A stretch of DNA of 64,000 nucleotides from the NCBI RefSeq assembly GCF_050725615.1, contig NZ_JBOHHU010000004.1:17096-81095 (forward strand). The letters are read 5' to 3'. Made by a program: the position numbers and the translations under genes. A model generated the notes under the pieces. The model had not been told where the DNA came from and did no database searches. It was given only the letters and a program-made list of their open reading frames with translations. Source of the DNA: Sphingopyxis sp. Lineage in GTDB: Bacteria > Pseudomonadota > Alphaproteobacteria > Sphingomonadales > Sphingomonadaceae. Of the stretch, positions 1 to 64,000 are shown one piece after another (the stretch's first letter is position 1; the number at the start of each line of letters is the position of its first letter).

Positions 1-725
1 GCCCAGACCGCAATGACGACCGACCCGACGATGCCGATCACCGGGTCGAGCCACACCCAGCCGAGATAGCGCCCGCCGAGCAAGGCCGCGATCGCCATCA
101 CCGACGTCAAGGCGTCGGCGAGGACATGGACATAGGCCGAGCGCATATTGTTATCGCTGTGGCGCGCGGGCCTCGCGTGGTCATGGTGGTGATCGTCGTG
201 ATCGTGATCGTGATCGTGGTCGTGCGCGTGGTGGTGGCCGTGGCTATGGCCCGGGCCATGGCTGTGCCCGCCGCCGAGCAGCACGGCGCAGACGATGTTC
301 ACGACCAGGCCGACCGCGGCCACGACCGTGGCGTCCATGAAATCGACCGGGCGCGGATCGATCAGCCGCTGCGCCGATTCAAACGCGATGCCGAGCGCGA
401 CGACGCCGAGGATCAACGCCGAGGCGAAGCCCGCGAGATCGCCGACCTTGCCGGTGCCGAAGCTGTAGCGCGGGTTGCGGGCGTGCTTGCGCGCATAGGC
501 ATAGGCGATGGCGGCGATGCCGAGCGCGCCCGCGTGGGTGGCCATATGGAAACCGTCGGCGAGCAGCGCCATCGAGTTGAAGGCGAATCCCGCGACGATC
601 TCCGCCACCATCATCACCGCCGTGATCGCGACGACCCACAGGGTGCGGCGGCCATTTTCGTCATGGCCCGCGCCGAGGAAGACATGATCGTGGGTCAGGT
701 CGTTGATCTGACTATCGAAAGACAT
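1..725 (-). CDS. dmeF: CDF family Co/Ni(II) efflux transporter, DmeF type (3' end runs off the window)
   Basis: Not in the ORF track; translated by hand from ATG at 725: MSFDSQINDLTHDHVFLGAGHDENGRRTLWVVAIT..SMALLADGFHMATH..SFGTGKVGDLAGFAS..His-rich loop..DNNMRSAYVHVLADALTS..WLDP. AAGGA RBS upstream. Confidence 0.9.
   Translation of the reverse strand, partial: MSFDSQINDLTHDHVFLGAGHDENGRRTLWVVAITAVMMVAEIVAGFAFNSMALLADGFHMATHAGALGIAAIAYAYARKHARNPRYSFGTGKVGDLAGFASALILGVVALGIAFESAQRLIDPRPVDFMDATVVAAVGLVVNIVCAVLLGGGHSHGPGHSHGHHHAHDHDHDHDHDDHHHDHARPARHSDNNMRSAYVHVLADALTSVMAIAALLGGRYLGWVWLDPVIGIVGSVVIAVW
189..221. repeat. Imperfect 6-bp tandem repeat (GTGATC)n encoding the HDHDHDHD part of the DmeF His-rich loop
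   Basis: gtgatc gtc gtgatc gtgatc gtgatc gtggtc read directly. Confidence 0.85.
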
Positions 726-756
726 AAGCCGCGATCCTTCTTGTCCGCCCGCCATC

Positions 757-1326
757 CTATAGCCAGCCTGCGGTCTGCGCCAAGACCCAGATGCCGATGA
801 CGAGGAACAGGCCCGCAGCGACCCGTCGCACCGTATCGAGATTGACGCGCTTGAGCAGGGCGTGGCCGAGGAAGATAGCGGGAACATTGGCGATCATCAT
901 GCCGATGGTGGTGCCCGTCGTGACGAGCAGGACGCTGTGATATTGGGCACCGAGCGCGATCGTCGCGACCTGGGTCTTGTCGCCCATCTCGACGAGGAAG
1001 AAGGCGATCAGCGTGGTCAGGAAAGCGCCGAAGCGCGGCTTGGGGGCTTCGTCGTCGTCGAACTTGTCGGGGACGAGGGTCCAGGCGGCCATGGCAATGA
1101 AGCTCGCGCCGATCGCATAGCGGAAGACCGGGCTGTCGAGGAACGAAGCTGCGGACGCGCCGAGCAGCGCGGCGAGCGCATGGTTGGCAAGGGTGGCGAA
1201 GAGGATGCCGAGGATGATCGGCACCGGCTTGTTGAAGCGCGTCGCGAGCAGGATTGCGAGCAATTGCGTCTTGTCGCCGATCTCGGCGAGCGCGACGACG
1301 GCGGTCGAGGTGAAGAGAGCTTCCAT
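757..1326 (-). CDS. TMEM165/GDT1 (UPF0016) family Mn2+/Ca2+ exporter
   Basis: Two E-x-G-D-K-T-Q motifs (AEIGDKTQ, VEMGDKTQ). Real start MEALFTS at 1326 with GGAG RBS; the ORF-track extension to 1476 runs through the riboswitch. Confidence 0.93.
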   Translation of the reverse strand: MEALFTSTAVVALAEIGDKTQLLAILLATRFNKPVPIILGILFATLANHALAALLGASAASFLDSPVFRYAIGASFIAMAAWTLVPDKFDDDEAPKPRFGAFLTTLIAFFLVEMGDKTQVATIALGAQYHSVLLVTTGTTIGMMIANVPAIFLGHALLKRVNLDTVRRVAAGLFLVIGIWVLAQTAGWL

Positions 1327-1334
1327 AAAAGGAC

Positions 1335-1393
1335 TCCGGGGCCGGGCGGCGTTGCGATTCCAACGGACATCGAAACCCGCCGCCCGGCCCGGA
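1335..1393 (-). promoter_or_regulatory. Riboswitch expression-platform hairpin (16-bp stem, one bulge) covering part of the SD of the TMEM165 gene
   Basis: mRNA UCCGGGCCGGGCGGCG...CGCCGCCCGGCCCCGGA-GUCCUUUU-AUG; the GGA of the GGAG SD is in the 3' arm. Confidence 0.65.
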
Positions 1394-1405
1394 CGTGGGG
1401 TCGAT

Positions 1406-1520
1406 GCCATTGGTCTCGCCCAAGCGGTATTCCCGCTTCCACCGCACCACGGCCTCTCGACCGAGTATGTTGACACGATGGCCCGTCCCGAACGGACGGC
1501 TGGCTACTCCCCAGATGACT
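1406..1520 (-). ncRNA. yybP-ykoY manganese riboswitch aptamer
   Basis: Minus strand has the family hallmarks GGGGAGUAGC, UGUCAACAUACU and GGCGAGACC. P1 GUCAUCUGG/CCAAUGGC can pair. Directly upstream of a TMEM165/GDT1 gene, a known context for this riboswitch. Confidence 0.9.
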
Positions 1521-1734
1521 TGGGCGCGGTAGCGGGCGGAGCGCCGGGAGGCAAGGCCTTTGGCGTCCCCTCCCCCGCCTCGCGTGCGGCCTTGTCGGCG
1601 GCGGCGATGTCGGCGTCCATCGCCTTGGCGCGCGCCCCGATTTCCTTTTCCGCCTTGTCGAAGCGATCCTCGAACTTCGGCTCTTCCTTGCAAGCGGCGA
1701 GGAGCAAGGGCAGGAGGATGAGCGCGGCGCGCAT
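1504..1734 (-). CDS. Small lipoprotein of unknown function
   Basis: Lipobox LLAAC after a hydrophobic stretch; ATG overlaps the tamB stop (TGATG). Confidence 0.75.
   Translation of the reverse strand: MRAALILLPLLLAACKEEPKFEDRFDKAEKEIGARAKAMDADIAAADKAAREAGEGTPKALPPGAPPATAPKSSGE
1526..1554 (-). promoter_or_regulatory. Putative sigma70 promoter for the riboswitch leader, inside the lipoprotein CDS
   Basis: TTG(1554-1552)-N18-GCTACCGC(1533-1526) fits the Caulobacter-type TTG-N18-GCTA consensus; predicted TSS about 1520, the aptamer 5' end. Confidence 0.6.
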
Positions 1735-4700
1735 CAATAATCCTTGCGGTAACGGATGCTGAAATTGGTCTGGCCCGACCCGCCCGCCTGGCTGAGGATC
1801 GAGAGCGCCGGGGTCAGGCTGATCTCGAGCTGGGTCGCGGTATAGCCGCGGCCGTCGGTGATGACCTCGAGATAGATGTCGTTGGTGATATGCTGGCCGG
1901 CGGCGAGCGCGGTGCCCCGTCCTTGCGTGTCGTCGGGGCCGAGGACGCGCAGCCGGTCGATACCCGTCGCCGACTGCAGCGCGCCGAGCGGGCTCAGGCC
2001 GCCGCTGCCGCGCAGGCTGTTGAGCGAGGCGGCGAGTTGCACCGCCTGCAGCGGTGACAGCGCGGTGATCGAATCGCCGAACAGGATGCGCGACACGATC
2101 TCGTCCTGCGGCAGGCCGGGGACGCTGGAGAAGGCGATTTGCGGATTCTGTGCGCGGCCCGAGACATTGACGGTGACCGTCACATTCTCGATCGTGTCGC
2201 TCGCGATCAGGCGGATCGACGGATCATAGGCGTCGCCGGTCGGGAAGGTCACCCGCCCTTCCTGCAATTCGAACGACCGGCCCGCGAAGCCCAGGGTGCC
2301 GCGCACGAGCTCGATCTCGCCAGTGACGCGCGGCGCCTGCGTCGTGCCTTTCAGCGTCACATCGGCCATCCATTCGGATTCGAGCCCCATGCCGTTGACA
2401 TAGATCTCGTCGCCCGCCCGCAGGTGGATATCGAGACGGATGAGGTCGAACAGGCTGGTTCCGACGGCGGCGAGGCCGTCGCCGCTGATCCGCGCGCGGC
2501 CCGCCGGCGGCTTGCGGCGGATGCCGGTGAGCACGGGGACGCTGGCAGCGCCCTGGCGGACGATCTTGTAGCGCGTTTCGGGGAGCCGCAGATCGCCCGA
2601 GAGCAGCGCGGTCTGCCCCGCGACCTTTTCGAGCGTCAGATTGCCGGTAGCGCGGGCCGAGAGGTCGTCGCTGCGCGCGAGGCGGGCATTGTCGAGCACC
2701 GCATCGATCTTCATCGGATAGCCGCTCGCGGCGGCGAGGCTGACATAGCCCGACGCCTTGACCGTGCCGTCGCCGGCGGTCGCGGTGAGCTGTTCGATCT
2801 CGATCCGGTCGCCCGAGAAGCGGCCGTTCACCACCATGTTGGTCAGGCGCGTGCCATAGGTGATATTCTCATAGGACAGCGCATTGCCGCGAATGACGCC
2901 GTCGAGGCAGGGCGCCGACAGGCGGCAGCTGAAATCGGCGGCGACGGCGATCGGCCCAGCCAGCCGCTGGTCGCCCGAACCGACGAAGGAGAAGAGCGTG
3001 TCGGCGGGGCCGTTGTAACGGATGCCGCCCGACAGCGGCGCGGCCTGCAGGCGGGTCGTCCAGTCGCCGCTGCCCGGTGGCAGCGGGCGGAGCGAGGCCT
3101 GGAGGCGCCCGATGACGCTGCCGCGCTTGCGCATCACCGCGCTCGCCGCGCCGCCGTCGGCGAGCAATTTGCCGGCGAAATTGACGTCGACCGGCTGGCT
3201 GACCGTCGCGGCGGTGGTGCGCGTGAAGCCGGTGATCGTGAGGCGGGCATCGGCGCGCGGGAAACTGGTGCTGCTCGCCTGTTCGAAATCGACGCTGCCG
3301 GTCGCGCGGCCGCCAAGGCCCATGTCGGGATAGACGGCATTGAGCAGCGACAGGTTGACGCGGTCGAGGCGGCTCTGGAGCATGATGCCTTCGCCAAAGC
3401 GCCCGGCGAGCCGCGCGCTGCTGCCGCGTCCGAAATCGACATTGGTCGGGAGCAGTTCGTAATCATCCTTGCCGGGAATGATGCGCGCCGGACTGGTGGT
3501 CCGGAAATTGATCCCCGTCGCGCGGCCCTGCACCGATGCGTGCCAGAGGTTCGGCGCGAGATCGGCGTTGGCGGCGACGCGGAAGGGCACGCCGCTTGTG
3601 CCCTCGACCAGCGCCTGCGCCTTGCCCGCGCCATTCTGATAATCGATCTTCACCCGGCCGACCGCGACATCGACGTTGCGGATGCGTGTCTGCGCGATCT
3701 GAATGTCGGCGATGACGCGCGGACGATCGTAGAGGACGACGTCGGCATCGACGATCGCCGAGCCGATCGCCAATTGGGCGGGACCGGGCAGCACGACATT
3801 GTTGGCGCGCACGTTGATCGCCGCGGCCTGATATTTGCCGGCGGCGCTCAGCCGGACGAGGCCGCCAAGCCCCTGCCCCGAGGCGTCGAGCTGGCCGACG
3901 AAAGGCCCGGCGGCGCTCTGGACGAGGCGGCCCTTGAAACCGATGCCCGACAGGTCGCCGCGCTCGACGTCGATGGTCAGCGGCCCCTTGGCGGTGAGCA
4001 ATACGACATCGGCGGCGAGCGGACCATAATCGGTGTCGCCGGTCGCCGCGAGGCGGTAGCCGCCGGTCGCGCCGGTGATCCGCGCGACGAGATTCTGGAG
4101 GCCGATGCCGAGCCCCGGGCGGTCGGCGGTGAGCGTCGCGCGCGGATCGGTGATCGTGCCCGCGAGTTGCAGCCCGAGCGGGCCGTACTCGGTCGAGGAG
4201 GCGCGCGCGGTCAGCTGGATCTGGCCATTGGGGTTATAAGTCCCCTGCCCGCTGGTAACGCGCATGAGCGGCGCGTTGAGACGGAGATTGGCGAAGCGGA
4301 TGATGCCGTCGGTGCCATATCGTACGTCGCCCGACGCCACGGCATTGCCGCCGAGCACATTGCGCACGCCGGAATTGAATAATTGGGTCGAGCGCGCGCG
4401 GACGCGGCCGACGATTTCGAACCCGCCATTGGGCGCGGTCTTCAAATCGGCGTCGGTGTCGATGTCGAAGATGCCGACGCTTTCGATGCGATAATCGTCG
4501 ATCCGCCCGTCGATCGCGCCGGTGTAGAAGCCGCGATTGAGGTCGGCGATCAGGATCGCCTTGGCGTCGATGCGGCTCGATTTCAGGCGCATATTGTCGC
4601 TGAGCAGGCGGCCGTCCTTGTACGCGAGGTCGCCGTCGAGGCGGACGTTCACCAGCGTGCCGCCGGCGACGACATCGAGCCCGCGAATGCGCGTCGCGCG

Positions 4701-5963
4701 GCCCGCGACGGGGATGAATATCTGGTCGGGATCGACGCGGGCCTTCCCTGACAGGGTCAGCGCCTCGATCACGATATCGTTGACCGCAAGGCTGATGGCG
4801 TTCGCCTGATAGTCGACCGTGGGCAGGGCAAAGGCGCCGTCGAGCCGGGCCTGCGCGCGCAGCCCGCTGCCGCGCACATAAGGTGCGATGGCGCCGGGCT
4901 TGAGCAGGACGAAAGCGACCTGCAGCCCGTCATAGCGGCTGGCGCCGAGGTCGATGCCGCCGCTCAGCCCGACGCGTGCGGCGTCGGACGACAGGCGGCC
5001 ATCGAGGTCGACCTTGCGTTCGTTCAGCCGTGCGGTGAGGTCGATCGCGGTTTCGGTGCCGAGCATATCGGCAACGGGGCCGGCGGCGAGCAGGCGCGAC
5101 GGCTGCGCGGTGCCCTTGACCGCGAAAATGCCGTCGCGCGCGGCGAGGCCGAGGCGCGCGAGCGGCTGGGCGCCGAGATTGCCGGTGAGCGTACCGGTCC
5201 AGGCTTTCCAGTCGCCCTTGCCCGACAGCTTGGCTGTCAGCGGTTCCTTGAAGCCGCCCATCGCGGCGAGGACGCCGCCCCGCGGGGCGTTGATATCCAT
5301 GTCGATCGCGAGGCGGTTGGATTCGGGCACCGCGTCGAGGATGAGCGCGAGCTTGTCGCCCTTGGCATCGCTACCGATGGTCTCGGCATTGGCGGAGATC
5401 TGTGCACGGCGGTCGGCGATCGCGACCTTGCCCGTCAGGTGCGCTTCCTGTCGCTGGCCGGCAACGGGGGCCTCGAAGACGAAGCGGTCGACCTGCAATC
5501 TGGCGACGTCGATATCGATGTCGGGCAGCAGCGGCTCGCCGGTGTCCGGAACGGGTTTGAACCCCGGAATCCGCCCCATCGTGACCGTCTGTGCCGTCGC
5601 CGACCGGATATCGATATGGTTCGAAAAATAGGCGAAGGGCCGCCAGTCGACCTTGACCTCGGGCGAGCGCAGGAACACCCCCTTGGTATCCGACAGCGTC
5701 AGGTCGCGGATCGACATCGCGCCGAACAGCGACCCGTCGAGGCGGCCGATGCCGATCTTCATCCCGTTTTCGAATTCATATTTTTCGATCTGGGTGACGA
5801 CGAACCGGCGACCCGCATCGCTGTTGAGCCCGATGAGAAAGAGCCCGATCAGCGCGATCAGGCCGCCGATCGTGATGCCGACGCCGCGGGCGATGCGGCG
5901 CAGCCAGGGCGCTTTGGCCTTTGGCGGTGGCGGACTATCGTCGAAGGCGGCGTCGTCCGCCAT
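1734..5963 (-). CDS. tamB: Translocation/assembly module TamB
   Basis: 1409 aa, N-terminal TM anchor, beta-taco repeats, DUF490-like C-terminus ending RYRKDY; adjacent to tamA. Confidence 0.9.
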   Translation of the reverse strand: MADDAAFDDSPPPPKAKAPWLRRIARGVGITIGGLIALIGLFLIGLNSDAGRRFVVTQIEKYEFENGMKIGIGRLDGSLFGAMSIRDLTLSDTKGVFLRSPEVKVDWRPFAYFSNHIDIRSATAQTVTMGRIPGFKPVPDTGEPLLPDIDIDVARLQVDRFVFEAPVAGQRQEAHLTGKVAIADRRAQISANAETIGSDAKGDKLALILDAVPESNRLAIDMDINAPRGGVLAAMGGFKEPLTAKLSGKGDWKAWTGTLTGNLGAQPLARLGLAARDGIFAVKGTAQPSRLLAAGPVADMLGTETAIDLTARLNERKVDLDGRLSSDAARVGLSGGIDLGASRYDGLQVAFVLLKPGAIAPYVRGSGLRAQARLDGAFALPTVDYQANAISLAVNDIVIEALTLSGKARVDPDQIFIPVAGRATRIRGLDVVAGGTLVNVRLDGDLAYKDGRLLSDNMRLKSSRIDAKAILIADLNRGFYTGAIDGRIDDYRIESVGIFDIDTDADLKTAPNGGFEIVGRVRARSTQLFNSGVRNVLGGNAVASGDVRYGTDGIIRFANLRLNAPLMRVTSGQGTYNPNGQIQLTARASSTEYGPLGLQLAGTITDPRATLTADRPGLGIGLQNLVARITGATGGYRLAATGDTDYGPLAADVVLLTAKGPLTIDVERGDLSGIGFKGRLVQSAAGPFVGQLDASGQGLGGLVRLSAAGKYQAAAINVRANNVVLPGPAQLAIGSAIVDADVVLYDRPRVIADIQIAQTRIRNVDVAVGRVKIDYQNGAGKAQALVEGTSGVPFRVAANADLAPNLWHASVQGRATGINFRTTSPARIIPGKDDYELLPTNVDFGRGSSARLAGRFGEGIMLQSRLDRVNLSLLNAVYPDMGLGGRATGSVDFEQASSTSFPRADARLTITGFTRTTAATVSQPVDVNFAGKLLADGGAASAVMRKRGSVIGRLQASLRPLPPGSGDWTTRLQAAPLSGGIRYNGPADTLFSFVGSGDQRLAGPIAVAADFSCRLSAPCLDGVIRGNALSYENITYGTRLTNMVVNGRFSGDRIEIEQLTATAGDGTVKASGYVSLAAASGYPMKIDAVLDNARLARSDDLSARATGNLTLEKVAGQTALLSGDLRLPETRYKIVRQGAASVPVLTGIRRKPPAGRARISGDGLAAVGTSLFDLIRLDIHLRAGDEIYVNGMGLESEWMADVTLKGTTQAPRVTGEIELVRGTLGFAGRSFELQEGRVTFPTGDAYDPSIRLIASDTIENVTVTVNVSGRAQNPQIAFSSVPGLPQDEIVSRILFGDSITALSPLQAVQLAASLNSLRGSGGLSPLGALQSATGIDRLRVLGPDDTQGRGTALAAGQHITNDIYLEVITDGRGYTATQLEISLTPALSILSQAGGSGQTNFSIRYRKDY

Positions 5964-8350
5964 CAGAAAGCCTGTCCGATCGAGACATAGACGCTGACCC
6001 GCGCTTCACCCGGCTGGCGGTTGATCGGGGTCGCGACGTCAAGGCGCATCGGGCCGAAATTGGTGTAGAAACGCCCGCCGATGCCCGCGCCATAGCGCAG
6101 GTTCGAAAAGTCCGGCGTCGATCCCCGATAGACCTGCCCCGCATCGACGAAGCCGACGATGCCATAGTGGCCGAAGCGATAGCGCGCCTCGACCGCCGCC
6201 TCGTTGACACTGCGGCCGCCGATCGGGTCGTTATTGGGGTCCATGGGGCCGAGCTGCTGGTAACCGAAGCCGCGCACCGACCCGCCGCCACCGGCATAGA
6301 AGCGCCGCGACGGCGCCAGATTGTCGCGCGAAGCTCCGAGGATCGAACCGACGCGAACGCGCCCGGCGAGCACGATGCTGTCGGTCACCGGATAATAGCC
6401 GCTGACGTCGACGCGCGCGCGTGCATAGGGTGAAAAATGGCCGCTCAGCGAGCCCTCGGGCTGGAGCAGGCCGGTGATGCGGAAGCCCTTGGTCGGGTTG
6501 AGCAGGCTGTCGCTGCGGTCGATGCCGAGCTGGCCGGTCAGACCCGCGATATAATAGACGCTGCGGGTGCGGGTGGCGAGGAGGAAGCTGTAGTCATCCT
6601 CGCTCGTGGCGATCAGGTCGAGGCCATAGGAATAGGTGATCTTCTTTTGCCAGATCGGGGTGGATTCGCGGCTGACGCGAAAGCCGACGCGGCCGGTGAT
6701 CGCCTCGAAGGCGTCGTAATTGCTGTGCGACGCTTCGGCGGCTAGCTCGAAGGTGCGGTCGCGGCGCCCGGCGTTCGAGCGGCGGAAGGTGACGCCCAGC
6801 GCCTGTTCCTGCGTGCCCGCGAGACCACGGACGATCAGCGCGCCTTCGGGTGGGAAGAGGTTGCGGTGGGTCCAGCTGCCTTCGACGCGGATGCCCTGGC
6901 CGGTGCCATAGCCCGCGCTGGCCGCCAGGGTGCGCGGCGGGCCGGCTTCCTGCGTCACCAGCATCGTCACATATTCGGTGTCGTCGCCTGCGCTCTCGCC
7001 GGTCTTTTGCGGTTCGACCGAGACGGTCGCGAACAGGCCGGTGGCGACGAGCGCCTGGCGCAGGTCGTCGGCCCTGCGGCTGTCGTAGAGATCGCCGCGC
7101 TTGAAGCGGGCGAGCAGTTCCACATGCTCGACGTCGAAGGCGAGTTTGCCGCCGGTCTCGAACCCGCCGAAACGGGCGCGGGGACCGATGTCGACCGGCA
7201 GGGTGTAGACCCCGTCGCCGGTCGCGCCGTCGAGCAAGATGTCGCGCTGGCCGACGGTGGCGAAGGGATAGCCCTCCTCGGGCAGCTTCAATGCAATGGC
7301 CGCTTCGGCGCCCTGGACGCGCTGCGCGACGATGGGTTCGCCGATAAGGAGCGGGAAATTATCCTTGATGAGCGTCGGCGGCACCGTGGGGGCGGCGTTG
7401 ATGACGATGTCCGACAGGGTGTAGCGCTGGCCGGGCACGACATCGATGATCGCGATCAGCGGGCGGCGCTGGCGCGGCGTTTCGGGCGGGGCTTCGCCGC
7501 CGGCCGTTGCGGGCGTCGCTGCGCCCTGGCCACGGCCGCCGCCCTGCCCGCCACCCTGACCGTCGCCGCCGCGGTCGAGGCGGGTATCGACCTGCGCATC
7601 ATAATAGCCCTCGGAGGCGAGGATGCGGCGCATCAGGTCGGCATCGGCGGTCAGCCGCGCGCGGACCATCGCGGCGTTGGCGGCCTCGCCGTCGCCATCG
7701 TAGAGCGCCGACAGGTCGCCGAACAGGTCGGCGAGATCGGCGTCGGTGCCGTCGTCGGCGGGTGCGAGCCCGTTGACCTGGACGGTGTAGGCGATCTTGA
7801 CATTGTCGTCGGCGGATTCGGGTTCGGCGAATTCGACCGGTTCGACGTTGAACCGGTCGAGCGGCGGCAAGGGCGCGGCGAGTTCGGCGTCGGTGATCGG
7901 CGCGTCGCCGATCGCCTCGACCGCGTCGGCGTCGGCGAGCGCGGGGGTCGGCGCCGGTTCGGAACCCGGCACGACCTGCCCTTCCGATGCGGCCTTGGCC
8001 GCCTGGCGGCGTTCAAATTCGGCAATGGATTCGAGCGGGACGTCGAGTTCGGGGTCGTCCTCCGCAGAAATCTTCGGGATCGCGCGGTCGAATTCGTCAT
8101 CCTCGATGATCGGTTCGACCTTGGGAAATTGCGCGTCGGGCGGTGGCGGGGTGGGTTTCGCCATCCCGGTATCGGGCGCGGTTTCAGGGTTCGCCGTTTC
8201 GGTCACCGGCGGTGGTTGTACAGCGTCCTGCGCGTGTGCGGTCGCCGCAGCGAGGCAGAGCAACGAGGCCGACAGCGCGAACGCGGGGCGCAGCGGGGCG
8301 ACCGCCGCGGGCCAGCGGATCGATTCACGAAGGTTTTCAGAATCTTGCAT
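5963..8350 (-). CDS. tamA: Autotransporter assembly Omp85 protein TamA
   Basis: Signal peptide, POTRA-like region, barrel with RFYAGGGGSVRGFGYQ motif and C-terminal IGQAF. Confidence 0.9.
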   Translation of the reverse strand: MQDSENLRESIRWPAAVAPLRPAFALSASLLCLAAATAHAQDAVQPPPVTETANPETAPDTGMAKPTPPPPDAQFPKVEPIIEDDEFDRAIPKISAEDDPELDVPLESIAEFERRQAAKAASEGQVVPGSEPAPTPALADADAVEAIGDAPITDAELAAPLPPLDRFNVEPVEFAEPESADDNVKIAYTVQVNGLAPADDGTDADLADLFGDLSALYDGDGEAANAAMVRARLTADADLMRRILASEGYYDAQVDTRLDRGGDGQGGGQGGGRGQGAATPATAGGEAPPETPRQRRPLIAIIDVVPGQRYTLSDIVINAAPTVPPTLIKDNFPLLIGEPIVAQRVQGAEAAIALKLPEEGYPFATVGQRDILLDGATGDGVYTLPVDIGPRARFGGFETGGKLAFDVEHVELLARFKRGDLYDSRRADDLRQALVATGLFATVSVEPQKTGESAGDDTEYVTMLVTQEAGPPRTLAASAGYGTGQGIRVEGSWTHRNLFPPEGALIVRGLAGTQEQALGVTFRRSNAGRRDRTFELAAEASHSNYDAFEAITGRVGFRVSRESTPIWQKKITYSYGLDLIATSEDDYSFLLATRTRSVYYIAGLTGQLGIDRSDSLLNPTKGFRITGLLQPEGSLSGHFSPYARARVDVSGYYPVTDSIVLAGRVRVGSILGASRDNLAPSRRFYAGGGGSVRGFGYQQLGPMDPNNDPIGGRSVNEAAVEARYRFGHYGIVGFVDAGQVYRGSTPDFSNLRYGAGIGGRFYTNFGPMRLDVATPINRQPGEARVSVYVSIGQAF

Positions 8351-8502
8351 CTGCTACCCGCTACCAAATGCGCTTCTGTCCGCTGGCGTCCAGCGGCGCA
8401 ACCAGATTCTGGCGGATTTGCGACGACTTGCGGTGCGATACGGAAGCCCGCCGCTCTCGCAACCTGGCGATAGGTCCGGGGTCCCCGTCCGCCGGCGGCC
8501 GA

Positions 8503-9666
8503 TCAACAGTCCCGGCGCAGCAGATCGGCCATGATTTCGGCCTGACGGTTCACCGACAGCCTGGCGAGCGCATAGGCTCGCGCCGCTTCATCGGCATATT
8601 GGCCCTTGTCGAGCAGGTCGCCGAGCAGCGTCGCCAGACCCTCGACATCGCCTTCGTCGAACAAATGCCCCTGCCCGCCCATCACTTCGGGGATCGCGCC
8701 CGACCGGCTGCCGACCATGGTGCGGCCGCACGCCATCACTTCCTGGATGACGCGGCCATATTGCTCCTTCCACTTGGGGGTGCTGAGCGACGGCAGCACG
8801 ACGATATCGGCGGCGTTCATATAGCGCGCCATGTCCTCATGCTTCGATTCGAAGAAGATGACGCGGTCCGACAGGCCGAGGCGTTCGATCTGCGCCTGGA
8901 GCTGCGCGGTATAGCCCGAGGCGCCGATGAAATCGTCGATGAGGAATTGCCAGGGGCGGTCGCGGATGCGGTCGAGCGCGTCGATCAGGATGTGGATGCC
9001 CTTTTCGGGGGTCTGGCGCCCGAAATAGGCAATCACCGGCCGGGTGAGGCCGAGTTCGGCACGAACGACCGCACGCTCGGCTTCGGGGAGCGGCTGGAAC
9101 AGGCGCGGGTCGAAACCGAGCGGGACCTGCGTCGCGGTGAGACCCATTTTTTCGATCAGCGCAGTGCCGTCCTGGCTGAGCGTCAGCACGCGGTCGACCT
9201 TGCGGCGCGCCGAGCGGCGAAGCCATGTCTTGACCAGCGCCGAGGCGATGCCGGCGGGGTTGCGCGTTTCGGCCGCCTTTTTGAGGTCGCTGCCGAGGCT
9301 TTGCGGCATATTCTCGGCGGTGAGCGACCAGAGCTTCGCGTTCGGCGCGACCTGTTTGGCCTGGCGCACCATCATGCTCGCGGGGTCGCTGTCGCAATAG
9401 ATGTGGGTCGGCTGGAAAGCGTCGACCACGGCCTGAACCCCCTGCAGCGTGTGCGTCCGCTGGTTGGTGCCGGTCAGGTCGAGCAACGTCAGGTCGTAAT
9501 TTTCGGGCGGGAAGTCGGGGGTGTCGCGCCATTGGCCGCCGACGAAATGGCGGCGTGGGACGACGAGGTGAACGGGGATGCCGAGCGCGCCGATCTCGCG
9601 GAACAGCGCGCGGTTCACCGGCTCGTGGCACGAGAGCGAAATGGCGAGGAGGCGCGGACCGGTCAC
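8503..9666 (-). CDS. Glycosyltransferase family 4
   Basis: GT-B motifs GRQTPEKG and WKEQYGRVIQEVMACG; GTG start overlaps the upstream TGA. Confidence 0.88.
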   Translation of the reverse strand: MTGPRLLAISLSCHEPVNRALFREIGALGIPVHLVVPRRHFVGGQWRDTPDFPPENYDLTLLDLTGTNQRTHTLQGVQAVVDAFQPTHIYCDSDPASMMVRQAKQVAPNAKLWSLTAENMPQSLGSDLKKAAETRNPAGIASALVKTWLRRSARRKVDRVLTLSQDGTALIEKMGLTATQVPLGFDPRLFQPLPEAERAVVRAELGLTRPVIAYFGRQTPEKGIHILIDALDRIRDRPWQFLIDDFIGASGYTAQLQAQIERLGLSDRVIFFESKHEDMARYMNAADIVVLPSLSTPKWKEQYGRVIQEVMACGRTMVGSRSGAIPEVMGGQGHLFDEGDVEGLATLLGDLLDKGQYADEAARAYALARLSVNRQAEIMADLLRRDC

Positions 9667-10580
9667 GCGGCGAAGGCGGCGATGGTACGGCGGGCTTCGT
9701 CGGCGATGCTCGCCGAAGGCGTCCAGCCGAGCGCGGCGAGGCGCGATATGTCGACCGTGAACGGGCTGCGGAAGGCGTCGGTGCCGTCGCCATAGGTGAT
9801 CGTCACGGGCTGCGGCGCGGCTGCGGCGATGCTCTCGGCGAGCGCCTGCATCGTGATCGCCTGCCCCGCGCCGAGGTTGAAGATGGTGTTCCAGCCATTT
9901 TCGGCGCGGAGCAGCCGGTCGACCGCCGCGATCGCGTCGCCGAACGGCAAGATATCACGATAGCTCTGTCCATCGTTGCGCAGGCTCATCGTACCGCTTT
10001 CGGCGACCTGGCGGCAGAGGTCGAGGAAGATCAGCCCCGCCTGTTCGCCCAGATCCCTGTGCGCGGGCGCGCCGACCATGTTGGTCGGGCGGAGGATCGC
10101 GATGCGGTCGGCGACGTCGCTGGCGGTGAGTTCGCTCTCGATCGCGAGATGCGTCCGGCCATAGGGATGGCCCGGCGCCTTGGGCATGTCCTCGTTGTAG
10201 GTCGCGGCGACAGCGCCACCATAGACATGGAAGGTCGAGAAATGGATCAGGCGCGCCGCCCTGCCCTCGCGCAGTGCGGCGAGGCACGCGCTGGCGGTGC
10301 TGCGGCCCTGCGCCAGCGCGGCGTCGGCGTCCTTGCCCGCCGCCTGCGCGCCCGGCATCGCGAGATTGACGATCGCGTCATAATCGCCACCCGGCAATAC
10401 CGCGTCGGTGCCGCTGTCGTAGCGAAAGGAGGCGATGCCGCGTTCCGCAAGCCATGCGGCGCGCGCGGGCGTGTCCGAGCGCACGGTAACCGCGACGTCC
10501 CAGTCATCGGCCAGCGCCTCGGCCAGCCGCGCCCCGAAATATCCGCTGCCGCCGACGAGCAGCAGCCGGCCATCAGCCAT
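9663..10580 (-). CDS. NAD-dependent epimerase/4-keto-reductase (SDR)
   Basis: GGSGYFG Rossmann motif, FSTFHVYG, YGRTH in place of YxxxK; start re-assigned to MADGRLLLVGG at 10580. Confidence 0.8.
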   Translation of the reverse strand: MADGRLLLVGGSGYFGARLAEALADDWDVAVTVRSDTPARAAWLAERGIASFRYDSGTDAVLPGGDYDAIVNLAMPGAQAAGKDADAALAQGRSTASACLAALREGRAARLIHFSTFHVYGGAVAATYNEDMPKAPGHPYGRTHLAIESELTASDVADRIAILRPTNMVGAPAHRDLGEQAGLIFLDLCRQVAESGTMSLRNDGQSYRDILPFGDAIAAVDRLLRAENGWNTIFNLGAGQAITMQALAESIAAAAPQPVTITYGDGTDAFRSPFTVDISRLAALGWTPSASIADEARRTIAAFAA

Positions 10581-11022
10581 GGCGGACGTCCCAGTTGTAA
10601 GGGATCTTGTCGGTGAACGGGTCCATGCGGTCGATCTCGTCGGCCGAATGGACGTGGGTGGTGCAGTTCGCGACGATGGCCGGATATTGGCCATAGCCCT
10701 TGAAGCCGTTCCACACGAAGGGCGGCACGGTGACGAGGCAATAATTGTCCTCGCCCATGAAGATTTCCTGGAGTTCGCCGCGCGTCGGCGAGCCTTCGCG
10801 GTCGTCGTAGAGGACAAATTTGATGCGGCCGTGGACGACGGCATAGTTCAGCGTCATTTCGCTGTGGATGTGCCAGGCCTTGATCGCGCCGGGCTGCACG
10901 CACGAGAAATAAATCTCGCCGAACCGGTCGAAATGCGGCGCGTCGCTGCGCAGCATGTGCATGATCTTGCCGCGTTCGTCCGGAATCTGGCGCAGCGGTG
11001 TAATCAGGACGCCGTCGATCAT
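10573..11022 (-). CDS. Cupin-fold NDP-4-keto-6-deoxyhexose 3(,5)-epimerase (RmlC-like)
   Basis: DERG, IKAWHIH, LVTVPPFVWNGF motifs; start MIDGVLITPL at 11022. Confidence 0.85.
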   Translation of the reverse strand: MIDGVLITPLRQIPDERGKIMHMLRSDAPHFDRFGEIYFSCVQPGAIKAWHIHSEMTLNYAVVHGRIKFVLYDDREGSPTRGELQEIFMGEDNYCLVTVPPFVWNGFKGYGQYPAIVANCTTHVHSADEIDRMDPFTDKIPYNWDVRHG

Positions 11023-11042
11023 CTTATTCCCCTTGGGTTGGT

Positions 11043-12170
11043 TCAGGCCGCCCAGGCGAGCGATTTCGCTCGCGCCTCGGCAACGAAGGTTTCGATATCG
11101 TGACGCGTCCGGTCGAGTGCGGGAGCCTGGTCGGCGACCACCGCCTTGTACCAGCCCGCAGTCAGCGCGACGCCGCCCGCGAAGTCGAGCGTCGGGGCCC
11201 AGCCGAGCTTGTGATAGGCCTTGTCGATCGACAGGCCGAGCAGCCCGGCTTCGTGGACCGCACCCGCTTCGGCCGCATTGACCCAGGTGCCGGGCCAGTG
11301 CTTGAGGAATTCGGTGACCAGCCGTTCGACCGAGCCATTGGCCTCGACCCACGGGCCGAAGTTGAACGCCTCGGTCACGTCGGTCGGCGATTTCACCCGC
11401 GCCGTGGTTGCGGCGCCGCCGAGCAGCGCACCGAGCCAGAGATAGCCGCTCAGCGATTCCAGTACATGCTGCCAGGGCCGCGTCGCGTGCGGATTACGCA
11501 GGCGGATCGCTTCACCCTTGGCAAGGCTGCGCACGCAGTCGGGGACGATGCGGTCGAGCGACCAGTCGCCGCCGCCGATGACATTGCCGGCGCGCACCGT
11601 CGCCATCTTCACCGGGCTGTCGGGCCCCGAGAAGAAACTGCGGCGATAGCTGTGCGCTACGATTTCGGCGGCGCCCTTCGATGCGCTGTAGGTGTCGTGG
11701 CCGCCCATCGGATCATCTTCGCGATAGCCCGACAGGACTTCGCGATTCTCGTAGCATTTGTCCGAGGTGACGCAGACGACCGCCGCCGGATGGCCGGCAC
11801 GGCGCAGCGCATCGAGCAGGTTGACGGTGCCCATGACGTTGGTCGCCATCGTTTCGACCGGATGATCGTAGGAGTAACGGACAAGCGACTGCGCCGCGAG
11901 GTGGAAGACATAGTCGGGCTTGTGCGCCGTCACGACGTCATAAAGCGCGTCGGCATCGCGCACGTCGCCCAGGATATGCGTCATCCGGTCGGCGAGGCCG
12001 AGGCTGTCGAAATGCGACGGGCCGTCGTCGACCTTGTGCGAGAAGCCGACGACCCTGGCGCCCAGCATCAGCAGCCATTCGGCCATCCACGAACCCTTGA
12101 AGCCCGTATGGCCGGTCAAGAGGACGGTCTTGCAGCGATAGGCGTCGCCGAACATGCTGCCGCTTACCAT
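11043..12170 (-). CDS. rfbG: CDP-glucose 4,6-dehydratase
   Basis: TGHTGFKGSW, HLAAQSLVR, TSDKCYEN, RAGNVIGGGDW, RPWQHVLE. Confidence 0.95.
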   Translation of the reverse strand: MVSGSMFGDAYRCKTVLLTGHTGFKGSWMAEWLLMLGARVVGFSHKVDDGPSHFDSLGLADRMTHILGDVRDADALYDVVTAHKPDYVFHLAAQSLVRYSYDHPVETMATNVMGTVNLLDALRRAGHPAAVVCVTSDKCYENREVLSGYREDDPMGGHDTYSASKGAAEIVAHSYRRSFFSGPDSPVKMATVRAGNVIGGGDWSLDRIVPDCVRSLAKGEAIRLRNPHATRPWQHVLESLSGYLWLGALLGGAATTARVKSPTDVTEAFNFGPWVEANGSVERLVTEFLKHWPGTWVNAAEAGAVHEAGLLGLSIDKAYHKLGWAPTLDFAGGVALTAGWYKAVVADQAPALDRTRHDIETFVAEARAKSLAWAA

Positions 12171-12949
12171 TTCTTCCAGGGCGCACGCCCTTCGGCCCAC
12201 AGTTCGTTGAGCAGCGAATATTCGCGCGGCGTGTCCATCGGCTGCCAGAAGCCATTATGTTCGTACATCATCAACTCGCGATCGGCGGCGAGGCGTTCCA
12301 TCGGTTCGCGTTCGAGGATGAGATCCTCGCGATCGTCGAGATAATCGTCGACGAAATTGCGGTTGAAGACGAAGAAACCGCCGTTGATATGGCCGCCCGA
12401 CACCTGCGGCTTTTCGTTGAAGCTGGCGACGACGCCGCCTTCGGTGCCGAGTTCGCCGAAGCGACCCGGGGGATAGACGCCGGTCAGCGTCGCGGTCTTG
12501 CCATGGCCCTTGTGGAAATCGACCAGCGCCGAAATATCGACGTCGCCGACGCCGTCGCCATAGGTGGCGCAGAAATGATCGACGCCGTCGAGATAGCGCG
12601 CGCCGCGACGGATACGCGCGCCGGTCATCGCATCCTCGCCGGTTTCGGCGAGCGTGACCTTCCAGTCCTCGGTCTGGTGCTTGTGGAACTGCAACCGGTC
12701 CTCGCCGCGCTTCGACAGGTCGACGGTGACGTCGGACGACTGGTTGGCGTAGTTGAGGAAGAAATCGCGGATGATGTCGCCCTTATAGCCCAGCAGCAGG
12801 ACGAAATCGGTGATGCCGTGCGCGGCATAGATTTTCATAATGTGCCAGACGATGGGTTTGTCGCCGATCGGCACCATCGGCTTGGGCAGGGTTTCGGAGA
12901 CTTCGCGGAGGCGGGTCCCGCGACCGCCGCAGAGAATCAGGGCTTTCAT
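12164..12949 (-). CDS. rfbF: Glucose-1-phosphate cytidylyltransferase
   Basis: LCGGRGTRL, PKPMV, TYGDG, HNGFWQPMDT. Confidence 0.95.
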   Translation of the reverse strand: MKALILCGGRGTRLREVSETLPKPMVPIGDKPIVWHIMKIYAAHGITDFVLLLGYKGDIIRDFFLNYANQSSDVTVDLSKRGEDRLQFHKHQTEDWKVTLAETGEDAMTGARIRRGARYLDGVDHFCATYGDGVGDVDISALVDFHKGHGKTATLTGVYPPGRFGELGTEGGVVASFNEKPQVSGGHINGGFFVFNRNFVDDYLDDREDLILEREPMERLAADRELMMYEHNGFWQPMDTPREYSLLNELWAEGRAPWKKW

Positions 12950-13016
12950 AGGGGCAAGCTCGTTCCGTTCTGAGGATCAGGATGCGGCGGAATCAATTGG
13001 GTTATCAAGCGCCCGC

Positions 13017-13045
13017 TCGGTAGCCGCAAAGCCAGGGCGCTGCAA
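13017..13045 (-). promoter_or_regulatory. Putative sigma70 promoter for the rfbF-rfbG module
   Basis: TTG(13045-13043)-N18-GCTACCGA(13024-13017) in the selO-rfbF gap. Confidence 0.5.
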
Positions 13046-13070
13046 CGCGCGTCGCGCCTCGATGGCCATT

Positions 13071-14534
13071 TCATGTGCCGCAGAAAGTCACATAAGGGGC
13101 CGTTTCGCGGGGGCCCGGCTGGGCGTAATCTGCTCGGTCGGCGCGCTCGGCATAAGGCGTCCGGACGACATCAAGCAGTGTCAGGAAAGGCGCGAGATCG
13201 CCCTGCTCGGCGGCCGCCAGCGCTTCCTCGACCTTGTGGTTGCGCGGGATATAGAGCGGGTTGACCGCGTCCATCGCCGCCGCCCGCTCAACGGGGTTGA
13301 TCGGCTCGCGTTCGAGTTGCGCCCACCATTGGGCGATCCACGGCGCCATGGCGTCGGGCGCCGGCAGCAACGCTTCGATGGCGGTGGCATCGCCGCGCAG
13401 CAATGTCGCGAGCGCCCGGAAAAACAGGGTGAAGTCGGGCCCGTTCTGTTCGAGCGCGTCGAACAATCCGTCGATCAGCCCGGCATCGCTCGAGTGCGGC
13501 GCGCCGAGGCCCAGTTTCTGTCGCATCGTGGCCAGCCAGATGGTCCGGAACTGCTCGACGACGTCGGCGACCAGCTTTTTCGCGACCTCGACATCGTCGG
13601 GGTTCACCGCGTGGATCGCCGGGAGCAGCGCTTCGGCAAAGCGCGCCATGTTCCAGTTCATAATCGCGGGCTGATTGCCATAGGCATAGCGGCCGTTGGC
13701 GTCGATCGAACTATAGACGCTGTTGACGGCAAACCGGTCCATGAAGGCGCAGGGACCATAGTCGATCGTTTCGCCGCTGACCGCGACATTGTCGGTGTTC
13801 ATCACGCCGTGGACGAAGCCCAGCCCCATCCATTTCGCGACCAGTACGCACTGGCGTTCGATCACCGCTGCCAGCAGGGCAAGATGCGGATTGGCGGCGC
13901 TGGCGAGGTCGGGAAAATGGCGGCGGATCGTATAGTCGGACAGCTGGACGACATGTTCGGCGCCGAGGTGAGCGGCGAAAAACTGGAAGGTGCCGACGCG
14001 GATATGGCTCGACGCGATCCGGGTGAGCACCGCGCCGGGATGGGCGCGTTCGCGCTGGACGCGGTCGCCGGTCGCCACCGCCGCGAGCGCGCGGGTGGTC
14101 GGCACCTGCATCGCCGCCATCGCTTCGGACACCAGAAATTCGCGCAGGACGGGGCCGATCGCCGCCTTGCCGTCGCCGTTTCGCGAGAAAGGCGTCGGAC
14201 CGGAGCCTTTCAACTGCACGTCGAAACGCTTGCCATCGGGTGCGACGATTTCGCCGAGCAACAGGGCGCGGCCGTCGCCGAGTTGCGACGAGAAATGGCC
14301 AAACTGATGTCCGGCATAAGCGAAAGCGAGCGGATTGGCGCCGCCCGGCAAGGCCTGGCCCGAAAAAAGCCGCGCGAGCGTGTCGTCGTCGACATCGGCG
14401 GTCGCCAGCCCGAGCGTTCCAGCGAGCGTCTGGTTGAAGACGAGCAGCTTTGGCGCCGAAGGCGGCGCGGCCTCGGCCGGCGCGTAAAAACCCTCCATCT
14501 CGCGGTGGAAGCTGTTGTCGAAGGCGATATCCAT
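13071..14534 (-). CDS. selO: Protein adenylyltransferase SelO (YdiU)
   Basis: YAGHQFG, QLGDGRA, QLKGSGPTPFSR.GDG, HGVMNTDN, IDYGP, C-terminal TFCGT. Confidence 0.95.
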   Translation of the reverse strand: MDIAFDNSFHREMEGFYAPAEAAPPSAPKLLVFNQTLAGTLGLATADVDDDTLARLFSGQALPGGANPLAFAYAGHQFGHFSSQLGDGRALLLGEIVAPDGKRFDVQLKGSGPTPFSRNGDGKAAIGPVLREFLVSEAMAAMQVPTTRALAAVATGDRVQRERAHPGAVLTRIASSHIRVGTFQFFAAHLGAEHVVQLSDYTIRRHFPDLASAANPHLALLAAVIERQCVLVAKWMGLGFVHGVMNTDNVAVSGETIDYGPCAFMDRFAVNSVYSSIDANGRYAYGNQPAIMNWNMARFAEALLPAIHAVNPDDVEVAKKLVADVVEQFRTIWLATMRQKLGLGAPHSSDAGLIDGLFDALEQNGPDFTLFFRALATLLRGDATAIEALLPAPDAMAPWIAQWWAQLEREPINPVERAAAMDAVNPLYIPRNHKVEEALAAAEQGDLAPFLTLLDVVRTPYAERADRADYAQPGPRETAPYVTFCGT

Positions 14535-14590
14535 GGCTCTGTTCCTCGCCCTTCTCTCTCGAACCTCGCCCGCCCGATTGCAAGCGCGCG

Positions 14591-15532
14591 TCAGGCGTGG
14601 TGCGCCAGGAACCAGTCGTAGGTCGCCGCAATGCCGTCGCGCAGGTCGACGGTCGGCGACCAGCCCATCGCGGCGAGCCTGGCGTTCGACATCAGCTTGC
14701 GCGGCGTGCCGTCGGGTTTTGTCGTGTCCAGCTCGATCTCGACATCAGCGCCGACCACCTCGGCGATGAGGCGCGCGAGGTCGATGATCGCGATGTCGGC
14801 GCCCGACCCGACATTGACATGGCCGGCGTCGGAGTAGGTCTTCATCAGGAAGACGCAGGCGTCGGCGCAATCGTCGACATGCAGGAATTCGCGCATCGGG
14901 GTGCCGCTGCCCCACAGCGTCATCCTTTTCGCGCCGCTCACCTTCGCTTCATGCGCCTTGCGGAGCAGCGCGGGCAGGACATGGCTCGACGCGAGGTCGA
15001 AATTGTCGCCGGGACCGTAGAGATTGGTCGGCATCGCCGAAATATAGTCGCGCCCATATTGGCGGCGATAGCTTTGCGCGAGCTTGATGCCCGCGATCTT
15101 GGCGATCGCATACCATTCGTTCGTCGCTTCGAGCGGCCCCGTAAGCAATGCCTCTTCGACGATCGGCTGCTCGGCATATTTGGGGTAGATGCACGACGAG
15201 CCGAGGAAACAGAGCTTGGCGACATCGGCGCGGTGCGCGGCATCGACGATATTGGTTTCGATGACGAGGTTCTGGTAGAGGAAATCGGCCGGAAAGCTGT
15301 CGTTGGCGAGGATGCCGCCGACTTTCGCCGCCGCCAGGAACACCGCGTCGGGTTTTTCCCGCGCGACCCATTGGCGCACCGCCGCCTGATCGAGCAGGTC
15401 GAGCGTGTCGCGCCCGGCGGTCAGGATTTCGCAATCCTCGCTCGCGAGCCGTCGCACCAGCGCGCTCCCCACCATGCCGCGGTGGCCCGCGACCCAGACG
15501 CGCTTGCCCGCGAGCGAAAAATCGTCAGCCAT
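14591..15532 (-). CDS. fcl: GDP-L-fucose synthase
   Basis: [40 protein letters not shown]. Confidence 0.95.
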
Positions 15533-16595
15533 GTGCCGGGTTCGTGCCGGCCTTGGCTTCAGCGAGGTCGGCGGCGACCATTTCGCGGCACAGCTCGCGC
15601 ACCGATGTTTCGTGACGCCAGCCGAGCTTCTGATGCGCCTTCGACGGGTCGCCGATCAGCAATTCGACTTCGGTCGGGCGGAAATAGCGCGGATCGACCT
15701 CGACCAGGCAGGTGCCGGTTTTGGTGCAATAGCCCTTTTCATCGACGCCTTCGCCCTTCCATTCGAGCGCGATGCCGACATCCTCGAACGCCCATTCGAC
15801 GAAATCGCGCACCGGGGTCGTCTCGCCGGTCGCGAGGACATAGTCGTCGGGTTCGTCCTGCTGCATCATCAGCCACATGCCGCGCACATATTCGCGGGCA
15901 TGGCCCCAGTCGCGCTTGGCGTCGAGGTTGCCGAGATAGAGCTTGTCCTGCTGGCCGAGGCTGATCGCGGCGGCGGCGCGGGTGATCTTGCGCGTGACGA
16001 AGGTCTCGCCGCGCAGCGGGCTTTCATGGTTGAACAATATGCCGTTCGAAGCATGCATGCCATAGGCTTCGCGGTAATTGACCACGATCCAATAGGCATA
16101 GAGCTTGGCCGCCGCATAAGGGCTGCGCGGATAGAAAGGCGTGGTTTCGCGCTGCGGCACTTCCTGGACGAGGCCGTAGAGTTCCGAGGTCGATGCCTGA
16201 TAGAAGCGGCAGGTCTTTTCCATGCCGAGGATACGCATCGCCTCGAGCAACCGCAGCGTGCCGATTGCGTCGCTGTTCGCGGTATATTCGGGGGTCTCGA
16301 AACTCACCTGCACATGGCTTTGCGCCGCGAGGTTGTAGATTTCGGTCGGCTTGGTTTCCTGGACGATGCGGATCAGGTTGGTGCTGTCGGTCAGGTCGCC
16401 ATAATGGAGGTGGAAGCGCGAATTTTCGACGTGCGGATCCTGATAGATATCCTCGATGCGGCTGGTGTTGAACGAGGAGGACCGGCGCTTGAGGCCGTGC
16501 ACGATATAGCCCTTTTCGAGCAGCAGCCGTGCGAGATAGGCGCCGTCCTGTCCGGTAATTCCGGTAACAAGAGCGATTTTTTCCTGTTCAGCCAA
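15525..16595 (-). CDS. gmd: GDP-mannose 4,6-dehydratase
   Basis: [35 protein letters not shown]; TTG start with GAGGAA RBS. Confidence 0.96.
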
Positions 16596-16721
16596 GGGGT
16601 TGTTCCTCGTGTCGGGGAGAGTGTCGGGGCCAACATGGCCCGGGGGTTCGGGCGGTGCTTCCCTTTCCGCGCCTTGCCCGCGAAGTCAACCGGGCTGTTC
16701 GTCCTCGCGCCAAACTTCGCC

Positions 16722-16750
16722 CTTGTTGCCAAAGGCTCACATGTCTATCG
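16722..16750 (+). promoter_or_regulatory. Putative sigma70 promoter for the central plus-strand operon
   Basis: CTTGTT-N17-CTATCG in the divergent gmd/epimerase gap, followed by an 8-bp leader hairpin. Confidence 0.35.
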
Positions 16751-16795
16751 CGGCGCTGCTGCGGCGCCGCGAGCCGCATGAGCAGGAGATGATCA

Positions 16796-17791
16796 GTGAC
16801 CGTGCTCGTTACCGGCGCCGCCGGATTTATCGGTTTTCATCTTTCGCGGCGGTTGATGGGACAAGGTCAGCCGGTCATCGGCATCGATATCGTCAATGAT
16901 TATTACGACCCGGCGCTGAAGCGCGCGCGGCTGGCCCGGCTGGCCGAGGAGTTTGGCGATCTGTTCACCTTTCGCCAGGTCGATTTCGCCGATGCCGATG
17001 CGCTCGACGCGGCGCTGGCCGGGCTGAAATTCGACGATATCGCGCATCTGGGGGCGCAGGCGGGGGTCCGTTACTCGATCGATAACCCGCGCGCCTATGT
17101 CCAGGCGAACCTCGTCGGCCACCTCAACCTGCTCGAAGTGGCGCGGACGCGCGGCGTGCCGATGGTCTATGCCTCCTCCTCGTCGGTCTATGGCGGCAAC
17201 AAGGTGATGCCGTTCCGCGTCGAGGATCGCGTCGACCATCCGATGTCGCTCTATGCCGCGACCAAGAAGGCCGACGAGCTGATGAGCGAGACCTACGCCC
17301 ATCTCTATCGCATTCCGCTGACCGGCCTGCGCTTCTTCACCGTCTATGGGCCGTGGGGCCGTCCCGACATGGCGATGTGGATTTTCACCAAGGCGATCTT
17401 CGAGGGGACGCCGATCCAGGTGTTCAACGCCGGGGCGATGCGCCGCGACTTCACCTATATCGACGATATCGTCTCGGGTGTCGCGGCGTGCATCGCCAAT
17501 CCGCCGCCCGACGACGGTGCCTTGAAAGCCGGCGGCAGCGTCGCGCCGCACCGGCTCTATAATATCGGCAACAACCGGTCCGAAGAGCTGACGCGGATGA
17601 TTTCGCTGATCGAGGAAGCCTGCGGGCGCGAAGCGATCAAGCAGATGGCCCCGTTGCAGCCGGGCGACGTTCCCGAAACCTATGCCGACATCAGCGCGAT
17701 CTCGGGCGATCTCGGCTATGAACCGACGACCCCGATCGATGTCGGCATCCCCAATTTTGTCGCCTGGTATCGCGACTATCACGGCCTCTGA
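16796..17791 (+). CDS. UDP-glucuronate 4-epimerase (CapI/LpsL-like SDR)
   Basis: GAAGFIG, AQAGVRYS, YAATKK, FFTVYGPWGRPDMA; GTG start with AGGAG RBS. Confidence 0.88.
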   Translation: MTVLVTGAAGFIGFHLSRRLMGQGQPVIGIDIVNDYYDPALKRARLARLAEEFGDLFTFRQVDFADADALDAALAGLKFDDIAHLGAQAGVRYSIDNPRAYVQANLVGHLNLLEVARTRGVPMVYASSSSVYGGNKVMPFRVEDRVDHPMSLYAATKKADELMSETYAHLYRIPLTGLRFFTVYGPWGRPDMAMWIFTKAIFEGTPIQVFNAGAMRRDFTYIDDIVSGVAACIANPPPDDGALKAGGSVAPHRLYNIGNNRSEELTRMISLIEEACGREAIKQMAPLQPGDVPETYADISAISGDLGYEPTTPIDVGIPNFVAWYRDYHGL

Positions 17792-17823
17792 CGCCTGCCC
17801 CTCTCCCAAGGAACAGAATAGAA

Positions 17824-19092
17824 ATGAAGATCGTCGTCGTCGGGCTGGGCTATGTCGGATTGCCGCTCGCGGTCCAGCTGGCGAAGCATTTCGAGTGCCT
17901 CGGCCTCGACAGCAATGCCGCGCGCATCGCCGAACTCAAGGCCGGGCATGACCGCACCGGCGAAGTCGATGCGGCGGCGCTGGCGGCGTGCGGCCTGATT
18001 TTGACGAGCGATGCGCAAGATTGTCGCGGCGCCGATCTCTATATCGTCACCGTGCCGACCCCGATCGACGCCGACAACCGCCCCGACCTGTCGCCGGTGC
18101 GCAGCGCGACGCGTACCGTCGCGGCGCTGCTCGACCCCGCCAAGACGCCGACCATCGTCTATGAAAGCACGGTCTATCCCGGCGTGACCGAGGATATTTG
18201 CGGGCCGATGATCGAGCAATTGTCGGGGCTGACGCGCGGCGCCGACTTTTTCCTCGGCTATTCGCCCGAACGCATCAATCCGGGCGACCGCGAGCATACG
18301 GTCGACAAGATCGTCAAGGTGCTGGCGGGCGAGAATGACGAGATCACCGAATTGCTCGCAACCGTCTATGGCAAGGTGACCAGCGGCGGGGTGTTCCGCG
18401 CGAAATCGATCCGCGCCGCCGAGGCCGCGAAGGTCATCGAAAACGCCCAGCGCGACATCAACATCGCCTTCATCAACGAAGTGACCAAGATTTTCTCGGC
18501 GCTCGACATTTCGGTGTGGGACGTGCTCGACGCGGCGCGCACGAAGTGGAATTTCCTGCCCTTCGAACCCGGCCTCGTCGGCGGCCACTGCATCGGGGTC
18601 GACCCCTATTATCTCAGCCACCGCGCGCAGGAACTCGGCATCGATCCGCAGGTCGTGCTGTCGGGCCGCGCGATCAATGACGGCATGGCGCAGTGGATGG
18701 CGGACGGCGTGCACAAGGCGCTGGGCAAGGACGGCGCCGACATTCTGATCCTTGGCCTGACCTTCAAGGAAAATGTCCCCGACCTGCGCAACAGCAAGGT
18801 CATCGACCTGGTGCAGGCGCTGCGGGCGCATGGCCACCGCGTGGCGGTGCACGATCCGCACGCCGACCCCGCCGAGGCACAGCATGAATATGGCCTCGAC
18901 CTCGCCCCATTGCCGACGGCAGCGGATTATGACTGTGTGATCGGCGCCGTCCGGCACGACCCGATCAAGGCGCTCGGCGCCGCGCAGTTGGCGGCCATGC
19001 TGCGCCCCGATGGCCTCGTCGCCGACCTGAAGCGCATGTGGGCGCCGCTCGCCGGCGATGGCGCGGCATCGGTTCGTTACTGGTCGATTTGA
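17824..19092 (+). CDS. UDP-HexNAc 6-dehydrogenase (TviB/WbpO/WbpA family)
   Basis: GLGYVG, ESTVYPG, SPERINPG, ENAQRD, GGHCIGVDPYYL, GLTFKEN. Confidence 0.88.
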   Translation: MKIVVVGLGYVGLPLAVQLAKHFECLGLDSNAARIAELKAGHDRTGEVDAAALAACGLILTSDAQDCRGADLYIVTVPTPIDADNRPDLSPVRSATRTVAALLDPAKTPTIVYESTVYPGVTEDICGPMIEQLSGLTRGADFFLGYSPERINPGDREHTVDKIVKVLAGENDEITELLATVYGKVTSGGVFRAKSIRAAEAAKVIENAQRDINIAFINEVTKIFSALDISVWDVLDAARTKWNFLPFEPGLVGGHCIGVDPYYLSHRAQELGIDPQVVLSGRAINDGMAQWMADGVHKALGKDGADILILGLTFKENVPDLRNSKVIDLVQALRAHGHRVAVHDPHADPAEAQHEYGLDLAPLPTAADYDCVIGAVRHDPIKALGAAQLAAMLRPDGLVADLKRMWAPLAGDGAASVRYWSI

Positions 19093-19160
19093 CCATCCGG
19101 GGGTGGCGTTTGCGGGATTATCTGCCTAAGGCCCGGGCGATGAAAATAATGGAAGTCTGA

Positions 19161-20567
19161 ATGTCGCGTTCCCGGGAGTCCCTTTTTGATCGCTGGTTTC
19201 TGGCGATTTTCCTGATGGCCATCTTGTTGTTCGGCGGTTCGGCGCGGGTCGACAGCGTCGGGCTGGTGATCGTGCGCACCCTCGCGATCGCGGCGATCGC
19301 GATTGCCTTGCCCTATTGGTGGCAGGAGCGCGAACGCGATCGTTTGCAGCGTTGCCGTCCGTTGCTGCTCCTGCTCGGCGCGGCGGCGGCGTGGATGGTC
19401 ATCCAGCTCATTCCCCTGCCCGCAGGCCTGTGGTCGATGCTTCCCGGACATGGCGAACTGGCGACGCGGATGACCGCCGCCGGGATCGAAATCGGCTGGC
19501 GTCCGCTGGCCTTGTCGCCGGGCCGCGCGATTCATTCGCTGCTCGACCTGCTCGTGCCGCTGGCCGTGGTGCTGCTTGTCGGCCGCACGTCGGACCAGGA
19601 CCTGCGCCAGTTGCCGCTCCGCCTGCTCGCCTTCCTGGCGGTTGCGGCGGTCTTCGGCGTGCTGCAATTGCTCGGCGGCGAAGGTGCGCCCTATTTCCAC
19701 CGCATCACCAATGTCGGTGCTGCCGTCGGCTTTTTCGCCAACCGCAATCATCATGCGGTGTTCCTCGCGCTCTATTGGCCGCTGCTCCTGTGGTTCATCC
19801 ATGGCCGCAACGATCGCGCCGGCAGCCATGCCGCCACCTTGCTCGGCGTCCTCGGCGGCGTCGCGGTGATGCTGGCGATCATGGCGACGGGATCGCGCGC
19901 GGGACTGGCGATCGGCGGCGTCAGCTTTCTTGCGACGAGCGTGCTGCTCTATCGGATGCGCGCGGCGTCGGTCGGAACCGATTCGGCGGCCAATATCGTC
20001 CGTCTGACGTTGATCGCCTCGATCGTCGCGACCATCGGCGGCGCGGTCGCGATGCTGATATTCGGCGACAGCTTCATGGACCGGCTCGACCAGAGCGAGG
20101 TGGTCGCGGACCTGCGCATCGCCGTTTTGCCGACGCTGAACGGCATGATCTGGCACTATGCGCCCTTCGGCGGCGGTTTCGGCAGTTTCGAGGCGGCCTA
20201 CAAGATCGCCGAACCGGTCAATCTGCTGTCGCTGCAATATCTGAACCACGCCCATAATGACTATCTCGAACTGCTGATCGACGGCGGTCTTCCGGCGCTC
20301 GCCCTGCTCGTCGGATGGGCGTTCATCATATGGCGCGCGGCCAAAAGCGGCTGGAACCATGAGCAGGCGGCCCCGACCGATCGGGTCGGAATCGGCGCGT
20401 CGATCATGCTCCTCGTCATCCTCGCGGCGGCAAGTCTGGTCGATTATCCGCTGCGCACCCCCGCCTTGGCAGCGATGGCGACGCTCGCGACGGTCCTCCT
20501 CTATCGTCGCCCCGATATTCCGAGCGCCCGCCGAAAGGGCCAGCGGACCTCGGCCGGGTTCCGGTAG
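19161..20567 (+). CDS. O-antigen ligase-like (Wzy_C) membrane protein
   Basis: Multi-TM; FANRNH, TGSRAG and HAHNDYLE motifs. Confidence 0.82.
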   Translation: MSRSRESLFDRWFLAIFLMAILLFGGSARVDSVGLVIVRTLAIAAIAIALPYWWQERERDRLQRCRPLLLLLGAAAAWMVIQLIPLPAGLWSMLPGHGELATRMTAAGIEIGWRPLALSPGRAIHSLLDLLVPLAVVLLVGRTSDQDLRQLPLRLLAFLAVAAVFGVLQLLGGEGAPYFHRITNVGAAVGFFANRNHHAVFLALYWPLLLWFIHGRNDRAGSHAATLLGVLGGVAVMLAIMATGSRAGLAIGGVSFLATSVLLYRMRAASVGTDSAANIVRLTLIASIVATIGGAVAMLIFGDSFMDRLDQSEVVADLRIAVLPTLNGMIWHYAPFGGGFGSFEAAYKIAEPVNLLSLQYLNHAHNDYLELLIDGGLPALALLVGWAFIIWRAAKSGWNHEQAAPTDRVGIGASIMLLVILAAASLVDYPLRTPALAAMATLATVLLYRRPDIPSARRKGQRTSAGFR

Positions 20568-20673
20568 AGCGCCCTTCGGGTGCGGCACAGGTTTGATTTT
20601 GCGGTTTCCTTTGCCGGGCGGGCGGGCTAGTCCCTCGCAAGCGGCAGGCAGATAAAAAAGGGAATATGTTTCG

Positions 20674-21384
20674 GTGAACTTTCGTTTGGCTATCGCTAGC
20701 CTGACCGCCGCCTGCCTGTTGGCCGGCTGTGGCAGTCGCCCGCAACTCACGAGCACACCGACGCTTCAGGTCACGGACGGCAATGCGCTGCCCGCGCCGA
20801 CCGGCACCGACCTGGTCGGTGAGACGCGTCCCTATCTGATCGGTCCGTTCGATCGGCTCAGCGTCGATGTCTATGGTGTTCCCGACCTCAGCAAGCAGGT
20901 CCAGACCGATGCCGCCGGCCGGATCCAGTTGCCGCTGGTCGGCGAGATTCAGGCGTCGAACCAGACGACCGCGCAACTTGCCGAAGCGATCGAGCAACGG
21001 CTGACCCGCTTCGTCCGCCGTCCCGACGTCAGCGTCAATGTAACCGAATCGGTCAGCCAGGTGCTCACCGTCGATGGCCAGGTGATGCAGCCGGGCCTCT
21101 ATCCGGTGGTCGGCAAGATGTCGCTGATGCGCGCCGTCGCGCTCGCCAAGGGCACGACCGAATTTGCCAAGCTCGACGATGTGGTGATCTTCCGCACCGT
21201 CGGCGGCCAGCGCATGGCGGCGCTCTATAATCTGAAAGCGATCCGGACCGGCGTGTATGACGATCCCGAAGTCTTCGCCAACGACGTTGTCGTCGTCGGC
21301 GATTCGCCGGGCCGCCGCCTGTTCAAGGATATTCTGGCGACGACGCCGTTGCTGGTGTCCCCCATCGTCGCGCTCATCAATTAA
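20674..21384 (+). CDS. wza: Polysaccharide export lipoprotein (OPX/Wza family)
   Basis: Lipobox LAGC, YLIGPFD.L PES-type motif, SLBB domain, hydrophobic C-terminal helix. Confidence 0.88.
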   Translation: MNFRLAIASLTAACLLAGCGSRPQLTSTPTLQVTDGNALPAPTGTDLVGETRPYLIGPFDRLSVDVYGVPDLSKQVQTDAAGRIQLPLVGEIQASNQTTAQLAEAIEQRLTRFVRRPDVSVNVTESVSQVLTVDGQVMQPGLYPVVGKMSLMRAVALAKGTTEFAKLDDVVIFRTVGGQRMAALYNLKAIRTGVYDDPEVFANDVVVVGDSPGRRLFKDILATTPLLVSPIVALIN

Positions 21385-21411
21385 GACCTGCAGGAAGTTC
21401 GAACTCGTTCC

Positions 21412-23634
21412 ATGACCGACGCTATCCCCAAGACGCCGATCCTGGCCGTTCCGGCAAACCAGACCGGCGACGCCGATTCCGGGCGACAAGCCGGCGGTTT
21501 CGCGACCGCGATGCCGTGGATCCTGCAATATTGGCGCGTCGCGCTGCGCTGGAAATGGGTGATCATCGGCACGATCATCGGCTGCCTGGTCGCCGGCGCG
21601 GTCTATACGATGCTCGCCGAGCGTATCTATACCGCGACCGCGCGGATCGAGATTTCGCGCACCGAATCCAAAGTGCTCAACATGAACGGAGTCGAGCCCG
21701 AGCGCGGTGGCCGCGTCGAGCAGGAATTCTATCAGACGCAGTATAACCTGCTGCGCGCCCGTTCGCAGGCCGAACGCGTCGCCAAGAGCCTGAACCTCGC
21801 GCGCGACCCGGTCTATCTGGCCGCCTTCGGCGGCAAGGCGCCGCCGTCGTCGCTCCGCGTGATGTCGAAGGCCGAGCTGGATATGGCGACGCGCAGCGTC
21901 GCGTCGCGGCTGAGCAGCGCCGTCCAGGTCAAGCCGGTCGTCGGGTCGGCGCTGGTCGATATTTCTGTATCGACCCCGAACCCCGAGCTGTCGGCCAAGA
22001 TCGCCAACAGCTGGGCCGAGAATTTTATCGCCGGCAATCTCGAGCGCCGGTATGATTCGGCGTCCTATGCCCGCCGCTTCCTCGAGGATCAGCTCCAGGC
22101 GACCAAGGCCAAGATGGAAGAGGCCGAGCGCGAGATGATGACCTATGCCGAACGGCAAGGCATCCTCACCATCGCGCAGTCGGACAGCAGCGATCCCAAG
22201 GCGCCCAGCGTCGAACGCTCGATCATGGCGACCGATCTCGTCGCGCTGAACGATGCGTTGAACAAGGCGACCATCGAACGGATCGCGGCCGAAGGCGCGC
22301 TGAAGGCGGCGACCGGACAGTCGGCGGCCCTCGCCGGCGGCAGCCCCAGCGTCGCGAACCTGCGCCAGCGCAAGACCGACCTGCAGGCCGAATATGCCAA
22401 GCTGATGGTGATCTTCCAGCCCGACTATCCGCCGGCGCAGGCGCTCGATCGCCAGATCAAGGAAGTCGACCGCGCGATCGCCGCGGAGCAGGGTCAGGTC
22501 GGCGGATCGAACGTCGCGACCGCCCGCGCCGCCTATACGGCCGCTGCCGCGCGCGAGGAAGAATTGCGCGCACGGGTCGGCGGCACCCGCACCAACCTGG
22601 TCGATGAACGTCGCCGGAGCGTCCAGTACGGCATCCTCCAGCGCGAGGTCGATACCAACCGCGAACTCTATGACGGCCTGCTCCAGCGCTACAAGGAAGT
22701 CGGTATCGCCGGCGGCGTCGGCACCAACAATGTCGCGATCGTCGATCGCGCGCTGCGTCCCGGCGGACCGTCGAGCCCGCGCCTGCTCAACAACATGTTC
22801 ACATCGTTGCTGATCGGCCTCGCGCTCGCCGCTTTGCTGACGATCGTTCTGGCGCAGATCGACACCACGGTCCGCGACCCGGCCGAGGCGCAGGACGTCA
22901 CCGACCTGCCCTTGCTCGGGGTCATTCCCGATACCGACAACGAGCGGGCGATCGAGGAAGTGCGCGATCGCAAATCGTCGCAGTCCGAAGCCTATCTGTC
23001 GGTCCAGACCGCGCTGCGCTTCTCGACCACCACGGGTGTGCCGAAGTCGCTGATGTGCACCTCGACGCGCAAGGGCGAGGGCAAGTCGACCTCGTCCTAT
23101 GCGCTGGCGCTGTCGCTGCATCGCATCGGCCGCACCGTGATCGTCGTCGATTGCGATCTTCGCTCGCCGTCGGTGCATCGCCTGGCCGGCGTCGCCAACG
23201 GCGCGGGAACCAGCAACTTCCTGTCGGGGAACAACGATATTCTCTCGATGGTGCACCATGACGAGTCGGACAGCCTGCCCTTCATCACGGCGGGGCCGAT
23301 GCCGCCGAACGCCGCCGAACTGCTGTCGAGCGACCGGATCGCGGACCTGATCGAAGCGCTCGGCAAACATTATCAGCACGTCGTGATCGACGCGCCGCCG
23401 GTCCTCGGTCTCGCCGACTCGCCGCTGCTCGCGAGCAAGGTCGAAGGTGTCGTCTATTGCGTCGAGGCCGAAGGCGCGCGCACGAACGCGATCCGCTATT
23501 CGCTCGCACGCCTGCGCAGCGCGGGGGCGACCCTGCTCGGCGTGGTGCTGACCAAGTTCGACGAAAAACGCGCCTATTACGGCTACGGATATGAATATGG
23601 TTATGGCTATGCCGACGCGCAGCCGGGCGAGTAG
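21412..23634 (+). CDS. wzc: Polysaccharide co-polymerase/BY-kinase (Wzc/GumC)
   Basis: Two TMs with coiled-coil periplasmic region; Walker A GEGKST, A' DCDLR, B IDAPP; C-terminal cluster of 7 Tyr (YYGYGYEYGYGY). Confidence 0.92.
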   Translation: MTDAIPKTPILAVPANQTGDADSGRQAGGFATAMPWILQYWRVALRWKWVIIGTIIGCLVAGAVYTMLAERIYTATARIEISRTESKVLNMNGVEPERGGRVEQEFYQTQYNLLRARSQAERVAKSLNLARDPVYLAAFGGKAPPSSLRVMSKAELDMATRSVASRLSSAVQVKPVVGSALVDISVSTPNPELSAKIANSWAENFIAGNLERRYDSASYARRFLEDQLQATKAKMEEAEREMMTYAERQGILTIAQSDSSDPKAPSVERSIMATDLVALNDALNKATIERIAAEGALKAATGQSAALAGGSPSVANLRQRKTDLQAEYAKLMVIFQPDYPPAQALDRQIKEVDRAIAAEQGQVGGSNVATARAAYTAAAAREEELRARVGGTRTNLVDERRRSVQYGILQREVDTNRELYDGLLQRYKEVGIAGGVGTNNVAIVDRALRPGGPSSPRLLNNMFTSLLIGLALAALLTIVLAQIDTTVRDPAEAQDVTDLPLLGVIPDTDNERAIEEVRDRKSSQSEAYLSVQTALRFSTTTGVPKSLMCTSTRKGEGKSTSSYALALSLHRIGRTVIVVDCDLRSPSVHRLAGVANGAGTSNFLSGNNDILSMVHHDESDSLPFITAGPMPPNAAELLSSDRIADLIEALGKHYQHVVIDAPPVLGLADSPLLASKVEGVVYCVEAEGARTNAIRYSLARLRSAGATLLGVVLTKFDEKRAYYGYGYEYGYGYADAQPGE

Positions 23635-24883
23635 GACCGCAACCGGAGGCAGGACGATCGGTAAAACGGCGGCGCGAGCGACATCGCGCCTGCCGAGCCG
23701 GGGCTTCCTGATCTATGGCGCCGCGATGTTCGGGCTGTGGCTGTTGGTGACCCTGTTCACCGCATCCTCGGTCATGGCCGTCTATAGCCCCGCGCGGGCG
23801 CTGGTGCTCAATCCGTTCAATGCCAGCGCCAAGGCGCAGATCGCGAACGACTTGGTCTATGCCACCGGCGACGCGCGCCAGACTGGCGCGGCGGCGCAGC
23901 TGAGCCGCGCGGCGCTGGGCGGCAACCCGACGCTGGCGAACGCCTATCGCATGATCGGCCTCGACAATGCGCGCCGCGGCAAGTCCGTGAAGCCCGCGAT
24001 CATGGCGGCGACCTATCTGACGCGCCGCGACTATGTCGCCAATCTCTGGCTGATCGAGGATGCGGTGAAGCGCGGGCGCATGGATCAGGCGATGACCGAC
24101 GTCGACGCCTCGCTGCGGACGTCGCTGCGCGGCCAGGCGCTGCTGTTCCCGATCCTGGCCAAGGCCGTTGCGGAGCCGGAGATGAAGCCTGAGTTCGTGC
24201 GCCTGTTCCGCGCCAATCCCGACTGGCTGCCCAATTTCCTGAGCTATTATGTCGGCACCAAGCAAAAGGCCGCGCCGCTGGCCGATATCATCCTGCCGAT
24301 CCGCAAAAACCTGCCGCCAAGCTTTGGTCAGCTGGACCAGACGTTGATCGGGATGATGGTGAACCAGCAAGATTTCGACGCCGCGCGTGGCTATGCGCGC
24401 GCGATCGATCCCAAGGCCGATGGCGACCGCAAGCTGATGCACAACGCCCGTTTCGAGGAAGAGGGACCGTTTCCGCCGATCGACTGGCACCTGATCCGCG
24501 AATCCTCTTATGGGTCCGACATCGAAAAGGGCGCAAAGGGCAACAAGCTGATTGTCGTGTCGGACCAGGAGCGCCCGAACATGGTCGCCCGCCAGCTCGT
24601 CCAGTTGGGCCCGGGCACCTATCGCCTCAGCGCGCGCGGGCGGCTCGTCACGCACAATGACGACGCGTCGGCAATCTGGCAGGTCGCATGCGCCGAAAAA
24701 AGCGGCACCGGGGTCCTCGCGAGCATCAAATTCGCCCGCGGCGCGGTGCCGTCGCCGGCCGACTTCACGATCGCGAGCGGGGGGTGCCGGAATTATTGGG
24801 TCAGCCTGACCGCCGCCGCCGGTTTCGGCAGCGCGTCGTTGCAGGCGGAATTCCAGCAAGTCGAACTGCAGCCGGTCCGCTGA
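23603..24883 (+). CDS. Hypothetical membrane-anchored periplasmic protein (helical N-half, beta-sandwich-like C-half)
   Basis: Long ORF with host-like codon use and an N-terminal TM; start uncertain (in-frame ATGs at 23591, 23603 and 23609 overlap the wzc end). Confidence 0.7.
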   Translation: MAMPTRSRASRTATGGRTIGKTAARATSRLPSRGFLIYGAAMFGLWLLVTLFTASSVMAVYSPARALVLNPFNASAKAQIANDLVYATGDARQTGAAAQLSRAALGGNPTLANAYRMIGLDNARRGKSVKPAIMAATYLTRRDYVANLWLIEDAVKRGRMDQAMTDVDASLRTSLRGQALLFPILAKAVAEPEMKPEFVRLFRANPDWLPNFLSYYVGTKQKAAPLADIILPIRKNLPPSFGQLDQTLIGMMVNQQDFDAARGYARAIDPKADGDRKLMHNARFEEEGPFPPIDWHLIRESSYGSDIEKGAKGNKLIVVSDQERPNMVARQLVQLGPGTYRLSARGRLVTHNDDASAIWQVACAEKSGTGVLASIKFARGAVPSPADFTIASGGCRNYWVSLTAAAGFGSASLQAEFQQVELQPVR

Positions 24884-24914
24884 TGGCGGTCGGGGCACCC
24901 GCGCGCGGCGCAGC

Positions 24915-25775
24915 ATGACCGGTTTTTCGCCGACGCGGCTCGTCCGTTATGCGATGGCGCATCCGATCGGTGAGCGCCAGCGGCTGCGCACCCTTGCCCG
25001 CATCGCGCGCTGGCAATTGCGCGCCCGGCTGATCGGCGGACCGCGTGTCCACCCCTGGGTCGGCGGTAGCCAGCTGGTGGTCGAACGCGGGATGACCGGC
25101 GCGACCGGCAATGTCTATTTCGGCCTGCATGAATTCGCCGACATGGGCTTTGTGCTCCATATGCTGCGGGGCGGCGACCTCTTCGTCGATATCGGCGCCA
25201 ATATCGGCAGCTTCACCATTCTCGCCGCCAAGGTGGCGGGCGCCGAGGTGATCGCGTTCGAACCCGACACCCACACCGTCGCGACGCTCGCGCGCAATAT
25301 CGCCGCCAATGCGGTCGAGGGCCGGGTCGCGGTCCACACCAGCGCGCTCGGAGACCGCGAACAGGATTTGTGGTTCACCAGCGGCATGGACACGATCAAC
25401 CATGTCGCCGACGCCGACACGCCGGGTGCGGTGCGCGTCCATGGGACGACGCTCGACACCGTCCTCGCCGGGCGCGTCCCGCTGCTGATCAAGATCGACG
25501 TCGAGGGGCATGAACCCGCCGTCGTCGCCGGCGCGCAAAAGACGCTGGCATCGCCCGACCTCAAGGCGGTCGAGGTCGAGACGGTGACGCAGGACATCGC
25601 CGACATGCTCGCGGGCCATGGCTTTGCCCAGCGGCACTATGATCCTTTCACGCGGCGGCTGTCGCAGACGCCGGTTCACGCCGCGAACAACAGCCTGTAT
25701 GTCCGCGACGAATCATTTCTGGTGCAGCGGCTGCAGACCGCACCATCGGTCGACGTCTATGGGATCGCCGTCTAG
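24915..25775 (+). CDS. FkbM family methyltransferase
   Basis: [21 protein letters not shown]. Confidence 0.9.
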
Positions 25776-25804
25776 GCGTCCCGTCGCTATTTGGGGAACT
25801 ACGC

Positions 25805-26764
25805 ATGGCAAGGACCGGCTACGGCCGCAAACGGGTATTGGTGACCGGCGGCGCGGGCTTCCTCGGCTCGCACTTGATCGACCGCTTGCTCGATCAGGGC
25901 AATGAAGTGCTGTGCGTCGATAATCTGTTCACCGGCGACAAGCGCAACCTCGACCATCTGGTCGGCAATCCGCGCTTTGAATTCATGCGGCATGACGTGT
26001 GCCTGCCCTTGTTCGTCGAGGTGGACGAGATCTACAACCTCGCCTGCCCCGCCTCCCCCATTCATTACCAGCACGATCCGGTGCAGACGACGAAGACGAG
26101 CGTCCATGGCGCGATCAACATGCTGGGGCTGGCGAAACGGCTCAAATGCCCGATCTTCCAGGCGTCGACGAGCGAGGTCTATGGCGACCCCAGCGTCCAT
26201 CCGCAGACCGAGGATTATTGGGGCAACGTCAACCCGATCGGCATCCGCAGCTGTTACGACGAGGGCAAGCGCTGCGCCGAGACTTTGTTCTTCGACTATC
26301 ACCGCCAGCACGGGCTGGAAATCAAGGTCGCGCGCATTTTCAACACCTATGGCCCGCGCATGCATCCGTCGGATGGACGGGTGGTGTCGAACTTCGTCAT
26401 CCAGGCGCTGAAGGGCGAGGATATCACGCTGTTCGGCGACGGCCAGCAGACGCGCAGCTTCTGCTACGTCGACGACCTGATCGAAGGCTTTCTGCGCCTG
26501 ATGGCCAGCCCCGCCGACGTGACCGGGCCGATCAACATCGGCAACCCGGTCGAATTCACGATCCGCGAGCTGGCCGAAGAGGTCATCAAGCAGACCGGAT
26601 CGACATCGAAACTGACCTTCTTGCCGCTGCCGCAGGATGACCCCAAACAGCGCCAGCCGAACATCGACCAGGCGCGCGCCAAGCTCGACTGGGAACCGCG
26701 GGTGCCGCTCGCCGAAGGTCTCGACCGCACGATCGCCTATTTCCGCGAGCTGATCGAGGCCTGA
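25805..26764 (+). CDS. UDP-glucuronic acid decarboxylase (UDP-xylose synthase)
   Basis: [42 protein letters not shown]. Confidence 0.92.
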
Positions 26765-26799
26765 GCCATGGCCGGGAGCGATCCGGCGGCGAGACGCGC

Positions 26800-27924
26800 A
26801 TGAAGATCCTCTATGTCCAATATGCGAACCCCGGCGCCTATCCGGCGGCGATGCGCGCTGCCCGGCTGTGGCGCGGCATGGGGCATGAGGTGCGTTTCCT
26901 CGGGCTCGACCTGGGCGGCGCCGACGATCTGGCGGTTCCCGCCGATTTGGCGGATGCCTGCGACTGGGTCCGACACGGCCGCCTCGCGCGATTGGCGTTC
27001 CCGGCTCGCTTGGTCCGGATCATCGCCGCTTGGCGGCCCGACTGGCTCTATGTCGCCGATGCGATGACGGTCATCGCCGCCGGCCCTGCCCTGCGGCTGC
27101 ATCGCGGCGGCATCGTCTATCACGAACATGACTCGCCGCAATCGGGGGTGTCGGCGCAGATGGATCGCCAGGTCACGGCGCGCAACGCGCTGGCGCGGCG
27201 GGCCGAGGCGGTCGTGCTGCCCAATAGCGGGCGCGCGGCGCAACTGGTCGACGAAGCGGGCGGCGCCGTCGCACCGATCATTGCCTGGAACACCCCGGCG
27301 CGGCGCGAAGTGGGGACCGCGCGGACAGGGGCTCCGGCGGGGCCGCTGCGGATCGTCTATGCTGGATCGATCAACGCCGACCGGGTGCCGATGACGCTGA
27401 TCGAGGCCCTCGCCGCCGTGCCCGAGGCCGAACTGACGCTGATCGGCTATGAGACCGTCTCGTCGCGCGGATATATAGCGGCGCTGCGCGACGCGGCCAC
27501 CGCTGCGGGTGGCGCGGAGCGGTTGATCGTCCGTCCCGCGATGCCGCACGACGCGCTGGTCGCGGCGCTCGGCGACTATGACGCCACCTTTGCCGCGCTT
27601 CCCGTTCAGTCGGGCAACATCAACCATCGCCACATGGTCGGCGCGTCGAACAAGAGCTTCGATGCGATGGGCCAGGGGCTGGCGCTGATCGTCGGCCCGG
27701 GGGCGGATTGGCACGCGACCTTCGTCGAGCCCGGCTATGCACTCGCCTGCGATCCAGCCGACGCGGCGTCGATCGCCGCCGCCTTTCGCCACCTCGCGAC
27801 CGATCGCGCGGCGACACGGGCCATGGGCGAAGCGGCGCGCCAGCGGATCGCCGGCGAATGGGCCTATGACGAGTTATTCGCGCCGGTGATCGCGCGCATG
27901 ACGACCAACGAGGAGAAGGCATGA
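26800..27924 (+). CDS. Glycosyltransferase (GT4-like)
   Basis: GT-B pattern, YAGSIN, GASNKSFDAM. Confidence 0.8.
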   Translation: MKILYVQYANPGAYPAAMRAARLWRGMGHEVRFLGLDLGGADDLAVPADLADACDWVRHGRLARLAFPARLVRIIAAWRPDWLYVADAMTVIAAGPALRLHRGGIVYHEHDSPQSGVSAQMDRQVTARNALARRAEAVVLPNSGRAAQLVDEAGGAVAPIIAWNTPARREVGTARTGAPAGPLRIVYAGSINADRVPMTLIEALAAVPEAELTLIGYETVSSRGYIAALRDAATAAGGAERLIVRPAMPHDALVAALGDYDATFAALPVQSGNINHRHMVGASNKSFDAMGQGLALIVGPGADWHATFVEPGYALACDPADAASIAAAFRHLATDRAATRAMGEAARQRIAGEWAYDELFAPVIARMTTNEEKA

Positions 27925-28973
27925 CCGGTCCGGGCATCCTGATGTCGGCATCGGACGACCCGATGCGGCTCGAATCGGCCTATTTCCGCTATATGCGCGA
28001 AGCGGGCGCCGATGTGCGCGGCTGGACCACGGCGAGCCGGCCGACGATGGCGGCGCCGACCCTTGCCGCGCGGATCGCCCGCCGCCTGTTCCCCGGACGG
28101 CGGCAGGCCGAACTCGGCCGCGACCTGATCGCGCATGTCGAGGCGGAATCGCCCGAAGTGCTGTTCCTGTTCAAGGGCATGGATATCCGCCCCGCGACGC
28201 TGCGCGCGATCCGCGACTGCGGCGTTCGTCTGGTCAATTATAATGCCGACCATCCGCTCGAATATTTCAGCCGCGGCAGCGGCAACGCGAATGTCCGCGA
28301 CGCGATCCCGTTCTATGATCTCTACGTCACCTACAGCGACAATATCGCGCGCCAGCTCCGCACCGCCCATCCCGACCTCGCGGTGGGCGTCGTGCCGTTC
28401 GGCCATGAGGTCGACGAGGCGCGCTTTCAGCGCATTTCGGGCGAAGACGAGGTCGTGCGCGCCTGTTTCCTCGGCAACCCCGACGCCCAGCGCGTCGCCG
28501 CGATCCGCGCCCTTGCCGACGCGGGCATCGCGGTCGACGTCTATGGCTTCGACTGGCCGAAATTCCTCGCGCCCGGTCCGCTGGTGACCGTCCATGGCCC
28601 GCTGCACGGTGACGCGATGATGGCGGCGCTGCGCCGTTACCGCCTGCAACTCAACGTCTTTCGTCCGCACAACGCCGATTCGCACAATATGCGCAGCTTC
28701 GAGGTCCCGGCCTGCGGCGGCATCATGCTCGCCGAGGACAGCAGCGAGCACCGCCGCTTTTTCGAGGCCGGCAAGGAAGCCTTTTATTTTGGCGATCCCG
28801 CGACGATGGTCGAAGGTGCGCGCCACCTGATGGCGCTGAGTGCCGGCGAAGCCGAGGCGATCCGCACCGCCGCTCGCGCGCGCACCGTCGCGAGCGGTTA
28901 TCACTATGCCGACCGCGCGCGGACGATGTGGGACCTGATCACGGCGCTACCGGCGAAAAAGGATATTCGGTGA
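27921..28973 (+). CDS. Glycosyltransferase (CgeB/YkvP-like, Glyco_trans_1_2)
   Basis: HNMRSFEVPACGG, FFEAGKE; ATGA-coupled to the upstream gene. Confidence 0.8.
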   Translation: MTGPGILMSASDDPMRLESAYFRYMREAGADVRGWTTASRPTMAAPTLAARIARRLFPGRRQAELGRDLIAHVEAESPEVLFLFKGMDIRPATLRAIRDCGVRLVNYNADHPLEYFSRGSGNANVRDAIPFYDLYVTYSDNIARQLRTAHPDLAVGVVPFGHEVDEARFQRISGEDEVVRACFLGNPDAQRVAAIRALADAGIAVDVYGFDWPKFLAPGPLVTVHGPLHGDAMMAALRRYRLQLNVFRPHNADSHNMRSFEVPACGGIMLAEDSSEHRRFFEAGKEAFYFGDPATMVEGARHLMALSAGEAEAIRTAARARTVASGYHYADRARTMWDLITALPAKKDIR

Positions 28974-30064
28974 ACATCGCCTTCCTCACCCCCGGCGCCT
29001 TCGGGCTCAAGAACGGCAATGGCGGTATCGGCCTCTATAATCGCGATATCGTCGATGGACTCGTCGAGGCATTGCCCGATGCTGAAGTGACGCTGCTCCA
29101 GCGGTTGCTTGATCCCGCGCCGCACAACCTGCCGCCGCGCACGCGCGTGGTCGCGAGTGCGGCGGGCGGCAAGGCGCGGTTCGCTCTCGCCATCGTGCGC
29201 GAGATGCTGGTGTCGCGCTACGACATCGTCATCTGCGCCCATATCAATTTCCTGAGCTTCGCGCGGCTCCTCGCGCGGCGGAACAACTGCCCGCTGGTGC
29301 TGATCGTCTATGGCATCGACGTCTGGGACCCGCTGCCCGGGCATATCCCGAACCTCAAAACCTGTGACGCAATCTGGTCGATCAGTCAGATCACCACCGA
29401 CCGGATGAACGCCTGGGCGGGCCTGCCCGGGTCGGCCTATGTCCAGCTTCCCAATGCGATCCGGCTCGAACGCTATGCCATGGGGCCGAAGCCCGCCGAT
29501 CTGGTCGAGAAATGGGGCCTGACGGGCAAGCGCGTCATTATGACTCTCGCCCGCCTGCCCGGCCGCGACCGGCACAAGGGGGTCGACGAGATGCTGGAGA
29601 TCCTGCCCGGCCTGCTCGCCAAACACCCCGACCTGCATTATGTCGTCGCCGGCGACGGCCCCGACCGCGCCCGGCTCGAGGCCAAGGCGCGTGAACTCGG
29701 TGTCGAGGACAACAGCACATTCATGGGATTCGTCCCCGAAGATCGCAAAGCCGACATCTTCCGCCTCGGCGACGTCTTTGCCCTCCCCGGTCGCGGCGAA
29801 GGCTTCGGCTTCGTGTTTCTCGAGGCGGCGGCGTGCGGCATTCCCTGCGTCGGCAGCAAGGTCGACGGCAGCCGCGAGGCGCTGCGCGACGGGATGCTCG
29901 GCGACCTGATCGATCCCGACCATCTCGATGAAATCGCCGATGCGGTTTCGCGTGCGCTTGCAAAGCCCAAGGAAATACCGGAAGGACTGGACTACTTCAG
30001 CTGGCCGCATTTCGTCGCGCGCCTGAAAGCCGCGGTCGAGGCCGCGATGGCAAGGCCAAGGTAG
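28970..30064 (+). CDS. Glycosyltransferase family 4
   Basis: RHKGVD, EGFGFVFLEAAACG; GTG start at 28970 overlaps the upstream TGA. Confidence 0.88.
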   Translation: MNIAFLTPGAFGLKNGNGGIGLYNRDIVDGLVEALPDAEVTLLQRLLDPAPHNLPPRTRVVASAAGGKARFALAIVREMLVSRYDIVICAHINFLSFARLLARRNNCPLVLIVYGIDVWDPLPGHIPNLKTCDAIWSISQITTDRMNAWAGLPGSAYVQLPNAIRLERYAMGPKPADLVEKWGLTGKRVIMTLARLPGRDRHKGVDEMLEILPGLLAKHPDLHYVVAGDGPDRARLEAKARELGVEDNSTFMGFVPEDRKADIFRLGDVFALPGRGEGFGFVFLEAAACGIPCVGSKVDGSREALRDGMLGDLIDPDHLDEIADAVSRALAKPKEIPEGLDYFSWPHFVARLKAAVEAAMARPR

Positions 30065-30068
30065 AAGC

Positions 30069-31067
30069 GTGAGCAAATCAGCCCTTATCTGCGGAATCAG
30101 CGGCCAGGACGGCAGTTTGCTGGCCCGGCACCTGCTGTCGCTCGGCTATCGGGTCGCGGGCACGTCGCGCGATGGCGACATGATGCGCGCGACCAACCTC
30201 GACCGGCTGGGCATCCGCGACCGGGTCAGCATCCATTCGATGGCGACCGCCGATTTCCGTTCGATCATCCAGACGCTCGACCGTCTCGACATCGACGAAA
30301 TCTATAATCTGTCGGGCCAGAGTTCGGTCGGCCTGTCGTTCGACCAGCCGGTCGAAACGATGGACAGCATCGCCGGCGCGACGCTGACGCTGCTCGAAGC
30401 GATCCGCTTTCTCGGCAAGCCGGTGCGGTTCTACAATGCCGGGTCAAGCGAATGTTTCGGAGATATCGGCGACGCACCGGCGAATGAAGATACGCCGTTC
30501 AAGCCGCGCAGCCCCTATGCAGTGGCCAAGGCGACCGCGCACTGGACGGTGGCCAATTATCGCGAAGCCTATGGCCTGTTCGCCTGTACCGGCATCTTGT
30601 TCAACCATGAATCGCCGCTGCGTCCGGCGCGCTTCGTCACCCAGAAGATCGCGCGCGCCGCTTATGCCATCGCGCAGGGTGATCAGCGGCGGCTGGCGCT
30701 GGGCAACCTCGACATCTGGCGCGACTGGGGCTGGGCGAGCGAATATGTCGAGGCGATGCACCTGATGATGCAGCAGGACGAGCCCGGCGACTATATCGTA
30801 TCGACCGGCGTATCGATTTCGCTGCGCGACTTCGTCGCCGCCGCCTTTGCGGCTGTCGATCTCGACTGGCAGGATCATGTCGACGTCGACGAGAGCCTGT
30901 TTCGTCCGACCGACCTGCGCTTCAGCGGCGCCGTCGCCGGCAAGGCGCGTGACCGGCTGGGCTGGCAGGCAAAGGTGTGCGGCGCAGAGGTTGCCGGTCG
31001 GTTGGTCGCAGCCTGCGGCGATAATGGCAGCGCCGCGCTCGACGCCGCGCGCGTCGCAGGGCAATAG
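30069..31067 (+). CDS. Second GDP-mannose 4,6-dehydratase-like protein
   Basis: [30 protein letters not shown]. Confidence 0.88.
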   Translation: MSKSALICGISGQDGSLLARHLLSLGYRVAGTSRDGDMMRATNLDRLGIRDRVSIHSMATADFRSIIQTLDRLDIDEIYNLSGQSSVGLSFDQPVETMDSIAGATLTLLEAIRFLGKPVRFYNAGSSECFGDIGDAPANEDTPFKPRSPYAVAKATAHWTVANYREAYGLFACTGILFNHESPLRPARFVTQKIARAAYAIAQGDQRRLALGNLDIWRDWGWASEYVEAMHLMMQQDEPGDYIVSTGVSISLRDFVAAAFAAVDLDWQDHVDVDESLFRPTDLRFSGAVAGKARDRLGWQAKVCGAEVAGRLVAACGDNGSAALDAARVAGQ

Positions 31068-31075
31068 GGTCGGCG

Positions 31076-32479
31076 ATGCTGTTCGAAACCGCCGAATCGA
31101 CGATCTTGTTCTGGCTCATAGTCGGCGCCGCGACGATGTTCGGCGTGCTGGTGCACACGATCCGCTCGCCAAAAGGTACGCTGGGTTTCCCGATGGCGAT
31201 GATGTTCGCGCTGGCGATCATGCATGTCGCCGCCGGCGTGCATCTCGTTCCCGGCTTTTTCCACCAATATGACCCGTTTTTGAACTCGATCGGCTACACG
31301 CGCGATTCGGTTGCCAAGGGGCTGCAGGTCTCGACGATCGGCTTCGTGATGATGGCCGCCGGCATCTGGCTGATGTCCTATATGGGGGCCAGCTACCGCA
31401 TCGATTTCGACCGCAGCCGCATCCCGGCGACCTTCCTTCGCCTGTCGCAGCAGATCATGCTGTGGATCGGTCTCACCTTCTTTTTCGGCATCACCTTCTT
31501 TCCGGCGGTGGCGGAAATCCCGACGATCGGCGCGGTCATCGTCAGCGGCAAGAATCTGCTTGTCGTCGCGCTGTGCCTCGCGGTGCTGCGACGCACCTGG
31601 CTGAACGAAGGTCTGCGGATGTGGCAGATCGCCGCGATCACGATCGCCATTCCGATCGCCAATCTGCTCGGCAATGCGATCCTCGCCGACGCGGTTGCGG
31701 CGGTCATCATCATCGGCTGTTTCTGGCTGACGATCGCCGGACGGCGCTTTGGTATCGGCCGCATCATGGTCGCCATCGTCCTCGCGGGCTATGTCTTCCT
31801 CTATCTCTCGACCAATTATCTCCTCGTTCGGGGACAGTTCCGCGAGGTGGTGTGGGAGCCGTCGTCGACGCTCTCCGAACGGGTCGACGGGCTGGTCAAC
31901 GCGATTGGTCAGTTCGGCCCCTTGTCGAGCAGTGACGAGAAACAGCTCTATGTTCTCGACTCGCGCCTCGACCAGTCGCTGTTCACCGGCATGGCGGTGG
32001 AGAAGCTCGATGCGCAGCCCGACACCTATGAAAATGGCGCGACGCTGCTGGCCGGCTTTTTTGCTTTCGTCCCGCGGGCGATCTGGACGACCAAACCGGT
32101 GCGCGGCGGTTCGGCGTTCCTGTCCCAACATACGGGGTATCAGGCTAGCGGTGAGACGACATACGGCATCGGCCCCTTCTTCGAAGGCTATGTGAACTTC
32201 GGCATTTTCGGGGTGATCTTCTATTCGTTCCTGCTCGGACTGTTTGTCCGTTATCTCGACATGCGTGCCTTCCGCGCGCTGGCCGAGGGGCGAATGGCTG
32301 AGGCGATTCCGTTGACCTCCGGCCTCGTCGCGCTGATCCAGCCGCTCGCCAATGCGTCCAGCCTTTTCTCGACCTTCTACGCCTCGCTGGTCGTCGGCTT
32401 CATCATCGTCAAATTCATGGAACGCTATCTGGATATCCGGGTGTTTGCCGAGGAACAGCGCCGATTGCGGAAGGCATGA
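31076..32479 (+). CDS. Putative Wzy polysaccharide polymerase
   Basis: About 10-12 TMs, large late periplasmic loop, PRAIWTTKP and EGYVNFG motifs. Confidence 0.7.
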   Translation: MLFETAESTILFWLIVGAATMFGVLVHTIRSPKGTLGFPMAMMFALAIMHVAAGVHLVPGFFHQYDPFLNSIGYTRDSVAKGLQVSTIGFVMMAAGIWLMSYMGASYRIDFDRSRIPATFLRLSQQIMLWIGLTFFFGITFFPAVAEIPTIGAVIVSGKNLLVVALCLAVLRRTWLNEGLRMWQIAAITIAIPIANLLGNAILADAVAAVIIIGCFWLTIAGRRFGIGRIMVAIVLAGYVFLYLSTNYLLVRGQFREVVWEPSSTLSERVDGLVNAIGQFGPLSSSDEKQLYVLDSRLDQSLFTGMAVEKLDAQPDTYENGATLLAGFFAFVPRAIWTTKPVRGGSAFLSQHTGYQASGETTYGIGPFFEGYVNFGIFGVIFYSFLLGLFVRYLDMRAFRALAEGRMAEAIPLTSGLVALIQPLANASSLFSTFYASLVVGFIIVKFMERYLDIRVFAEEQRRLRKA

Positions 32480-33570
32480 CGCGGCTCCTGCTGACCAACC
32501 CCAGTTTCCAGCTCGAACATGGCGGCCCGGCTTATTCGGTCGGGCGTCTCGCCGGGGCGCTGGGTGCGCTTGGGCATGACGTCACCGTCTGGGCCGCCGA
32601 CGGCAGCGCCGAACGGGTGCGCACGATGGACCCGAGCGGACAGGTGAAGGTCGCGGTCGGCGCCATCGCCGATGTCCTTCGCGCGCAAAGCTGGGACATC
32701 GTCCATGACAACGGCCTGTGGCTGCCCTATGGCGCGCAGATCGCCCGCCATTGCCGCGCCCGCGATATCCCGCGCCTGATCAGCGTCAGGGGCATGATGC
32801 AACCCTGGGCATGGCAGCATCGCCGCTGGAAAAAGCGGCTCGCCTGGGCGCTCTACCAGAAACGCGGGGTCGAAAGTGCGGCGCGGCTGCACGCGACCGC
32901 CGCTGACGAAGTCGCCCGCATCCGCGACCGCTATCCCGACCGCCAGCCGCTGCTGATCGCCAATGGCATCGATATTCCCGACCAGGTGGCGCGGACACCC
33001 CGCCCCGACGGTGCGGTGCGGACCGCGCTGTTTCTGGGACGGCTGCACCCGGTCAAGGGGTTGACGATGCTGGTCGACGCCTGGGCGCAGATACGCCCGG
33101 CGGGCTGGCGGCTGCAATTGGTGGGTCCTGACGAAGAGGGGTTCCGCGCCCAGTTGGAAGCGCAGATCGCCGGCGCGGGACTTTCGGAGAGCATTGCGAT
33201 CGCCGGCGCGGTCAGCGGCGACGCCAAGCGCGCTTATTATGACGCGGCATCGCTATTCCTGCTGCCCAGCTTCACCGAGAATTTCGGTATTTCGGCGGCC
33301 GAGGCGCTCGCGCACGGCGTCCCGGTCATCACGACCACCGGCACGCCCTGGCAAGTGCTTGAGACCGAAGGCTGCGGCTGGTGGGTCGCGCCCGAGACGG
33401 CGGCGATCGCGGCGGCGCTGGCCGACGCGACGGGGCGGCCCGACAGCCTGTTGGTGACCATGGGTGCGACAGGCCGGGCATGGGTTGCCGATCAACTGCA
33501 TTGGCCCGCCATTGCCAAGCAGTTTGCCGATGCCTATGCCGACGCCATTGCCAGTCCGGCGCCGGCTTAA
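32476..33570 (+). CDS. Glycosyltransferase family 4
   Basis: GRLHPVKG, ENFGISAAEALAHG. Confidence 0.9.
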   Translation: MTRLLLTNPSFQLEHGGPAYSVGRLAGALGALGHDVTVWAADGSAERVRTMDPSGQVKVAVGAIADVLRAQSWDIVHDNGLWLPYGAQIARHCRARDIPRLISVRGMMQPWAWQHRRWKKRLAWALYQKRGVESAARLHATAADEVARIRDRYPDRQPLLIANGIDIPDQVARTPRPDGAVRTALFLGRLHPVKGLTMLVDAWAQIRPAGWRLQLVGPDEEGFRAQLEAQIAGAGLSESIAIAGAVSGDAKRAYYDAASLFLLPSFTENFGISAAEALAHGVPVITTTGTPWQVLETEGCGWWVAPETAAIAAALADATGRPDSLLVTMGATGRAWVADQLHWPAIAKQFADAYADAIASPAPA

Positions 33571-33584
33571 TCAGGGAATATTCG

Positions 33585-34358
33585 GTGGTTGTACCGAGTG
33601 CGCGTTTTTCGATCGTCACTGTCTGCTTCAACCCCGGCGAAATCATCGACGCATGCCTGCGCTCGGTTGCCGACCAGGGCTATCCGCATATCGAACATAT
33701 CGTCATCGACGGCGCCTCGCCCGACGGGACGGCCGACCGGATCGCGGCGCTCGACTGGTTCAAGGGCAAGCTCGTGTCGGAGCCCGACAAGGGTATTTAC
33801 GATGCGATGAACAAGGGCGCGGCGCTCGCGACCGGCGACTATCTCGGTTTCCTGAACGCCGATGACTGGCTGGCCGACCCCGACGCGATCGTCCGGCTCG
33901 CCGAAGCGGCCGCCAGGCATCCCGGCGCCGACGCGGTGCAGGGCGACGTCGTCATCGTCGATCCCGCCAGGCCGGGACGGCAACGCTATTATTCGGGCGG
34001 CGGCAATTGGCGCCGGCGCCTCCGCTGGGGACAGATGCCGCCGCATCCGGGATTCTATATGCGCACCGCGCTGTTCCGCGAGATGGGCGGCTTTGCGACC
34101 GATTACCGGATCGCCGCCGATTATGACCTGATGCTGCGCTTCTTTTGCACCGCAGCGCGCACATCGGTGCCTGTCCCTGCCCCTGTCGTCACCATGGCGA
34201 CCGGCGGGGTGTCGAACCAGGGACTGCAGAGCCGCAAGATCATCAACCGCGAGATCGGCGTCGCTTGCAAGCGCAACGGGGTGAAGACCAATTCGCTGAT
34301 GATCTGGTCGAAATATCTGACCAAGATCTTCCAATATCTGCCGCGCCGCGCCGCGTGA
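33585..34358 (+). CDS. Glycosyltransferase family 2 (WcaE-like)
   Basis: SIVTVCFN, IDGASPDG, DKGIYDAMNKG, LNADD; GTG start inferred at 33585. Confidence 0.88.
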   Translation: MVVPSARFSIVTVCFNPGEIIDACLRSVADQGYPHIEHIVIDGASPDGTADRIAALDWFKGKLVSEPDKGIYDAMNKGAALATGDYLGFLNADDWLADPDAIVRLAEAAARHPGADAVQGDVVIVDPARPGRQRYYSGGGNWRRRLRWGQMPPHPGFYMRTALFREMGGFATDYRIAADYDLMLRFFCTAARTSVPVPAPVVTMATGGVSNQGLQSRKIINREIGVACKRNGVKTNSLMIWSKYLTKIFQYLPRRAA

Positions 34359-35320
34359 TGGGGGAAGCGCCGACCCCCTACGCCATGACCCTGGTGACCG
34401 GCGCCAACGGCTTTGTCGGGGGCGAGATCGTGCGGCAGTTGCGCGATCGGGGTGTGCCGGTGCGCCTGGCGGTGCGTCGCGCGGCGGGTGCGGACGAGGT
34501 CGGCGTCGGCGATATCGGCCCCGACACCGATTGGAGCGCGGCCCTTGTCGGTGTCGGACGGGTGATCCATTGCGCCGCCCGTGTCCATCAGATGGACGAC
34601 CGGGCCGCCGACCCGCTCGAGGCGTTTCGCGGCGTCAATCGCGACGGCACCGCAGCACTGGCAAGGCAGGCTGCGGCGGCGGGCGCGAAGCGGCTGGTCT
34701 TCCTGAGCTCGATCAAGGTCCATGGCGAAACGACGAAGGATCGCGGCCCCTTTACCGCCGATGATGTGCCCGATCCGCAAGACCCCTATGGCCAGTCGAA
34801 ATGGGAGGCCGAGCAGGCGCTTCGCGTCATCGCCGCCGAAACCGGCATCGAGATCGTCGTCATCCGCCCGCCGCTCGTCTACGGTCCGGGCGTTCGCGCG
34901 AATTTCGCCCGCATGATGTCATGGGTGGCGCGCGGGCGTCCCCTGCCCCTTGGCCTGTGTCGCAACCAGCGTAGCCTGGTGTCGGTGACCAACCTTGCTT
35001 CGCTCGCGATCGCGGCCAGCAGGCACCCTGCGGCGGCGGGGGCAACCCTGCTCGCGAGCGATGGCGAGACGGTAAGCGTTCGTGACCTGCTCGCGCGGAT
35101 CGGCACCGCATTGGGCCGTCCCGCCCGGCTGTTTCCTGTGCCGCCCGCGCTGCTCCGGCTCGCGGGAAGCCTCACCGGCCAGCGGGCCGCGATTGATCGT
35201 CTGTGCGATCCGCTCGTCATCGACGGCGCGCCGACCCGGCAATTGCTGGGCTGGAACCCGCCGCTGACGATGGCCGAGGCGCTGGCACAAATGGCTCCGG
35301 CGCCGGAGCCCGCCGCATGA
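34358..35320 (+). CDS. NAD-dependent epimerase/reductase (WbpK/WbpV-like)
   Basis: TGANGFVG, HCAARVH, SSIKVHGE, YGQSKWEAE, PPLVYGPG; next to a WbpL-like gene. Confidence 0.82.
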   Translation: MGEAPTPYAMTLVTGANGFVGGEIVRQLRDRGVPVRLAVRRAAGADEVGVGDIGPDTDWSAALVGVGRVIHCAARVHQMDDRAADPLEAFRGVNRDGTAALARQAAAAGAKRLVFLSSIKVHGETTKDRGPFTADDVPDPQDPYGQSKWEAEQALRVIAAETGIEIVVIRPPLVYGPGVRANFARMMSWVARGRPLPLGLCRNQRSLVSVTNLASLAIAASRHPAAAGATLLASDGETVSVRDLLARIGTALGRPARLFPVPPALLRLAGSLTGQRAAIDRLCDPLVIDGAPTRQLLGWNPPLTMAEALAQMAPAPEPAA

Positions 35321-36303
35321 CCGGCGTCGCATTCGCACTCGCGGGCATCTGTTTGATCGCGACGTTGATGCTGCTCAGCCTTTATGTCGGCTGGGCGAAA
35401 CAGCGAATGGTCGACACGCCGAACGAACGCAGCGCGCATGTCGTCGCCACGCCGACCGGCGGCGGTATCATTTTCCTGTCGGTGTGGGTGGTGATGATCG
35501 CCGCAGCGGCGCTTGTCATACCCTATCAGGCCACCGCGGCCCTGGCGCTGGGGCCGGCGGCGGCGGCGCTGATGTGGCTTGGCTGGCTCGACGACCGCAC
35601 GCCGCTGCCGACATCGCTGCGGTTCGCGGTCCAGTTTGGCTGCGCGGGGCTGTTCCTGTTGCTCTGGCCCTGGCCCGAACTGCCACCGGGCTGGTTTGCG
35701 CCGCTGTTCGTCGTGGCGCTGCTCTATCTGGTCTATTCGGCCAATATCACCAATTTCATGGACGGCATCGACGGCATCGTGGCGCTCCAGATGCTGGCTT
35801 TCGTCGCCGGCGCGTTGCTGATCCTGCCGCCCACGATCCTGAGCCTGTCGATCCTGCTGCTGGGCGCTGCGCTACTGGCCTTCTTCCTGTTCAACCGCCC
35901 GCCCGCCAAGCTGTTCATGGGCGACAGCGGCAGTGCGCCGCTCGGGCTTTTGGCCGCCGCGATCACGCTTGCGGTCGCGGCGTCGAACTGGCGCTTCGGG
36001 CTTGCGCTGCTGCTCTTGCAGGGCGTGTTCCTCTGCGACAGCGCCGTGACGCTGCTCCGCCGCGCGCTGCGCCGCCAGAATGTCACGCAGGCGCATAGCG
36101 AACATGCCTATCAGCACGCCAAACGGCGCTGGGGCCACGCGCGCGTCAGCTATGCGCTGTTCGCGGTGACCTTGCTGGTCCAGATCCCCGTCGCTTATGC
36201 CGTGGCGTGGCTCCACCTGCCCTTTTGGGTGTCGGCGATCGACTTCGCGTTGCTCGCGATCGTCGCCCTCCTCTTCCGCGCCGGGACGCCCCGCACCGAT
36301 TGA
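35317..36303 (+). CDS. Undecaprenyl-phosphate HexNAc-1-P transferase (MraY/WecA/WbpL family)
   Basis: RSAH..TPTGGG, GWLDD, NFMDGIDG, FMGDSGS, AHSEHAYQ. Confidence 0.9.
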   Translation: MTGVAFALAGICLIATLMLLSLYVGWAKQRMVDTPNERSAHVVATPTGGGIIFLSVWVVMIAAAALVIPYQATAALALGPAAAALMWLGWLDDRTPLPTSLRFAVQFGCAGLFLLLWPWPELPPGWFAPLFVVALLYLVYSANITNFMDGIDGIVALQMLAFVAGALLILPPTILSLSILLLGAALLAFFLFNRPPAKLFMGDSGSAPLGLLAAAITLAVAASNWRFGLALLLLQGVFLCDSAVTLLRRALRRQNVTQAHSEHAYQHAKRRWGHARVSYALFAVTLLVQIPVAYAVAWLHLPFWVSAIDFALLAIVALLFRAGTPRTD

Positions 36304-36382
36304 TCTTTGCCCGAAGCTTGTCCATAGACCTCCCGCCATCGGCCCGCGCCGCTGGGTGACCGAACAGGAAATTATAGACTCT

Positions 36383-37444
36383 ATGAGCGTTGTAATTCAG
36401 CCGATTGCGGGCCGCCGCCAACGCTATGCGCTGGTCGGGTGCGGGCGGATTTCGGCCAATCATTTCGCCGCGCTCGAAGCGCATGGCAACAGCGTCGAAA
36501 TCGTCGACGTTTGCGACATCGATCCCGCCGCGCTGGCGAAGGCTACGGAGCGTACAGGCGCGCGCGGCCATGCCTCGCTGACCGAGATGCTCAAGACGAC
36601 CGACGCCGACGCCGTGATCGTCACGACGCCGAGCGGGCTGCACCCGGCGCAGGTGATCGAGATCGCCGAATCCGGACGCCACGTCATTTCCGAAAAGCCG
36701 ATGGCGACGCGCTGGCGCGATGGCCTGCGCATGGTGGAGGCCTGCGACAAGGCAGGCGTCCAGCTGTTCATCGTCAAGCAGAACCGCCGCAACGCGACGC
36801 TGCAACTGCTCAAACGCGCCGTCGAGAGCGGCCGTTTCGGGCGCATCTATATGGTCGCGGTCAATGTGTTCTGGACGCGGCCGCAGGATTATTACGACAG
36901 CGCCGCCTGGCGCGGCACCTGGGAGTTCGACGGCGGCGCGCTGATGAACCAGGCCAGCCATTATGTCGACCTGCTCGACTGGCTGGGCGGCCCGATCGAA
37001 AGCCTGCACGCCTATACCGCGACGCTGGCGCGCAATATCGAGGTCGAGGATACGGCGGTGATCAATGTCCGCTGGCGTTCGGGCGCTCTCGGCTCGATGA
37101 ACGTCACGATGCTGACCTACCCCAAGAATCTCGAAGGTTCGATCACGATCCTCGGTGAAAAGGGCAGCGTGAAGGTCGGCGGCGTCGCCTTGAACAAGAT
37201 CGAGAATTGGGACTTCGACACCCCGCATGCCGATGACGACCAGGTTGCTTCGGCTTCCTACGACACCGGCTCGGTCTATGGCTTCGGCCACCAGCTCTAT
37301 TATGACAATGTCATCGGAACGCTGGCGGGCGACTGCGACGCCGCAACCGACGGCCGCGAAGGGCTGCGCAGCCTTGAAGTGTTGATCGCCTCCTACCTCT
37401 CGGCGCGCGACGGCAAGCGCGTGTCGCTGCCGCTGGACTATTGA
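36383..37444 (+). CDS. wbpB: Gfo/Idh/MocA 3-oxidase (WbpB/WlbA)
   Basis: [35 protein letters not shown]. Confidence 0.88.
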
Positions 37445-38007
37445 TGGCGGCGAAGGTTCACGACACCGCCATCGTCGATGCCGGCGCCGAAATCGGCGAC
37501 GGCACCGCGATCTGGCACTGGGTGCATGTGTGCGGCACCGCGCGGATCGGCAGCGGCTGTTCGCTCGGCCAGAATGTCTATGTCGGCAACGACGTCACCA
37601 TCGGCAACAATGTCCGCATCCAGAACGGCGTCTCGGTCTATGACGCGGTGACGCTGGAGGACGATGTTTTCTGCGGCCCCGCGATGGTCTTCACCAATGT
37701 CTATAATCCGCGCTCGGCGGTGCCGCGCAAGGACGAGTATCGCGAGACGATCGTGCGCAAGGGCGCGACGCTCGGCGCGAACTGCACCATCGTGTGCGGG
37801 GTGACGATCGGCGCCTATGGCTTCGTCGGCGCAGGATCGGTGATCAACCGCGATGTGAAGCCCTATGCGCTGATGGTCGGTGTCCCCGCGCGGCAGATCG
37901 GCTGGATGTGCGAATGCGGCGTGCGGCTCGAAGGCGCGGGCGATGTGACCTGCGGCGCGTGCAGCCGCGACTATCAGATAACAGACGAGGAATGTTCTCC
38001 CCGATGA
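37444..38007 (+). CDS. wbpD: Hexapeptide N-acetyltransferase (WbpD/WlbB)
   Basis: [31 protein letters not shown]. Confidence 0.9.
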
Positions 38008-39119
38008 GCGACGTGATCGAATTCAACGACCTGAAGGCCCAATATCGCGCGGTGAAGACCTCGGTCGACGCCCGCATCCAGACGGTACTCGACCATGGCC
38101 AATATATCATGGGCCCCGAGGTCGCCGAGCTCGAAGAGAAGCTGGTCGCCTATACTGGCGCGAAGCATTGCATCGGCGTCGCCTCGGGGACCGAGGCGCT
38201 GTTGATCGCGCTGATGGCGCTCGACATCGGCCCCGGCGACGAGGTGATCACGACCTCGGCGACCTTCGTCGCCACCGTCGAAGTCGTCGCGCTGGTCGGC
38301 GCGACTCCGGTGTTCGTCGATATCGACCCCGCGACCTCGACGATCGATCCGCAGGCGGTGAAGGCGGCGATTTCGGACAAGACCCGCGCCATCATCCCCG
38401 TCTCGCTCTATGGCCAATGCGCCGACATGGACGCGATCAACGCGATCGCCGAGCCGCTGGACATCGCGGTGATCGAGGACGGCGCGCAGAGCTTTGGCTC
38501 GACCTATAAGGGCCGCCGCAGCGGCAGCACCAGCGCGATCGGCTGCACCAGCTTCTTCCCCGCCAAGCCGCTCGGCTGTTATGGTGACGGCGGCGCGATC
38601 TTCTGCGATGATGATGCGCTTGCGCAGGCGTGCCGCGAAATCCGCATCCATGGCCAGTCGCGGCGTTTCCACCACACGCGCGTCGGGGTCGGCGGGCGGC
38701 TCGACACGATCCAGGCGGCGGTGCTGCTCGCCAAGCTCGAAATCTTCGACGAAGAGATCGCGCGGCGGCAGGCGCTCGGTGCGCGCTATCTGGCGGCTTT
38801 TGCAGGGCACAACGCGCTCGAACTGCCGATGATCGCCGACGACCGCACCAGCGTCTGGGGCTATTTCGCGCTGAAATCGCCGAACCGCGCCGCGATCCTT
38901 GACGCGCTCAAGGCTGCCGGCGTGCCGAGCGGGGTGCATTATCCCGAGCCGATGCACGTCCAGCCGGCGTATAGGGACAAGTGCCGCGTCGCGGGCGGCA
39001 TGGCCGAGACCGACCGCTGGTCAAGCCAGGTATTCAGCCTGCCGATGCACGCTTACCTCACCGACGAAGCGCAGGACCGCATCATCGCCGCGGTGCTGGC
39101 GGGGGCCGGCGCGGCCTGA
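38004..39119 (+). CDS. wbpE: DegT/DnrJ aminotransferase (WbpE/WlbC)
   Basis: [36 protein letters not shown]. Confidence 0.88.
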
Positions 39120-39130
39120 TTGCCCCTGGC

Positions 39131-39823
39131 ATGAGCCGCCTCCTCAACATGCAGATGAGCTGGCCCGCGACGGCGGTCGACCGGCTGCGCCGGCTGTTCG
39201 AGGCACGCTATCACCGGTTCACCGGCAAGCGCTTCTTCGTCGATACCGCGCAGACGCAGGTCGATATTCATTTTCGCATGTGGTTCTGGCAGCGCGTCAT
39301 GCGCCGCAATGCCGATGCCTATTGGCCGGTACATCCAACGACGCGCGTGCGCGGCGGGCGCTTCGTGGTGATCGGTCCGGAAACGTCGCCCGGCTGGAGC
39401 GTCGGTTGCGACATCGACGGACGCGGCGGCATCTATATCGGCGATTACACCCAGATCGCCCCGACGGTGCGGATGCGCTCGGTCGCCGAGGGGCAGGAGC
39501 CGACCGATGCTCCCGAGGATTTTTCGATCTTCATCGGCAAATACAGCCTGCTGACGATGAACGTCACGGTCGAGGCCGGCGTAAAGCTCGGCGATTTCAC
39601 GATCGTCGGCGCGAACAGCGTCGTCACCGACAGCTTTCCCGACGGCCATTGCGTCATCGCGGGCAATCCGGCGCGGTTGATCAAGCGGCTCGATCCTGCG
39701 GCGTGCGAGCATTGGCAGCGCGCGGCGCCCTATGTCGGCTATACGCCGCTGTCCGAGATCGCGAAGCTGCGCGGCGCCGCAATCGACGCAGGGCTTTTCG
39801 ACCGCATCTGGGGCGCTGCATGA
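39131..39823 (+). CDS. Hexapeptide-repeat acyltransferase-like protein A
   Basis: YWPVHP, GDYTQIAP, GDFTIVGANSVVT, IAGNPAR. Confidence 0.8.
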   Translation: MSRLLNMQMSWPATAVDRLRRLFEARYHRFTGKRFFVDTAQTQVDIHFRMWFWQRVMRRNADAYWPVHPTTRVRGGRFVVIGPETSPGWSVGCDIDGRGGIYIGDYTQIAPTVRMRSVAEGQEPTDAPEDFSIFIGKYSLLTMNVTVEAGVKLGDFTIVGANSVVTDSFPDGHCVIAGNPARLIKRLDPAACEHWQRAAPYVGYTPLSEIAKLRGAAIDAGLFDRIWGAA

Positions 39824-40410
39824 ACCGCTCGGTTCCCTGGCGCGTTCGCTTCGCGCAGCATCTGGTCGGCATCAACGGCGCGGCCTATTGGCCGATGCAT
39901 CCCGACAGCCAGCTCGCCTACCCCAACCGCGTGTTGCTCGGCCGCGACAGCTGGCCGGGGATCGAGCCACGCTGCTATGTCAGCGCCAACATGGGGCTCG
40001 TTGTCGGCAATGGGGTACGGATCGGCCGCGAAGTCGGGCTGATCACCGGCGACCACGACCCGACGCGCCTGACCAGCTATCTCGAGGTCGCGCCCCAAGT
40101 CATCGGCGATCATTGCATTATCGAAGACGGCTGCACCATCCTGCCCGGGGTCGAACTTGCCGATTTCTGCATCGTGACGCGCGGCAGCGTGGTGACCAAA
40201 TCCTGCCTCGAACCGCGCTCGATCCTGTCGGGCAATCCGGCCCGGGTGGTCGGAACGCACGACCGCCCTACCCCGTCGATCGCGGCGGATGCGAAGCACG
40301 GCTATATCCCGGCGGTCCGTTTCGACGATTTTGCGCGCCGCAACCTGCGCCACCAATATCTCGGTCGCTTTGGCGACGCCTTTACGCTGTCGTCGCCGGG
40401 GGCTAGCTGA
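39820..40410 (+). CDS. Hexapeptide-repeat acyltransferase-like protein B
   Basis: In frame within ORF-track 38899..40410; MNRSVPW..YWPMHP..ITGDHD..ILPGV..GNPAR..GYIPA; ATGA-coupled. Confidence 0.75.
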   Translation: MNRSVPWRVRFAQHLVGINGAAYWPMHPDSQLAYPNRVLLGRDSWPGIEPRCYVSANMGLVVGNGVRIGREVGLITGDHDPTRLTSYLEVAPQVIGDHCIIEDGCTILPGVELADFCIVTRGSVVTKSCLEPRSILSGNPARVVGTHDRPTPSIAADAKHGYIPAVRFDDFARRNLRHQYLGRFGDAFTLSSPGAS

Positions 40411-40415
40411 CTTCC

Positions 40416-42242
40416 ATGTGCGGGTGGGGAATCCTGGTAAATCGCGACGGACGCCCCGTCGAACGGCCGCTGCTGCAGGCGATGGCCGATGCAGTCGCGC
40501 ACCGCGGTCCCGATGCCGAGGGGATCGTCGAACTCGGCCCGGTCGGCCTCGCGCATCGACGCCTCGCGGTGATCGACGTCAATGACCGGTCGAACCAGCC
40601 GATGCGCAGCCGCGACAATTGGCTGCAGTTCAATGGCGCCATCTATAATTTCCGCGAGCTTCGGACCGAGCTCGAAGCGCTCGGGCACATATTCCACACC
40701 AAGTCCGATACCGAGGTGCTGCTCCACGCGCTCGACCAATGGTGGGTCGATGCGCTGCCGCGCTTGCAGGGGATGTTTTCCTTCTGCTTCTATGATGCGC
40801 GGCGGCGCAAATTGCTGCTCGCGCGCGACCGCTTCGGCATCAAGCCGCTCTGCTATCATCTGTCGGACCGGGTTTTCATCGCGGGATCCGAAGCGAAACA
40901 GTTGCTCGCGACCGGCCTCGTCGGATCGGCGCCCGACCACAGCGTGCTGCGCACCTTCCTCGAACATGGGCGCCTCAACCTCGACGAACGCAGCTTTTTT
41001 GCCGACGTCAAACTCATGCCGCCCGGCCAGTTGGCGGTCTATGACCTCGTCAGCGACCAGCTCGTCCAGATGCGCTGGTACGAGCTCAGCCTGCACGTCG
41101 AGCCGCGCGACATCGCCTATGACGAGGCTTGCGAACGGCTGCGCGCGCTGTTCGACGACGCGGTCCGGTCGCATCATGTCGCCAACGTCCCCGTCGGCGC
41201 CAGCCTGTCGGGCGGGGTCGACAGCTCGTCGATCGCGGCGGCGAGCGCGGCGGTGGTCGGCGACCCGGGGCAGTTCCCGCTGTTCACCATCTACCACGCC
41301 GACGATCGCCACGATGAACGCCGATATGCCGCCCAGGTGACCGGGCGTTTCGGCTTCCGACCGGTCGAAGTGCCGGTCTCGCTGCTCGATTATTACACCC
41401 CCGAATGGCTTGAAAGTTTCGCCTTTTCGCAGGACCAGCCGCTGCCCGGCGGCAGCCATTTCAACGAACATGCGCTGTTCAAGGCAGCGCATGAGGCGGG
41501 CGTGACGGTGATGCTCGACGGCCAGGGCGCCGACGAATATTTCGGCGGATATGGCGAATTCTGGCTCGCGGCGCAGCGCGCGGCGATCAAAAGCGGCAAT
41601 CTGGCCGAGGTCGGCCGCAACCTGCGCGGGCGCAGTCTGACCAACGCCGAGCCGATGCCGCTCACCGTCCGCAAGATGGTCGCCGCGTTCCTGCGGCGCG
41701 AGAGCGATGCGTCGCCGCTGATGGCCGGGCTGTGGCGCGGCAAGGGCGCAGCGCGCCACGCCTATGCGCCGCCCAAGGATTTCCGCCCGCTATCGATCGA
41801 CGAGCTGGTGCGGTCGAGCATCCCCTATCAACTCCATTCGCAGGACCGCAACGCGATGCAGTTCGGCATCGAATCGCGCGTTCCGTTCCTCGACCACCGG
41901 CTGGTCGAATTCGTCTGCAGCCTGCCGACCGAATATCTGGTCGGTGGCGGCTGGCAGAAGCGGATTTTCCGCGACGCGATGGCGGAATTGCCCGACGATA
42001 TCCGCTGGCGGCGCAACAAGATCGGCTTTTCGTCGCCCGACGCCGAATTCGGCGTTCAATATCCCGACCGGCTCGCGGCGATGCTCGACGATGCGGTTTC
42101 GACCCTCGCGCCGCTGCTCGACGCGGCGCAGCTCCGCCAGCGCCTCGACCGCTATCGCCTCGATCCCAGCCTTTACGATCCCGCCATATTTCGCTTGATC
42201 AGCCTCGCCGCCTGGGTCAGGCGGTTTGCGGTTTCATTATAG
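40416..42242 (+). CDS. asnB: Asparagine synthase-like glutamine amidotransferase (glycan amidation)
   Basis: N-terminal Cys2, HRGPD, HRRLAVID, RDRFGIKPL, LSGGVDSS, RVPFLDH. Confidence 0.9.
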   Translation: MCGWGILVNRDGRPVERPLLQAMADAVAHRGPDAEGIVELGPVGLAHRRLAVIDVNDRSNQPMRSRDNWLQFNGAIYNFRELRTELEALGHIFHTKSDTEVLLHALDQWWVDALPRLQGMFSFCFYDARRRKLLLARDRFGIKPLCYHLSDRVFIAGSEAKQLLATGLVGSAPDHSVLRTFLEHGRLNLDERSFFADVKLMPPGQLAVYDLVSDQLVQMRWYELSLHVEPRDIAYDEACERLRALFDDAVRSHHVANVPVGASLSGGVDSSSIAAASAAVVGDPGQFPLFTIYHADDRHDERRYAAQVTGRFGFRPVEVPVSLLDYYTPEWLESFAFSQDQPLPGGSHFNEHALFKAAHEAGVTVMLDGQGADEYFGGYGEFWLAAQRAAIKSGNLAEVGRNLRGRSLTNAEPMPLTVRKMVAAFLRRESDASPLMAGLWRGKGAARHAYAPPKDFRPLSIDELVRSSIPYQLHSQDRNAMQFGIESRVPFLDHRLVEFVCSLPTEYLVGGGWQKRIFRDAMAELPDDIRWRRNKIGFSSPDAEFGVQYPDRLAAMLDDAVSTLAPLLDAAQLRQRLDRYRLDPSLYDPAIFRLISLAAWVRRFAVSL

Positions 42243-42251
42243 CCCCGGGGC

Positions 42252-42268
42252 GCGGCCCGCCGGGCCGC
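42252..42268. other. Perfect 7-bp GC stem-loop between asnB and the flippase
   Basis: GCGGCCC-GCC-GGGCCGC, no U-tract. Confidence 0.5.
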
Positions 42269-42295
42269 ATCCCGCGAACGAGGACCTGTGCAGCC

Positions 42296-43609
42296 TTGCT
42301 TGCCCGATTGCTCAAACTGCGACACTCCTCCTTCCTGCGCGGCGCGGCGACGCTGTCGGGCGGACAGGTTATCGCCACGGCGGTCAGCTTCGGTTTCGCG
42401 CCGATCCTCAGTCGCCTTTATTCGCCCGCCGATTATGGCGTGCTGGCGACCTATATGTCGATCGCGGTCATCCTCGCGGCGGTCGCCAACCTCCAGATGG
42501 CGCGCGCGCTGGTGGCAGAGGCCGATGAGGAACAGGCACGCGCACTGCTTGGACTAAGTTTGCTGCTGGCGTTCGGCTTTGCCGCGCTGACGCTGGTCGG
42601 GGTTCTGGTCACCGGCGTGGCCGGCGCAAAAGGCGTCGAGGAGCTTGGTTTCTGGCTGTTGCTGCTGCCCGCCACGGTTCTCGCTTCGGGGACCGGGAGC
42701 GCGCTGCTCGGCTGGGCGAACCGCCATCATCATTATCGCCTGATGAGCGGCTATCAGATCGTCAATGTCGTCATTTCGTCGGGCGGCGCTCTGGCGCTGG
42801 CGTGGGGCGGCTTCGGTGCGCGCGGGTTGATGATCGGATATTTCCTCGGCCAGCTCGCCGCTTTCCTGTGGGTGTGGATCGGCAGCCGCGCCAGCCTCCC
42901 CGGGCTGCGCGGCCTGTCGTGGAGCGATATGCGTACGGCGGGGCTTGCCCATCGCAACTATGCGCTGTGGACCACGCCCACCTCGATGATCGAACAGGTG
43001 TCGGGGGCATCGCCGGTGCTGGTCCTGTCGCTGTGGGGCAATATGCTCGATATCGTCGGCCATTATAACCGCGCGCGCGGCCTGTTGATGTTGCCCGTCG
43101 GCATATTGGGCAGCGCGATCGGGCAGGTTTTTTTCCGCCGCGCCGCGCAGGATATCGCGCGCGACGGTCATTGCCGCCCGCTGTTCTGGCGGCTGGTGGC
43201 GGCGATGAGCGCGATCAGCATCCCGAGCTTCGCCATCCTCGCGGTGATTGCGCCTCAGCTCTTCGTCTTTGTCCTCGGCCCGCAATGGGACGAGGCGGGG
43301 CATATCGCGCGCATCCTCGCGCCGGTCATGGCGTTGCAACTGATCGTCATGCCCGCGTCGAAGGTGCTGTGGCTCTATCATCGCCAGCGGCTCGACTTTT
43401 TCCTGTCGATCTTTTTCGCGGTATCGACCACCGTTGCCGTTGCTTCGGTGGCCTTTCTGGGCTTCTCGCCCGAAATCGCCATCGACGTGTTTGCGGGCGT
43501 GCAGATATTGTTATACCTCGTTTATCTCAGCAGCAGCATCCTGATCGTCGAGCGCGATCATCGGAGCAGACAGGGACTGGCCGCAGACGCGGCACCGGCC
43601 AAACCATGA
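42296..43609 (+). CDS. wzx: Wzx-type oligosaccharide flippase
   Basis: Multi-TM; PILSRLYSPADYG, FVLGPQWDEAG; TTG start with GAGGA RBS inferred. Confidence 0.85.
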   Translation: MLARLLKLRHSSFLRGAATLSGGQVIATAVSFGFAPILSRLYSPADYGVLATYMSIAVILAAVANLQMARALVAEADEEQARALLGLSLLLAFGFAALTLVGVLVTGVAGAKGVEELGFWLLLLPATVLASGTGSALLGWANRHHHYRLMSGYQIVNVVISSGGALALAWGGFGARGLMIGYFLGQLAAFLWVWIGSRASLPGLRGLSWSDMRTAGLAHRNYALWTTPTSMIEQVSGASPVLVLSLWGNMLDIVGHYNRARGLLMLPVGILGSAIGQVFFRRAAQDIARDGHCRPLFWRLVAAMSAISIPSFAILAVIAPQLFVFVLGPQWDEAGHIARILAPVMALQLIVMPASKVLWLYHRQRLDFFLSIFFAVSTTVAVASVAFLGFSPEIAIDVFAGVQILLYLVYLSSSILIVERDHRSRQGLAADAAPAKP

Positions 43610-44214
43610 TCACGATCGTCGACTATGATGCGGGGAATCCGCGCTCGATCATCAACATGCTCCACTATCTGGGGCATCGTGCCGAGCTGACCGGCGATCC
43701 CGACAAGGTCGCCAAGGCCGACCGGCTGATCCTGCCCGGGGTCGGCAAGTTCGATTGGGGCATGCAGCGACTGCACGACAAAGGCCTGTCCGCGCCGCTC
43801 GACGAAGCGGTGAAGCGCGGAGTGCCGATGCTCGGCATCTGCCTCGGCGCGCAGTTGCTGACGCGCGGCAGCGACGAAGGACAATTGCCGGGGTTCGGCT
43901 GGGTCCCCGCAAGGACCGTCGCCTTCGATCGTGCTCGTCTTGATCCGCGGCTGAAGGTGCCGCATATCGGCTGGGCCGACACCGACTGGAACAAGAACCA
44001 TCGGATGGCGGTCGATACGCCCGAGGCGCGCTATTATTACGTTCACAGCTTTCATATCGCGTGTGACGATCCGGCGACCGAGCTGTGCAGCACGCAGCAC
44101 GGTTATCGCTTCACCGCCGGGGTCGAGAGGGACAATGTTTTCGGGGTCCAGTTCCATCCCGAAAAGAGCCTGTCGTTCGGCATGGCGGTCCTCACCCGCT
44201 ATGCGGGCCTCTGA
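43606..44214 (+). CDS. hisH: HisH-like glutaminase subunit (WbuY/HisH2 type)
   Basis: LPGVG, GICLGAQ, VPHIGW, YYVHS, QFHPEKS. Confidence 0.92.
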   Translation: MITIVDYDAGNPRSIINMLHYLGHRAELTGDPDKVAKADRLILPGVGKFDWGMQRLHDKGLSAPLDEAVKRGVPMLGICLGAQLLTRGSDEGQLPGFGWVPARTVAFDRARLDPRLKVPHIGWADTDWNKNHRMAVDTPEARYYYVHSFHIACDDPATELCSTQHGYRFTAGVERDNVFGVQFHPEKSLSFGMAVLTRYAGL

Positions 44215-44217
44215 GCG

Positions 44218-45048
44218 ATGAGGCCCGCGCTGCCCAACCTCGTCGTCATCGGTGCCATGAAATGCGGCACGACCAGCCTCAACGATTATCTCGACCTCCA
44301 TCCCGACGTGCATATGGCGCCGGACAAGGAGATCAACTTCTTCTCGGGCGAAAATGCCCACCGCTCGCTCGACTGGTATTGCGCGCAATATGACGGCACA
44401 AAAGCCGTGCGCGGCGAGGCGTCGCAGAATTATACCAAGAGCCATCACCCCTTCTACAAGGGCGCGCCCGAGCGGATGGCGGCGATCATTCCCGATGCGA
44501 AGCTGATCTATCTCGTCCGCGATCCTATCGAGCGCTATCGCTCGCACATTGTCGAAAATTATGTCGGCGAAACGGTCCAGGAAGACATCGCCTGGAACCT
44601 GGCCAACGACCATCAGTTCCAGACCGGCAAATATGCCTGGCAACTGCGCTTTTTCCTCGAGCATTTTCGGATGGAACAGATTTTGGTGGTCGACAGCGAC
44701 GAGCTTAATCGCGCGCGTCACGAAACGATGAACGACATCTTCGCCTTCCTCGGCCTCGACGCGATCGCCGACGAAAAAGCCTTTGCGTTCAAGTCGAACA
44801 CCAATGCCTCGAACGGCGTGCCCAGCCGCTGGCGAATGGCGCTTCCCTATCGCGCCGCGCGCAAGCTGGCGCCCTTCGACCTCGATGCGCAGCTCAGCCG
44901 TCCGGCGATCAGCCGGATACTGTTCCCGGGCCTCGAAAAACCCGACCTGTCCGCCGACCAGGTCGATGAACTGCGCAGCCGCTATGCCCCCGAAGTCGCC
45001 CAATTGCGCGCGCTGACCGGGCAGAGCTTTGCGAAGTGGCAGGTCTGA
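44218..45048 (+). CDS. PAPS-dependent sulfotransferase
   Basis: 5'-PSB loop IGAMKCGTTSL, KEINFF, GEASQNY, 3'-PB motif VRDPIERYRS. Confidence 0.88.
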   Translation: MRPALPNLVVIGAMKCGTTSLNDYLDLHPDVHMAPDKEINFFSGENAHRSLDWYCAQYDGTKAVRGEASQNYTKSHHPFYKGAPERMAAIIPDAKLIYLVRDPIERYRSHIVENYVGETVQEDIAWNLANDHQFQTGKYAWQLRFFLEHFRMEQILVVDSDELNRARHETMNDIFAFLGLDAIADEKAFAFKSNTNASNGVPSRWRMALPYRAARKLAPFDLDAQLSRPAISRILFPGLEKPDLSADQVDELRSRYAPEVAQLRALTGQSFAKWQV

Positions 45049-45825
45049 ATGCGCCGCATTCGTGTGATCCCCGTGCTGACGATCGACCGCGACCGGCGTC
45101 TGGTCAAGACCGTCGCCTTTGGCAAGCGCACCTATATCGGCGACCCGATCAACGCGGTGCGCATCTTCAACACCAAGATGGTCGACGAGATTTTGCTGCT
45201 CGACATCGATGCCAGCGTCGATGGTCGCGGACCCGATTTCGAAGCGATCGGCGATATCGTCGAAGAAGCCTTTCTGCCGATGGGCTATGGCGGCGGCATT
45301 CGCAGCGTCGAGGACGCGGCGAAACTCTTCGCGCTCGGGCTCGAAAAGGTCGTGCTGTCGACCGAAGCGCTGGCGCAGCCCGGGCTGGTGACCGCGATTG
45401 CCGAACGTTTCGGGGCGCAGGCGGTCGCGGTGGCGCTGCCCTATGCCAAAAAGCTGCTCGGCGGACAGCAGGTGCTGGCCCGCAGCGGCAAGACCAGGAC
45501 CGGGCAATCGCCGGTCGAGGCGGCCAAGGCGATGGCCGCTGCCGGCGCGGGCGAAATCATCGTCACCAGCATCGATCGCGACGGCAAATGGACGGGGTTC
45601 GATCTGCCCACGATCACCGCAGTGGCGGAAGCGGTCGATGTCCCGGTGGTGGCGTGCGGCGGCGCATCGGCGCTCGGCGATTTTCTGCCTGTGATTCAAG
45701 GCGGCGGCGCATCGGCGGTGGCGGCGTCGAGCCTGTTCGTCTATCGCGCCCAGAATCAGGGCGTGCTGATCTCCTATCCCGATGAGGCCGATCTGCGCGA
45801 CCAATTATTTGCCAAGCTCGACTGA
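45049..45825 (+). CDS. hisF: HisF-like cyclase subunit (WbuZ/AglZ/HisF2 type)
   Basis: RVIPVL, GDPINAVRIFN, YGGGI, SIDRDG..G.D, CGGA. Confidence 0.9.
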   Translation: MRRIRVIPVLTIDRDRRLVKTVAFGKRTYIGDPINAVRIFNTKMVDEILLLDIDASVDGRGPDFEAIGDIVEEAFLPMGYGGGIRSVEDAAKLFALGLEKVVLSTEALAQPGLVTAIAERFGAQAVAVALPYAKKLLGGQQVLARSGKTRTGQSPVEAAKAMAAAGAGEIIVTSIDRDGKWTGFDLPTITAVAEAVDVPVVACGGASALGDFLPVIQGGGASAVAASSLFVYRAQNQGVLISYPDEADLRDQLFAKLD

Positions 45826-45835
45826 ACGGGATCCC

Positions 45836-46993
45836 GTGACCGAAGCCACCTCTCCCCTGCCCACCTCGTCGACGCGCGTCTGCACGCGCACCGTGATGGA
45901 CGGCAGCGACCCCGACATCGTCTTCGATGAAGAGGGCGTGTCGAACCATTGGCACGAATATCAGGCGCTTATGGCGACCCAGCCGAGCGCCGAGGAAAAA
46001 CAGGCGCGGCTCGACGCGCTGCTCGCCGACGTGCGCGCCGATGGAGAAGGCAAGCCTTATGACTGCGTCATCGGCCTGTCGGGCGGGGTGGACAGCAGCT
46101 ATGTCACCTGGCTCGCCAAGCAATGGAATCTGCGCCCGCTGATCGTCCATTTCGACAATGGCTGGAACAACGAGCTCGCGGTCCGCAATATCGAAAATAT
46201 CTGCAAGAAGCTGGGTTTCGAACTCCACACCTTCGTGATGGACTGGGAGGAGTTTCGCGACCTCCAGCGCGCCTATTTCAAGGCGTCGGTCGTCGATCTG
46301 GAAGTACCGACCGACCATATGATCTCGGGTGCGCTCTATCGTCTCGCGGCGAAGCACAAGCTTAAATATATGCTCTCGGGCCTCAATTTTGCGACCGAAT
46401 CGGTGATGCCGCCGTCGTGGAACTATGCGAAGTTCGACCTTGAAAATATTCGTAATATTCACAAAAAGTTCGGAACCAAGCCGCTGAAGAAGCTGCCCGC
46501 GCTCGGCGTCTGGCAAAAGGCCTGGTATCAGCTGGTCCGCGGCATCCACAGCGAGGCCGTGCTCGACCTGATCGACTATAACAAGGCCGAGGCGAAGGCG
46601 CTGCTGATCCGCGAACTCGACTGGGTCGACTATGGCGGCAAACATTATGAATCGCTCTTCACCCGCTTTTATCAGGGTTATATCCTCCCGCGGAAATTCG
46701 GGGTCGACAAGCGCAAGGCGCATCTGTCGAACCTGATCCTGTCGGGCCAGGCGACGCGCGAGGAGGCGCTGCGCGAGCTGCAGCAGCCGACCTATGACGA
46801 AGCGATGCAGGAACGCGACAAGGCCTATGTGCGCAAGAAGCTCGGCTTCACCGAGAGCGAGTTCGAGGCGGTGCTGAGCCTGCCCAACCAGCGCCACGAG
46901 GTGTACGGCACCGATCAGGCCCACCGCGAACGCTATTTCCGCATCGTCGGAACGCTGGGGAAAGCGATGCGCGCCGTCGGGCTGAAGCGCTAG
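45836..46993 (+). CDS. N-acetyl-sugar amidotransferase (WbuX/WbpG family)
   Basis: C..T.MD, YDCVIGLSGGVDSS PP-loop, HFDNGWN, YGGKHYES; GTG start inferred. Confidence 0.9.
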   Translation: MTEATSPLPTSSTRVCTRTVMDGSDPDIVFDEEGVSNHWHEYQALMATQPSAEEKQARLDALLADVRADGEGKPYDCVIGLSGGVDSSYVTWLAKQWNLRPLIVHFDNGWNNELAVRNIENICKKLGFELHTFVMDWEEFRDLQRAYFKASVVDLEVPTDHMISGALYRLAAKHKLKYMLSGLNFATESVMPPSWNYAKFDLENIRNIHKKFGTKPLKKLPALGVWQKAWYQLVRGIHSEAVLDLIDYNKAEAKALLIRELDWVDYGGKHYESLFTRFYQGYILPRKFGVDKRKAHLSNLILSGQATREEALRELQQPTYDEAMQERDKAYVRKKLGFTESEFEAVLSLPNQRHEVYGTDQAHRERYFRIVGTLGKAMRAVGLKR

Positions 46994-46997
46994 GCCG

Positions 46998-48125
46998 ATG
47001 CGCGCAAGCTGCGACCTGTTGGGAGCCCCGCTCAGGATATTGATGATTTCGCCGCAGCCCTGGACCGGGCTGCAGGTATCGAAGCATCATTATGCCCGCG
47101 AACTCGCAGCGCTCGGCCATCATGTCTTTTTCGTCAACCCGCCGGGCGGCAGCGACCGCGTCCGCCTGTCGCCGAGCGACCATCCGGCGATCACGCTGGT
47201 CGATCACCCCCGTATGCCGCTCGCCCGCGCCAAATATCGCGCGCGCTGGCTGTTCATCGCGGCCGCGCGCTCTCGCGCCAGGGCGCTTGCCCGCGCGATC
47301 GGGCCGTTCGACTTGCTGTGGGATTTCGACAATGCGCGGCAGTTCGCCGATCATCGGCCTTTTCGCGCCCCGCTCTCGATCCTGCATGTCGTCGACATGC
47401 TCGATCCGGGCGACATCATGCATCGCGGCGCCGACCTGATCTTGGGCGTCGACGCATCGCTGATCGCCGAGATCGCGCTATCGCCCGCGCCGCGCCACGT
47501 CGTCGGCCATGGCCTGTCGCCGCTGTTCGCCGCGGCGGCGCGGAGCCGCCTCGCATCGCCGCGCACGCGCGTCGCCGACGCGCCGGTCATCATCGGCTTC
47601 ATCGGCAACCTTGCCCAGCCGGCGATGGATCGCGCCCGTGTCGCGGCGCTCGTCGCCGCGCATCCCGCGTGCTGCTTTCGCTTCATCGGCCCCGTTGCGG
47701 GGGAAACCCCGGAAATCCGGGCCTGGGCCGACAGGCTGATCGCGCAGCCGAACGTCGAGATGGCCGGCCTGTTGACCGGCGATGCGTTGATCGCGGCGAC
47801 CGGCGACGTCGATATCTGGCTGCTGCCCTATGATGTCGCGCGCGATCGCAATCGCGGGGTCAATTCGCACAAATTGCTCGAATATTTCGCGCTCGGCGGC
47901 GAAGTGGTGAGCAGCCCGATCGCGGCGCAGGCCGACGCGCCGGGCATATTCATGGCGCCGCGCGACGATCCGGACGCCATCGCGGGGCAACTCGACGCCG
48001 CCATTGCGGCGGTCCGCGAAGGCCGGGATACAGGAGCCCGCGCGCGCGCCGACCTCGCTTTGGCCAACAGCTACCGCGCCAATCTCGATCGCATCGCCGC
48101 TTATCTGAAGGACAGCACGACATGA
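46998..48125 (+). CDS. Glycosyltransferase (GT-B)
   Basis: SKHHYA, FIGNL, NSHKLLEYFALG. Confidence 0.78.
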   Translation: MRASCDLLGAPLRILMISPQPWTGLQVSKHHYARELAALGHHVFFVNPPGGSDRVRLSPSDHPAITLVDHPRMPLARAKYRARWLFIAAARSRARALARAIGPFDLLWDFDNARQFADHRPFRAPLSILHVVDMLDPGDIMHRGADLILGVDASLIAEIALSPAPRHVVGHGLSPLFAAAARSRLASPRTRVADAPVIIGFIGNLAQPAMDRARVAALVAAHPACCFRFIGPVAGETPEIRAWADRLIAQPNVEMAGLLTGDALIAATGDVDIWLLPYDVARDRNRGVNSHKLLEYFALGGEVVSSPIAAQADAPGIFMAPRDDPDAIAGQLDAAIAAVREGRDTGARARADLALANSYRANLDRIAAYLKDSTT

Positions 48126-48988
48126 GCATGGAGATCAGCGCGAACAGCCGGCTGGCCAACCGCATCCTGCGCCGGCTCGGCCAATTCGCCCGGCTCAATC
48201 GCGAGGTCGAGGCGAGCGTCGACGGCCGCCCGGTCGCCATACCCGTCTCCGCCGGGTTGATGGCCGAACTGACCGAGCCGTGGATGCTCGCCCTGCTACG
48301 CCGGTTGATGGGCATGGCGCCGGGCGCCTTCGTCGATGTCGGGGTCAATCTCGGCCAGACGCTGATCAAGACGAAGACGATCGACCCGGCGCGCCGCTAT
48401 GTCGGTTTCGAGCCCAATCCGGTGTGCGTCCATTATGTCGAGGAACTGGTCGCGGCGAACGACTGGCGCGATTGCCGCGTGGTGCCCGCCGGGCTCGGCC
48501 TTAAGAGCGGTATCGTGACGCTCGAACTCTACCACGGCCGCAGCGGCGATTCGGCCGCGTCGATCGTCGAGGGGTTTCGTCCGGGCGAGGCGATCACCTT
48601 TCGCAAGACCGTCGCGATCCTAGGCGCCGACGACCTGCCCGACGACCTGCTCACCGCGCCGGTCGGCCTGATCAAGATCGATGTCGAGGGCGCCGAAGCC
48701 GACGTCATCGACGCCCTGGCGCCCGTCATCGCGCGCGATCGTCCGCTGGTGTCGATGGAGATCCTGCCCTGCTACGACAGCGGGCGCACCGACCGCATCG
48801 CACGCCAGGCGCGGATCGAGGCGCGGTTCGCCGACCTCGATTATCGTATCCTGCGCGTGCTGCACGAAGGGCGCGGCGGCTCCTATGAGCTGACACCGAT
48901 CGACAGCATCGGCATCCATGGCGACCTGGTGCTGTGCGAATATGTGATCTGCCCCGCCGAACGCGTCGACGCATGCCTCGCCGGCTGA
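48122..48988 (+). CDS. FkbM family methyltransferase
   Basis: FVDVGVNLGQ, GFEPN, KIDVEGAE. Confidence 0.88.
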   Translation: MSMEISANSRLANRILRRLGQFARLNREVEASVDGRPVAIPVSAGLMAELTEPWMLALLRRLMGMAPGAFVDVGVNLGQTLIKTKTIDPARRYVGFEPNPVCVHYVEELVAANDWRDCRVVPAGLGLKSGIVTLELYHGRSGDSAASIVEGFRPGEAITFRKTVAILGADDLPDDLLTAPVGLIKIDVEGAEADVIDALAPVIARDRPLVSMEILPCYDSGRTDRIARQARIEARFADLDYRILRVLHEGRGGSYELTPIDSIGIHGDLVLCEYVICPAERVDACLAG

Positions 48989-48995
48989 CCGGTAG

Positions 48996-49790
48996 TCAGA
49001 GCGTCTTAGGGTAGAGACCCAGCTTGCGCTTGATCCGCCGCTCGAGCAGCTCGCGCCGCCCGAGGTTGAACAGCGTGATCGGCCGATCGAACATCGTCCG
49101 CTCGGACAAATGGGCGCCGCGAAGCCGCGGACTGGTCACCAGCATCGCACGATAGTGTTCGGCGACGGCGGGGCGCGCGACGAACAATTTATATTGCGTG
49201 ATCAGAAAGGGTTGCAGCCGGTCCTTCATCTCGGTGAGGAGATGGATCGCGGCCACCGACACGTCGGGCCAGCCGACGCCGAAAAAATCATGGACGATCA
49301 TCACGCCATCGTCGGCGAGAACGGCTTCGGCGAGGCGCATGTCGTGGATCACATTCCGGTAAGCGTGGCCGCCATCGACGCTGAACAGCCGGACCTCGCC
49401 GATCCTTGCCCGCAGCGTTTCGGCGGTGAGCGTCAACGAATCGACCGTCCACACCTCCGGCTCATCGAGCGCGATGCCCAGCCTGGCCCGATTGTCGAAA
49501 AAGGCCGTGTCCCGGCCCGCGTGGATGCCGGTGTTCAGACCGTCGTCCTGAAACAGGTCGATCGCCAGCGCGCGTTCGCCCGCCTGGCGCAGCAGCGCGA
49601 GGATAAAGAACAGCTTGCCGTGATGCACGCCGATTTCGGCGAGATTGCCCGCGATCCCCTGTTCGGCCTGCCAGCGGCCGACCGCGTCGATCGCCGCCGC
49701 CTCGACAGGGCCGAAATAGCCGGCGACGGCCTCGATCTGACGGTCGATATAGCGGTCCAGCGCGGCGAAATTGGCGGCCAAAGAGTCCAC
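48996..49790 (-). CDS. Class I SAM-dependent methyltransferase (Methyltransf_24-like)
   Basis: EIGVHHGK, IDLF, SVDGGHAY, GVMIVHDF. Confidence 0.8.
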   Translation of the reverse strand: MDSLAANFAALDRYIDRQIEAVAGYFGPVEAAAIDAVGRWQAEQGIAGNLAEIGVHHGKLFFILALLRQAGERALAIDLFQDDGLNTGIHAGRDTAFFDNRARLGIALDEPEVWTVDSLTLTAETLRARIGEVRLFSVDGGHAYRNVIHDMRLAEAVLADDGVMIVHDFFGVGWPDVSVAAIHLLTEMKDRLQPFLITQYKLFVARPAVAEHYRAMLVTSPRLRGAHLSERTMFDRPITLFNLGRRELLERRIKRKLGLYPKTL

Positions 49791-49814
49791 TCCGTCGAAT
49801 AAAAGGGCGTGGCC

Positions 49815-51779
49815 TCAGCCCGCCAGCGGCGCCTGGACGTCGGCGCTGGCCTGATTGACCTCTTCGGGGGGGCGAAACTCGGGGACAAGGTCGTGGAGCA
49901 GGTCAAGGCATTCCTCTGCCCGGCCATGGTCCATCGCCTCGCGCAGGGTGTCGAGCTTGGCCGACAAATCGCTCCATTCGAGCATCGCCTCGCGCGCCTG
50001 CATGATGCGGCTGTGGCTCGTCGGCTTGGGGTCGTCGCCGATCAGCAGCTCTTCATAGAGTTTCTCGCCCTGGCGCAGTCCGACCTCGGCAATCTCGATG
50101 TCGCCATCGGGATGATGCTCGTCACGCACCGTCAGGCCCGACAGATTGATCATCGTACGCGCGAGTTCGATGATCCGCACCGGTTTGCCCATATCGAGCA
50201 CGAACACCTCGCCGCCCTTCGCCATCGCGCCCGCCTGGATGACGAGCTGTGCCGCCTCGGGGATGGTCATAAAGAAGCGCGTGACGTCGCGGTGCGTGAC
50301 CGTCACCGGACCGCCATTCTTGATCTGCTCGCGGAACAAGGGGACGACCGACCCGCTCGACCCCAGCACATTGCCGAAGCGCACCATCGCGAAAATCGTC
50401 TTGCTGCCGCGGCTTGCGAGACCCTGCAGGACCAGTTCGCACACGCGTTTCGACGCACCCATGACATTGGTCGGGCGCACCGCCTTGTCGGTGCTGATCA
50501 GCACGAAATTGGTGACCCCGACCCGGTCGGCTTCGGTCGCCATGAACAAGGTGCCGCAAACATTGTTGCCGATGCCGGCGATCGGGTTCGCTTCGACCAG
50601 CGGCACATGCTTGTAGGCGGCGGCGTGGAAGATCGTATCGGGCCGCCAGCGCGCGAGCAGGCGCCGGACGGTGGACTGGTCGGTGACGTTGCCGAGTTCC
50701 TCGATCAGTTCGGGCTGCTGTCCGTCGGGCAGTTCGGCGATCGCCGCCTGCAATTCCTGGCCGATCGCATAAAGGCCATATTCGGATGATTCGACCAGGA
50801 TCAGCTTGTCGGGACGCATCGTCACGATCTGACGGGTCAGCTCGCTGCCGATCGATCCGCCGGCGCCGCTGACCATCACCGTCTTGCCGACGATCGTCCG
50901 TCCGAGCAGCAACTGGTTCGGCGGCACCGGATCGCGCCCGAGCAAATCCTCGATCTGCACGTCGCGCAGGTCGCTGACCGATACCTGTTCGTCGATGATC
51001 TGCCGCATATCGGGCAGCATGCGGACGCGAATGGGCCAGTCTTCGAGTGATTTCATCACCCGGCGGCGCTTCGAGCGCGTGACATGCGGCAGCGCGAGCA
51101 GCACGTCGGTGACGCCATAGCTGTCGACCAGATAGGGAAGTTTCGGGCGCGAATAGATCGGCACGCCGTCGATGATCTCGCCCTCGATCTTGCGATCGTC
51201 GTCGATGAAGCCGACGAGGCGCATCGCGGGATCGCTGCGCAGCGCCATCGCCAGCTGCTGCCCGGCCTCGCCCGCGCCGTAAATCAGCGCGATCGACTGT
51301 TGCTGGATATCGCGGCGCTTGAGCAGGTCGACGACGGCATAGCGCGCGACGATGCGGGTCATCGCCAGGAAAAGCAGGAAGATGATCGGCTGGATCACCG
51401 CCACGGTGCGCGGGACCCCGTGCATGCCGACGATACCGAAAATGACGATCATCGGGATCGCATAGAGCATGACCGAATAGGCCAGCCCGACCATCGTCCG
51501 GCCGCCCGAAAAGCGCAGAATCGAGCTGTAGGTGCCGCGCATCAGGAAGATCGGAAGCCAGCTCGACAGGGCGATCACCGATGCGAGGCCGACCGCCGAT
51601 TCGAAAATCCGCCATTGTCCGAGCCGCAACGAAAAGGCGACAAGCACCGCCGCGACGCAGAGCAAGGCATCGGCGACGATCAGGATCGCGCGCTTCTCGC
51701 TACGCCCCAGCGCGACGAGCGACGCCAGAACGGCCAGGATCCGCTCCTCGACCACTCCCCAGATCCGCCCCAAGATCAT
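49815..51779 (-). CDS. UDP-GlcNAc 4,6-dehydratase, WbpM/CapD/PglF family
   Basis: Four N-terminal TMs, IYGAGEAG, GAGGSIGSE, HAAAYKHVP, STDKAVRP, RFGNVLGSSGSV; start at 51779. Confidence 0.92.
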   Translation of the reverse strand: MILGRIWGVVEERILAVLASLVALGRSEKRAILIVADALLCVAAVLVAFSLRLGQWRIFESAVGLASVIALSSWLPIFLMRGTYSSILRFSGGRTMVGLAYSVMLYAIPMIVIFGIVGMHGVPRTVAVIQPIIFLLFLAMTRIVARYAVVDLLKRRDIQQQSIALIYGAGEAGQQLAMALRSDPAMRLVGFIDDDRKIEGEIIDGVPIYSRPKLPYLVDSYGVTDVLLALPHVTRSKRRRVMKSLEDWPIRVRMLPDMRQIIDEQVSVSDLRDVQIEDLLGRDPVPPNQLLLGRTIVGKTVMVSGAGGSIGSELTRQIVTMRPDKLILVESSEYGLYAIGQELQAAIAELPDGQQPELIEELGNVTDQSTVRRLLARWRPDTIFHAAAYKHVPLVEANPIAGIGNNVCGTLFMATEADRVGVTNFVLISTDKAVRPTNVMGASKRVCELVLQGLASRGSKTIFAMVRFGNVLGSSGSVVPLFREQIKNGGPVTVTHRDVTRFFMTIPEAAQLVIQAGAMAKGGEVFVLDMGKPVRIIELARTMINLSGLTVRDEHHPDGDIEIAEVGLRQGEKLYEELLIGDDPKPTSHSRIMQAREAMLEWSDLSAKLDTLREAMDHGRAEECLDLLHDLVPEFRPPEEVNQASADVQAPLAG

Positions 51780-52561
51780 GCGGAGACGCTCTCCCCGGTC
51801 TTGAGGAAGCGCTGGCTTTGCCCTTCGAGCACCAGCGCGGTGAGCTTGCCGCTGCGATAGGCGCCGGTATCGATGCCGATGCGGTTCGCGCGGCAATCGA
51901 CATCGGGGGTGATCGTGTGGCCGTGAACGACCATCACGCCATGATCCCGGTCGTCGTCGAGAAACTCGTCGCGAATCCAGCGCAGGTCGTGAACCTGCTG
52001 CTGGTCGAGCGGGCGTCCAGGAAAAATCCCTGCATGAACAAAGAGATAGTCGCCAATCTGCACATAATCCACCATCGAGCGGAACAAACGAACATGCGAA
52101 GCCGGTATGCCGGCGTGAATTTTGGCGACCAGAGCCTCTCTATCCCCGAAAATGGCCGCTTCTTCAAGTCCGTAGCTTTCGAGCGCCTGTTCGCCGCCAT
52201 AACGGATCCAGCCGGGCAGTTGCGAATGGGCCCCGTCGAGAATCTCGAGCAGCGCCTCTTCATGGTTGCCCATCAGCAGATGCATCTCGTCGATGCCCGC
52301 CGGTTTGGTCAACAAACGCTCGACGACCTGTGCCGATTGCGGGCCGCGATCGATGAGATCGCCGAGCATCACGAGATGGACGGTGTCGGCGGGATTACGC
52401 GCGCCCTCATCGGCGATCCGCGCGATCAGCGCGTCGAGCAGGTCGAGCCGGCCGTGAACATCGCCGATCGCATAGACGCGCGTGCCCGGCGGCACTTGTG
52501 GCCAATCTTCCTGGGCGGGTTCGGGGGCGGCCTCCTTGCGGCCAAAAAGTCTTTTCAACAT
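51776..52561 (-). CDS. Metallophosphoesterase, PPP-family protein phosphatase-like
   Basis: GDVHG, GDLIDRG, GNHE, HAG, HGHT, IDTG motifs; its TGA overlaps the ATG of the wbpM-like gene. Confidence 0.88.
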   Translation of the reverse strand: MLKRLFGRKEAAPEPAQEDWPQVPPGTRVYAIGDVHGRLDLLDALIARIADEGARNPADTVHLVMLGDLIDRGPQSAQVVERLLTKPAGIDEMHLLMGNHEEALLEILDGAHSQLPGWIRYGGEQALESYGLEEAAIFGDREALVAKIHAGIPASHVRLFRSMVDYVQIGDYLFVHAGIFPGRPLDQQQVHDLRWIRDEFLDDDRDHGVMVVHGHTITPDVDCRANRIGIDTGAYRSGKLTALVLEGQSQRFLKTGESVSA

Positions 52562-52783
52562 GGTCTTACCGATTGATCCTGACGCCCAGCCCCATCGCCG
52601 GTTCACCGCTGCGGCGCGCCGACAACGCGCGAAGGGGCGATAGGGATGCCTATGCCCCGCCATTTACCCGCGATTGGCGCAATGACAAGGATCACAGCCG
52701 GGTCATTTTGATGCGCGGTTAAGCGGATAACAACCAAAATCTCCTAGGCGTGGGCGCATGAACCCCCGATATATGAGCGCGCG

Positions 52784-53899
52784 ATGAAAGTGATGACGGT
52801 GTTCGGGACGCGTCCCGAAGCGATCAAGATGTTCCCCGTGGTGCACGCTTTGCGGCGCCAGACGGGGCTCGACGTGCGGGTGTGCGTCACCGCGCAGCAT
52901 CGCGAAATGCTCGATCAGGTGCTCGACATCGCGCGCATCACCCCCGACATCGACCTTGACGTCATGCAGGCGAACCAGACGCTCGACGGGCTGCTGGCGC
53001 GGCTCGTGGTGGGGCTCGGGGAGACCTTCGATGCCGAAAAGCCCGATCGCATCCTCGTCCATGGCGACACGCTGACGACGATGGCGGCGACCTTATCCGC
53101 ATATTTTCGCAAGATCCCCGTCGGCCATGTCGAGGCGGGCCTGCGCAGCGGCAATATCTATCACCCTTGGCCCGAGGAAGTGAACCGCAAGGTCACCGGC
53201 GCGGTCGCCGACCTGCATTTCGCACCGACGGAGACGGCGGCGGCCGCGCTGCGCGCCGAAAATGTCCCGGCGGCCAATATCCACATCACCGGCAATACGG
53301 TGATCGACGCGCTGCTCGCGACCAAGGCGCGCATCGACGAGGAGCCCGCGCTCGCCGCCGGGCTCGATCCGCTGCTCGCGCGCTTTGCGGGCCAGCGCAT
53401 CGTTGCGGTCACCTCGCACCGCCGCGAGAATTTCGGTGACGGCATGAAGGCGATTGCCGACGCGATCGCCGCGATCGCGGCGCGGCCCGACGTCGCGGTC
53501 ATCTTTCCGGTCCATCCCAACCCGCATGTCCGCGCCGCAATGGAGCCCATTCTCGGCGCCCTGGCCAATGTCGCGCTGATCGATCCGCTCGACTATCCGC
53601 ATTTCGTGCGGCTGCTCGCATCGAGCGAATTGGTGCTCACCGACAGCGGCGGGGTGCAGGAAGAAGCGCCCTCGCTCGGCAAGCCGGTGCTGGTGATGCG
53701 CGAGACGACCGAGCGGCCCGAAGGCATCGAAGCGGGCACCGCGCGGCTCGTCGGCACCAACAAGGACCGCATCGTTTCCGAAATTTTCAGCCTTTTGGAC
53801 GATGAAGGGGCCTATGCCGCCATGGCGCGCGCCCATAATCCCTTTGGCGACGGCACGGCAGGCACCCAGATTGCGGAGATTGTCGCGCGTGCCCGTTGA
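52784..53899 (+). CDS. wecB: UDP-N-acetylglucosamine 2-epimerase (non-hydrolysing)
   Basis: GTRPEAIK, HGDT, HVEAGLRS, PEE.NR, TDSGGVQEE. Confidence 0.95.
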   Translation: MKVMTVFGTRPEAIKMFPVVHALRRQTGLDVRVCVTAQHREMLDQVLDIARITPDIDLDVMQANQTLDGLLARLVVGLGETFDAEKPDRILVHGDTLTTMAATLSAYFRKIPVGHVEAGLRSGNIYHPWPEEVNRKVTGAVADLHFAPTETAAAALRAENVPAANIHITGNTVIDALLATKARIDEEPALAAGLDPLLARFAGQRIVAVTSHRRENFGDGMKAIADAIAAIAARPDVAVIFPVHPNPHVRAAMEPILGALANVALIDPLDYPHFVRLLASSELVLTDSGGVQEEAPSLGKPVLVMRETTERPEGIEAGTARLVGTNKDRIVSEIFSLLDDEGAYAAMARAHNPFGDGTAGTQIAEIVARAR

Positions 53900-55184
53900 T
53901 ATCGAACAGAAAGTCACCGTCGTCGGCCTCGGCTATATCGGCCTGCCGACCGCCGCGCTGATCGCGCGCTCGGGCTGCAAGGTCACCGGCATCGACGTCA
54001 GCGCGCACGTCGTCGAGACCGTCAACAACGGCAAGGTGCATATCGAGGAAGTCGACCTCGACGGCCTGGTCCAGGGCGTCGTGTCGCGCGGCGCGCTCGT
54101 CGCCTCGACGACAATGGTCGCCGCCGACACCTTCGTCATCGCGGTGCCGACCCCACACGACGCGGAACATCGCCCCGACATCTCGTATGTGCTCGACGCC
54201 GCGCGCTCGATCGCCAAGGTGCTCGTGCCGGGCAATCTGGTAATCCTCGAATCGACCTCGCCGGTCGGGACGACCGAAAAGGTCGCCGAGTTGCTCGCCG
54301 CCGAGCGCCCAGACCTCAAGGTTCCCGGCCGCTGCGCCGGAACCCCCGACATCTTCGTCGCTTATTGCCCCGAGCGCGTCTTGCCCGGCCGCATCCTGAT
54401 CGAGCTGGTCGACAACGACCGCTGCATCGGCGGCATCACCCCGCGCTGCGCGCGCCGCGCGATGACCTTCTACCGCCAGTTCGTGCGCGGCGCCTGTGTG
54501 ACCACCACCGCGCGCGCCGCCGAAATGGTCAAGCTGGTCGAGAACAGCTACCGCGACGTCAACATCGCCTTCGCGAATGAATTGTCGATGATCGCCGACA
54601 AGATGGGGGTCGATGTCTGGGACGTGATCCGCCTCGCCAACCTCCACCCGCGCGTGAACATCCTGCAGCCGGGCCCCGGCGTCGGCGGCCATTGCATCGC
54701 GGTCGACCCCTGGTTCCTCGTCCATGGCGCGCCTGACGAGAGCCGGCTGATCCGCACCGCGCGCGAGGTTAACCTGTCGAAGACCGCGCATGTCATCGCC
54801 GCGACCGCCGCACTCGTCGCGAGCCATCCGCAGGCGAAGGTCGGCGTGCTCGGGCTCGCTTTCAAACCCAATATCGACGATTTCCGCGAAAGCCCCGCAG
54901 TCGAAGTCGCCGCCGCGCTCGCGCGCCAGTTCGGCAAGCGGATTCAGGTCGTCGAGCCCTTCGCCAAGGGCTTGCCGATGGAATTCGCCGGCAGCGGCGC
55001 CGAGCTCGTCGAACTCGACGATGCACTCGCCGATTGCGACGTGATGATCGTGCTGGTCGACCATGACGTGTTCAAATCGGTCCCGCTCGAGGAACGCAGC
55101 GGCAAGATCGTCTATGACACGCGCGGCCTGTGGCCCGATCAGGGCTGGCCGGCGGCCGCGAGCGCACCGCGCGCGGTGGCGTAA
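53889..55184 (+). CDS. wecC: UDP-N-acetyl-D-mannosamine dehydrogenase
   Basis: GLGYIGLPTA, ESTSPVGTT, PERVLPG, GGHCIAVDPWF; GTG start at 53889. Confidence 0.93.
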   Translation: MPVDIEQKVTVVGLGYIGLPTAALIARSGCKVTGIDVSAHVVETVNNGKVHIEEVDLDGLVQGVVSRGALVASTTMVAADTFVIAVPTPHDAEHRPDISYVLDAARSIAKVLVPGNLVILESTSPVGTTEKVAELLAAERPDLKVPGRCAGTPDIFVAYCPERVLPGRILIELVDNDRCIGGITPRCARRAMTFYRQFVRGACVTTTARAAEMVKLVENSYRDVNIAFANELSMIADKMGVDVWDVIRLANLHPRVNILQPGPGVGGHCIAVDPWFLVHGAPDESRLIRTAREVNLSKTAHVIAATAALVASHPQAKVGVLGLAFKPNIDDFRESPAVEVAAALARQFGKRIQVVEPFAKGLPMEFAGSGAELVELDDALADCDVMIVLVDHDVFKSVPLEERSGKIVYDTRGLWPDQGWPAAASAPRAVA

Positions 55185-55208
55185 AGGCACCGCCCCCTCT
55201 TCCCGAGC

Positions 55209-55236
55209 GTGTCTCGACTTCGCTCGACACAAACGG
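55209..55236. repeat. Solitary REP-like palindromic element
   Basis: GTGTCTCGACTTCGCTCGACACAAACGG can fold (TCGA/TCGA or GTGTC/GACAC); resembles a recalled sphingomonad intergenic repeat; single copy in this window. Confidence 0.5.
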
Positions 55237-55259
55237 AATAAGGTGGGCGCGGCCCTCCC

Positions 55260-55288
55260 CTTGCGCGCCCCGCCCCACTCTCCCATAT
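55260..55288 (+). promoter_or_regulatory. Putative sigma32 (RpoH) promoter of hslVU
   Basis: CTTG-N18-CCCATAT ending 7 nt before the hslV ATG. Confidence 0.65.
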
Positions 55289-55295
55289 CCGCCGC

Positions 55296-55862
55296 ATGAC
55301 CGAACCCCATGCGCATAGTGCCTCGCCCTGGCACGGAACCACCATCCTTTCCGCCCGCAACGCCGACAAGGTCGTCATCATCGGCGACGGCCAGGTGTCG
55401 ATGGGCCAGACGGTGATGAAGCCCAACGCCCGCAAGGTCCGCCGCCTCCATGACGGCAGCGTCATCGGCGGCTTCGCGGGCGCCACCGCCGACGCCTTCA
55501 CCCTGTTCGAGCGGCTCGAAGCCAAGCTCGAACGCCACAATGGCCAGTTGCTGCGCGCTGCGGTCGAGCTCGCCAAGGACTGGCGCACCGACAAATATCT
55601 CCGCAACCTCGAGGCGATGATGATCGTCGCCGACAAGGAGGTGACGCTGGTCATCACCGGCAACGGCGACGTGCTCGAACCCAAGGGCGGCATCGCCGCG
55701 ATCGGGTCGGGCGGCAATTTTGCGCTGTCGGCGGCGCGCGCGCTGGTCGATTACGAAAAGGACCCGGAGGTGCTGGTGCGCAAGGCGATGGAAGTTGCCG
55801 CCGACATCTGCGTCTATACCAACGACCAGTTCACCCAAGAAACCATCGAAATTCAGGCATAA
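55296..55862 (+). CDS. hslV: ATP-dependent protease subunit HslV
   Basis: HGTTI after a short propeptide, [18 protein letters not shown]. Confidence 0.96.
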
Positions 55863-55868
55863 CTCCCC

Positions 55869-57170
55869 ATGAACGAAGCTTTGACCCCGAAGGCGATCGT
55901 CGCCGCCCTCGACACGCATATCATCGGCCAGGCCGCCGCCAAGCGCGCGGTCGCAGTGGCGATGCGCAACCGCTGGCGCCGCCAGCAGCTCGGCTCCGAC
56001 CTCCGCGACGAGGTGAGCCCCAAGAATATCCTGATGATCGGCCCCACCGGCTGCGGCAAGACCGAAATTTCGCGGCGGCTGGCAAAACTCGCCGATGCGC
56101 CCTTCATCAAGGTCGAGGCGACGAAGTTCACCGAGGTCGGCTATGTCGGTCGCGACGTCGAGCAAATCGCGCGCGACCTGATCGAGGAAGCCGTGCGGCT
56201 CGAAAAGGATCGCCGCCGCGAGGCGGTGCGCGCCGCCGCCGAAGAGGCCGCGATGGAGCGGCTGCTCGACGCGCTGACCGGCAAGGGCGCCAGCGAGGCG
56301 ACACGCCAGAGTTTCCGCCAGCGCATCCGTGAGGGCCATCTCGACGACAGCGAGGTCGAGATCGAGGTCGCCGACGCGCCGGCCATGAACTTCGACCTCC
56401 CCGGCCAGCCGGGTCAGATGAGCATGATCAACCTGTCCGAAATGCTCGGCAAGGCGATGGGCGGCCCGCCCAAGAAGCGCCGCAAGCTGAAGGTCATCGA
56501 GGCCGCGACGCGGCTGATCGAGGAGGAGCAGGACAAGCGCCTCGACCAGGACGATGTCGCGCGGATCGCGCTCGCCGATGCCGAGGCCAATGGCATCGTC
56601 TTCCTCGACGAGATCGACAAGATCGCGGTCAGCGACGTGCGCGGCGGTTCGGTGAGCCGCGAAGGCGTCCAGCGCGACCTGCTGCCGCTGATCGAGGGCA
56701 CGACGGTCGCGACCAAATATGGCCCGATGAAGACCGACCATATCCTGTTCATCGCCAGTGGCGCCTTCCATGTCGCGAAGCCGAGCGACCTGCTCCCCGA
56801 ACTGCAGGGCCGCCTGCCGATCCGCGTCGAACTCAGCGCGCTCAGCGAAGAGGATTTCGTCCGCATCCTGACCGAAACCAAGGCGGGATTGCCCGAGCAA
56901 TATTCGGCGCTGATCGCGACCGAGGGTGTGACCCTGAACTTCACCCCCGACGCGATCTCGCGCGTGGCGAAGCTCGCTGCGGAGGTCAACGAACGCGTCG
57001 AGAATATCGGGGCGCGTCGGTTGCAGACGATCATGGAACGGCTGGTCGAAGAGATCAGTTTCACCGCCGAGGATCGCGGCGGAACGACGGTGGACATCGA
57101 CGCCGCCTATGTCGACAGCCAGCTGTCGGACATCGTCGGCGACACCGACCTCAGCAAATATGTGCTCTGA
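55869..57170 (+). CDS. hslU: ATP-dependent protease ATPase subunit HslU
   Basis: [46 protein letters not shown]. Confidence 0.97.
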
Positions 57171-57312
57171 TCGCGTGGGACGCAGACGAGCGTAATTCCC
57201 GTCCTTTTCAGCCGTTCATTTACCGAACTTCATTTGACTTTGCCGCGCGGTCGGTGCGATGAACGGCGCGCGCGGTCGACACGGGTTGCAAACGGCCGGC
57301 ACGGAGATTTTG

Positions 57313-58167
57313 ATGGCAGACGAGGAGGCCCCCGAGCAGGGCGAGCTGGCGATTACGCGTACCGGGGACCGGCTGCGGCTGGCCCGCGAAGCCGTCGGGC
57401 TGTCGCTCGCCGATGTCGCGACGCGCACGCGTATCACCCAGCGCCACCTCGAAGCGATCGAGAAGTCGGACTTTTCGGAACTGCCGGGCCGCACCTATGT
57501 GACGGGATTTGCGCGCGCCTATGCCCGCGCCGTCGATCTGCCCGAGGCCGAAATCGGCGCCTCGATCCGCCGCGAGCTCGAAGAAGACGCTTATGGTTCA
57601 CGCCCGCTGTACGAGGCCTATGAACCGACCGATCCGGCGCGCCTGCCGACGGCGCGCATGGCCTGGACGCTGGTCATCGTCGCGCTGCTGCTCGGCTCGG
57701 CCTATGGCATCTGGCGCTTCCTGTCGGTCGAACCCGATGAAGCTCTGATCGCGGCACAGAACCAGGCGGCGGAAAATTCCGAGGCGCCGGCGACCGAACC
57801 GGGAACCGCCCCCGTGACAAAGGCCGCAGCGCCCGGCCAGGCGATTCCCGCCGACGCTCCCGTGGTGCTCACCGGCCTTTCGGAAGTGTGGATCGGCTTC
57901 GACGACGCGACCGGTAAGACCGAAAACTGGCGCACCCTCGACGCGGGCGAAACCTATGAGGTGCCGGCGGACTATATCCAGCAATTCACACTGCGCACCA
58001 GCATTCCGCAGGCGCTGAAGGTCACCGTCGGTGGCCGCGATATCGGTGCGGTCGGCCCCGCTGACACGCTGGTCAAGAATATCTCGCTCAAACCCGCCGA
58101 TCTGGTCGCGCGGGCCGAGGGTGCGGGAGCGGCGCAGACCATCCCGCCGGCGACGACGAAGCGCTGA
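57313..58167 (+). CDS. rodZ: RodZ-like HTH membrane protein
   Basis: N-terminal HTH (G.RL..ARE..GLSL..V..TRI..GF.R.YA), one TM, periplasmic C-domain; start at 57313. Confidence 0.78.
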   Translation: MADEEAPEQGELAITRTGDRLRLAREAVGLSLADVATRTRITQRHLEAIEKSDFSELPGRTYVTGFARAYARAVDLPEAEIGASIRRELEEDAYGSRPLYEAYEPTDPARLPTARMAWTLVIVALLLGSAYGIWRFLSVEPDEALIAAQNQAAENSEAPATEPGTAPVTKAAAPGQAIPADAPVVLTGLSEVWIGFDDATGKTENWRTLDAGETYEVPADYIQQFTLRTSIPQALKVTVGGRDIGAVGPADTLVKNISLKPADLVARAEGAGAAQTIPPATTKR

Positions 58168-58284
58168 TCGCAACCCGGGCCGCCGGGCCTAGAGGTCGCT
58201 GCGCCGAATTGAGTTTGCGCAAGCGGGCGTTGGCGCGTTATGAACCGATGAATGGTTAATCGGGTGTGGGAGCCGAAAAGGCAG

Positions 58285-59250
58285 ATGACGATGCGTAACT
58301 ATTTTCTGGGGACTGCGGCTGCCGCGTTGCTGGTTTCGGTTCCGGGGGGGGCTCAGGCGCAGGATGATGCGATCGGCAAGCGCGTCGACCGGCTCGAAAA
58401 GGAAATGCGCGCGGTGCAGCGCTCGGTGTTCCCGGGCGGCAGCCCCGCCTTTTTCGAAGGCGAGATCGCACCCGACAATGTCGCCGGCGATCGCGTCAAA
58501 AGCAGCGCGCCGGTGATCGACCTGACGGCGCGTGTCGACGCGCTGGAAAACCAGTTGCAGACGCTGACCGGCCAGACCGAGCAGAACAGCTTCCAGCTGC
58601 GCGAACTCGAAAAGCAGTTCACCGCCTATAAGGCCGAGATGGAAAAGCGTCTTGCGCCGCCGCCGGCAGTCGAGACGACCCCGGCCAGCCTTCCGGTCAC
58701 CACGGCAGTCGTCAAACCGCCGGTCACGACCGCCGCGTCGACGACCAAGCCCGCGACGGCTGCGGCCGCCCCGGCCAAGAAGCCCGCCGCAACCCCGGCG
58801 GCGCCTGCGGCGAGCGCTGCCCGGCTGGCGCTGGTGAAGAAGGTCGAGATTCCCGCGACCGGAAACGAAACCGACGACGCCTATAATTATGGCTATCGCC
58901 TGTGGGAGGCGAAACTCTATCCCGAGGCGCAGACGCAGTTGAAAGACGTCGTTGCCAAATGGCCGCAACATCGGCTCGCCAGCTTCGCGCAGAATCTGCT
59001 CGGCCGCTCCTATCTCGACGAAGGCAAGCCGAGCCTCGCGGCGGTCGCTTTCTATAATAATTACAAGGATCGGCCGAGTGGCGCACGCGCGCCGCACAGC
59101 CTGATGTTCATGGGGGTCGCGCTCGACAAGCTGGGCCGCAAGGCAGACGCCTGCAAGGCCTTCCGCGAGCTTGAGGAAGTCTATGGCGACAAGGCTCCTC
59201 AGGATGTGCGAACCGATGCTGCCGCCGCAAAAACAAAAGCCGGCTGCTGA
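58285..59250 (+). CDS. ybgF: Tol-Pal-associated coiled-coil/TPR protein (YbgF/CpoB)
   Basis: Signal peptide, coiled coil, Ala/Pro/Thr linker, C-terminal TPR; in the ybgF-tilS-ftsH order. Confidence 0.82.
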   Translation: MTMRNYFLGTAAAALLVSVPGGAQAQDDAIGKRVDRLEKEMRAVQRSVFPGGSPAFFEGEIAPDNVAGDRVKSSAPVIDLTARVDALENQLQTLTGQTEQNSFQLRELEKQFTAYKAEMEKRLAPPPAVETTPASLPVTTAVVKPPVTTAASTTKPATAAAAPAKKPAATPAAPAASAARLALVKKVEIPATGNETDDAYNYGYRLWEAKLYPEAQTQLKDVVAKWPQHRLASFAQNLLGRSYLDEGKPSLAAVAFYNNYKDRPSGARAPHSLMFMGVALDKLGRKADACKAFRELEEVYGDKAPQDVRTDAAAAKTKAGC

Positions 59251-60208
59251 AACCGACGCCGTTTATCGGCTCGGACGACAGCTGGAGACGCTGGCCGGTC
59301 CCGACTGGCAGCGGCTGAGCTATGGCGTCGCGGTCTCGGGCGGCCCCGACAGCATGGCGCTGCTGTGGCTGATGGTGACGCTGCTCCCCGGACAAGTCCG
59401 CGCCGCGACGGTCGATCACGGGCTGCGGCAGGGATCGGCCGAGGAAGCCCGGATGGTGGCGGGTTTCTGCGAGCGCGACCATATTCCCCACGCCATCCTC
59501 TGCCCCCCGACGCCGATCCGCGGGTCGTTTCAGGCCGCCGCACGCGCCGAACGCTATCGGTTGCTCGACCAATGGCGCGAGGCGCACGCGCTCGACCATA
59601 TCGTCACCGCACATCATGCCGACGACCAGCTGGAAACGCTGATCATGCGGATCAACCGGAGCAGCGGGGTCGGCGGGCTGGCCGCGATCCGCGCGCGCAA
59701 CGGCCATGTGCTGCGCCCGCTCCTCGGCTGGCGCCGCGCCAATCTTGTCGCGCTGGCGCTCGAGGTCGACCTGCCCTTTGTCGATGATCCGTCGAACGCC
59801 GACGTCCGTTTCGATCGCGCGCGGCTGCGCAAGGAATTGCGGTCGCAGAATTTCCTCGATGCCGAGGCGGCGGCGCGCTCGGCAGGGTGGCTTGCCGATG
59901 CCGATGCGGCGCTCGACTGGACCGTCGATCAGCTGGTCGCGCGCTGGCCCGACGCCGACGACGCGGGCGTGATCCGCGATGCCGGCTATCCGGCGGAGAT
60001 TTTCCGCCGCGTCGTGGCCCGGCGATTATGCGCCTTTGATCCGCGCCTCACCCTGCGCGGGGTGACGCTCGACGGGGTGATCGCGGCGATGGCCGATGGA
60101 CGCCGCGCGATGGTCGGGAGCCTGCTCATCGACCGGATCGGGGGTGCCGACGAGCATTTCTGGCGCATTTCGGTGGCGCCCCGGCGAAAAGCGCGCCGTT
60201 CGCGCTGA
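59216..60208 (+). CDS. tilS: tRNA(Ile)-lysidine synthetase
   Basis: VAVSGGPDS, DHGLR, TAHHADDQLET, RPLL, DPSN; start uncertain (59204 or 59216). Confidence 0.92.
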   Translation: MLPPQKQKPAAETDAVYRLGRQLETLAGPDWQRLSYGVAVSGGPDSMALLWLMVTLLPGQVRAATVDHGLRQGSAEEARMVAGFCERDHIPHAILCPPTPIRGSFQAAARAERYRLLDQWREAHALDHIVTAHHADDQLETLIMRINRSSGVGGLAAIRARNGHVLRPLLGWRRANLVALALEVDLPFVDDPSNADVRFDRARLRKELRSQNFLDAEAAARSAGWLADADAALDWTVDQLVARWPDADDAGVIRDAGYPAEIFRRVVARRLCAFDPRLTLRGVTLDGVIAAMADGRRAMVGSLLIDRIGGADEHFWRISVAPRRKARRSR

Positions 60209-60215
60209 TCTGCTC

Positions 60216-60243
60216 ATTGTCATTTAACGCGAAGGGCCTATCT
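60216..60243 (+). promoter_or_regulatory. Putative sigma32 (RpoH) promoter of ftsH
   Basis: ATTG-N17-CCTATCT between tilS and ftsH. Confidence 0.6.
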
Positions 60244-60289
60244 TGGTAACCGGGCTGCTCTCCGGCCCGGCAAGGTGGAATCGATCGAA

Positions 60290-62233
60290 ATGCAGGACGA
60301 CAAGGAACCGCAGGGCAACCCCTGGATGAAGAGCGTGATGATCTGGAGCGGCATTTTGCTCGCCATGCTCCTCGTCGCCTCGATGTTCGGCGGCGCCACG
60401 CAGCCCGCGGGCAATCCGTTGACCTATTCGGAATTCCGCCAGAAAATCCAGGATGGCAGCGTCAAGGACGTCGTGCTGACCGAGGAGCGCGCGACGGGCA
60501 CGCTGTCGAACGGCGACCGGTTCAGCGCGAACCTGATCCGCGATCCCGAACTGCTAAAGCTGCTCAACGACAACAATGTCAAATATGACGGCAAGCCGAC
60601 CGAAACCGGCAATATCTGGATCTATCTGCTGATCCAGTCCCTGCCCTTCCTGTTGATCCTCGGCATCGCCTTTTTCGTCTTCCGCCAGGTCCAGAAGAAC
60701 AATGGTTCGGGCGCGATGGGCTTTGGCAAGTCGCGCGCGAAGATGCTGACCGAGAAGCAGGGCCGCGTGACCTTCGACGATGTCGCGGGCATCGACGAGG
60801 CGCGTGAGGAGCTCGAGGAGATCGTCGAATTCCTCCGCGATCCCACCAAATTCTCCAAGCTCGGTGGCCAGATTCCCAAGGGCGCACTGCTCGTCGGCTC
60901 GCCCGGCACCGGCAAGACCCTGCTCGCCCGCGCGATCGCGGGGGAGGCGGGCGTGCCCTTCTTCACCATTTCGGGTTCGGACTTCGTCGAGATGTTCGTC
61001 GGTGTCGGCGCCAGCCGCGTCCGCGACATGTTCGAACAGGCGAAGCGCAATGCGCCCTGCATCGTCTTCATCGACGAAATCGACGCCGTGGGCCGCCATC
61101 GCGGCGCGGGCCTCGGCAATGGCAATGACGAGCGCGAACAGACGCTGAACCAGCTGCTCGTCGAAATGGACGGCTTCGAGGCGAACGAGGGCATCATCAT
61201 CGTCGCCGCGACCAACCGTCCCGACGTGCTCGACCCCGCCCTGTTGCGTCCGGGCCGCTTCGACCGCCAGGTCGTCGTGCCGCGCCCCGACATCGAAGGG
61301 CGCCAGAAGATCCTCGAGGTTCACACCCGCAAGAAGCCGCTCGCGCCCGACGTCGACCTGCGCCGGATCGCGCGCGGCACGCCGGGCTTCTCGGGCGCCG
61401 ACCTCGCCAATCTGTGCAACGAAGCGGCGCTGCTCGCGGCCCGCAAGGGCAAGCGCCTGATCGCCAGCGGCGAGTTCGAGGAAGCCAAGGACAAGGTGAT
61501 GATGGGCGCCGAGCGGCGTTCGATGGTGATGACCGAGGACGAGAAGAAATCGACCGCCTATCACGAAGCCGGGCACGCCCTCGTCTCGCTGCACGTCGAA
61601 GGCTGCGATCCGCTGCACAAGGTTACCATCATTCCGCGCGGCCGTGCGCTGGGCGTGACGTGGAACCTGCCCGAACGCGATCGTTATTCGACCAACATGA
61701 AGCAGATGAAGGCGCGTCTCGCGCTCTGCTTTGGCGGCCGCATTGCCGAACAGCTGATCTATGGCACCGACGAGCTCAACACCGGCGCGTCGAACGATAT
61801 CCAGCAGGCGACCGACATGGCGCGCTCGATGGTCATGGAATATGGCATGTCCGAAAAGCTCGGCTGGCTGCGCTATCGCGACAACCAGGACGAGGTTTTC
61901 CTGGGCCATAGCGTGTCGCGGGCGCAGAATATGTCCGAAGACACCGCCCGCCTGATCGACGCCGAAGTGCGCCGGCTGGTCGAGGAAGGCGAAGGGGTCG
62001 CGCGCAAGGTGCTGACCGACAATATCGACGAACTTCACCTGCTCGCCGCCGCGCTGCTCGAATATGAGACGCTGTCGGGCGAGGAATCGAAGCGCGCGAT
62101 CAAGGGCGAGGATATCGGCCGCGAGGACGATGCGGGCCAGCATGGCACCGCCGTGTCGGGCCACGCCGGCTCGCTCCCGCAGATCAAGCGCAAGCCGCGT
62201 CCGTTCGGCGATATCAATCCGCAGGGTGCATAG
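60290..62233 (+). CDS. ftsH: ATP-dependent zinc metalloprotease FtsH
   Basis: Two TMs, [18 protein letters not shown] motif, HEAGH. Confidence 0.97.
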
Positions 62234-62257
62234 GGTCGCGTCGGTGGGGGTTTCGCA

Positions 62258-62749
62258 ATGAAGCGCAAGAAATTCCGCCTGCCGCGGTTCGGCCTCGGCG
62301 TTGCCGCGATGTTTGCCCTGGCCAGCCCCGTGCAAGCGTTCCAGCGCGTCGAGTTCAGCCAGAATGTCGAGGTAGAGACGGTCGTCACCGGCGCCGAGGG
62401 CCAGCGCAAGATCAGCTTTGCGGCGCCCGAGACGGTCGTTCCCGGCGACCGGTTGCGCTTCACGCTGCAGCTCGATAATCGCACCAGCGAATCTGCGGCG
62501 GGCCTCAAATTCGTCAACCCGATCCCGCCCGAGGTGCGCTTCGCCAGCACCGACGATCTGGCCGGTTTCTCGATCTCGGTCGATGGCGGCAAAACCTATG
62601 GCAATCTGGCTGAGCTGACGGTTCCGGTGGCGGGCGCGGGCCCACGCGCCGCGGGCGCCGACGATGTGACCCATGTTCAATGGGTCCTTCCCGAACCCCT
62701 CGCCGCAGGCGCGGTCAAGAAGGTGACCTTCTTTGGCATCGTCCGCTAG
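62258..62749 (+). CDS. Secreted DUF11-like (conserved repeat domain) protein
   Basis: Signal peptide, VVPGD.L.F, NPIP, SVDGGKTYG, VTHVQW. Confidence 0.65.
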   Translation: MKRKKFRLPRFGLGVAAMFALASPVQAFQRVEFSQNVEVETVVTGAEGQRKISFAAPETVVPGDRLRFTLQLDNRTSESAAGLKFVNPIPPEVRFASTDDLAGFSISVDGGKTYGNLAELTVPVAGAGPRAAGADDVTHVQWVLPEPLAAGAVKKVTFFGIVR

Positions 62750-62758
62750 GAAGCGGCG

Positions 62759-63364
62759 ATGACGATTTATTGCGATGAATCGGGCGGGCTCAATGCCGGT
62801 GCGATGACCTTTGCGGCAGTGATGCTGACGCCGCAGGCCGCCGCCGACCTTCATGCGCGGTTTCGCGCCGTCACCGGATTGCGCGGCGAGCTCAAGGGCA
62901 GCCGTATCTCGGTCGTCGAACGCGCCTATCTGCTCGAACTGTTCGACCGCGCCGGCGGCCGCGCCTGGGTCGCGGTGTCACAGCGCGACACGCTTGCGAC
63001 CAATGCCGACGGCAGCTTGCCGAGCGACCTCGCCCTCTATGGCGCGTTGCTCAATTCGGCGGTCGGCCACTGGCTTCCCGAAACCGGCGGCGTGTGCACC
63101 GACGTGGTGATCGACGACGGCCGCTACGACCCCAAGATCCTGTCGCATGTGCGCGAGGAAATCCAGGCCGGCCTCGGCCAATGGGGCCGCGCCTCGCTGG
63201 CCGACAGCAAGCGCAGCGACGGCGTCCAGATCGCCGACGTGATCGCCAACAGCCTGTTCAACATGGCGGTCAAATCCCCGCGGGCGACGCGGATCGCACG
63301 GATCATCGAGCCGATGCTGGCGTCGAAGGCGATCCGCGTGGCGGAACTGACGCGGGTTTCCTGA
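62759..63364 (+). CDS. DUF3800 domain-containing protein
   Basis: YCDESG N-terminal motif, DDG, DS...GVQIADV. Confidence 0.8.
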   Translation: MTIYCDESGGLNAGAMTFAAVMLTPQAAADLHARFRAVTGLRGELKGSRISVVERAYLLELFDRAGGRAWVAVSQRDTLATNADGSLPSDLALYGALLNSAVGHWLPETGGVCTDVVIDDGRYDPKILSHVREEIQAGLGQWGRASLADSKRSDGVQIADVIANSLFNMAVKSPRATRIARIIEPMLASKAIRVAELTRVS

Positions 63365-63425
63365 GACGGAGCGAGCGGAGGACCAACCGAGTTGCCTGCT
63401 GTCCCGGAATGTGGTTTTTCGACAT

Positions 63426-63950
63426 ATGCAAAAGCGATCTCGACCGAATGGACGCATGCTTGCGCTAGCGGCTGTCACCTTGCTGGCCTTTTTCGCTATG
63501 GGCCCTTTCGACTGGGCAAAGCGCTACTCGAGCTGGAACAATCTGTCGAAGGCCGAACTTGTTGCTTCGGCAAACTGGTACGTGAAAAATCGCGCGCCGG
63601 GGAACGGAGCATGTCTTTATGCGGTCGAATGTAAAAATGGCCGAGCGACACTGAAGTTGGTCAAATCCATCGACAACTGGTCCATTGACGTTCCAAAGCA
63701 AATCGCCTGGGATCGCAAGTTCAATAGCATGTGCGAGGGACAGACCGCCAATTTCGCACTCGAACTGGCTTCCGACCGGCTCGTAGGCTTTGGCGCTTAT
63801 GAGGACAGACGGAGAGCCGTCTGGTCATTTTACAATGACAGATTCGTCCCTGTGCGGAGTCGATCCGACCATAGCGCATTCAGTGAGGGAGTACCTGAGC
63901 CTTGCGTTTCAAAATATGCGGTAACCGGCACCACCCGGACTGGGGTTTGA
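63426..63950 (+). CDS. Hypothetical exported or membrane-anchored protein, low GC
   Basis: Hydrophobic N-terminal segment, 4 Cys; start uncertain (63411, 63426 or 63456). Confidence 0.55.
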   Translation: MQKRSRPNGRMLALAAVTLLAFFAMGPFDWAKRYSSWNNLSKAELVASANWYVKNRAPGNGACLYAVECKNGRATLKLVKSIDNWSIDVPKQIAWDRKFNSMCEGQTANFALELASDRLVGFGAYEDRRRAVWSFYNDRFVPVRSRSDHSAFSEGVPEPCVSKYAVTGTTRTGV

Positions 63951-64000
63951 CCGCTCTCTAGGCCTGATTGCCGGAGTTGGATGGCTTCCACAGGACGGAC

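What the first reader, a model, noticed from the sequence alone, without database searches (positions are those of the whole stretch)
1335..1560. Riboswitch promoter and P1 strand overprinted on a lipoprotein's C-terminal codons
Seen: the lipoprotein ends AAG TCA TCT GGG GAG TAG (KSSGE*), so its stop codon is the UAG of the riboswitch's conserved GGGGAGUAG. The preceding codons (KALPPGAPPAT) contain a TTG-N18-GCTACCGC promoter match. About 17 codons are therefore triple-use: protein, promoter and aptamer. Inference: on read-through transcripts from tamAB, ribosomes terminating inside P1 would unfold the aptamer, so Mn sensing might work only on transcripts from the internal promoter. Alternatively the tail is an accidental extension after loss of an earlier stop.
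Basis: partly seen in the sequence, partly recalled or inferred. Interest (0 to 1): 0.55.

Follow-up and report, generated by a model that had tools for sequence, protein, structure and literature searches.

The report
Lipoprotein gene ending inside manganese riboswitch
In Sphingopyxis, a small lipoprotein gene reads across the promoter and first helix of an ordinary manganese-sensing RNA switch and stops at the switch's own invariant UAG; the layout is real and conserved across the genus, but looks like tolerated gene crowding, not a designed triple code.

Summary
Everything lies on the minus strand, in the order tamA, tamB, a 76-codon lipoprotein gene, a manganese (yybP-ykoY) riboswitch, a GDT1/MneA-type exporter and a DmeF-type CDF.

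The lipoprotein ends ...KSSGE* and its TAG (1506-1504) is the UAG of GGGGAGUAG.

The same stop occurs in 27 of 30 loci of the genus and in 65 of 80 named, mostly Sphingopyxis, loci. On a TamB tree it looks ancestral in the genus and was lost at least twice.

A sigma-70-type promoter is well supported by comparison:
- It reads CTTGCC-N17-CTA, with a predicted start near 1519, the first base of helix P1.1.
- It keeps fixed spacing in all 30 Sphingopyxis loci.
- It also precedes the riboswitch in 28 of 29 loci of other genera, where no lipoprotein gene lies upstream.

The last 17 codons show no codon periodicity, so DNA and RNA constraints dictate them.

"Triple use" is overstated. Twelve codons overlap the promoter and five plus the stop overlap the RNA, but none does both.

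Ribosome interference on operon read-through transcripts is plausible but untested, and lineages that stop 55-89 nt earlier show the overlap is dispensable.

The ON/OFF logic of the expression platform remains unresolved.

The parts
5963..8350 (-). tamA (Omp85/POTRA), first gene of the upstream operon
   Evidence: Pfam PF01103 at 1.6e-41 and POTRA. Its end meets the tamB start at 5963.
1734..5963 (-). tamB, 1409 codons
   Evidence: Pfam PF04357 at 4e-60. Its TGA overlaps the lipoprotein ATG as TGATG.
1504..1734 (-). Small lipoprotein ORF of 76 codons: signal peptide with lipobox LLAAC, a conserved helical core and a variable low-complexity tail. The stop TAG is at 1506-1504.
   Evidence: The TGATG or TAATG junction with tamB is present in 30 of 31 loci. 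The core shows codon periodicity, with H1/H2/H3 of 0.30/0.23/0.98. Homologues follow tamB in 25 of 112 genera of the family. There is no Pfam or NCBIfam family.
1550..1555 (-). -35 box CTTGCC, read as the third base of an Ala codon, then Leu, then the first two bases of a Pro codon
   Evidence: CTTG is invariant at this position in 30 of 30 loci of the genus. The base before TTG is an invariant third codon position while the first two positions vary. The same box sits about 43 nt upstream of the riboswitch GGGAG in other genera.
1527..1532 (-). -10 box CTACCG, 17 nt after the -35 box
   Evidence: CTA is invariant in 30 of 30 loci. The consensus in other genera is gCTA at the same spacing. It matches the first half of the S. 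meliloti sigma-70 consensus CTTGAC-N17-CTATAT (PMC2873474).
1519..1519 (-). Predicted transcription start (G), the first base of the P1.1 5' strand
   Evidence: Inferred from the position 7-8 nt after the -10 box. Not mapped.
1406..1519 (-). Manganese riboswitch aptamer: P1.1 5' strand GUCAUCUGG (1519-1511), L1 GGGGAGUAG (1512-1504), L3 UCAACAUAC, P1.1 3' strand CCAAUGGC (1413-1406)
   Evidence: cmscan. Covariation over six helices. This is the only RF00080 match in the genome.
1360..1413 (-). Hairpin H: the P1.1 3' strand plus linker pairs with a downstream copy-like strand (UCGAUGUCCGUUGG), so it competes with P1.1
   Evidence: 19 pairs, 8 with compensatory changes, 89% paired. This is the analogue of the alternative pairing of the P1.1 3' segment in L. 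lactis and in E. coli mntP (PMC11087558; PMC12153347).
1335..1393 (-). Second helix, exclusive with H: GGGCCGGGCGGCG pairs with CGCCGCCCGGCCC, extended by UCC with GGA of the Shine-Dalgarno GGAG (1337-1334)
   Evidence: 16 pairs, 8 with compensatory changes, 88% paired. In constrained folds it forms in 34 of 37 sequences when P1.1 is enforced and in 0 of 37 when H is enforced.
757..1326 (-). GDT1/UPF0016 (MneA-like) manganese exporter gene, the regulated gene
   Evidence: Pfam PF01169 at 5e-42, two repeats. Both E-x-G-D-K-T motifs are visible in the translation. 328 of 333 bacterial UPF0016 genes are reported to lie behind this riboswitch (PMC7380456).
3..725 (-). CDF transporter (DmeF type), 31 nt downstream of the exporter gene; it runs off the window
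   Evidence: Pfam PF01545. NCBIfam NF033827 at 4.2e-108.

Best explanation
This is a standard Mn2+ (yybP-ykoY) riboswitch with its own sigma-70-type promoter, controlling a GDT1/MneA-type manganese exporter. In the ancestor of Sphingopyxis this cassette came to lie directly behind the translationally coupled tamA-tamB-lipoprotein operon.

The lipoprotein has a variable, low-complexity C-terminal tail. With no stop in front of the cassette, its frame runs on across the promoter (-35 to +1, 12 codons) and across the first 15 nt of the riboswitch RNA (the P1.1 5' strand and L1). It ends at the first in-frame stop, the invariant UAG of GGGGAGUAG.

The last 17 codons therefore evolve under promoter and RNA constraint, and the protein simply carries whatever they encode (..L-P/Q/S..S-N..SSGE).

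The Mn-sensing mRNA is inferred to start at about 1519 from the internal promoter. It would not contain the lipoprotein start, so it would fold and sense Mn like any other member of the class.

On operon read-through transcripts, a ribosome terminating at the UAG would cover P1.1 and L1 and leave the P1.1 3' strand to the competing hairpin H. This is inferred and is probably a minor, tolerated side effect.

Shown here: the overlap, its conservation, the nucleotide-level constraint, the aptamer fold and the two competing platform helices. Inferred: the transcription start, the ribosome effect, and which platform state permits translation.
For: - Sequence and cmscan.
- The stop coincides with the UAG in 27 of 30 and 65 of 80 loci.
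- On the TamB tree the overlap is present in the two deepest branches of the genus and the non-overlap states are nested.
- Outside the genus the lipoprotein still follows tamB but has no riboswitch behind it. There the riboswitch, with a GDT1 gene behind it in most loci, lies elsewhere behind the same CTTGCc-N17-CTA motif.
- The codon-position entropy of the tail is flat (0.60/0.53/0.49) against 0.30/0.23/0.98 in the core. Third positions are invariant where they belong to CTTG, CTA or GUCAUCUGGGGAGUAG.
- A PAP2 gene in another genus also ends at the riboswitch UAG, an independent second case.
- Lineages with earlier stops exist.
Against: - No transcription start site data were found, and an E. 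coli-type promoter scan is negative.
- The distance from the lipoprotein core to the UAG takes 18 different in-frame values in 72 loci and is out of frame in only 4. The tail is therefore translated and its frame is under selection, so the run-on is not entirely neutral.
- No in-frame stop has arisen in the free spacer codons of the promoter in any overlapping locus.
- Seven genomes of the genus had no or only a weak lipoprotein match (five none, two weak; six of the seven are 1.5-3.0 Mb) and were not examined. The ancestral-state inference covers only the sampled clade.
Confidence: 0.7

Rival explanations
1. The overlap is functional. Ribosomes terminating at the UAG inside L1 hold the P1.1 5' strand on tamAB-lipoprotein read-through transcripts. 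The P1.1 3' strand then falls into hairpin H, and those transcripts are insulated from, or uncoupled from, Mn-dependent expression of the exporter. Selection keeps the stop inside the aptamer.
For: - The stop lies 7 nt into L1, and a terminating ribosome would cover P1.1, L1 and part of P2 (established ribosome footprint sizes).
- H competes for the P1.1 3' strand, with covariation support.
- Riboswitching in the E. coli relatives is co-transcriptional and depends on P1.1 (PMC12153347).
- The layout is retained in about 85-90% of Sphingopyxis loci, and the frame is preserved through at least 17 length changes.
Against: - Five or so lineages end the gene 55-89 nt upstream, out of ribosome reach, and keep the same promoter and riboswitch.
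- Other genera run the same riboswitch with no gene overlapping it.
- Frame conservation has a simpler explanation. One alternative frame stays open for 332 codons through the riboswitch and the exporter gene, which would be harmful.
- There are no expression data.
Confidence: 0.15
2. There is no internal promoter. The conserved CTTG and CTA blocks are a regulator binding site or part of the RNA, and the riboswitch is transcribed only as the 3' part of the tamAB-lipoprotein mRNA.
For: - The -10 box is weak (CTACCG), and the generic scan finds no promoter.
- No terminator separates the lipoprotein gene from the riboswitch.
Against: - The same two blocks at the same 17-nt spacing precede the riboswitch in 28 of 29 loci of other genera, where no tamB or lipoprotein gene lies upstream.
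- They match CTTGAC-N17-CTA of the alphaproteobacterial sigma-70 consensus.
- They place +1 on the first base of P1.1.
Confidence: 0.1
3. The small lipoprotein ORF is not a real gene, so nothing is overprinted.
For: There is no Pfam or NCBIfam family. The Atlas model has low confidence.
Against: - The core shows strong third-position variation with a conserved protein sequence.
- The Cys and lipobox are invariant.
- The start is coupled to the tamB stop in 30 of 31 loci.
- Homologues follow tamB in at least 25 genera.
Confidence: 0.03

Closest known systems
yybP-ykoY Mn2+ riboswitches of L. lactis yoaB and E. coli mntP
   Same: - The L1 (GGGGAGUAG) and L3 (UCAACAUAC) motifs match.
- The aptamer is a four-way junction.
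- P1.1 acts as the switch helix, and its 3' strand has an alternative downstream partner.
- The switch controls a manganese exporter.
   Different: - The 5' strand of P1.1 and L1 lie inside the coding sequence of the upstream gene, and its promoter lies inside that gene too.
- The platform has two covarying, mutually exclusive helices and no clear U-tract.
- It is probably translational, like mntP, but is much shorter.
Vibrio cholerae mneA (UPF0016/GDT1) behind a Mn riboswitch
   Same: The same gene family sits behind the same riboswitch class. This pairing is reported for 328 of 333 bacterial UPF0016 genes (PMC7380456).
   Different: No overlap with an upstream ORF is described there. Here a DmeF-type CDF follows the exporter.
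Promoters embedded in the 3' end of an upstream gene, and promoter-specific mRNA isoforms with different translation (B. subtilis sigma-B regulon, PMC8208050, abstract only)
   Same: Two transcript isoforms, operon read-through and an internal start, would differ in what lies 5' of the regulatory structure.
   Different: Here the long isoform would differ by carrying translating ribosomes onto the sensor helix, not by forming an extra RNA structure. Nothing has been measured.
Listeria lmo2684 preQ1-like leader with a uORF ending at a UAG (PMC12519234)
   Same: A stop codon of a translated frame lies within or next to a ligand-binding RNA element.
   Different: That frame is a short leader ORF inside the 5' UTR, with ligand-dependent read-through. 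Here it is the end of a separate, conserved upstream gene, and no read-through is indicated.

Membership tests
yybP-ykoY manganese riboswitch (Rfam RF00080) | Covariance-model score at or above Rfam's gathering score (45 bits) | tested here: inconclusive
   The window scores 40.4 bits at E 1.6e-8. The studied E. coli mntP riboswitch scores 41.6 bits with the same model. Homologous loci in the family reach 45-67 bits. The cut-off is operational and is not a defining property.
yybP-ykoY manganese riboswitch (Rfam RF00080) | Conserved L1 (GGGGAGUAG) and L3 (CAACAUAC) metal-site motifs | tested here: met
   Both are present in the window. Both are invariant or nearly so across 37 aligned sequences.
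yybP-ykoY manganese riboswitch (Rfam RF00080) | Four-way-junction helices supported by covariation | tested here: met
   Six helices with 39 pairs, 95.8% paired, 21 pairs with compensatory changes. Slid controls give 29-47% paired.
yybP-ykoY manganese riboswitch (Rfam RF00080) | The P1.1 3' strand has a competing downstream partner (switch helix) | tested here: met
   Hairpin H has 19 pairs, 8 of them compensatory.
yybP-ykoY manganese riboswitch (Rfam RF00080) | Mn2+ binding and Mn-dependent induction of the downstream gene | not testable with these tools
   This needs in-line or SHAPE probing and reporter assays. Equilibrium folding does not reveal the ON state. The same is reported for E. 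coli alx and mntP.
GDT1/UPF0016 (MneA-like) cation exporter | Two PF01169 repeats, each with E-x-G-D-(K/R)-(T/S) | tested here: met
   PF01169 at 5e-42 with two stretches. EIGDKT and EMGDKT are visible in the translation.
Bacterial lipoprotein (Lgt/Lsp substrate) | Signal peptide ending in a lipobox with an invariant Cys | tested here: met
   The N-terminus reads MRAALILLPLLLAAC, and the Cys is invariant in 26 of 26 aligned orthologues. Lipidation itself is not testable here.
Alphaproteobacterial sigma-70 promoter (CTTGAC-N17-CTATAT) | -35 and -10 boxes at 17-nt spacing, upstream of a mapped start | tested here: inconclusive
   The sequence is CTTGCC-N17-CTACCG. The -35 box matches 5 of 6 and the -10 box 3 of 6. 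The blocks are conserved in 30 of 30 congeners and in 28 of 29 loci of other genera. No start site has been mapped.

The most novel reading that the evidence does not exclude
The stop codon inside L1 is kept by selection. On tamAB-lipoprotein read-through transcripts the terminating ribosome occupies the P1.1 5' strand during the co-transcriptional decision window and forces the P1.1 3' strand into hairpin H. Only transcripts from the internal promoter can then sense Mn, which would be a ribosome-enforced insulator between an outer-membrane biogenesis operon and a metal exporter.

A second, separate possibility also remains open. Read at equilibrium, the platform pairs the Shine-Dalgarno sequence when P1.1 is formed. 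That could mean kinetic control, as in E. coli. Much less likely, it could mean an inverted (Mn-OFF) switch.
Probability: 0.15. Interest if true: 0.6.

Novelty: new variant of a known kind. Interest (0 to 1): 0.4.

Why it matters
All the parts are known kinds: the riboswitch class, the exporter family and a sigma-70-type promoter.

What is unusual is the embedding. A protein's last 17 residues are written by a promoter and by the sensor helix of a riboswitch, and this has been stable across a genus.

It is a clean natural example of regulatory DNA and RNA dictating protein sequence, the reverse of the usual worry.

It also comes with natural controls. Sphingopyxis lineages that stop 55-89 nt earlier allow a test of whether translation into a riboswitch's switch helix matters.

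For annotation, both this riboswitch and E. coli mntP fall below Rfam's gathering score. Gene callers will report the lipoprotein and the riboswitch as overlapping features.

Tried and rejected
- **Generic promoter and terminator scan of 1200-2000.** It found nothing. The alphaproteobacterial -10 box lacks the E. coli hallmarks, so the scan is uninformative here.
- **Shine-Dalgarno accessibility from partition functions, with and without an enforced P1.1.** There was no consistent difference.
- **The idea that the freed P1.1 5' strand acts as the anti-Shine-Dalgarno sequence.** The duplex has a median of -13.3 kcal/mol against -10.2 for shuffles, z about -1.2, so it is no better than composition predicts. 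I left it as a possibility only.
- **Hairpin H as an intrinsic terminator.** From my own reading of the alignment, several other genera have U-rich tails after H, but the window has AAUCGCAAC. This is not supported for Sphingopyxis.
- **UAG read-through fusing the lipoprotein to the exporter.** The two frames coincide in the window, with 59 open codons between them. The spacing varies out of frame in relatives, so this is a coincidence.
- **Search for Sphingopyxis transcription start site data.** None was found.
- **Naming the lipoprotein.** Pfam, NCBIfam and the ESM Atlas gave no family.
- **Dambach et al. 2015.** The paper could not be fetched.

Full report
**What is there**

All features lie on the minus strand. 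In order they are:
- tamA, 8350..5963 (Omp85/POTRA).
- tamB, 5963..1734 (PF04357).
- A 76-codon ORF, 1734..1504.
- An RF00080 match, 1525..1348.
- A GDT1/UPF0016 gene, 1326..757 (PF01169 at 5e-42).
- A DmeF-type CDF gene from 725 to the window edge.

The small ORF starts at an ATG that overlaps the tamB TGA as TGATG. It encodes a signal peptide with lipobox LLAAC. It ends AAG TCA TCT GGG GAG TAG.

**Is it a manganese riboswitch?**

The window scores 40.4 bits (E 1.6e-8), below Rfam's 45-bit gathering score. The studied E. coli mntP riboswitch scores 41.6 bits with the same model, and related sphingomonad loci reach up to 67 bits.

On an alignment of 37 related leaders, the canonical helices are 95.8% paired. 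21 of 39 pairs show compensatory changes, against 29-47% paired when the partners are slid. L1 and L3 are invariant.

The downstream gene carries both E-x-G-D-K-T motifs of the MneA/GDT1 family. That family is reported behind this riboswitch in 328 of 333 bacteria (PMC7380456). This is the only RF00080 match in the genome. Membership is secure apart from the untestable Mn response.

**Is the lipoprotein gene real?**

Orthologues were found in 31 of 36 other genomes of the genus. With a profile, homologues were found in 25 of 112 genera of the family, always directly after tamB.

The Cys and five residues of the ARAKAMD motif (A-R-A-x-A-M-D) are invariant. The start is coupled to the tamB stop in 30 of 31 loci.

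Across 28 distinct orthologues, the 29-codon core has codon-position entropies of 0.30/0.23/0.98. That is the signature of purifying selection on a protein.

No Pfam or NCBIfam family covers it, and the ESM Atlas names its clusters only 'putative lipoprotein' or 'hypothetical'.

**How widespread is the overlap?**

The genus is Sphingopyxis, by the record titles.

- In 27 of 30 loci of the genus the lipoprotein stop is the riboswitch UAG and the protein ends xSSGE.
- In 80 named loci, 65 overlap. Seven have the riboswitch 55-324 nt beyond an earlier stop. Eight have no riboswitch within the flank, and five of those are Novosphingobium.
- On a TamB tree rooted by other genera, the two deepest branches of the genus carry the overlap and the non-overlapping forms are nested. 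This means one gain and at least two losses, though support at the second node is modest at 88/40.
- Outside the genus the lipoprotein still follows tamB, with a tail of similar composition but no riboswitch behind it.
- There the riboswitch sits elsewhere, with a GDT1 gene behind it in 25 of the 29 loci.

The layout therefore arose when the cassette came to lie behind the lipoprotein gene.

**The promoter**

An ungapped alignment anchored on the riboswitch shows no indel in the 48 nt before it. It also shows invariant CTTG and CTA blocks in all 30 loci, including the three where these bases are non-coding.

In 28 of 29 loci from other genera a TTG(C/A)(C/A)N box lies 40-52 nt upstream of GGGAG, with a mode of 43 nt. 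It is followed by gCTA, giving CTTGCc-N17-CTA.

This matches the -35 box and the first half of the -10 box of the S. meliloti sigma-70 consensus CTTGAC-N17-CTATAT (PMC2873474).

In the window the -35 box is 1555-1550 and the -10 box is 1532-1527. The expected start is G1519, the first base of P1.1. This is comparative inference; I found no start-site data.

**What constrains the tail?**

In the last 17 codons the entropies are 0.60/0.53/0.49, so there is no coding periodicity.
- The third base of the codon before TTG is an invariant C, while its first two bases encode D, G, A, P or N.
- The third base of the codon before TCA is an invariant G, while the residue is P, A, T or K.
- TCA TCT GGG GAG TAG is invariant at all positions.

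These codons are dictated by the promoter and the RNA. Twelve codons overlap the promoter and five plus the stop overlap the transcribed aptamer. No base has all three roles, so 'triple use' is overstated.

The tail is nevertheless translated and frame-constrained. The distance from the core to the UAG takes 18 different in-frame values in 72 distinct loci, and is out of frame in only four, all of which have early stops (not corrected for phylogeny).

There is a simple reason. One alternative frame stays open for 332 codons through the riboswitch and the exporter gene.

A second, independent case exists. In another genus a PAP2 phosphatase gene also runs through the promoter and ends at the riboswitch UAG. 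In a high-GC genome the invariant UAG is simply the first stop available in one frame out of three.

**Expression platform**

Two mutually exclusive helices both carry covariation.
- Hairpin H pairs the P1.1 3' strand plus linker with a downstream strand that mimics the P1.1 5' strand. It has 19 pairs, 8 compensatory.
- The second helix pairs GGGCCGGGCGGCG with CGCCGCCCGGCCC and extends to UCC with the GGA of the Shine-Dalgarno sequence. It has 16 pairs, 8 compensatory.

In constrained folds the second helix forms in 34 of 37 sequences when P1.1 is enforced, and never when H is enforced.

H corresponds to the alternative pairing of the P1.1 3' segment described for L. lactis and E. coli mntP.

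Read at equilibrium, the Mn-bound state would bury the Shine-Dalgarno sequence. That contradicts the known ON behaviour of this class. For E. coli alx, equilibrium-refolded RNA is reported inactive with or without Mn. For both alx and mntP, the Mn response requires co-transcriptional folding. I therefore leave the ON/OFF assignment open.

A ribosome with the UAG in its A site would cover P1.1, L1 and part of P2, and the P1.1 3' strand would then go to H. Read-through transcripts could therefore be held in the apo-like fold while they are being translated.

This is plausible but unmeasured. It is dispensable, because several lineages stop 55-89 nt upstream and keep the same promoter and riboswitch. 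Other genera have no overlapping gene at all.

**Verdict**

The element is an ordinary manganese riboswitch in an unusual, genus-wide embedding. It is best read as a tolerated by-product of gene crowding (0.7), with a functional ribosome-gating reading not excluded (0.15).

Noticed in passing
window 1335-1413 (minus strand): The expression platform has two covarying, mutually exclusive helices. At equilibrium the P1.1-formed (Mn-bound) state goes with the helix that pairs the Shine-Dalgarno sequence. That is the opposite of the expected ON logic. It points either to kinetic control as in E. coli alx and mntP, or to something unusual.
   Followed up: partly
L032:1598-2377 (minus strand of the locus): In another genus of the family, a PAP2-family phosphatase gene also reads through the riboswitch promoter and ends at the riboswitch's UAG. 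This is an independent second case of stop-codon capture.
   Followed up: partly
L172:5462-5558 (E. coli K-12 mntP leader): The experimentally studied mntP riboswitch scores 41.6 bits with the Rfam 15 RF00080 model, below the 45-bit gathering score. Default Rfam annotation would therefore miss it, and would miss the riboswitch in this window too.
   Followed up: yes
window 1324-1506 (minus strand): In this genome the lipoprotein frame and the exporter frame are the same, separated by the single UAG and 59 open codons. The spacing is not a multiple of three in most relatives, so this looks coincidental.
   Followed up: yes
window 3-757 (minus strand): A DmeF-type Co/Ni CDF exporter with a His-rich loop follows the manganese exporter after 31 nt, with its own Shine-Dalgarno-like AAGAAGGA. 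It may be co-transcribed and so come under the manganese riboswitch.
   Followed up: no
window 1600-1734 (minus strand); loci L065-L091: A small, uncharacterised lipoprotein with a conserved C-x(2)-EP-x-F-x(2)-RY helix is translationally coupled to tamB across many Sphingomonadaceae genera. It could be an unrecognised partner of the TAM machinery.
   Followed up: partly

Follow-up and report, generated by a model that had tools for sequence, protein, structure and literature searches.

Gene content of the locus

Within the window analysed here (a 64,000-nucleotide stretch of a Sphingopyxis genome), positions 8503–55184 hold 43 genes, all intact by GC3 frame analysis and ORF calling. They form the four orientation blocks described in an earlier note on this DNA (minus 8503–16595, plus 16796–48988, minus 48996–52561 and plus 52784–55184), and the 30 plus-strand genes are packed tightly, as in an operon: no gap exceeds 106 bp, and at 12 junctions the neighbouring genes overlap by 1–4 bp. 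Since GC3 is 0.78–0.88 in 42 of the 43 genes (the metallophosphoesterase, at 0.72, is the sole lower one) and matches the flanking housekeeping genes (0.84–0.87), the locus is compositionally native. The first minus block contains a CDP-sugar module, selO and GDP-fucose genes.

8503–9666, minus: GT4 glycosyltransferase (PF13692/PF00534)
9663–10580, minus: SDR reductase, candidate CDP-4-keto-6-deoxyhexose 4-reductase (PF01370, PF04321)
10573–11022, minus: RmlC-like cupin epimerase (PF00908; PDB 3ejk 'dTDP sugar isomerase', 139 bits)
11043–12170, minus: CDP-glucose 4,6-dehydratase (TIGR02622, 437 bits, above cut-off)
12164–12949, minus: glucose-1-phosphate cytidylyltransferase (TIGR02623, 338 bits, above cut-off)
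13071–14534, minus: SelO protein adenylyltransferase, a housekeeping passenger (PF02696, 365 bits)
14591–15532, minus: GDP-L-fucose synthase, Fcl (NF047922, 532 bits, above equivalog cut-off)
15525–16595, minus: GDP-mannose 4,6-dehydratase, Gmd (PF16363, 531 bits)

Two uronate genes and an export cassette open the long plus block.

16796–17791, plus: NDP-hexuronate 4-epimerase-like SDR, for UDP-GlcA or UDP-GlcNAcA (PDB 5u4q, 391 bits; B. cereus UDP-GlcA 4-epimerase 6zl6, 142 bits; WbpP, 113 bits)
17824–19092, plus: TviB/WbpA-like UDP-N-acetylhexosamine 6-dehydrogenase (NF011729, 397 bits, below the 592 cut-off; TIGR03026, 380 bits)
19161–20567, plus: Wzy_C membrane protein with WaaL fold, frame gene (PF04932)
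20674–21384, plus: short Wza-type OPX lipoprotein, 236 aa (PF02563, PF10531; lipobox LLAGC)
21412–23634, plus: Wzc PCP/BY-kinase (PF02706, PF13807; TIGR01007, 145 bits, above cut-off; Walker A GEGKST, tail with 7 Tyr)
23591–24883, plus: 430 aa protein with a single N-terminal TM segment, fourth cassette gene by position

Downstream lies the central cargo, with most of the glycosyltransferases (GTs).

24915–25775, plus: FkbM methyltransferase 1 (PF05050)
25805–26764, plus: UDP-glucuronate decarboxylase, UXS (human UXS1, 420 bits)
26800–27924, plus: GT4 glycosyltransferase, strain-unique allele (PF13439/PF13579)
27921–28973, plus: Glyco_trans_1_2 glycosyltransferase, strain-unique allele (PF13524, 93 bits)
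28970–30064, plus: GT4 glycosyltransferase, type I allele (PF00534)
30069–31067, plus: second GDP-mannose 4,6-dehydratase, gmd2, type I allele (GMD 2z1m, 283 bits)
31076–32479, plus: candidate Wzy, a polytopic membrane protein of about 10 TM segments (no Pfam match; cargo gene)
32476–33570, plus: GT4 glycosyltransferase (PF13692/PF00534)
33585–34358, plus: GT2 glycosyltransferase (PF00535)

The block continues with genes for initiation, a diacetamido-uronate and tailoring, and the right end carries wbpM, a phosphoesterase and wecBC.

34358–35320, plus: SDR, candidate UDP-4-keto-6-deoxy-GlcNAc 4-reductase in the WbpV/WbpK/WreQ role, ATGA-coupled to wbpL (PF01370, PF04321)
35317–36303, plus: WbpL/WecA-family polyprenyl-phosphate HexNAc-1-P transferase, the initiator, nine hydrophobic segments (PF00953, 89 bits)
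36383–37444, plus: WbpB/WlbA UDP-GlcNAcA 3-dehydrogenase (PDB 3q2i, 609 bits; 3q2k, 561 bits)
37441–38007, plus: WbpD/WlbB 3-N-acetyltransferase (PDB 3mqg, 274 bits)
38004–39119, plus: WbpE 3-aminotransferase (P. aeruginosa WbpE 3nyu, 431 bits)
39131–39823, plus: LbH acyltransferase 1 (PF00132)
39820–40410, plus: LbH acyltransferase 2, ATGA-coupled to the first (PF00132)
40416–42242, plus: AsnB-type glutamine amidotransferase, uronamide formation, WbpS-like role (TIGR01536, 376 bits, above cut-off)
42296–43609, plus: Wzx MOP flippase (PF13440, 83 bits; NF007773)
43606–44214, plus: HisH-like glutaminase of the acetamidino cassette (TIGR01855, 178 bits)
44218–45048, plus: PAPS-dependent sulfotransferase (PF00685, Sulfotransfer_1; 3rnl, 89 bits; heparan sulfate 3-OST, 60 bits; PAPS motifs MKCGTTSL and RDPIERYRS)
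45049–45825, plus: HisF2/WbuZ-like cyclase subunit (NF038364, 300.6 bits, cut-off 310; TIGR03572, 248 bits)
45836–46993, plus: WbuX N-acetyl sugar amidotransferase (TIGR03573, 261 bits, above cut-off)
46998–48125, plus: GT4-like glycosyltransferase (PF13692, 27.8 bits, barely above cut-off)
48122–48988, plus: FkbM methyltransferase 2 (PF05050)
48996–49790, minus: Methyltransf_24 class I methyltransferase (PF13578)
49815–51779, minus: WbpM-type membrane UDP-GlcNAc 4,6-dehydratase with N-terminal TM segments (PF02719, 380 bits)
51776–52561, minus: metallophosphoesterase, frame gene (PF00149)
52784–53899, plus: UDP-GlcNAc 2-epimerase, WecB (TIGR00236, 472 bits, above cut-off)
53889–55184, plus: UDP-ManNAc dehydrogenase, WecC (NF008286, 559 bits, above cut-off)

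Pfam and NCBIfam bear out the machinery that the earlier note had counted, namely seven GTs (starting at 8503, 26800, 27921, 28970, 32476, 33585 and 46998), one WbpL-type initiator, one Wzx and a Wza/Wzc pair, and, together with PDB sequence matches, the gene classes that it had listed for GDP-Fuc, a CDP-6-deoxyhexose, UDP-Xyl, UDP-ManNAcA, a diacetamido-uronate and FucNAc/QuiNAc; all five of its tailoring classes (amidino, amide, acyl, methyl and sulfate) were found. Its UDP-GalA stands as far as the uronate genes go, but GalA and GalNAcA are both possible products, the dehydrogenase at 17824 being of the TviB/WbpA-like (UDP-GlcNAc) type. We extend the list by gmd2 and note two Wzy-like polytopic membrane proteins (19161 and 31076). 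The locus lacks a Wzb-type (low-molecular-weight) phosphatase and, besides WecB, a dedicated 2-epimerase of the WbpI type. Elsewhere the genome supplies an APS kinase, a Ugd-like dehydrogenase and a ManC-like gene, and the housekeeping hisH/hisF lie on another contig (C71); no close paralogues of locus genes were found in the rest of the host genome.

A conserved frame and variable cargo

Throughout the genus the tamA-hslVU interval (tamAB-selO to hslVU) is a hot spot for polysaccharide genes, 5–50 kb in size, and comparing synteny between tamA and hslV, as the earlier note had proposed, does separate a conserved frame (selO, the WaaL-fold protein-Wza-Wzc-unknown cassette, wbpM, the phosphoesterase and wecBC) from variable cargo. 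The cassette is kept across genera regardless of cargo; its fourth protein (23591), which has no match in Pfam or NCBIfam, is replaced in other genera by homologues of 25–26% identity occupying the corresponding position, and the metallophosphoesterase is 45–52% identical in species carrying other cargo. selO is a passenger and not a glycan gene; it adjoins tamA in species with other cargo. No GT is shared between cargo types, and therefore the frame alone is unable to build a glycan.

The locus family comprises 10 of 136 genomes: this strain, seven other species that carry the 47 kb locus in collinear form (78–88% nucleotide identity) and two further species recognized by marker genes only. 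Judged by sequence, the locus is a strain-specific version of one common to about ten related species. This range of versions, together with a similar ~48 kb gene set in Sphingomonas sp. LM7 (PMC11340318), makes 'exceptional', the word used earlier for its complexity, an overstatement. Near-identical loci exist, and a solved glycan structure was not found for any of them.

The modular assembly suggested before is supported by comparative genomics in several ways. Only this family has the CDP-sugar module and its GT inserted between tamA and selO; that GT (8503) is 87–94% identical across all family loci and missing from other cargo types, and since it travels with the module it is likely to be the transferase of the CDP-activated 6-deoxyhexose. 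The 1 kb UXS insertion is clean and restricted to this strain, the gene being absent from this site in all seven collinear relatives. Allelic or dimorphic variation marks the central GT slots: the products of 26800 and 27921 are 61–66% and 46–50% identical to those of relatives, which among themselves share 71–93% and 68–94%, and that of 28970 is 89–93% identical to its counterparts in two relatives (G087 and G099) and ~40% to the others. The positions of wzx, hisH and the sulfotransferase gene are rearranged among members.

Proposed glycan and alternative outputs

An LPS O-antigen reading was rejected, because LpxC, present in control genomes, was not found in the 99.99%-complete host genome. 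We consider it probable, on gene content and synteny, that this is the main cluster for a Wzx/Wzy-dependent, Wza/Wzc-exported cell-surface (capsule-type) heteropolysaccharide of an LPS-less Sphingopyxis. WbpM and the adjacent SDR would provide UDP-QuiNAc or UDP-FucNAc, WbpL would load this sugar onto undecaprenyl phosphate, and the seven GTs, of which one is an inverting GT2 and five or six are retaining enzymes of GT4 type, would extend the chain. Donors may comprise a 2,3-diacetamido-2,3-dideoxyhexuronate (via the TviB/WbpA-like dehydrogenase, WbpB, WbpE and WbpD), ManNAcA (WecB/WecC), L-fucose (Gmd/Fcl), a 6-deoxyhexose activated with CDP, and GalA or GalNAcA; this strain alone would also use xylose, its UXS being fed by a Ugd encoded elsewhere in the genome. 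WbuX/HisH/HisF would convert an N-acetyl into an acetamidino group, the AsnB-type enzyme would amidate a uronate, and two LbH acetyltransferases, three methyltransferases and one PAPS sulfotransferase would decorate the unit, which the single Wzx may flip, the cargo-specific membrane protein 31076 polymerize, and Wzc and Wza export. The analysis shows what the genes are, that they are intact, their synteny and the division into frame and cargo; what we infer are the donor-to-GT assignments, a single repeat unit, the sequence of steps and the role of the polymerase, and the eight transferases are no proof of eight sugars per unit. Counting against the scheme are the two Wzy-like proteins, the missing Wzb-type phosphatase and WbpI-type epimerase, another EPS system in the genome (a PHPT on contig C97, a flippase on C68 and a wza on C33), and gmd2, for which none of the steps accounts; the gmd2 product matches Rmd 2pk3 at 94 bits against 283 for GMD, and type II loci carry an Acyl_transf_3 gene in its place.

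Protein 31076, the candidate repeat-unit polymerase, has no Pfam match, its AF2 model (pLDDT 82) matches no PDB fold, and its 16 homologues are all Sphingopyxis-like. For protein 19161 (AF2 pLDDT 84, >448 homologues across sphingomonads) WaaL 7tpg is the one PDB structure with a significant fold match (E 5e-7, TM 0.52/0.59), and the protein could act either as a ligase or as a second polymerase. The latter role would suit two glycans sharing Wza/Wzc, with 31076 polymerizing one and 19161 the other from separate GT and precursor subsets, an outcome that we regard as unlikely. The presence of two Wzy-like proteins, 7–8 precursor pathways and four orientation blocks is consistent with it, as are the physical separation of the CDP module and its own GT from the remainder by selO and the annotation of the promonan polymerase of Sphingomonas sp. 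LM7, required for EPS, as a PF04932 protein. Yet the locus has a single initiator and a single Wzx, the sole PHPT of the genome is on another contig (C97), the frame has no conserved GT, and every family locus examined (in at least eight species) has inherited the modules together. Because of this single initiator and Wzx, GT-less frame and co-inheritance, the gene content leans towards one complex repeat unit rather than two glycans, though it is no proof of one.

The WaaL fold of 19161 also bears on whether the polymer is moved from undecaprenyl diphosphate to a glycosphingolipid (non-lipid-A), giving an O-antigen-like layer and not only a free capsule. WaaL-type enzymes are tolerant of varied donors, and the missing LpxC, the fold match and the cassette membership across genera, with far more homologues than the cargo Wzy candidate, fit such a transfer; we nevertheless rate it as rather improbable, given that PF04932 includes true polymerases, so that the fold does not discriminate between roles, that identity of the protein between genera is just 33–36%, and that there is no known acceptor and the literature searched contains no report of this kind of glycolipid. 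PglL and PilO are Wzy_C family members too, and a bacterium without LPS, the usual WaaL acceptor, might use a PglL/PilO-type O-oligosaccharyltransferase to place part of the locus output on proteins; considering that tight linkage to wza-wzc in three genera points to polymer export and that the neighbourhood contains no gene for a pilin or a known acceptor, this is very doubtful. We retain the exported capsule-type polymer as the favoured reading.

Relation to characterized clusters

The closest studied analogue, by annotation, is 'Cluster B' of Sphingomonas sp. LM7, whose glycan structure is unsolved: a ~48 kb cluster of >40 ORFs for a cell-associated polysaccharide (Goetsch et al., J Bacteriol 2024, PMC11340318), in which deletion of wzy gives denser cells. 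Judged by that paper's annotations only, the two share a sphingomonad host, size, a wzx/wzy-dependent pathway and genes for an NDP-sugar dehydrogenase, AsnB-like amidotransferase, DegT aminotransferase, WxcM/LbH N-acetyltransferase, MviM/GFO dehydrogenase, WbuX with HisF2 and HisH, several GT4s, two Wzy-like proteins and Wzc; LM7 belongs to another genus, however, and sulfotransferase, CDP-sugar, GDP-fucose and UXS genes are not in the paper's table.

With the P. aeruginosa O5 B-band wbp and Bordetella wlb clusters the Sphingopyxis locus has WbpB/WlbA, WbpD/WlbB and WbpE orthologues in common, as well as WbpM and WbpL for initiation on a 6-deoxy-HexNAc. In contrast to those systems, the host has no lipid A, export is by Wza/Wzc instead of Wzz plus WaaL ligation onto core, Fuc, CDP-sugar, ManNAcA, Xyl, sulfate and methyl functions are added, and a dedicated WbpI is missing. 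The order wzx-hisH-hisF-amidotransferase-GT4 resembles that of PAO1. The E. coli group 1 capsule and colanic acid systems likewise combine Wzx/Wzy chemistry with a PES-domain OPX lipoprotein and a BY-kinase of the PCP-2a class (Walker motifs, Tyr-rich tail), whereas here Wza is short, with one SLBB domain, Wzb is absent, and the cassette adds the WaaL-fold protein and the conserved 430 aa protein.

Finally, WbuX and its HisH-like and HisF2-like partners resemble the WbuXYZ cassette of the E. coli O145 FucNAm type, although their substrate is probably the diacetamido-uronate and not FucNAc as in O145. The Sphingopyxis cassette differs further in the sulfotransferase gene lying between hisH and hisF, an arrangement found in 5/8 family loci and rearranged in 3/8.

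Gene content and predicted sugar chemistry

The 47 kb locus (window 8503-55184) is, as predicted from its annotation, a strain-specific form of a known kind of polysaccharide system, and no new mechanism is called for. Frame-specific GC3 profiles and ORF calling resolve 43 intact genes, in the four alternating orientation blocks that the earlier note had described, and Pfam and NCBIfam scans together with PDB sequence searches reproduce its inventory almost item by item, including seven glycosyltransferases (GTs), one WbpL-type initiator, one Wzx and one Wza/Wzc pair. The GTs comprise five clear GT4 proteins, one Glyco_trans_1_2 and one GT2, with 46998 (genes are named by start coordinate) a weak GT4. 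The initiator, a polyprenyl-phosphate sugar-1-phosphate transferase, lies at 35317-36303 (PF00953, 89 bits), and the flippase belongs to the MOP family (PF13440, 83 bits; NF007773). Two genes of the block call for a correction: selO (13071-14534) is a housekeeping gene, and the PF00149 metallophosphoesterase has no demonstrated glycan role. Within a window of 66% G+C, 42 of the 43 genes have a GC3 of 0.78-0.88, against 0.84-0.87 in the flanking housekeeping genes; the metallophosphoesterase alone falls below this, with 0.72. The locus is therefore compositionally native, and we reject a recent foreign acquisition. Promoter and terminator scans gave counts at chance level.

With respect to precursors, Fcl, the glucose-1-phosphate cytidylyltransferase, CDP-glucose 4,6-dehydratase, WecB and WecC all exceed curated NCBIfam cut-offs, and Gmd scores 531 bits against PF16363. 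The product of 30069-31067 is a second GDP-mannose dehydratase (283 bits to GMDs); an Rmd assignment, at just 94 bits, is ruled out. The SDR protein encoded at 25805 matches human UXS1 at 420 bits and is a genuine UDP-glucuronate decarboxylase. A trio for UDP-2,3-diacetamido-2,3-dideoxy-hexuronate is very strongly supported by PDB sequence searches, which match the putative 3-dehydrogenase, 3-N-acetyltransferase and 3-aminotransferase to WlbA (609 bits), WlbB (274 bits) and WbpE (431 bits), respectively. Since the only 2-epimerase in the genome is the WecB orthologue, and not a dedicated WbpI, which would give the manno form, the diacetamido-uronate may have either the gluco or the manno configuration. 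The candidate WbpA, 17824, is TviB-like (397 bits, under the cut-off of 592) and of the UDP-GlcNAc dehydrogenase type. The adjoining epimerase is nearest to uronate 4-epimerases; given the UDP-GlcNAc type of the dehydrogenase beside it, the product, UDP-GalA in the earlier note, could be either GalA or GalNAcA.

All five predicted classes of tailoring enzyme (amidino, amide, acyl, methyl and sulfate) were recovered: WbuX/HisH/HisF2, an AsnB-type amidotransferase, two LbH acetyltransferases, two FkbM and one Methyltransf_24 methyltransferases, and a Sulfotransfer_1 protein in which both PAPS-binding motifs are visible. Sphingopyxis sp. HIX encodes an orthologue of this last protein, as does a Sphingopyxis MAG (89-91% identity), which places the host in this genus. 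The acetamidino system comprises WbuX (TIGR03573, 261 bits; cut-off 203), a HisH-like subunit (TIGR01855, 178 bits) and a HisF-like subunit (NF038364, 300.6 bits, slightly below the cut-off of 310). An ORF called at 39732-40406 lies off the coding frame, which there belongs to the second acetyltransferase:

39820-40410, plus strand: LbH acetyltransferase 2 (PF00132), ATGA-coupled to LbH acetyltransferase 1

Conserved frame, variable cargo and modular evolution

We searched 40 relatives for TamA and HslU and compared eight of the tamA-hslU intervals. The length of the interval varies between 5 and about 50 kb across the genus, and the synteny comparison between tamA and hslV that had been proposed does separate a conserved frame, kept at this hot spot whatever the cargo, from variable polysaccharide genes. 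The frame consists of selO beside tamA, a four-gene export cassette (PF04932 protein, Wza, Wzc and a protein of unknown function), wbpM, the phosphoesterase, and wecB-wecC beside hslV; all GTs belong to the cargo, as do the initiator and the flippase. A small-genome Sphingopyxis (G011) has a near-empty 5 kb site (locus L018), in the order tamA-selO-wecB-like-SDR epimerase-hslV and devoid of the export cassette. In the window selO is co-directional with its neighbours, between the fucose and CDP-sugar modules; since it directly adjoins tamA in species with other cargo, the CDP module looks inserted between the two.

The export cassette (window 19161-24883) occurs in the same order in Allopontixanthobacter sediminis and Sphingomonas soli, whatever the cargo, and is followed there by the species' own flippase together with a second, cargo-specific Wzy-like protein.

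Relatives of the export cassette in other genera (fetched loci), each encoding a PF04932 protein, a short Wza, Wzc and an uncharacterised protein of ~400-430 aa
L048, 10001-15619
L049 (S. soli), 10001-15757

Directly upstream of the S. soli cassette (L049, 9297-9878) lies a NusG/RfaH-like gene (PF02357), which could be an operon-specific antiterminator; none is present in the window. Wza (20674-21384) is an OPX protein whose 236 aa hold a lipobox, a PES domain (PF02563, 81 bits), a single SLBB domain and, at the end, a short hydrophobic stretch (237-238 aa in the other genera); E. coli Wza is far longer. Wzc exceeds the TIGR01007 cut-off and carries Walker motifs and seven tyrosines in its C-terminal tail, as a PCP-2a BY-kinase. 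Of the group 1-type capsule export set (Wza-Wzb-Wzc), the locus thus has the OPX protein and the BY-kinase, but neither a cognate Wzb (LMW-PTP) nor a PHP phosphatase was found among the 43 genes, which include only the PF00149 metallophosphoesterase. The last cassette gene (23591-24883) encodes 430 aa with one N-terminal TM segment and no family match. Of five Sphingopyxis species with other cargo, three have a homologue beside wzc (23-27% identity, E <1e-10), as do two other genera (25-26%), and we count the protein as an uncharacterised member of the cassette.

Over its entire 47 kb the locus is collinear with that of seven further species-level genomes at 78-88% nucleotide identity, and marker genes add two more, giving a family of 10 among 136 genomes; this count comes from a concatenated eight-protein query over the genus, with two candidates scored per genome, and so reports markers and not a full presence/absence matrix. 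The hypervariable centre of the family lies at 25.8-31.0 kb. In particular, a clean insertion of about 1 kb (window 25776-26799) carries only the UDP-xylose synthase (UXS) gene, and none of the seven collinear relatives has it at precisely this junction. Homologues occur in 28 other Sphingopyxis species (70-81% identity, the nearest 80-81%), sometimes within the same hot spot and sometimes beside a homologue of the second GMD gene (gmd2). The two GTs that follow UXS are 61-66% and 46-50% identical to those of all relatives, against 68-94% among the relatives themselves, and the next two slots are dimorphic, holding either a GT4 and gmd2 or another GT4 and an Acyl_transf_3 gene. Three members (G018, G065 and G099) have the order asnB-hisH-wzx-(extra gene of ~2 kb)-sulfotransferase-hisF (e.g. 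33.6-37.6 kb of the concatenated G018 interval), with a different wzx allele (43-50% identity). The assembly from modules that had been proposed from orientation is supported by the UXS insertion, the swapped GT alleles, the dimorphic slots and the wzx/hisH/sulfotransferase rearrangement, and the family is a classic case of serotype-like modular evolution.

One glycan or two

The interpretation in the earlier note is partly supported: its assembly from modules stands, and between one complex glycan and two that share export machinery, a choice it had left open, the evidence leans towards a single product. We suggest that the locus probably directs one complex glycan. The presence of two Wzy-like proteins, 19161 (the PF04932 protein) and 31076, speaks against this. 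In its favour are the lone initiator and lone Wzx of the locus, the lack of any GT in the frame, and the joint occurrence of all modules in each member of the family; the 30 genes on the plus strand also form an operon-like array, in which no gap exceeds 106 bp and 12 junctions overlap. We regard two glycans as unlikely.

The two Wzy-like proteins differ in distribution. The cargo-specific 31076 protein has about 10 TM segments. A search of 5.8 billion proteins gave just 16 homologues, and those with a named source are all from Sphingopyxis; the protein has no Pfam family, and its confident model gave no significant match to a solved fold. It behaves as expected of a repeat-unit-specific Wzy, a role we infer from these properties. 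Homologues of the 19161 protein number over 448 and are spread through the sphingomonads. A sequence search of the PDB gave no match, and a fold search with its model (pLDDT 84) returned the WaaL ligase 7tpg as sole match (E 5e-7, TM 0.52/0.59). PF04932 also takes in polymerases and PglL-type transferases, and the fold therefore does not settle its function. Its conservation alongside many cargo chemistries nevertheless fits a ligase-like role. Variants in which the polymer is ligated to a new acceptor rank below both one and two glycans. It is conceivable, albeit improbable, that in sphingomonads devoid of LPS the conserved cassette takes variable, cargo-built polymers (here sulfated and amidinated), which the WaaL-fold protein would ligate to an anchor other than lipid A, for instance a glycosphingolipid; if true, this would amount to a serotype-variable 'O-antigen on sphingolipid'.

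Host genome and known systems

Sphingomonads carry glycosphingolipids in place of LPS (PMC13721041), and in agreement we found no LpxC (PF03331) in the 99.99%-complete window genome, whereas the family is detected in E. coli, Caulobacter and further control genomes. Since the lipid A-core acceptor route is missing, the locus product is not an LPS O-antigen. Other surface glycans of the group are little studied, and we found neither a Sphingopyxis glycan structure nor a glycan gene cluster in the literature; an exact look-up of one window protein likewise returned no record. A sphingan (gellan/welan) cluster is likewise ruled out, as dTDP-rhamnose genes, a WbaP-type PHPT (SpsB) and an ABC transporter are absent from the 43 genes.

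Among systems that have been studied, Cluster B of Sphingomonas sp. LM7 comes closest (BXU08_RS19155-RS19360; ~48 kb, >40 ORFs; PMC11340318). Compared by gene-class list (Table 1), our locus has the same classes of gene, with wzx and candidate wzy genes, diacetamido trio, WbuX/HisH/HisF, AsnB-like protein, GT4s and Wzc; transposon hits in LM7 fell in genes for a sugar dehydrogenase, AsnB-like amidotransferase, aminotransferase, WxcM acetyltransferase, MviM dehydrogenase, WbuX, HisF2, HisH, GT4s, Wzy and Wzc (PMC11340318). Cells become denser when the Cluster B wzy is deleted, a sign that the polysaccharide is cell-associated; its structure is unsolved (PMC11340318). Additionally, window 36-48 kb resembles the chemistry of Pseudomonas aeruginosa O5 wbp and Bordetella wlb.

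The comparison maps a genus-wide polysaccharide hot spot and tells its conserved export and attachment frame apart from the cargo; the natural serotype-like series (UXS insertion, swapped GT alleles) could tie genes to sugars as soon as one of the structures has been worked out. For a bacterial glycan it is unusual to combine sulfate, acetamidino, amide, methyl and acetyl groups as predicted here, and such decorations could matter for resistance to phages or grazers, or for association with cyanobacterial blooms, given that Sphingopyxis sp. YF1, a microcystin degrader, is among the relatives.

Close paralogues of the locus genes were not found elsewhere in the genome; supply genes present elsewhere include an APS kinase (for PAPS), a Ugd-like dehydrogenase (for UDP-GlcA) and a ManC-like gene. 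A second EPS/polysaccharide system is scattered over small contigs, with another wza and an AsnB-like gene on C33 (12-26 kb), a strong MOP flippase on C68 (1.5-2.4 kb), and the genome's only PHPT, with a ManC-like gene adjoining, on C97 (9-12 kb).

What the first reader, a model, noticed from the sequence alone, without database searches (positions are those of the whole stretch)
43606..46993. Sulfotransferase nested inside the hisH-hisF-wbuX acetamidino cassette
Seen: hisH (43606-44214), a sulfotransferase with both PAPS-binding motifs (44218-45048), hisF (45049) and a WbuX/WbpG amidotransferase (45836) are packed with gaps of 3, 0 and 10 nt. Established: HisH/HisF paralogs plus WbuX/WbpG convert N-acetyl to acetamidino groups (E. 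coli O145 wbuXYZ; P. aeruginosa PAO1 hisH2/hisF2/wbpG). I do not recall a sulfotransferase splitting that trio. Inference: the glycan carries both a cationic amidine and a sulfate, possibly on the same residue, giving a zwitterionic sulfated capsule. No cysD/N/C is in the window, so PAPS must come from elsewhere.
Basis: partly seen in the sequence, partly recalled or inferred. Interest (0 to 1): 0.75.

Follow-up and report, generated by a model that had tools for sequence, protein, structure and literature searches.

The report
Sulfotransferase inside acetamidino sugar operon
A Sphingopyxis-like bacterium carries a sugar-sulfating enzyme gene wedged inside the three-gene unit that puts positively charged amidine groups on surface sugars; the same pairing recurs in two bacterial phyla, so its capsule is predicted, but not shown, to carry both sulfate and amidine.

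Summary
hisH2 (43606-44214), a PAPS-type sulfotransferase (44218-45048), hisF2 (45049-45825) and wbuX (45836-46993) are packed with 3, 0 and 10 nt gaps. They lie in a ~38-kb Wza/Wzc/Wzx/Wzy polysaccharide locus.

The sulfotransferase (ST) looks intact. It has both PAPS loops and the catalytic Glu, folds confidently, and most resembles heparan-sulfate 3-O- and N-sulfotransferases.

It belongs to a distinct ST clade (SH-aLRT 99). About 17 of 27 loci sampled from this clade have the hisH/hisF/wbuX trio next to the ST, in Alphaproteobacteria and Bacteroidota. About ten of those are nested exactly as here. None of 73 sister-clade STs has the trio.

Within the genus, the ST occurs in exactly the 8 of 101 genomes that carry this WbuX type. 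An unannotated glycosyltransferase family (46998-48125) is an even steadier partner.

The pairing is rare among WbuX cassettes generally: 1 of 70 WbuX-bearing genomes in a 401-genome class sample. PAPS supply (cysD-cysNC-cysQ-like) lies elsewhere in the genome.

Best reading: a dedicated glycan O-sulfotransferase that decorates the same repeat unit as the amidinating enzymes. That unit probably contains a 2,3-diacetamido-uronic acid. The chemistry, including whether both groups sit on one residue, is unproven. This is a new variant of a known kind, of moderate interest.

The parts
43606..44214 (+). hisH2/WbuY-type glutaminase subunit (202 aa)
   Evidence: TIGR01855 4e-53 and PF00117. It is a second copy; the housekeeping hisH is on contig C71. 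Its start overlaps the Wzx stop as ATGA.
44218..45048 (+). PAPS-dependent sulfotransferase (276 aa), heparan-sulfate 3-OST/NST-like branch; no signal peptide or TM segment is evident in the sequence
   Evidence: PF00685 and PF13469. K15, E38, R101 and S109 are invariant in relatives. PDB profile hits: 3rnl 2.6e-37, 3-OST-1/3/5 and NDST1 about 1e-28. AF2 pLDDT 91.3. Foldseek TM 0.65-0.68 to 3-OST/NDST against 0.4-0.5 to cytosolic SULT/TPST.
45049..45825 (+). hisF2/WbuZ/AglZ-type ammonia-channel subunit (258 aa)
   Evidence: NF038364 scores 300.6 bits (cut-off 310) and TIGR03572 248 bits, against hisF proper at 173 bits. The housekeeping hisF and hisA are on C71.
45836..46993 (+). WbuX/WbpG-type N-acetyl sugar amidotransferase (385 aa)
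   Evidence: TIGR03573 scores 261 bits against a cut-off of 203. PP-loop GLSGGVDSS is intact. Weak PDB hit to the Legionella NASAT 8wex.
46998..48125 (+). Unannotated GT-B-like glycosyltransferase family ('GT46998'); the steadiest partner of the ST clade
   Evidence: Only a weak PF13692 hit. No NCBIfam or PDB sequence match. Homologues (23-80% id) lie in the locus of most ST-clade members that have enough flank, including those without the trio. They also lie beside wbuX-hisH-hisF-WbpB/D/E in G100 and G264, which lack an ST.
48122..48988 (+). FkbM-family methyltransferase
   Evidence: TIGR01444 9e-19. It follows the GT in several relatives.
40416..42242 (+). AsnB-type glutamine amidotransferase (candidate uronamide former)
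   Evidence: PF00733 and GATase_7; TIGR01536 3e-112. It co-occurs with ST plus trio in L001, L085, L086, L093, L104 and L105.
42296..43609 (+). Wzx flippase (start inferred at TTG 42296)
   Evidence: PF13440 2e-23. Start candidates are listed.
36197..39119 (+). WbpB-like oxidoreductase (36197-37444), WbpD-like N-acetyltransferase (37441-38007) and WbpE-like aminotransferase (38004-39119): a 3-amino/3-acetamido uronic acid pathway
   Evidence: GFO_IDH_MocA, Hexapep and DegT hits. ATGA overlap at 38004.
49815..55184 (.). WbpM-like dehydratase (49815-51896, - strand), metallophosphoesterase (51776-52663, - strand), WbpI-like UDP-GlcNAc 2-epimerase (52784-53899, + strand) and WbpA/WecC-like dehydrogenase (53802-55184, + strand)
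   Evidence: Pfam hits.
19161..23634 (+). Wzy_C/ligase-like gene, Wza exporter and Wzc tyrosine kinase co-polymerase: the export machinery of the locus
   Evidence: PF04932, PF02563/SLBB, and Wzz+GNVR+P-loop hits.

Best explanation
The ST is a working, cytoplasmic, PAPS-dependent carbohydrate O-sulfotransferase. It belongs to a distinct, uncharacterised clade that has become a standing accessory of one type of acetamidino operon: HisH2/HisF2/WbuX plus a dedicated glycosyltransferase.

Proposed route:
1. The WbpA/B/E/D/I-like enzymes of the locus make a UDP-2,3-diacetamido-2,3-dideoxy-hexuronic acid.
2. WbuX adenylates an N-acetyl carbonyl through its PP-loop and replaces the oxygen with ammonia delivered by HisH2/HisF2. 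This gives an acetamidino group.
3. AsnB may amidate the carboxylate.
4. GT46998 adds the residue to the Und-PP-linked repeat unit.
5. The ST, using PAPS from the cysD-cysNC operon elsewhere in the genome, sulfates a free hydroxyl of that repeat unit before Wzx flips it.
6. Wzy, Wzc and Wza polymerise and export it.

The predicted product is a surface polysaccharide carrying both amidinium and sulfate charges.

Shown here: gene identities, intact motifs, the fold, PAPS genes in the genome, conserved linkage across phyla and exact co-occurrence within the genus.

Inferred: the acceptor, the step at which sulfation occurs, and every feature of the product.
For: The enzyme looks intact:
- Both PAPS loops and the catalytic Glu are present and invariant.
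- The profile matches 3-OST and NDST at about 1e-28.
- The model is confident, and its closest folds are glycan STs.

The packing fits one operon: ATGA, 3, 0 and 10 nt junctions, with no excess of internal promoter or terminator sites.

PAPS supply is present. cysD, cysNC and a cysQ-like gene lie on contig C11.

Clade-level linkage:
- An 18-member clade (SH-aLRT 99) holds all 10 trio-linked STs in the tree. None of the 73 sister STs is trio-linked.
- More trio-linked loci came from assemblies, metagenomes and congeners.
- Gene order varies (hisH-ST-hisF; ST-hisH-hisF; hisH...ST-hisF), yet linkage persists in Sphingomonadales, Rhodobacterales, Caulobacterales and Bacteroidota.

Genus-level 2x2: the ST is present in exactly the 8 of 101 genomes with the orthologous WbuX. 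It is absent from the other 93, of which 16 have other WbuX types.

ST identity among these congeners is 54-91%, while WbuX stays at 83-95%. The ST is kept while its alleles turn over.

The diamino-uronic pathway and GT46998 co-occur with this WbuX type even without an ST. This places the cassette on that sugar.
Against:
- Six to nine clade members have no trio nearby. Some of these sit on short flanks.
- In G836 the trio locus lacks the ST, which sits in a second polysaccharide locus. The coupling is therefore facultative.
- A 2,3-diacetamido-uronic acid has only O-4 free. If it is 4-linked, the sulfate must go on another residue.
- Co-inheritance within one locus inflates the genus-level association.
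- The HisF2 score is just under the NCBIfam cut-off (300.6 against 310).
Confidence: 0.65

Rival explanations
1. The enzyme is an N-sulfotransferase. It sulfates the free 3-amino group of the WbpE product (UDP-GlcNAc3NA-type intermediate), or another amino sugar. This would give a sulfamate as an alternative fate to N-acetylation and amidination.
For: NDST1's N-sulfotransferase domain matches almost as well as the 3-O-sulfotransferases (3.3e-27 against 7e-29; TM 0.65-0.67). The alphaproteobacterial motif KE-I-N-FF lacks the His of the 3-OST E-x-H-FF motif (the comparison with NST rests on my own knowledge). An aminotransferase that makes the free amine is in the locus.
Against: Bacteroidota members of the same clade have KE-I-H-FF, like the 3-OSTs. 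Nothing distinguishes N- from O-specificity at this level of similarity. Dedicated N-acetyltransferases are present. To my knowledge, no bacterial glycan sulfamate of this kind is known.
Confidence: 0.1
2. The ST takes part in amidine formation itself. For example, it might activate the acetamido oxygen as a sulfate leaving group, or act as a structural subunit of a HisH2-ST-HisF2-WbuX complex.
For: It sits between the two subunits of the ammonia-delivering pair, with overlapping or abutting reading frames in several phyla.
Against: WbuX keeps its own PP-loop for adenylate activation. About 69 of 70 WbuX-bearing genomes in the class sample have no such ST. The characterised P. aeruginosa and E. 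coli systems work without one (established knowledge; the WbpG-HisF2 contact is reported in PMC11445079). ST-clade members occur without the trio. The position of the ST relative to hisH varies.
Confidence: 0.03
3. The ST is a hitch-hiking tailoring gene whose substrate is unrelated to the amidinated glycan. Candidates are another polysaccharide, a glycosphingolipid or a small molecule. Its position would then be an accident of cassette shuffling in a recombination-prone locus.
For: Polysaccharide loci are mosaics. The ST is far more diverged than its neighbours among congeners. In G836 the ST lies in a different polysaccharide locus. The genome has two other sulfotransferases.
Against: Linkage is kept across two phyla and several gene orders. 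It is confined to one ST clade. Co-occurrence within the genus is exact. The fold is closest to glycan STs, not to small-molecule SULTs.
Confidence: 0.12
4. The gene is an inactive relic or pseudo-enzyme.
For: None specific.
Against: The frame is full-length. Catalytic and PAPS-binding residues are invariant across 14-19 relatives. The fold is confident. GC3 matches the host.
Confidence: 0.03

Closest known systems
Pseudomonas aeruginosa O5 B-band O-antigen locus (wbpA-B-D-E, wzy, wzx, hisH2, hisF2, wbpG, wbpH, wbpI ... wbpM)
   Same: Both have a HisH2/HisF2 plus PP-loop amidotransferase trio followed by a glycosyltransferase. Both sit in a Wzx/Wzy locus with the WbpA/B/E/D/I-type pathway for 2,3-diacetamido-mannuronic acid and a WbpM-like dehydratase. 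HisF2 contacts WbpG in P. aeruginosa (PMC11445079).
   Different: P. aeruginosa has no sulfotransferase and no AsnB, and its product is an LPS O-antigen. Here the export genes are Wza/Wzc. Homology of GT46998 to WbpH was not tested.
E. coli O145 wbuX-wbuY-wbuZ and archaeal AglX/Y/Z acetamidino systems
   Same: The same three protein families. WbuX is above the TIGR03573 cut-off, and the best HisF hit is the AglZ/HisF2 model.
   Different: Those cassettes are contiguous, with no gene between the HisH and HisF paralogues, and they act on other sugars (this rests on my own knowledge).
Sphingomonas sp. LM7 'Cluster B' cell-surface polysaccharide locus (PMC11340318)
   Same: A sphingomonad Wzx/Wzy/Wzc locus with WbuX, HisF2, HisH, an AsnB-like amidotransferase, a PLP aminotransferase, an acetyltransferase, an MviM-type dehydrogenase and a sugar dehydrogenase. 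Transposon hits change colony morphology, and a wzy deletion gives a denser cell envelope.
   Different: No sulfotransferase is listed. The polymer structure is not reported there.
Heparan-sulfate 3-O-sulfotransferases, the NDST N-sulfotransferase domain, and the bacterial structural-genomics ST 3rnl
   Same: Same fold, PAPS loops and catalytic Glu.
   Different: Only 20-26% identity. The enzyme here is bacterial and cytoplasmic, and its acceptor is unknown. The clade has its own SQNY(T/S)KxH signature with a two-residue insert next to the acceptor side.
Sulfated bacterial capsule and EPS loci with in-cluster sulfotransferases (e.g. Vibrio sp. KMM 8419, PMC11641403; rhizobial LpsS/KpsS and cyanobacterial synechan, from my own knowledge)
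   Same: An ST gene sits inside a polysaccharide locus and relies on cysDNC-made PAPS. ST specificities are mostly unassigned.
   Different: Those loci carry no acetamidino cassette. In Vibrio the PAPS genes are inside the locus, whereas here they are elsewhere in the genome.

Membership tests
PAPS-dependent sulfotransferases (PF00685/PF13469), HS 3-OST/NST-like branch | 5'-phosphosulfate-binding loop K-x-G-T-[TS] | tested here: met
   14-MKCGTTS-20. K15 and G17 are invariant and T18 is invariant or nearly so.
PAPS-dependent sulfotransferases (PF00685/PF13469), HS 3-OST/NST-like branch | 3'-phosphate-binding motif R-x-P-x-x-R-x-x-S | tested here: met
   101-RDPIERYRS-109. R101, P103, R106 and S109 are conserved.
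PAPS-dependent sulfotransferases (PF00685/PF13469), HS 3-OST/NST-like branch | Catalytic base Glu in the (K/N)E-x-x-FF motif | tested here: met
   E38 is invariant. It aligns with the NEVHFF Glu of 3-OST-1 in the profile alignment.
PAPS-dependent sulfotransferases (PF00685/PF13469), HS 3-OST/NST-like branch | Sulfotransferase fold | tested here: met
   pLDDT 91.3. Foldseek probability 1.00 and TM 0.65-0.68 to 3rnl, 3-OST-1/3/5 and NDST1.
PAPS-dependent sulfotransferases (PF00685/PF13469), HS 3-OST/NST-like branch | Sulfate transfer from PAPS to a glycan acceptor | not testable with these tools
   Needs an enzyme assay or polymer chemistry.
WbuX/WbuY/WbuZ (WbpG/HisH2/HisF2) acetamidino cassette | WbuX-family PP-loop amidotransferase | tested here: met
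   TIGR03573 scores 261.2 bits against a cut-off of 203.2. SGGVDS loop present.
WbuX/WbuY/WbuZ (WbpG/HisH2/HisF2) acetamidino cassette | Dedicated HisF paralogue of the AglZ/HisF2/WbuZ type | tested here: inconclusive
   NF038364 is the best hit by far, but at 300.6 bits it falls just under the 310 cut-off. TIGR03572 scores 248 against 299.7. The gene is a paralogue; the housekeeping hisF is on C71.
WbuX/WbuY/WbuZ (WbpG/HisH2/HisF2) acetamidino cassette | Dedicated HisH paralogue | tested here: met
   TIGR01855 scores 180 bits against a cut-off of 105. It is the second copy in the genome.
WbuX/WbuY/WbuZ (WbpG/HisH2/HisF2) acetamidino cassette | Contiguous three-gene unit | tested here: not met
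   The ST separates hisH from hisF here and in about ten other loci.
WbuX/WbuY/WbuZ (WbpG/HisH2/HisF2) acetamidino cassette | Product carries an acetamidino group | not testable with these tools
   Needs NMR or MS of the polymer.
WbpA/B/E/D/I pathway to UDP-2,3-diacetamido-2,3-dideoxy-mannuronic acid | All five enzyme families present in the locus | tested here: inconclusive
   Domain-level hits are present for a dehydrogenase, a GFO/IDH/MocA oxidoreductase, a DegT aminotransferase, a hexapeptide acetyltransferase and a 2-epimerase. Equivalog-level identity to the Pseudomonas enzymes was not tested.
Characterised bacterial polysaccharide sulfotransferases (LpsS, KpsS, NodH, synechan Xss) | Orthology to a characterised member | not tested
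   No reference sequences were on hand. NCBIfam gave no ST model hit apart from a weak CJJ1420 domain match.

The most novel reading that the evidence does not exclude
The ST and WbuX act on one and the same residue. That would make a 4-O-sulfated 2-acetamido-3-acetamidino-2,3-dideoxy-hexuronic acid (or its amide), an intrinsically zwitterionic monosaccharide not described so far. The ST clade, the GT46998 family and this WbuX subtype would then form a co-evolving module for that sugar, spread between Alphaproteobacteria and Bacteroidota.
Probability: 0.15. Interest if true: 0.6.

Novelty: new variant of a known kind. Interest (0 to 1): 0.42.

Why it matters
Few bacterial polysaccharide sulfotransferases have an assigned acceptor. 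Here a well-delimited ST clade comes with a narrow genomic context: one WbuX subtype, one glycosyltransferase family and a diamino-uronic acid pathway. That makes its substrate guessable and testable in culturable Sphingopyxis strains.

If the prediction holds, these bacteria make a surface polymer combining fixed positive (amidinium) and negative (sulfate) charges. Such zwitterionic polysaccharides have unusual physical and immunological properties. Defined glycan sulfotransferases are also wanted for making sulfated polysaccharides by fermentation.

If the prediction fails, this is just one more tailoring gene in a mosaic capsule locus.

Tried and rejected
- Literature: 'acetamidino' with 'sulfotransferase' gave one irrelevant paper. 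'Acetimidoyl' with 'sulfated', and 'diacetamido' with 'sulfated', gave only reviews. I found no described glycan or locus that combines the two.
- Family-level sample: 400 genomes of the same family gave no ST hit. That sample held only six congeners. The genus-level search showed the ST is in 8 of 101 species genomes.
- ST as an activating step in amidine formation: rejected. The WbuX PP-loop is intact, most WbuX cassettes have no ST, and the ST clade also occurs without the trio.
- Recent horizontal insertion of the ST alone: GC3 gives no support.
- GT46998 annotation: NCBIfam, PDB sequence search and source names gave nothing beyond 'hypothetical protein'.
- Deciding between O- and N-sulfation from sequence or fold: not possible at 20-26% identity.

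Full report
**1. The observation**

- hisH runs 43606-44214. Its ATG overlaps the stop of the upstream Wzx gene as ATGA.
- A 276-aa ORF runs 44218-45048.
- hisF runs 45049-45825.
- wbuX starts with GTG at 45836 and ends at 46993.
- The gaps are 3, 0 and 10 nt.

- HisH: TIGR01855, 4e-53.
- The 276-aa ORF: Sulfotransfer_1 (1.4e-18) and Sulfotransfer_3 (1e-13).
- HisF: best hit is the AglZ/HisF2 acetamidino model NF038364 (7.8e-90). Its 300.6 bits fall just under the 310 cut-off. True hisF scores only 173 bits.
- WbuX: TIGR03573, 261 bits against a cut-off of 203.

The ST carries both PAPS loops, 14-MKCGTTS and 101-RDPIERYRS. WbuX keeps its PP-loop, GLSGGVDSS.

The window's hisH and hisF are paralogues. 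A housekeeping hisH-hisA-hisF set lies on contig C71.

Promoter-like and terminator-like sites across 36-50 kb are no commoner than in shuffles. None on the + strand falls inside the block. The ST's GC3 (0.78) matches its neighbours. The block therefore reads as part of one long operon.

**2. The setting**

The block lies in a roughly 38-kb polysaccharide locus, about 16.8-55.2 kb in the window. The locus contains:
- a Wzy_C-like gene, Wza and Wzc;
- several GT4 and GT2 transferases, a candidate Wzy and a WecA/WbpL-type initiating transferase;
- WbpB-like, WbpD-like and WbpE-like genes, two further hexapeptide acyltransferases, AsnB and Wzx;
- downstream of wbuX, a 375-aa weakly GT1-like protein ('GT46998'), an FkbM methyltransferase, a WbpM-like dehydratase, a WbpI-like 2-epimerase and a WbpA/WecC-like dehydrogenase.

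The locus ends at hslVU. This gene content matches the P. aeruginosa O5 type of pathway to 2,3-diacetamido-2,3-dideoxy-uronic acids, one of which WbpG amidinates. The comparison rests on established knowledge; homology here was tested only at domain level.

A similar sphingomonad locus has been touched experimentally. It is 'Cluster B' of Sphingomonas sp. LM7, which holds WbuX, HisF2, HisH, an AsnB-like gene, an aminotransferase, an acetyltransferase and an MviM dehydrogenase. It makes a cell-surface-associated polysaccharide and has no sulfotransferase (PMC11340318).

**3. Is the ST a real enzyme, and can it get PAPS?**

- K15, E38, R101 and S109 are invariant across 14-19 relatives.
- A family profile hits a bacterial ST structure (3rnl, 2.6e-37). 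It then hits heparan-sulfate 3-OST-1/3/5 and the NDST1 sulfotransferase domain at about 1e-28. E38 aligns with the catalytic Glu of 3-OST-1.
- The AlphaFold model is confident (pLDDT 91.3).
- Its closest folds are those same glycan sulfotransferases (TM 0.65-0.68). Cytosolic SULTs and tyrosyl-protein STs lie well behind at 0.4-0.5.
- No signal peptide or membrane segment is evident in the sequence, so the enzyme should work in the cytoplasm.
- The genome has one APS kinase. It is a CysN-CysC fusion (NF004035, 1074 bits), flanked by cysD and a cysQ-like PAP phosphatase on contig C11.

PAPS can be made, and the genes lie outside the locus.

**4. Is the arrangement chance?**

*ST-anchored loci.* I collected loci from species genomes, assemblies, metagenomes and congeners. 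I then located homologues of the window's genes by tblastn.

A tree of 91 STs splits into two groups.
- An 18-member clade (SH-aLRT 99) holds all 10 trio-linked STs in the tree and four more that are linked only to a GT46998 homologue.
- A 73-member sister group never has the trio nearby.

With the later loci added, about 17 of 27 sampled clade loci have hisH/hisF/wbuX next to the ST. Three gene orders occur.
- Nested hisH-ST-hisF-wbuX, as here: three further Sphingopyxis species genomes (G874, G803, G887), L001, L104, and the Bacteroidota or metagenomic loci L003, L005, L095 and L109/L110. L107 and L108 are partial contigs that show hisH-ST. Frames often overlap.
- ST-hisH-hisF-wbuX: Mameliella sp. 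CS4 (L086), Caulobacter sp. NIBR1757 (L087), L093, and a Bacteroidales MAG (L096) where unrelated AAA_14 and AbiEii genes have been inserted between the parts.
- AsnB-hisH-Wzx-acyltransferase-GT-ST-hisF-wbuX: Sphingopyxis sp. OPL5, Root1497, G815 and L105.

Linkage that survives three gene orders in two phyla argues for selection rather than accident.

*Rarity.* In a 401-genome sample of Alphaproteobacteria, 70 genomes carry WbuX. Only the window's own genome has a P0001-like ST beside it. The pairing is therefore rare among acetamidino cassettes.

*Within the genus.* Among 101 species genomes, the ST clade (54-100% identity) is present in exactly the 8 genomes that have the orthologous WbuX (83-100% identity). 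It is absent from the other 93, including 16 with other WbuX types at 37-47% identity. Part of this is simple co-inheritance of one locus. However, the ST alleles are much more diverged (54-91%) than hisF or wbuX (83-95%). The ST has been kept while its alleles turned over.

**5. What the ST is really tied to**

The steadiest partner is GT46998, not the trio.
- Homologues (23-80% identity) lie in the locus of most clade members that have enough flank.
- This includes Roseivivax, Rhodoligotrophos, Acuticoccus and L094, which lack the trio.
- A small hexapeptide acyltransferase often accompanies the GT.

GT46998 is itself rare. It occurs in 3 of 401 class genomes. In the two other genomes it sits in wbuX-hisH-hisF-WbpB-WbpD-WbpE-GT-FkbM blocks with no ST. 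This ties both the GT and this WbuX subtype to the diamino-uronic acid pathway. It also shows that the ST is an optional add-on.

Its trio locus has no ST at the GT|hisF junction. Its ST (53% identity) sits in a second polysaccharide locus next to a methyltransferase, a Wzx and an FkbM.

The coupling is therefore strong but not obligatory. This rules out a role for the ST in the amidination chemistry itself.

**6. Mechanism proposed**

Shown: the gene identities, the intact catalytic apparatus, the PAPS genes and the conserved linkage.

Inferred:
1. The locus builds a Und-PP-linked repeat unit containing a 2,3-diacetamido-uronic acid.
2. WbuX, with HisH2/HisF2, converts one N-acetyl to acetamidino. 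The HisF2-WbpG contact has been shown in P. aeruginosa (PMC11445079).
3. AsnB may convert the carboxylate to an amide.
4. GT46998 transfers the residue.
5. The ST adds O-sulfate to the repeat unit, or to its nucleotide-sugar precursor, at the cytoplasmic face before Wzx flipping.

If AsnB removes the carboxylate charge, sulfate would be the counter-charge to the amidinium. That would fit the frequent AsnB + trio + ST combination, but it is speculation.

Sulfation of the amidinated residue itself is possible only at O-4. I give that about 0.15.

**7. Comparison and novelty**

The parts are all known kinds: a WbuXYZ/WbpG-type cassette, a PAPS sulfotransferase and a Wzx/Wzy capsule locus. Three things are new.
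- A delimited, uncharacterised ST clade with its own SQNY(T/S)KxH signature.
- Its recurrent insertion in or beside the acetamidino operon.
- Its association with an unannotated glycosyltransferase family.

I found no paper describing a locus or a glycan that combines the two modifications. Recent work on sulfated bacterial capsules states that polysaccharide ST specificities are largely unknown (PMC11641403).

Earlier notes of this scan mention ST-like genes beside WbuX in other phyla, including an amidotransferase/ST-like/GT cassette in an actinobacterium. I did not test those. They suggest the theme may be broader.

**8. Verdict**

This is a new variant of a known kind, of moderate interest. 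The prediction of a polysaccharide with both amidinium and sulfate is specific and easy to test, but it is still only a prediction.

Noticed in passing
L185 (G836:C7:13000-29000) 6547-6739; L184 (G836:C25) 7502-8323: One congeneric genome has the same locus but with no ST between the GT and hisF; only about 190 nt lie there. Its ST homologue (53% identity) sits in a second polysaccharide locus: ST, methyltransferase, Wzx, ..., FkbM. This is a natural 'ST moved or absent' control strain.
   Followed up: partly
window 44218-45048 compared with L085, L186, L187, L188, L189: Among congeners the ST is 54-91% identical, while the flanking hisF and wbuX are 83-95% identical. Wzx is similarly diverged. 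The centre of the locus is a recombination mosaic.
   Followed up: partly
window 46998-48125: The 375-aa glycosyltransferase-like protein after wbuX has no NCBIfam or PDB sequence match and only 'hypothetical protein' names. It is nevertheless the most constant neighbour of this ST clade and of this WbuX subtype. It looks like an unannotated GT family, probably specific for diamino-uronic acids.
   Followed up: partly
L096 8003-12277: In a Bacteroidales MAG the ST/hisH/hisF/wbuX module is interrupted by two AAA_14/DUF4143 genes and an AbiEii toxin-like gene inserted between the parts.
   Followed up: no
G000:C9:7960-8766 and G000:C59:15714-16283: The genome has two further Sulfotransfer_1 genes, in open frames of 371 and 544 aa. 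Their contexts were fetched (L100, L101) but not analysed.
   Followed up: no
L099 (G000:C11:31000-42000) 4185-8342, - strand: cysD, a cysN-cysC fusion and a cysQ-like PAP phosphatase lie in a row. This is a complete PAPS-making and PAP-recycling set, outside any polysaccharide locus.
   Followed up: yes
window 17824-19092 and 24915-25775: The locus holds a second UDP-sugar dehydrogenase and a second FkbM methyltransferase. Two large ORFs (12840-14621 and 15405-16781) have no Pfam hit.
   Followed up: no
L109 6001-10685: In a 219-kb metagenome contig an FkbM methyltransferase lies between hisF and wbuX (hisH-ST-hisF-FkbM-wbuX-GT). Other tailoring genes can therefore also enter the cassette.
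   Followed up: no
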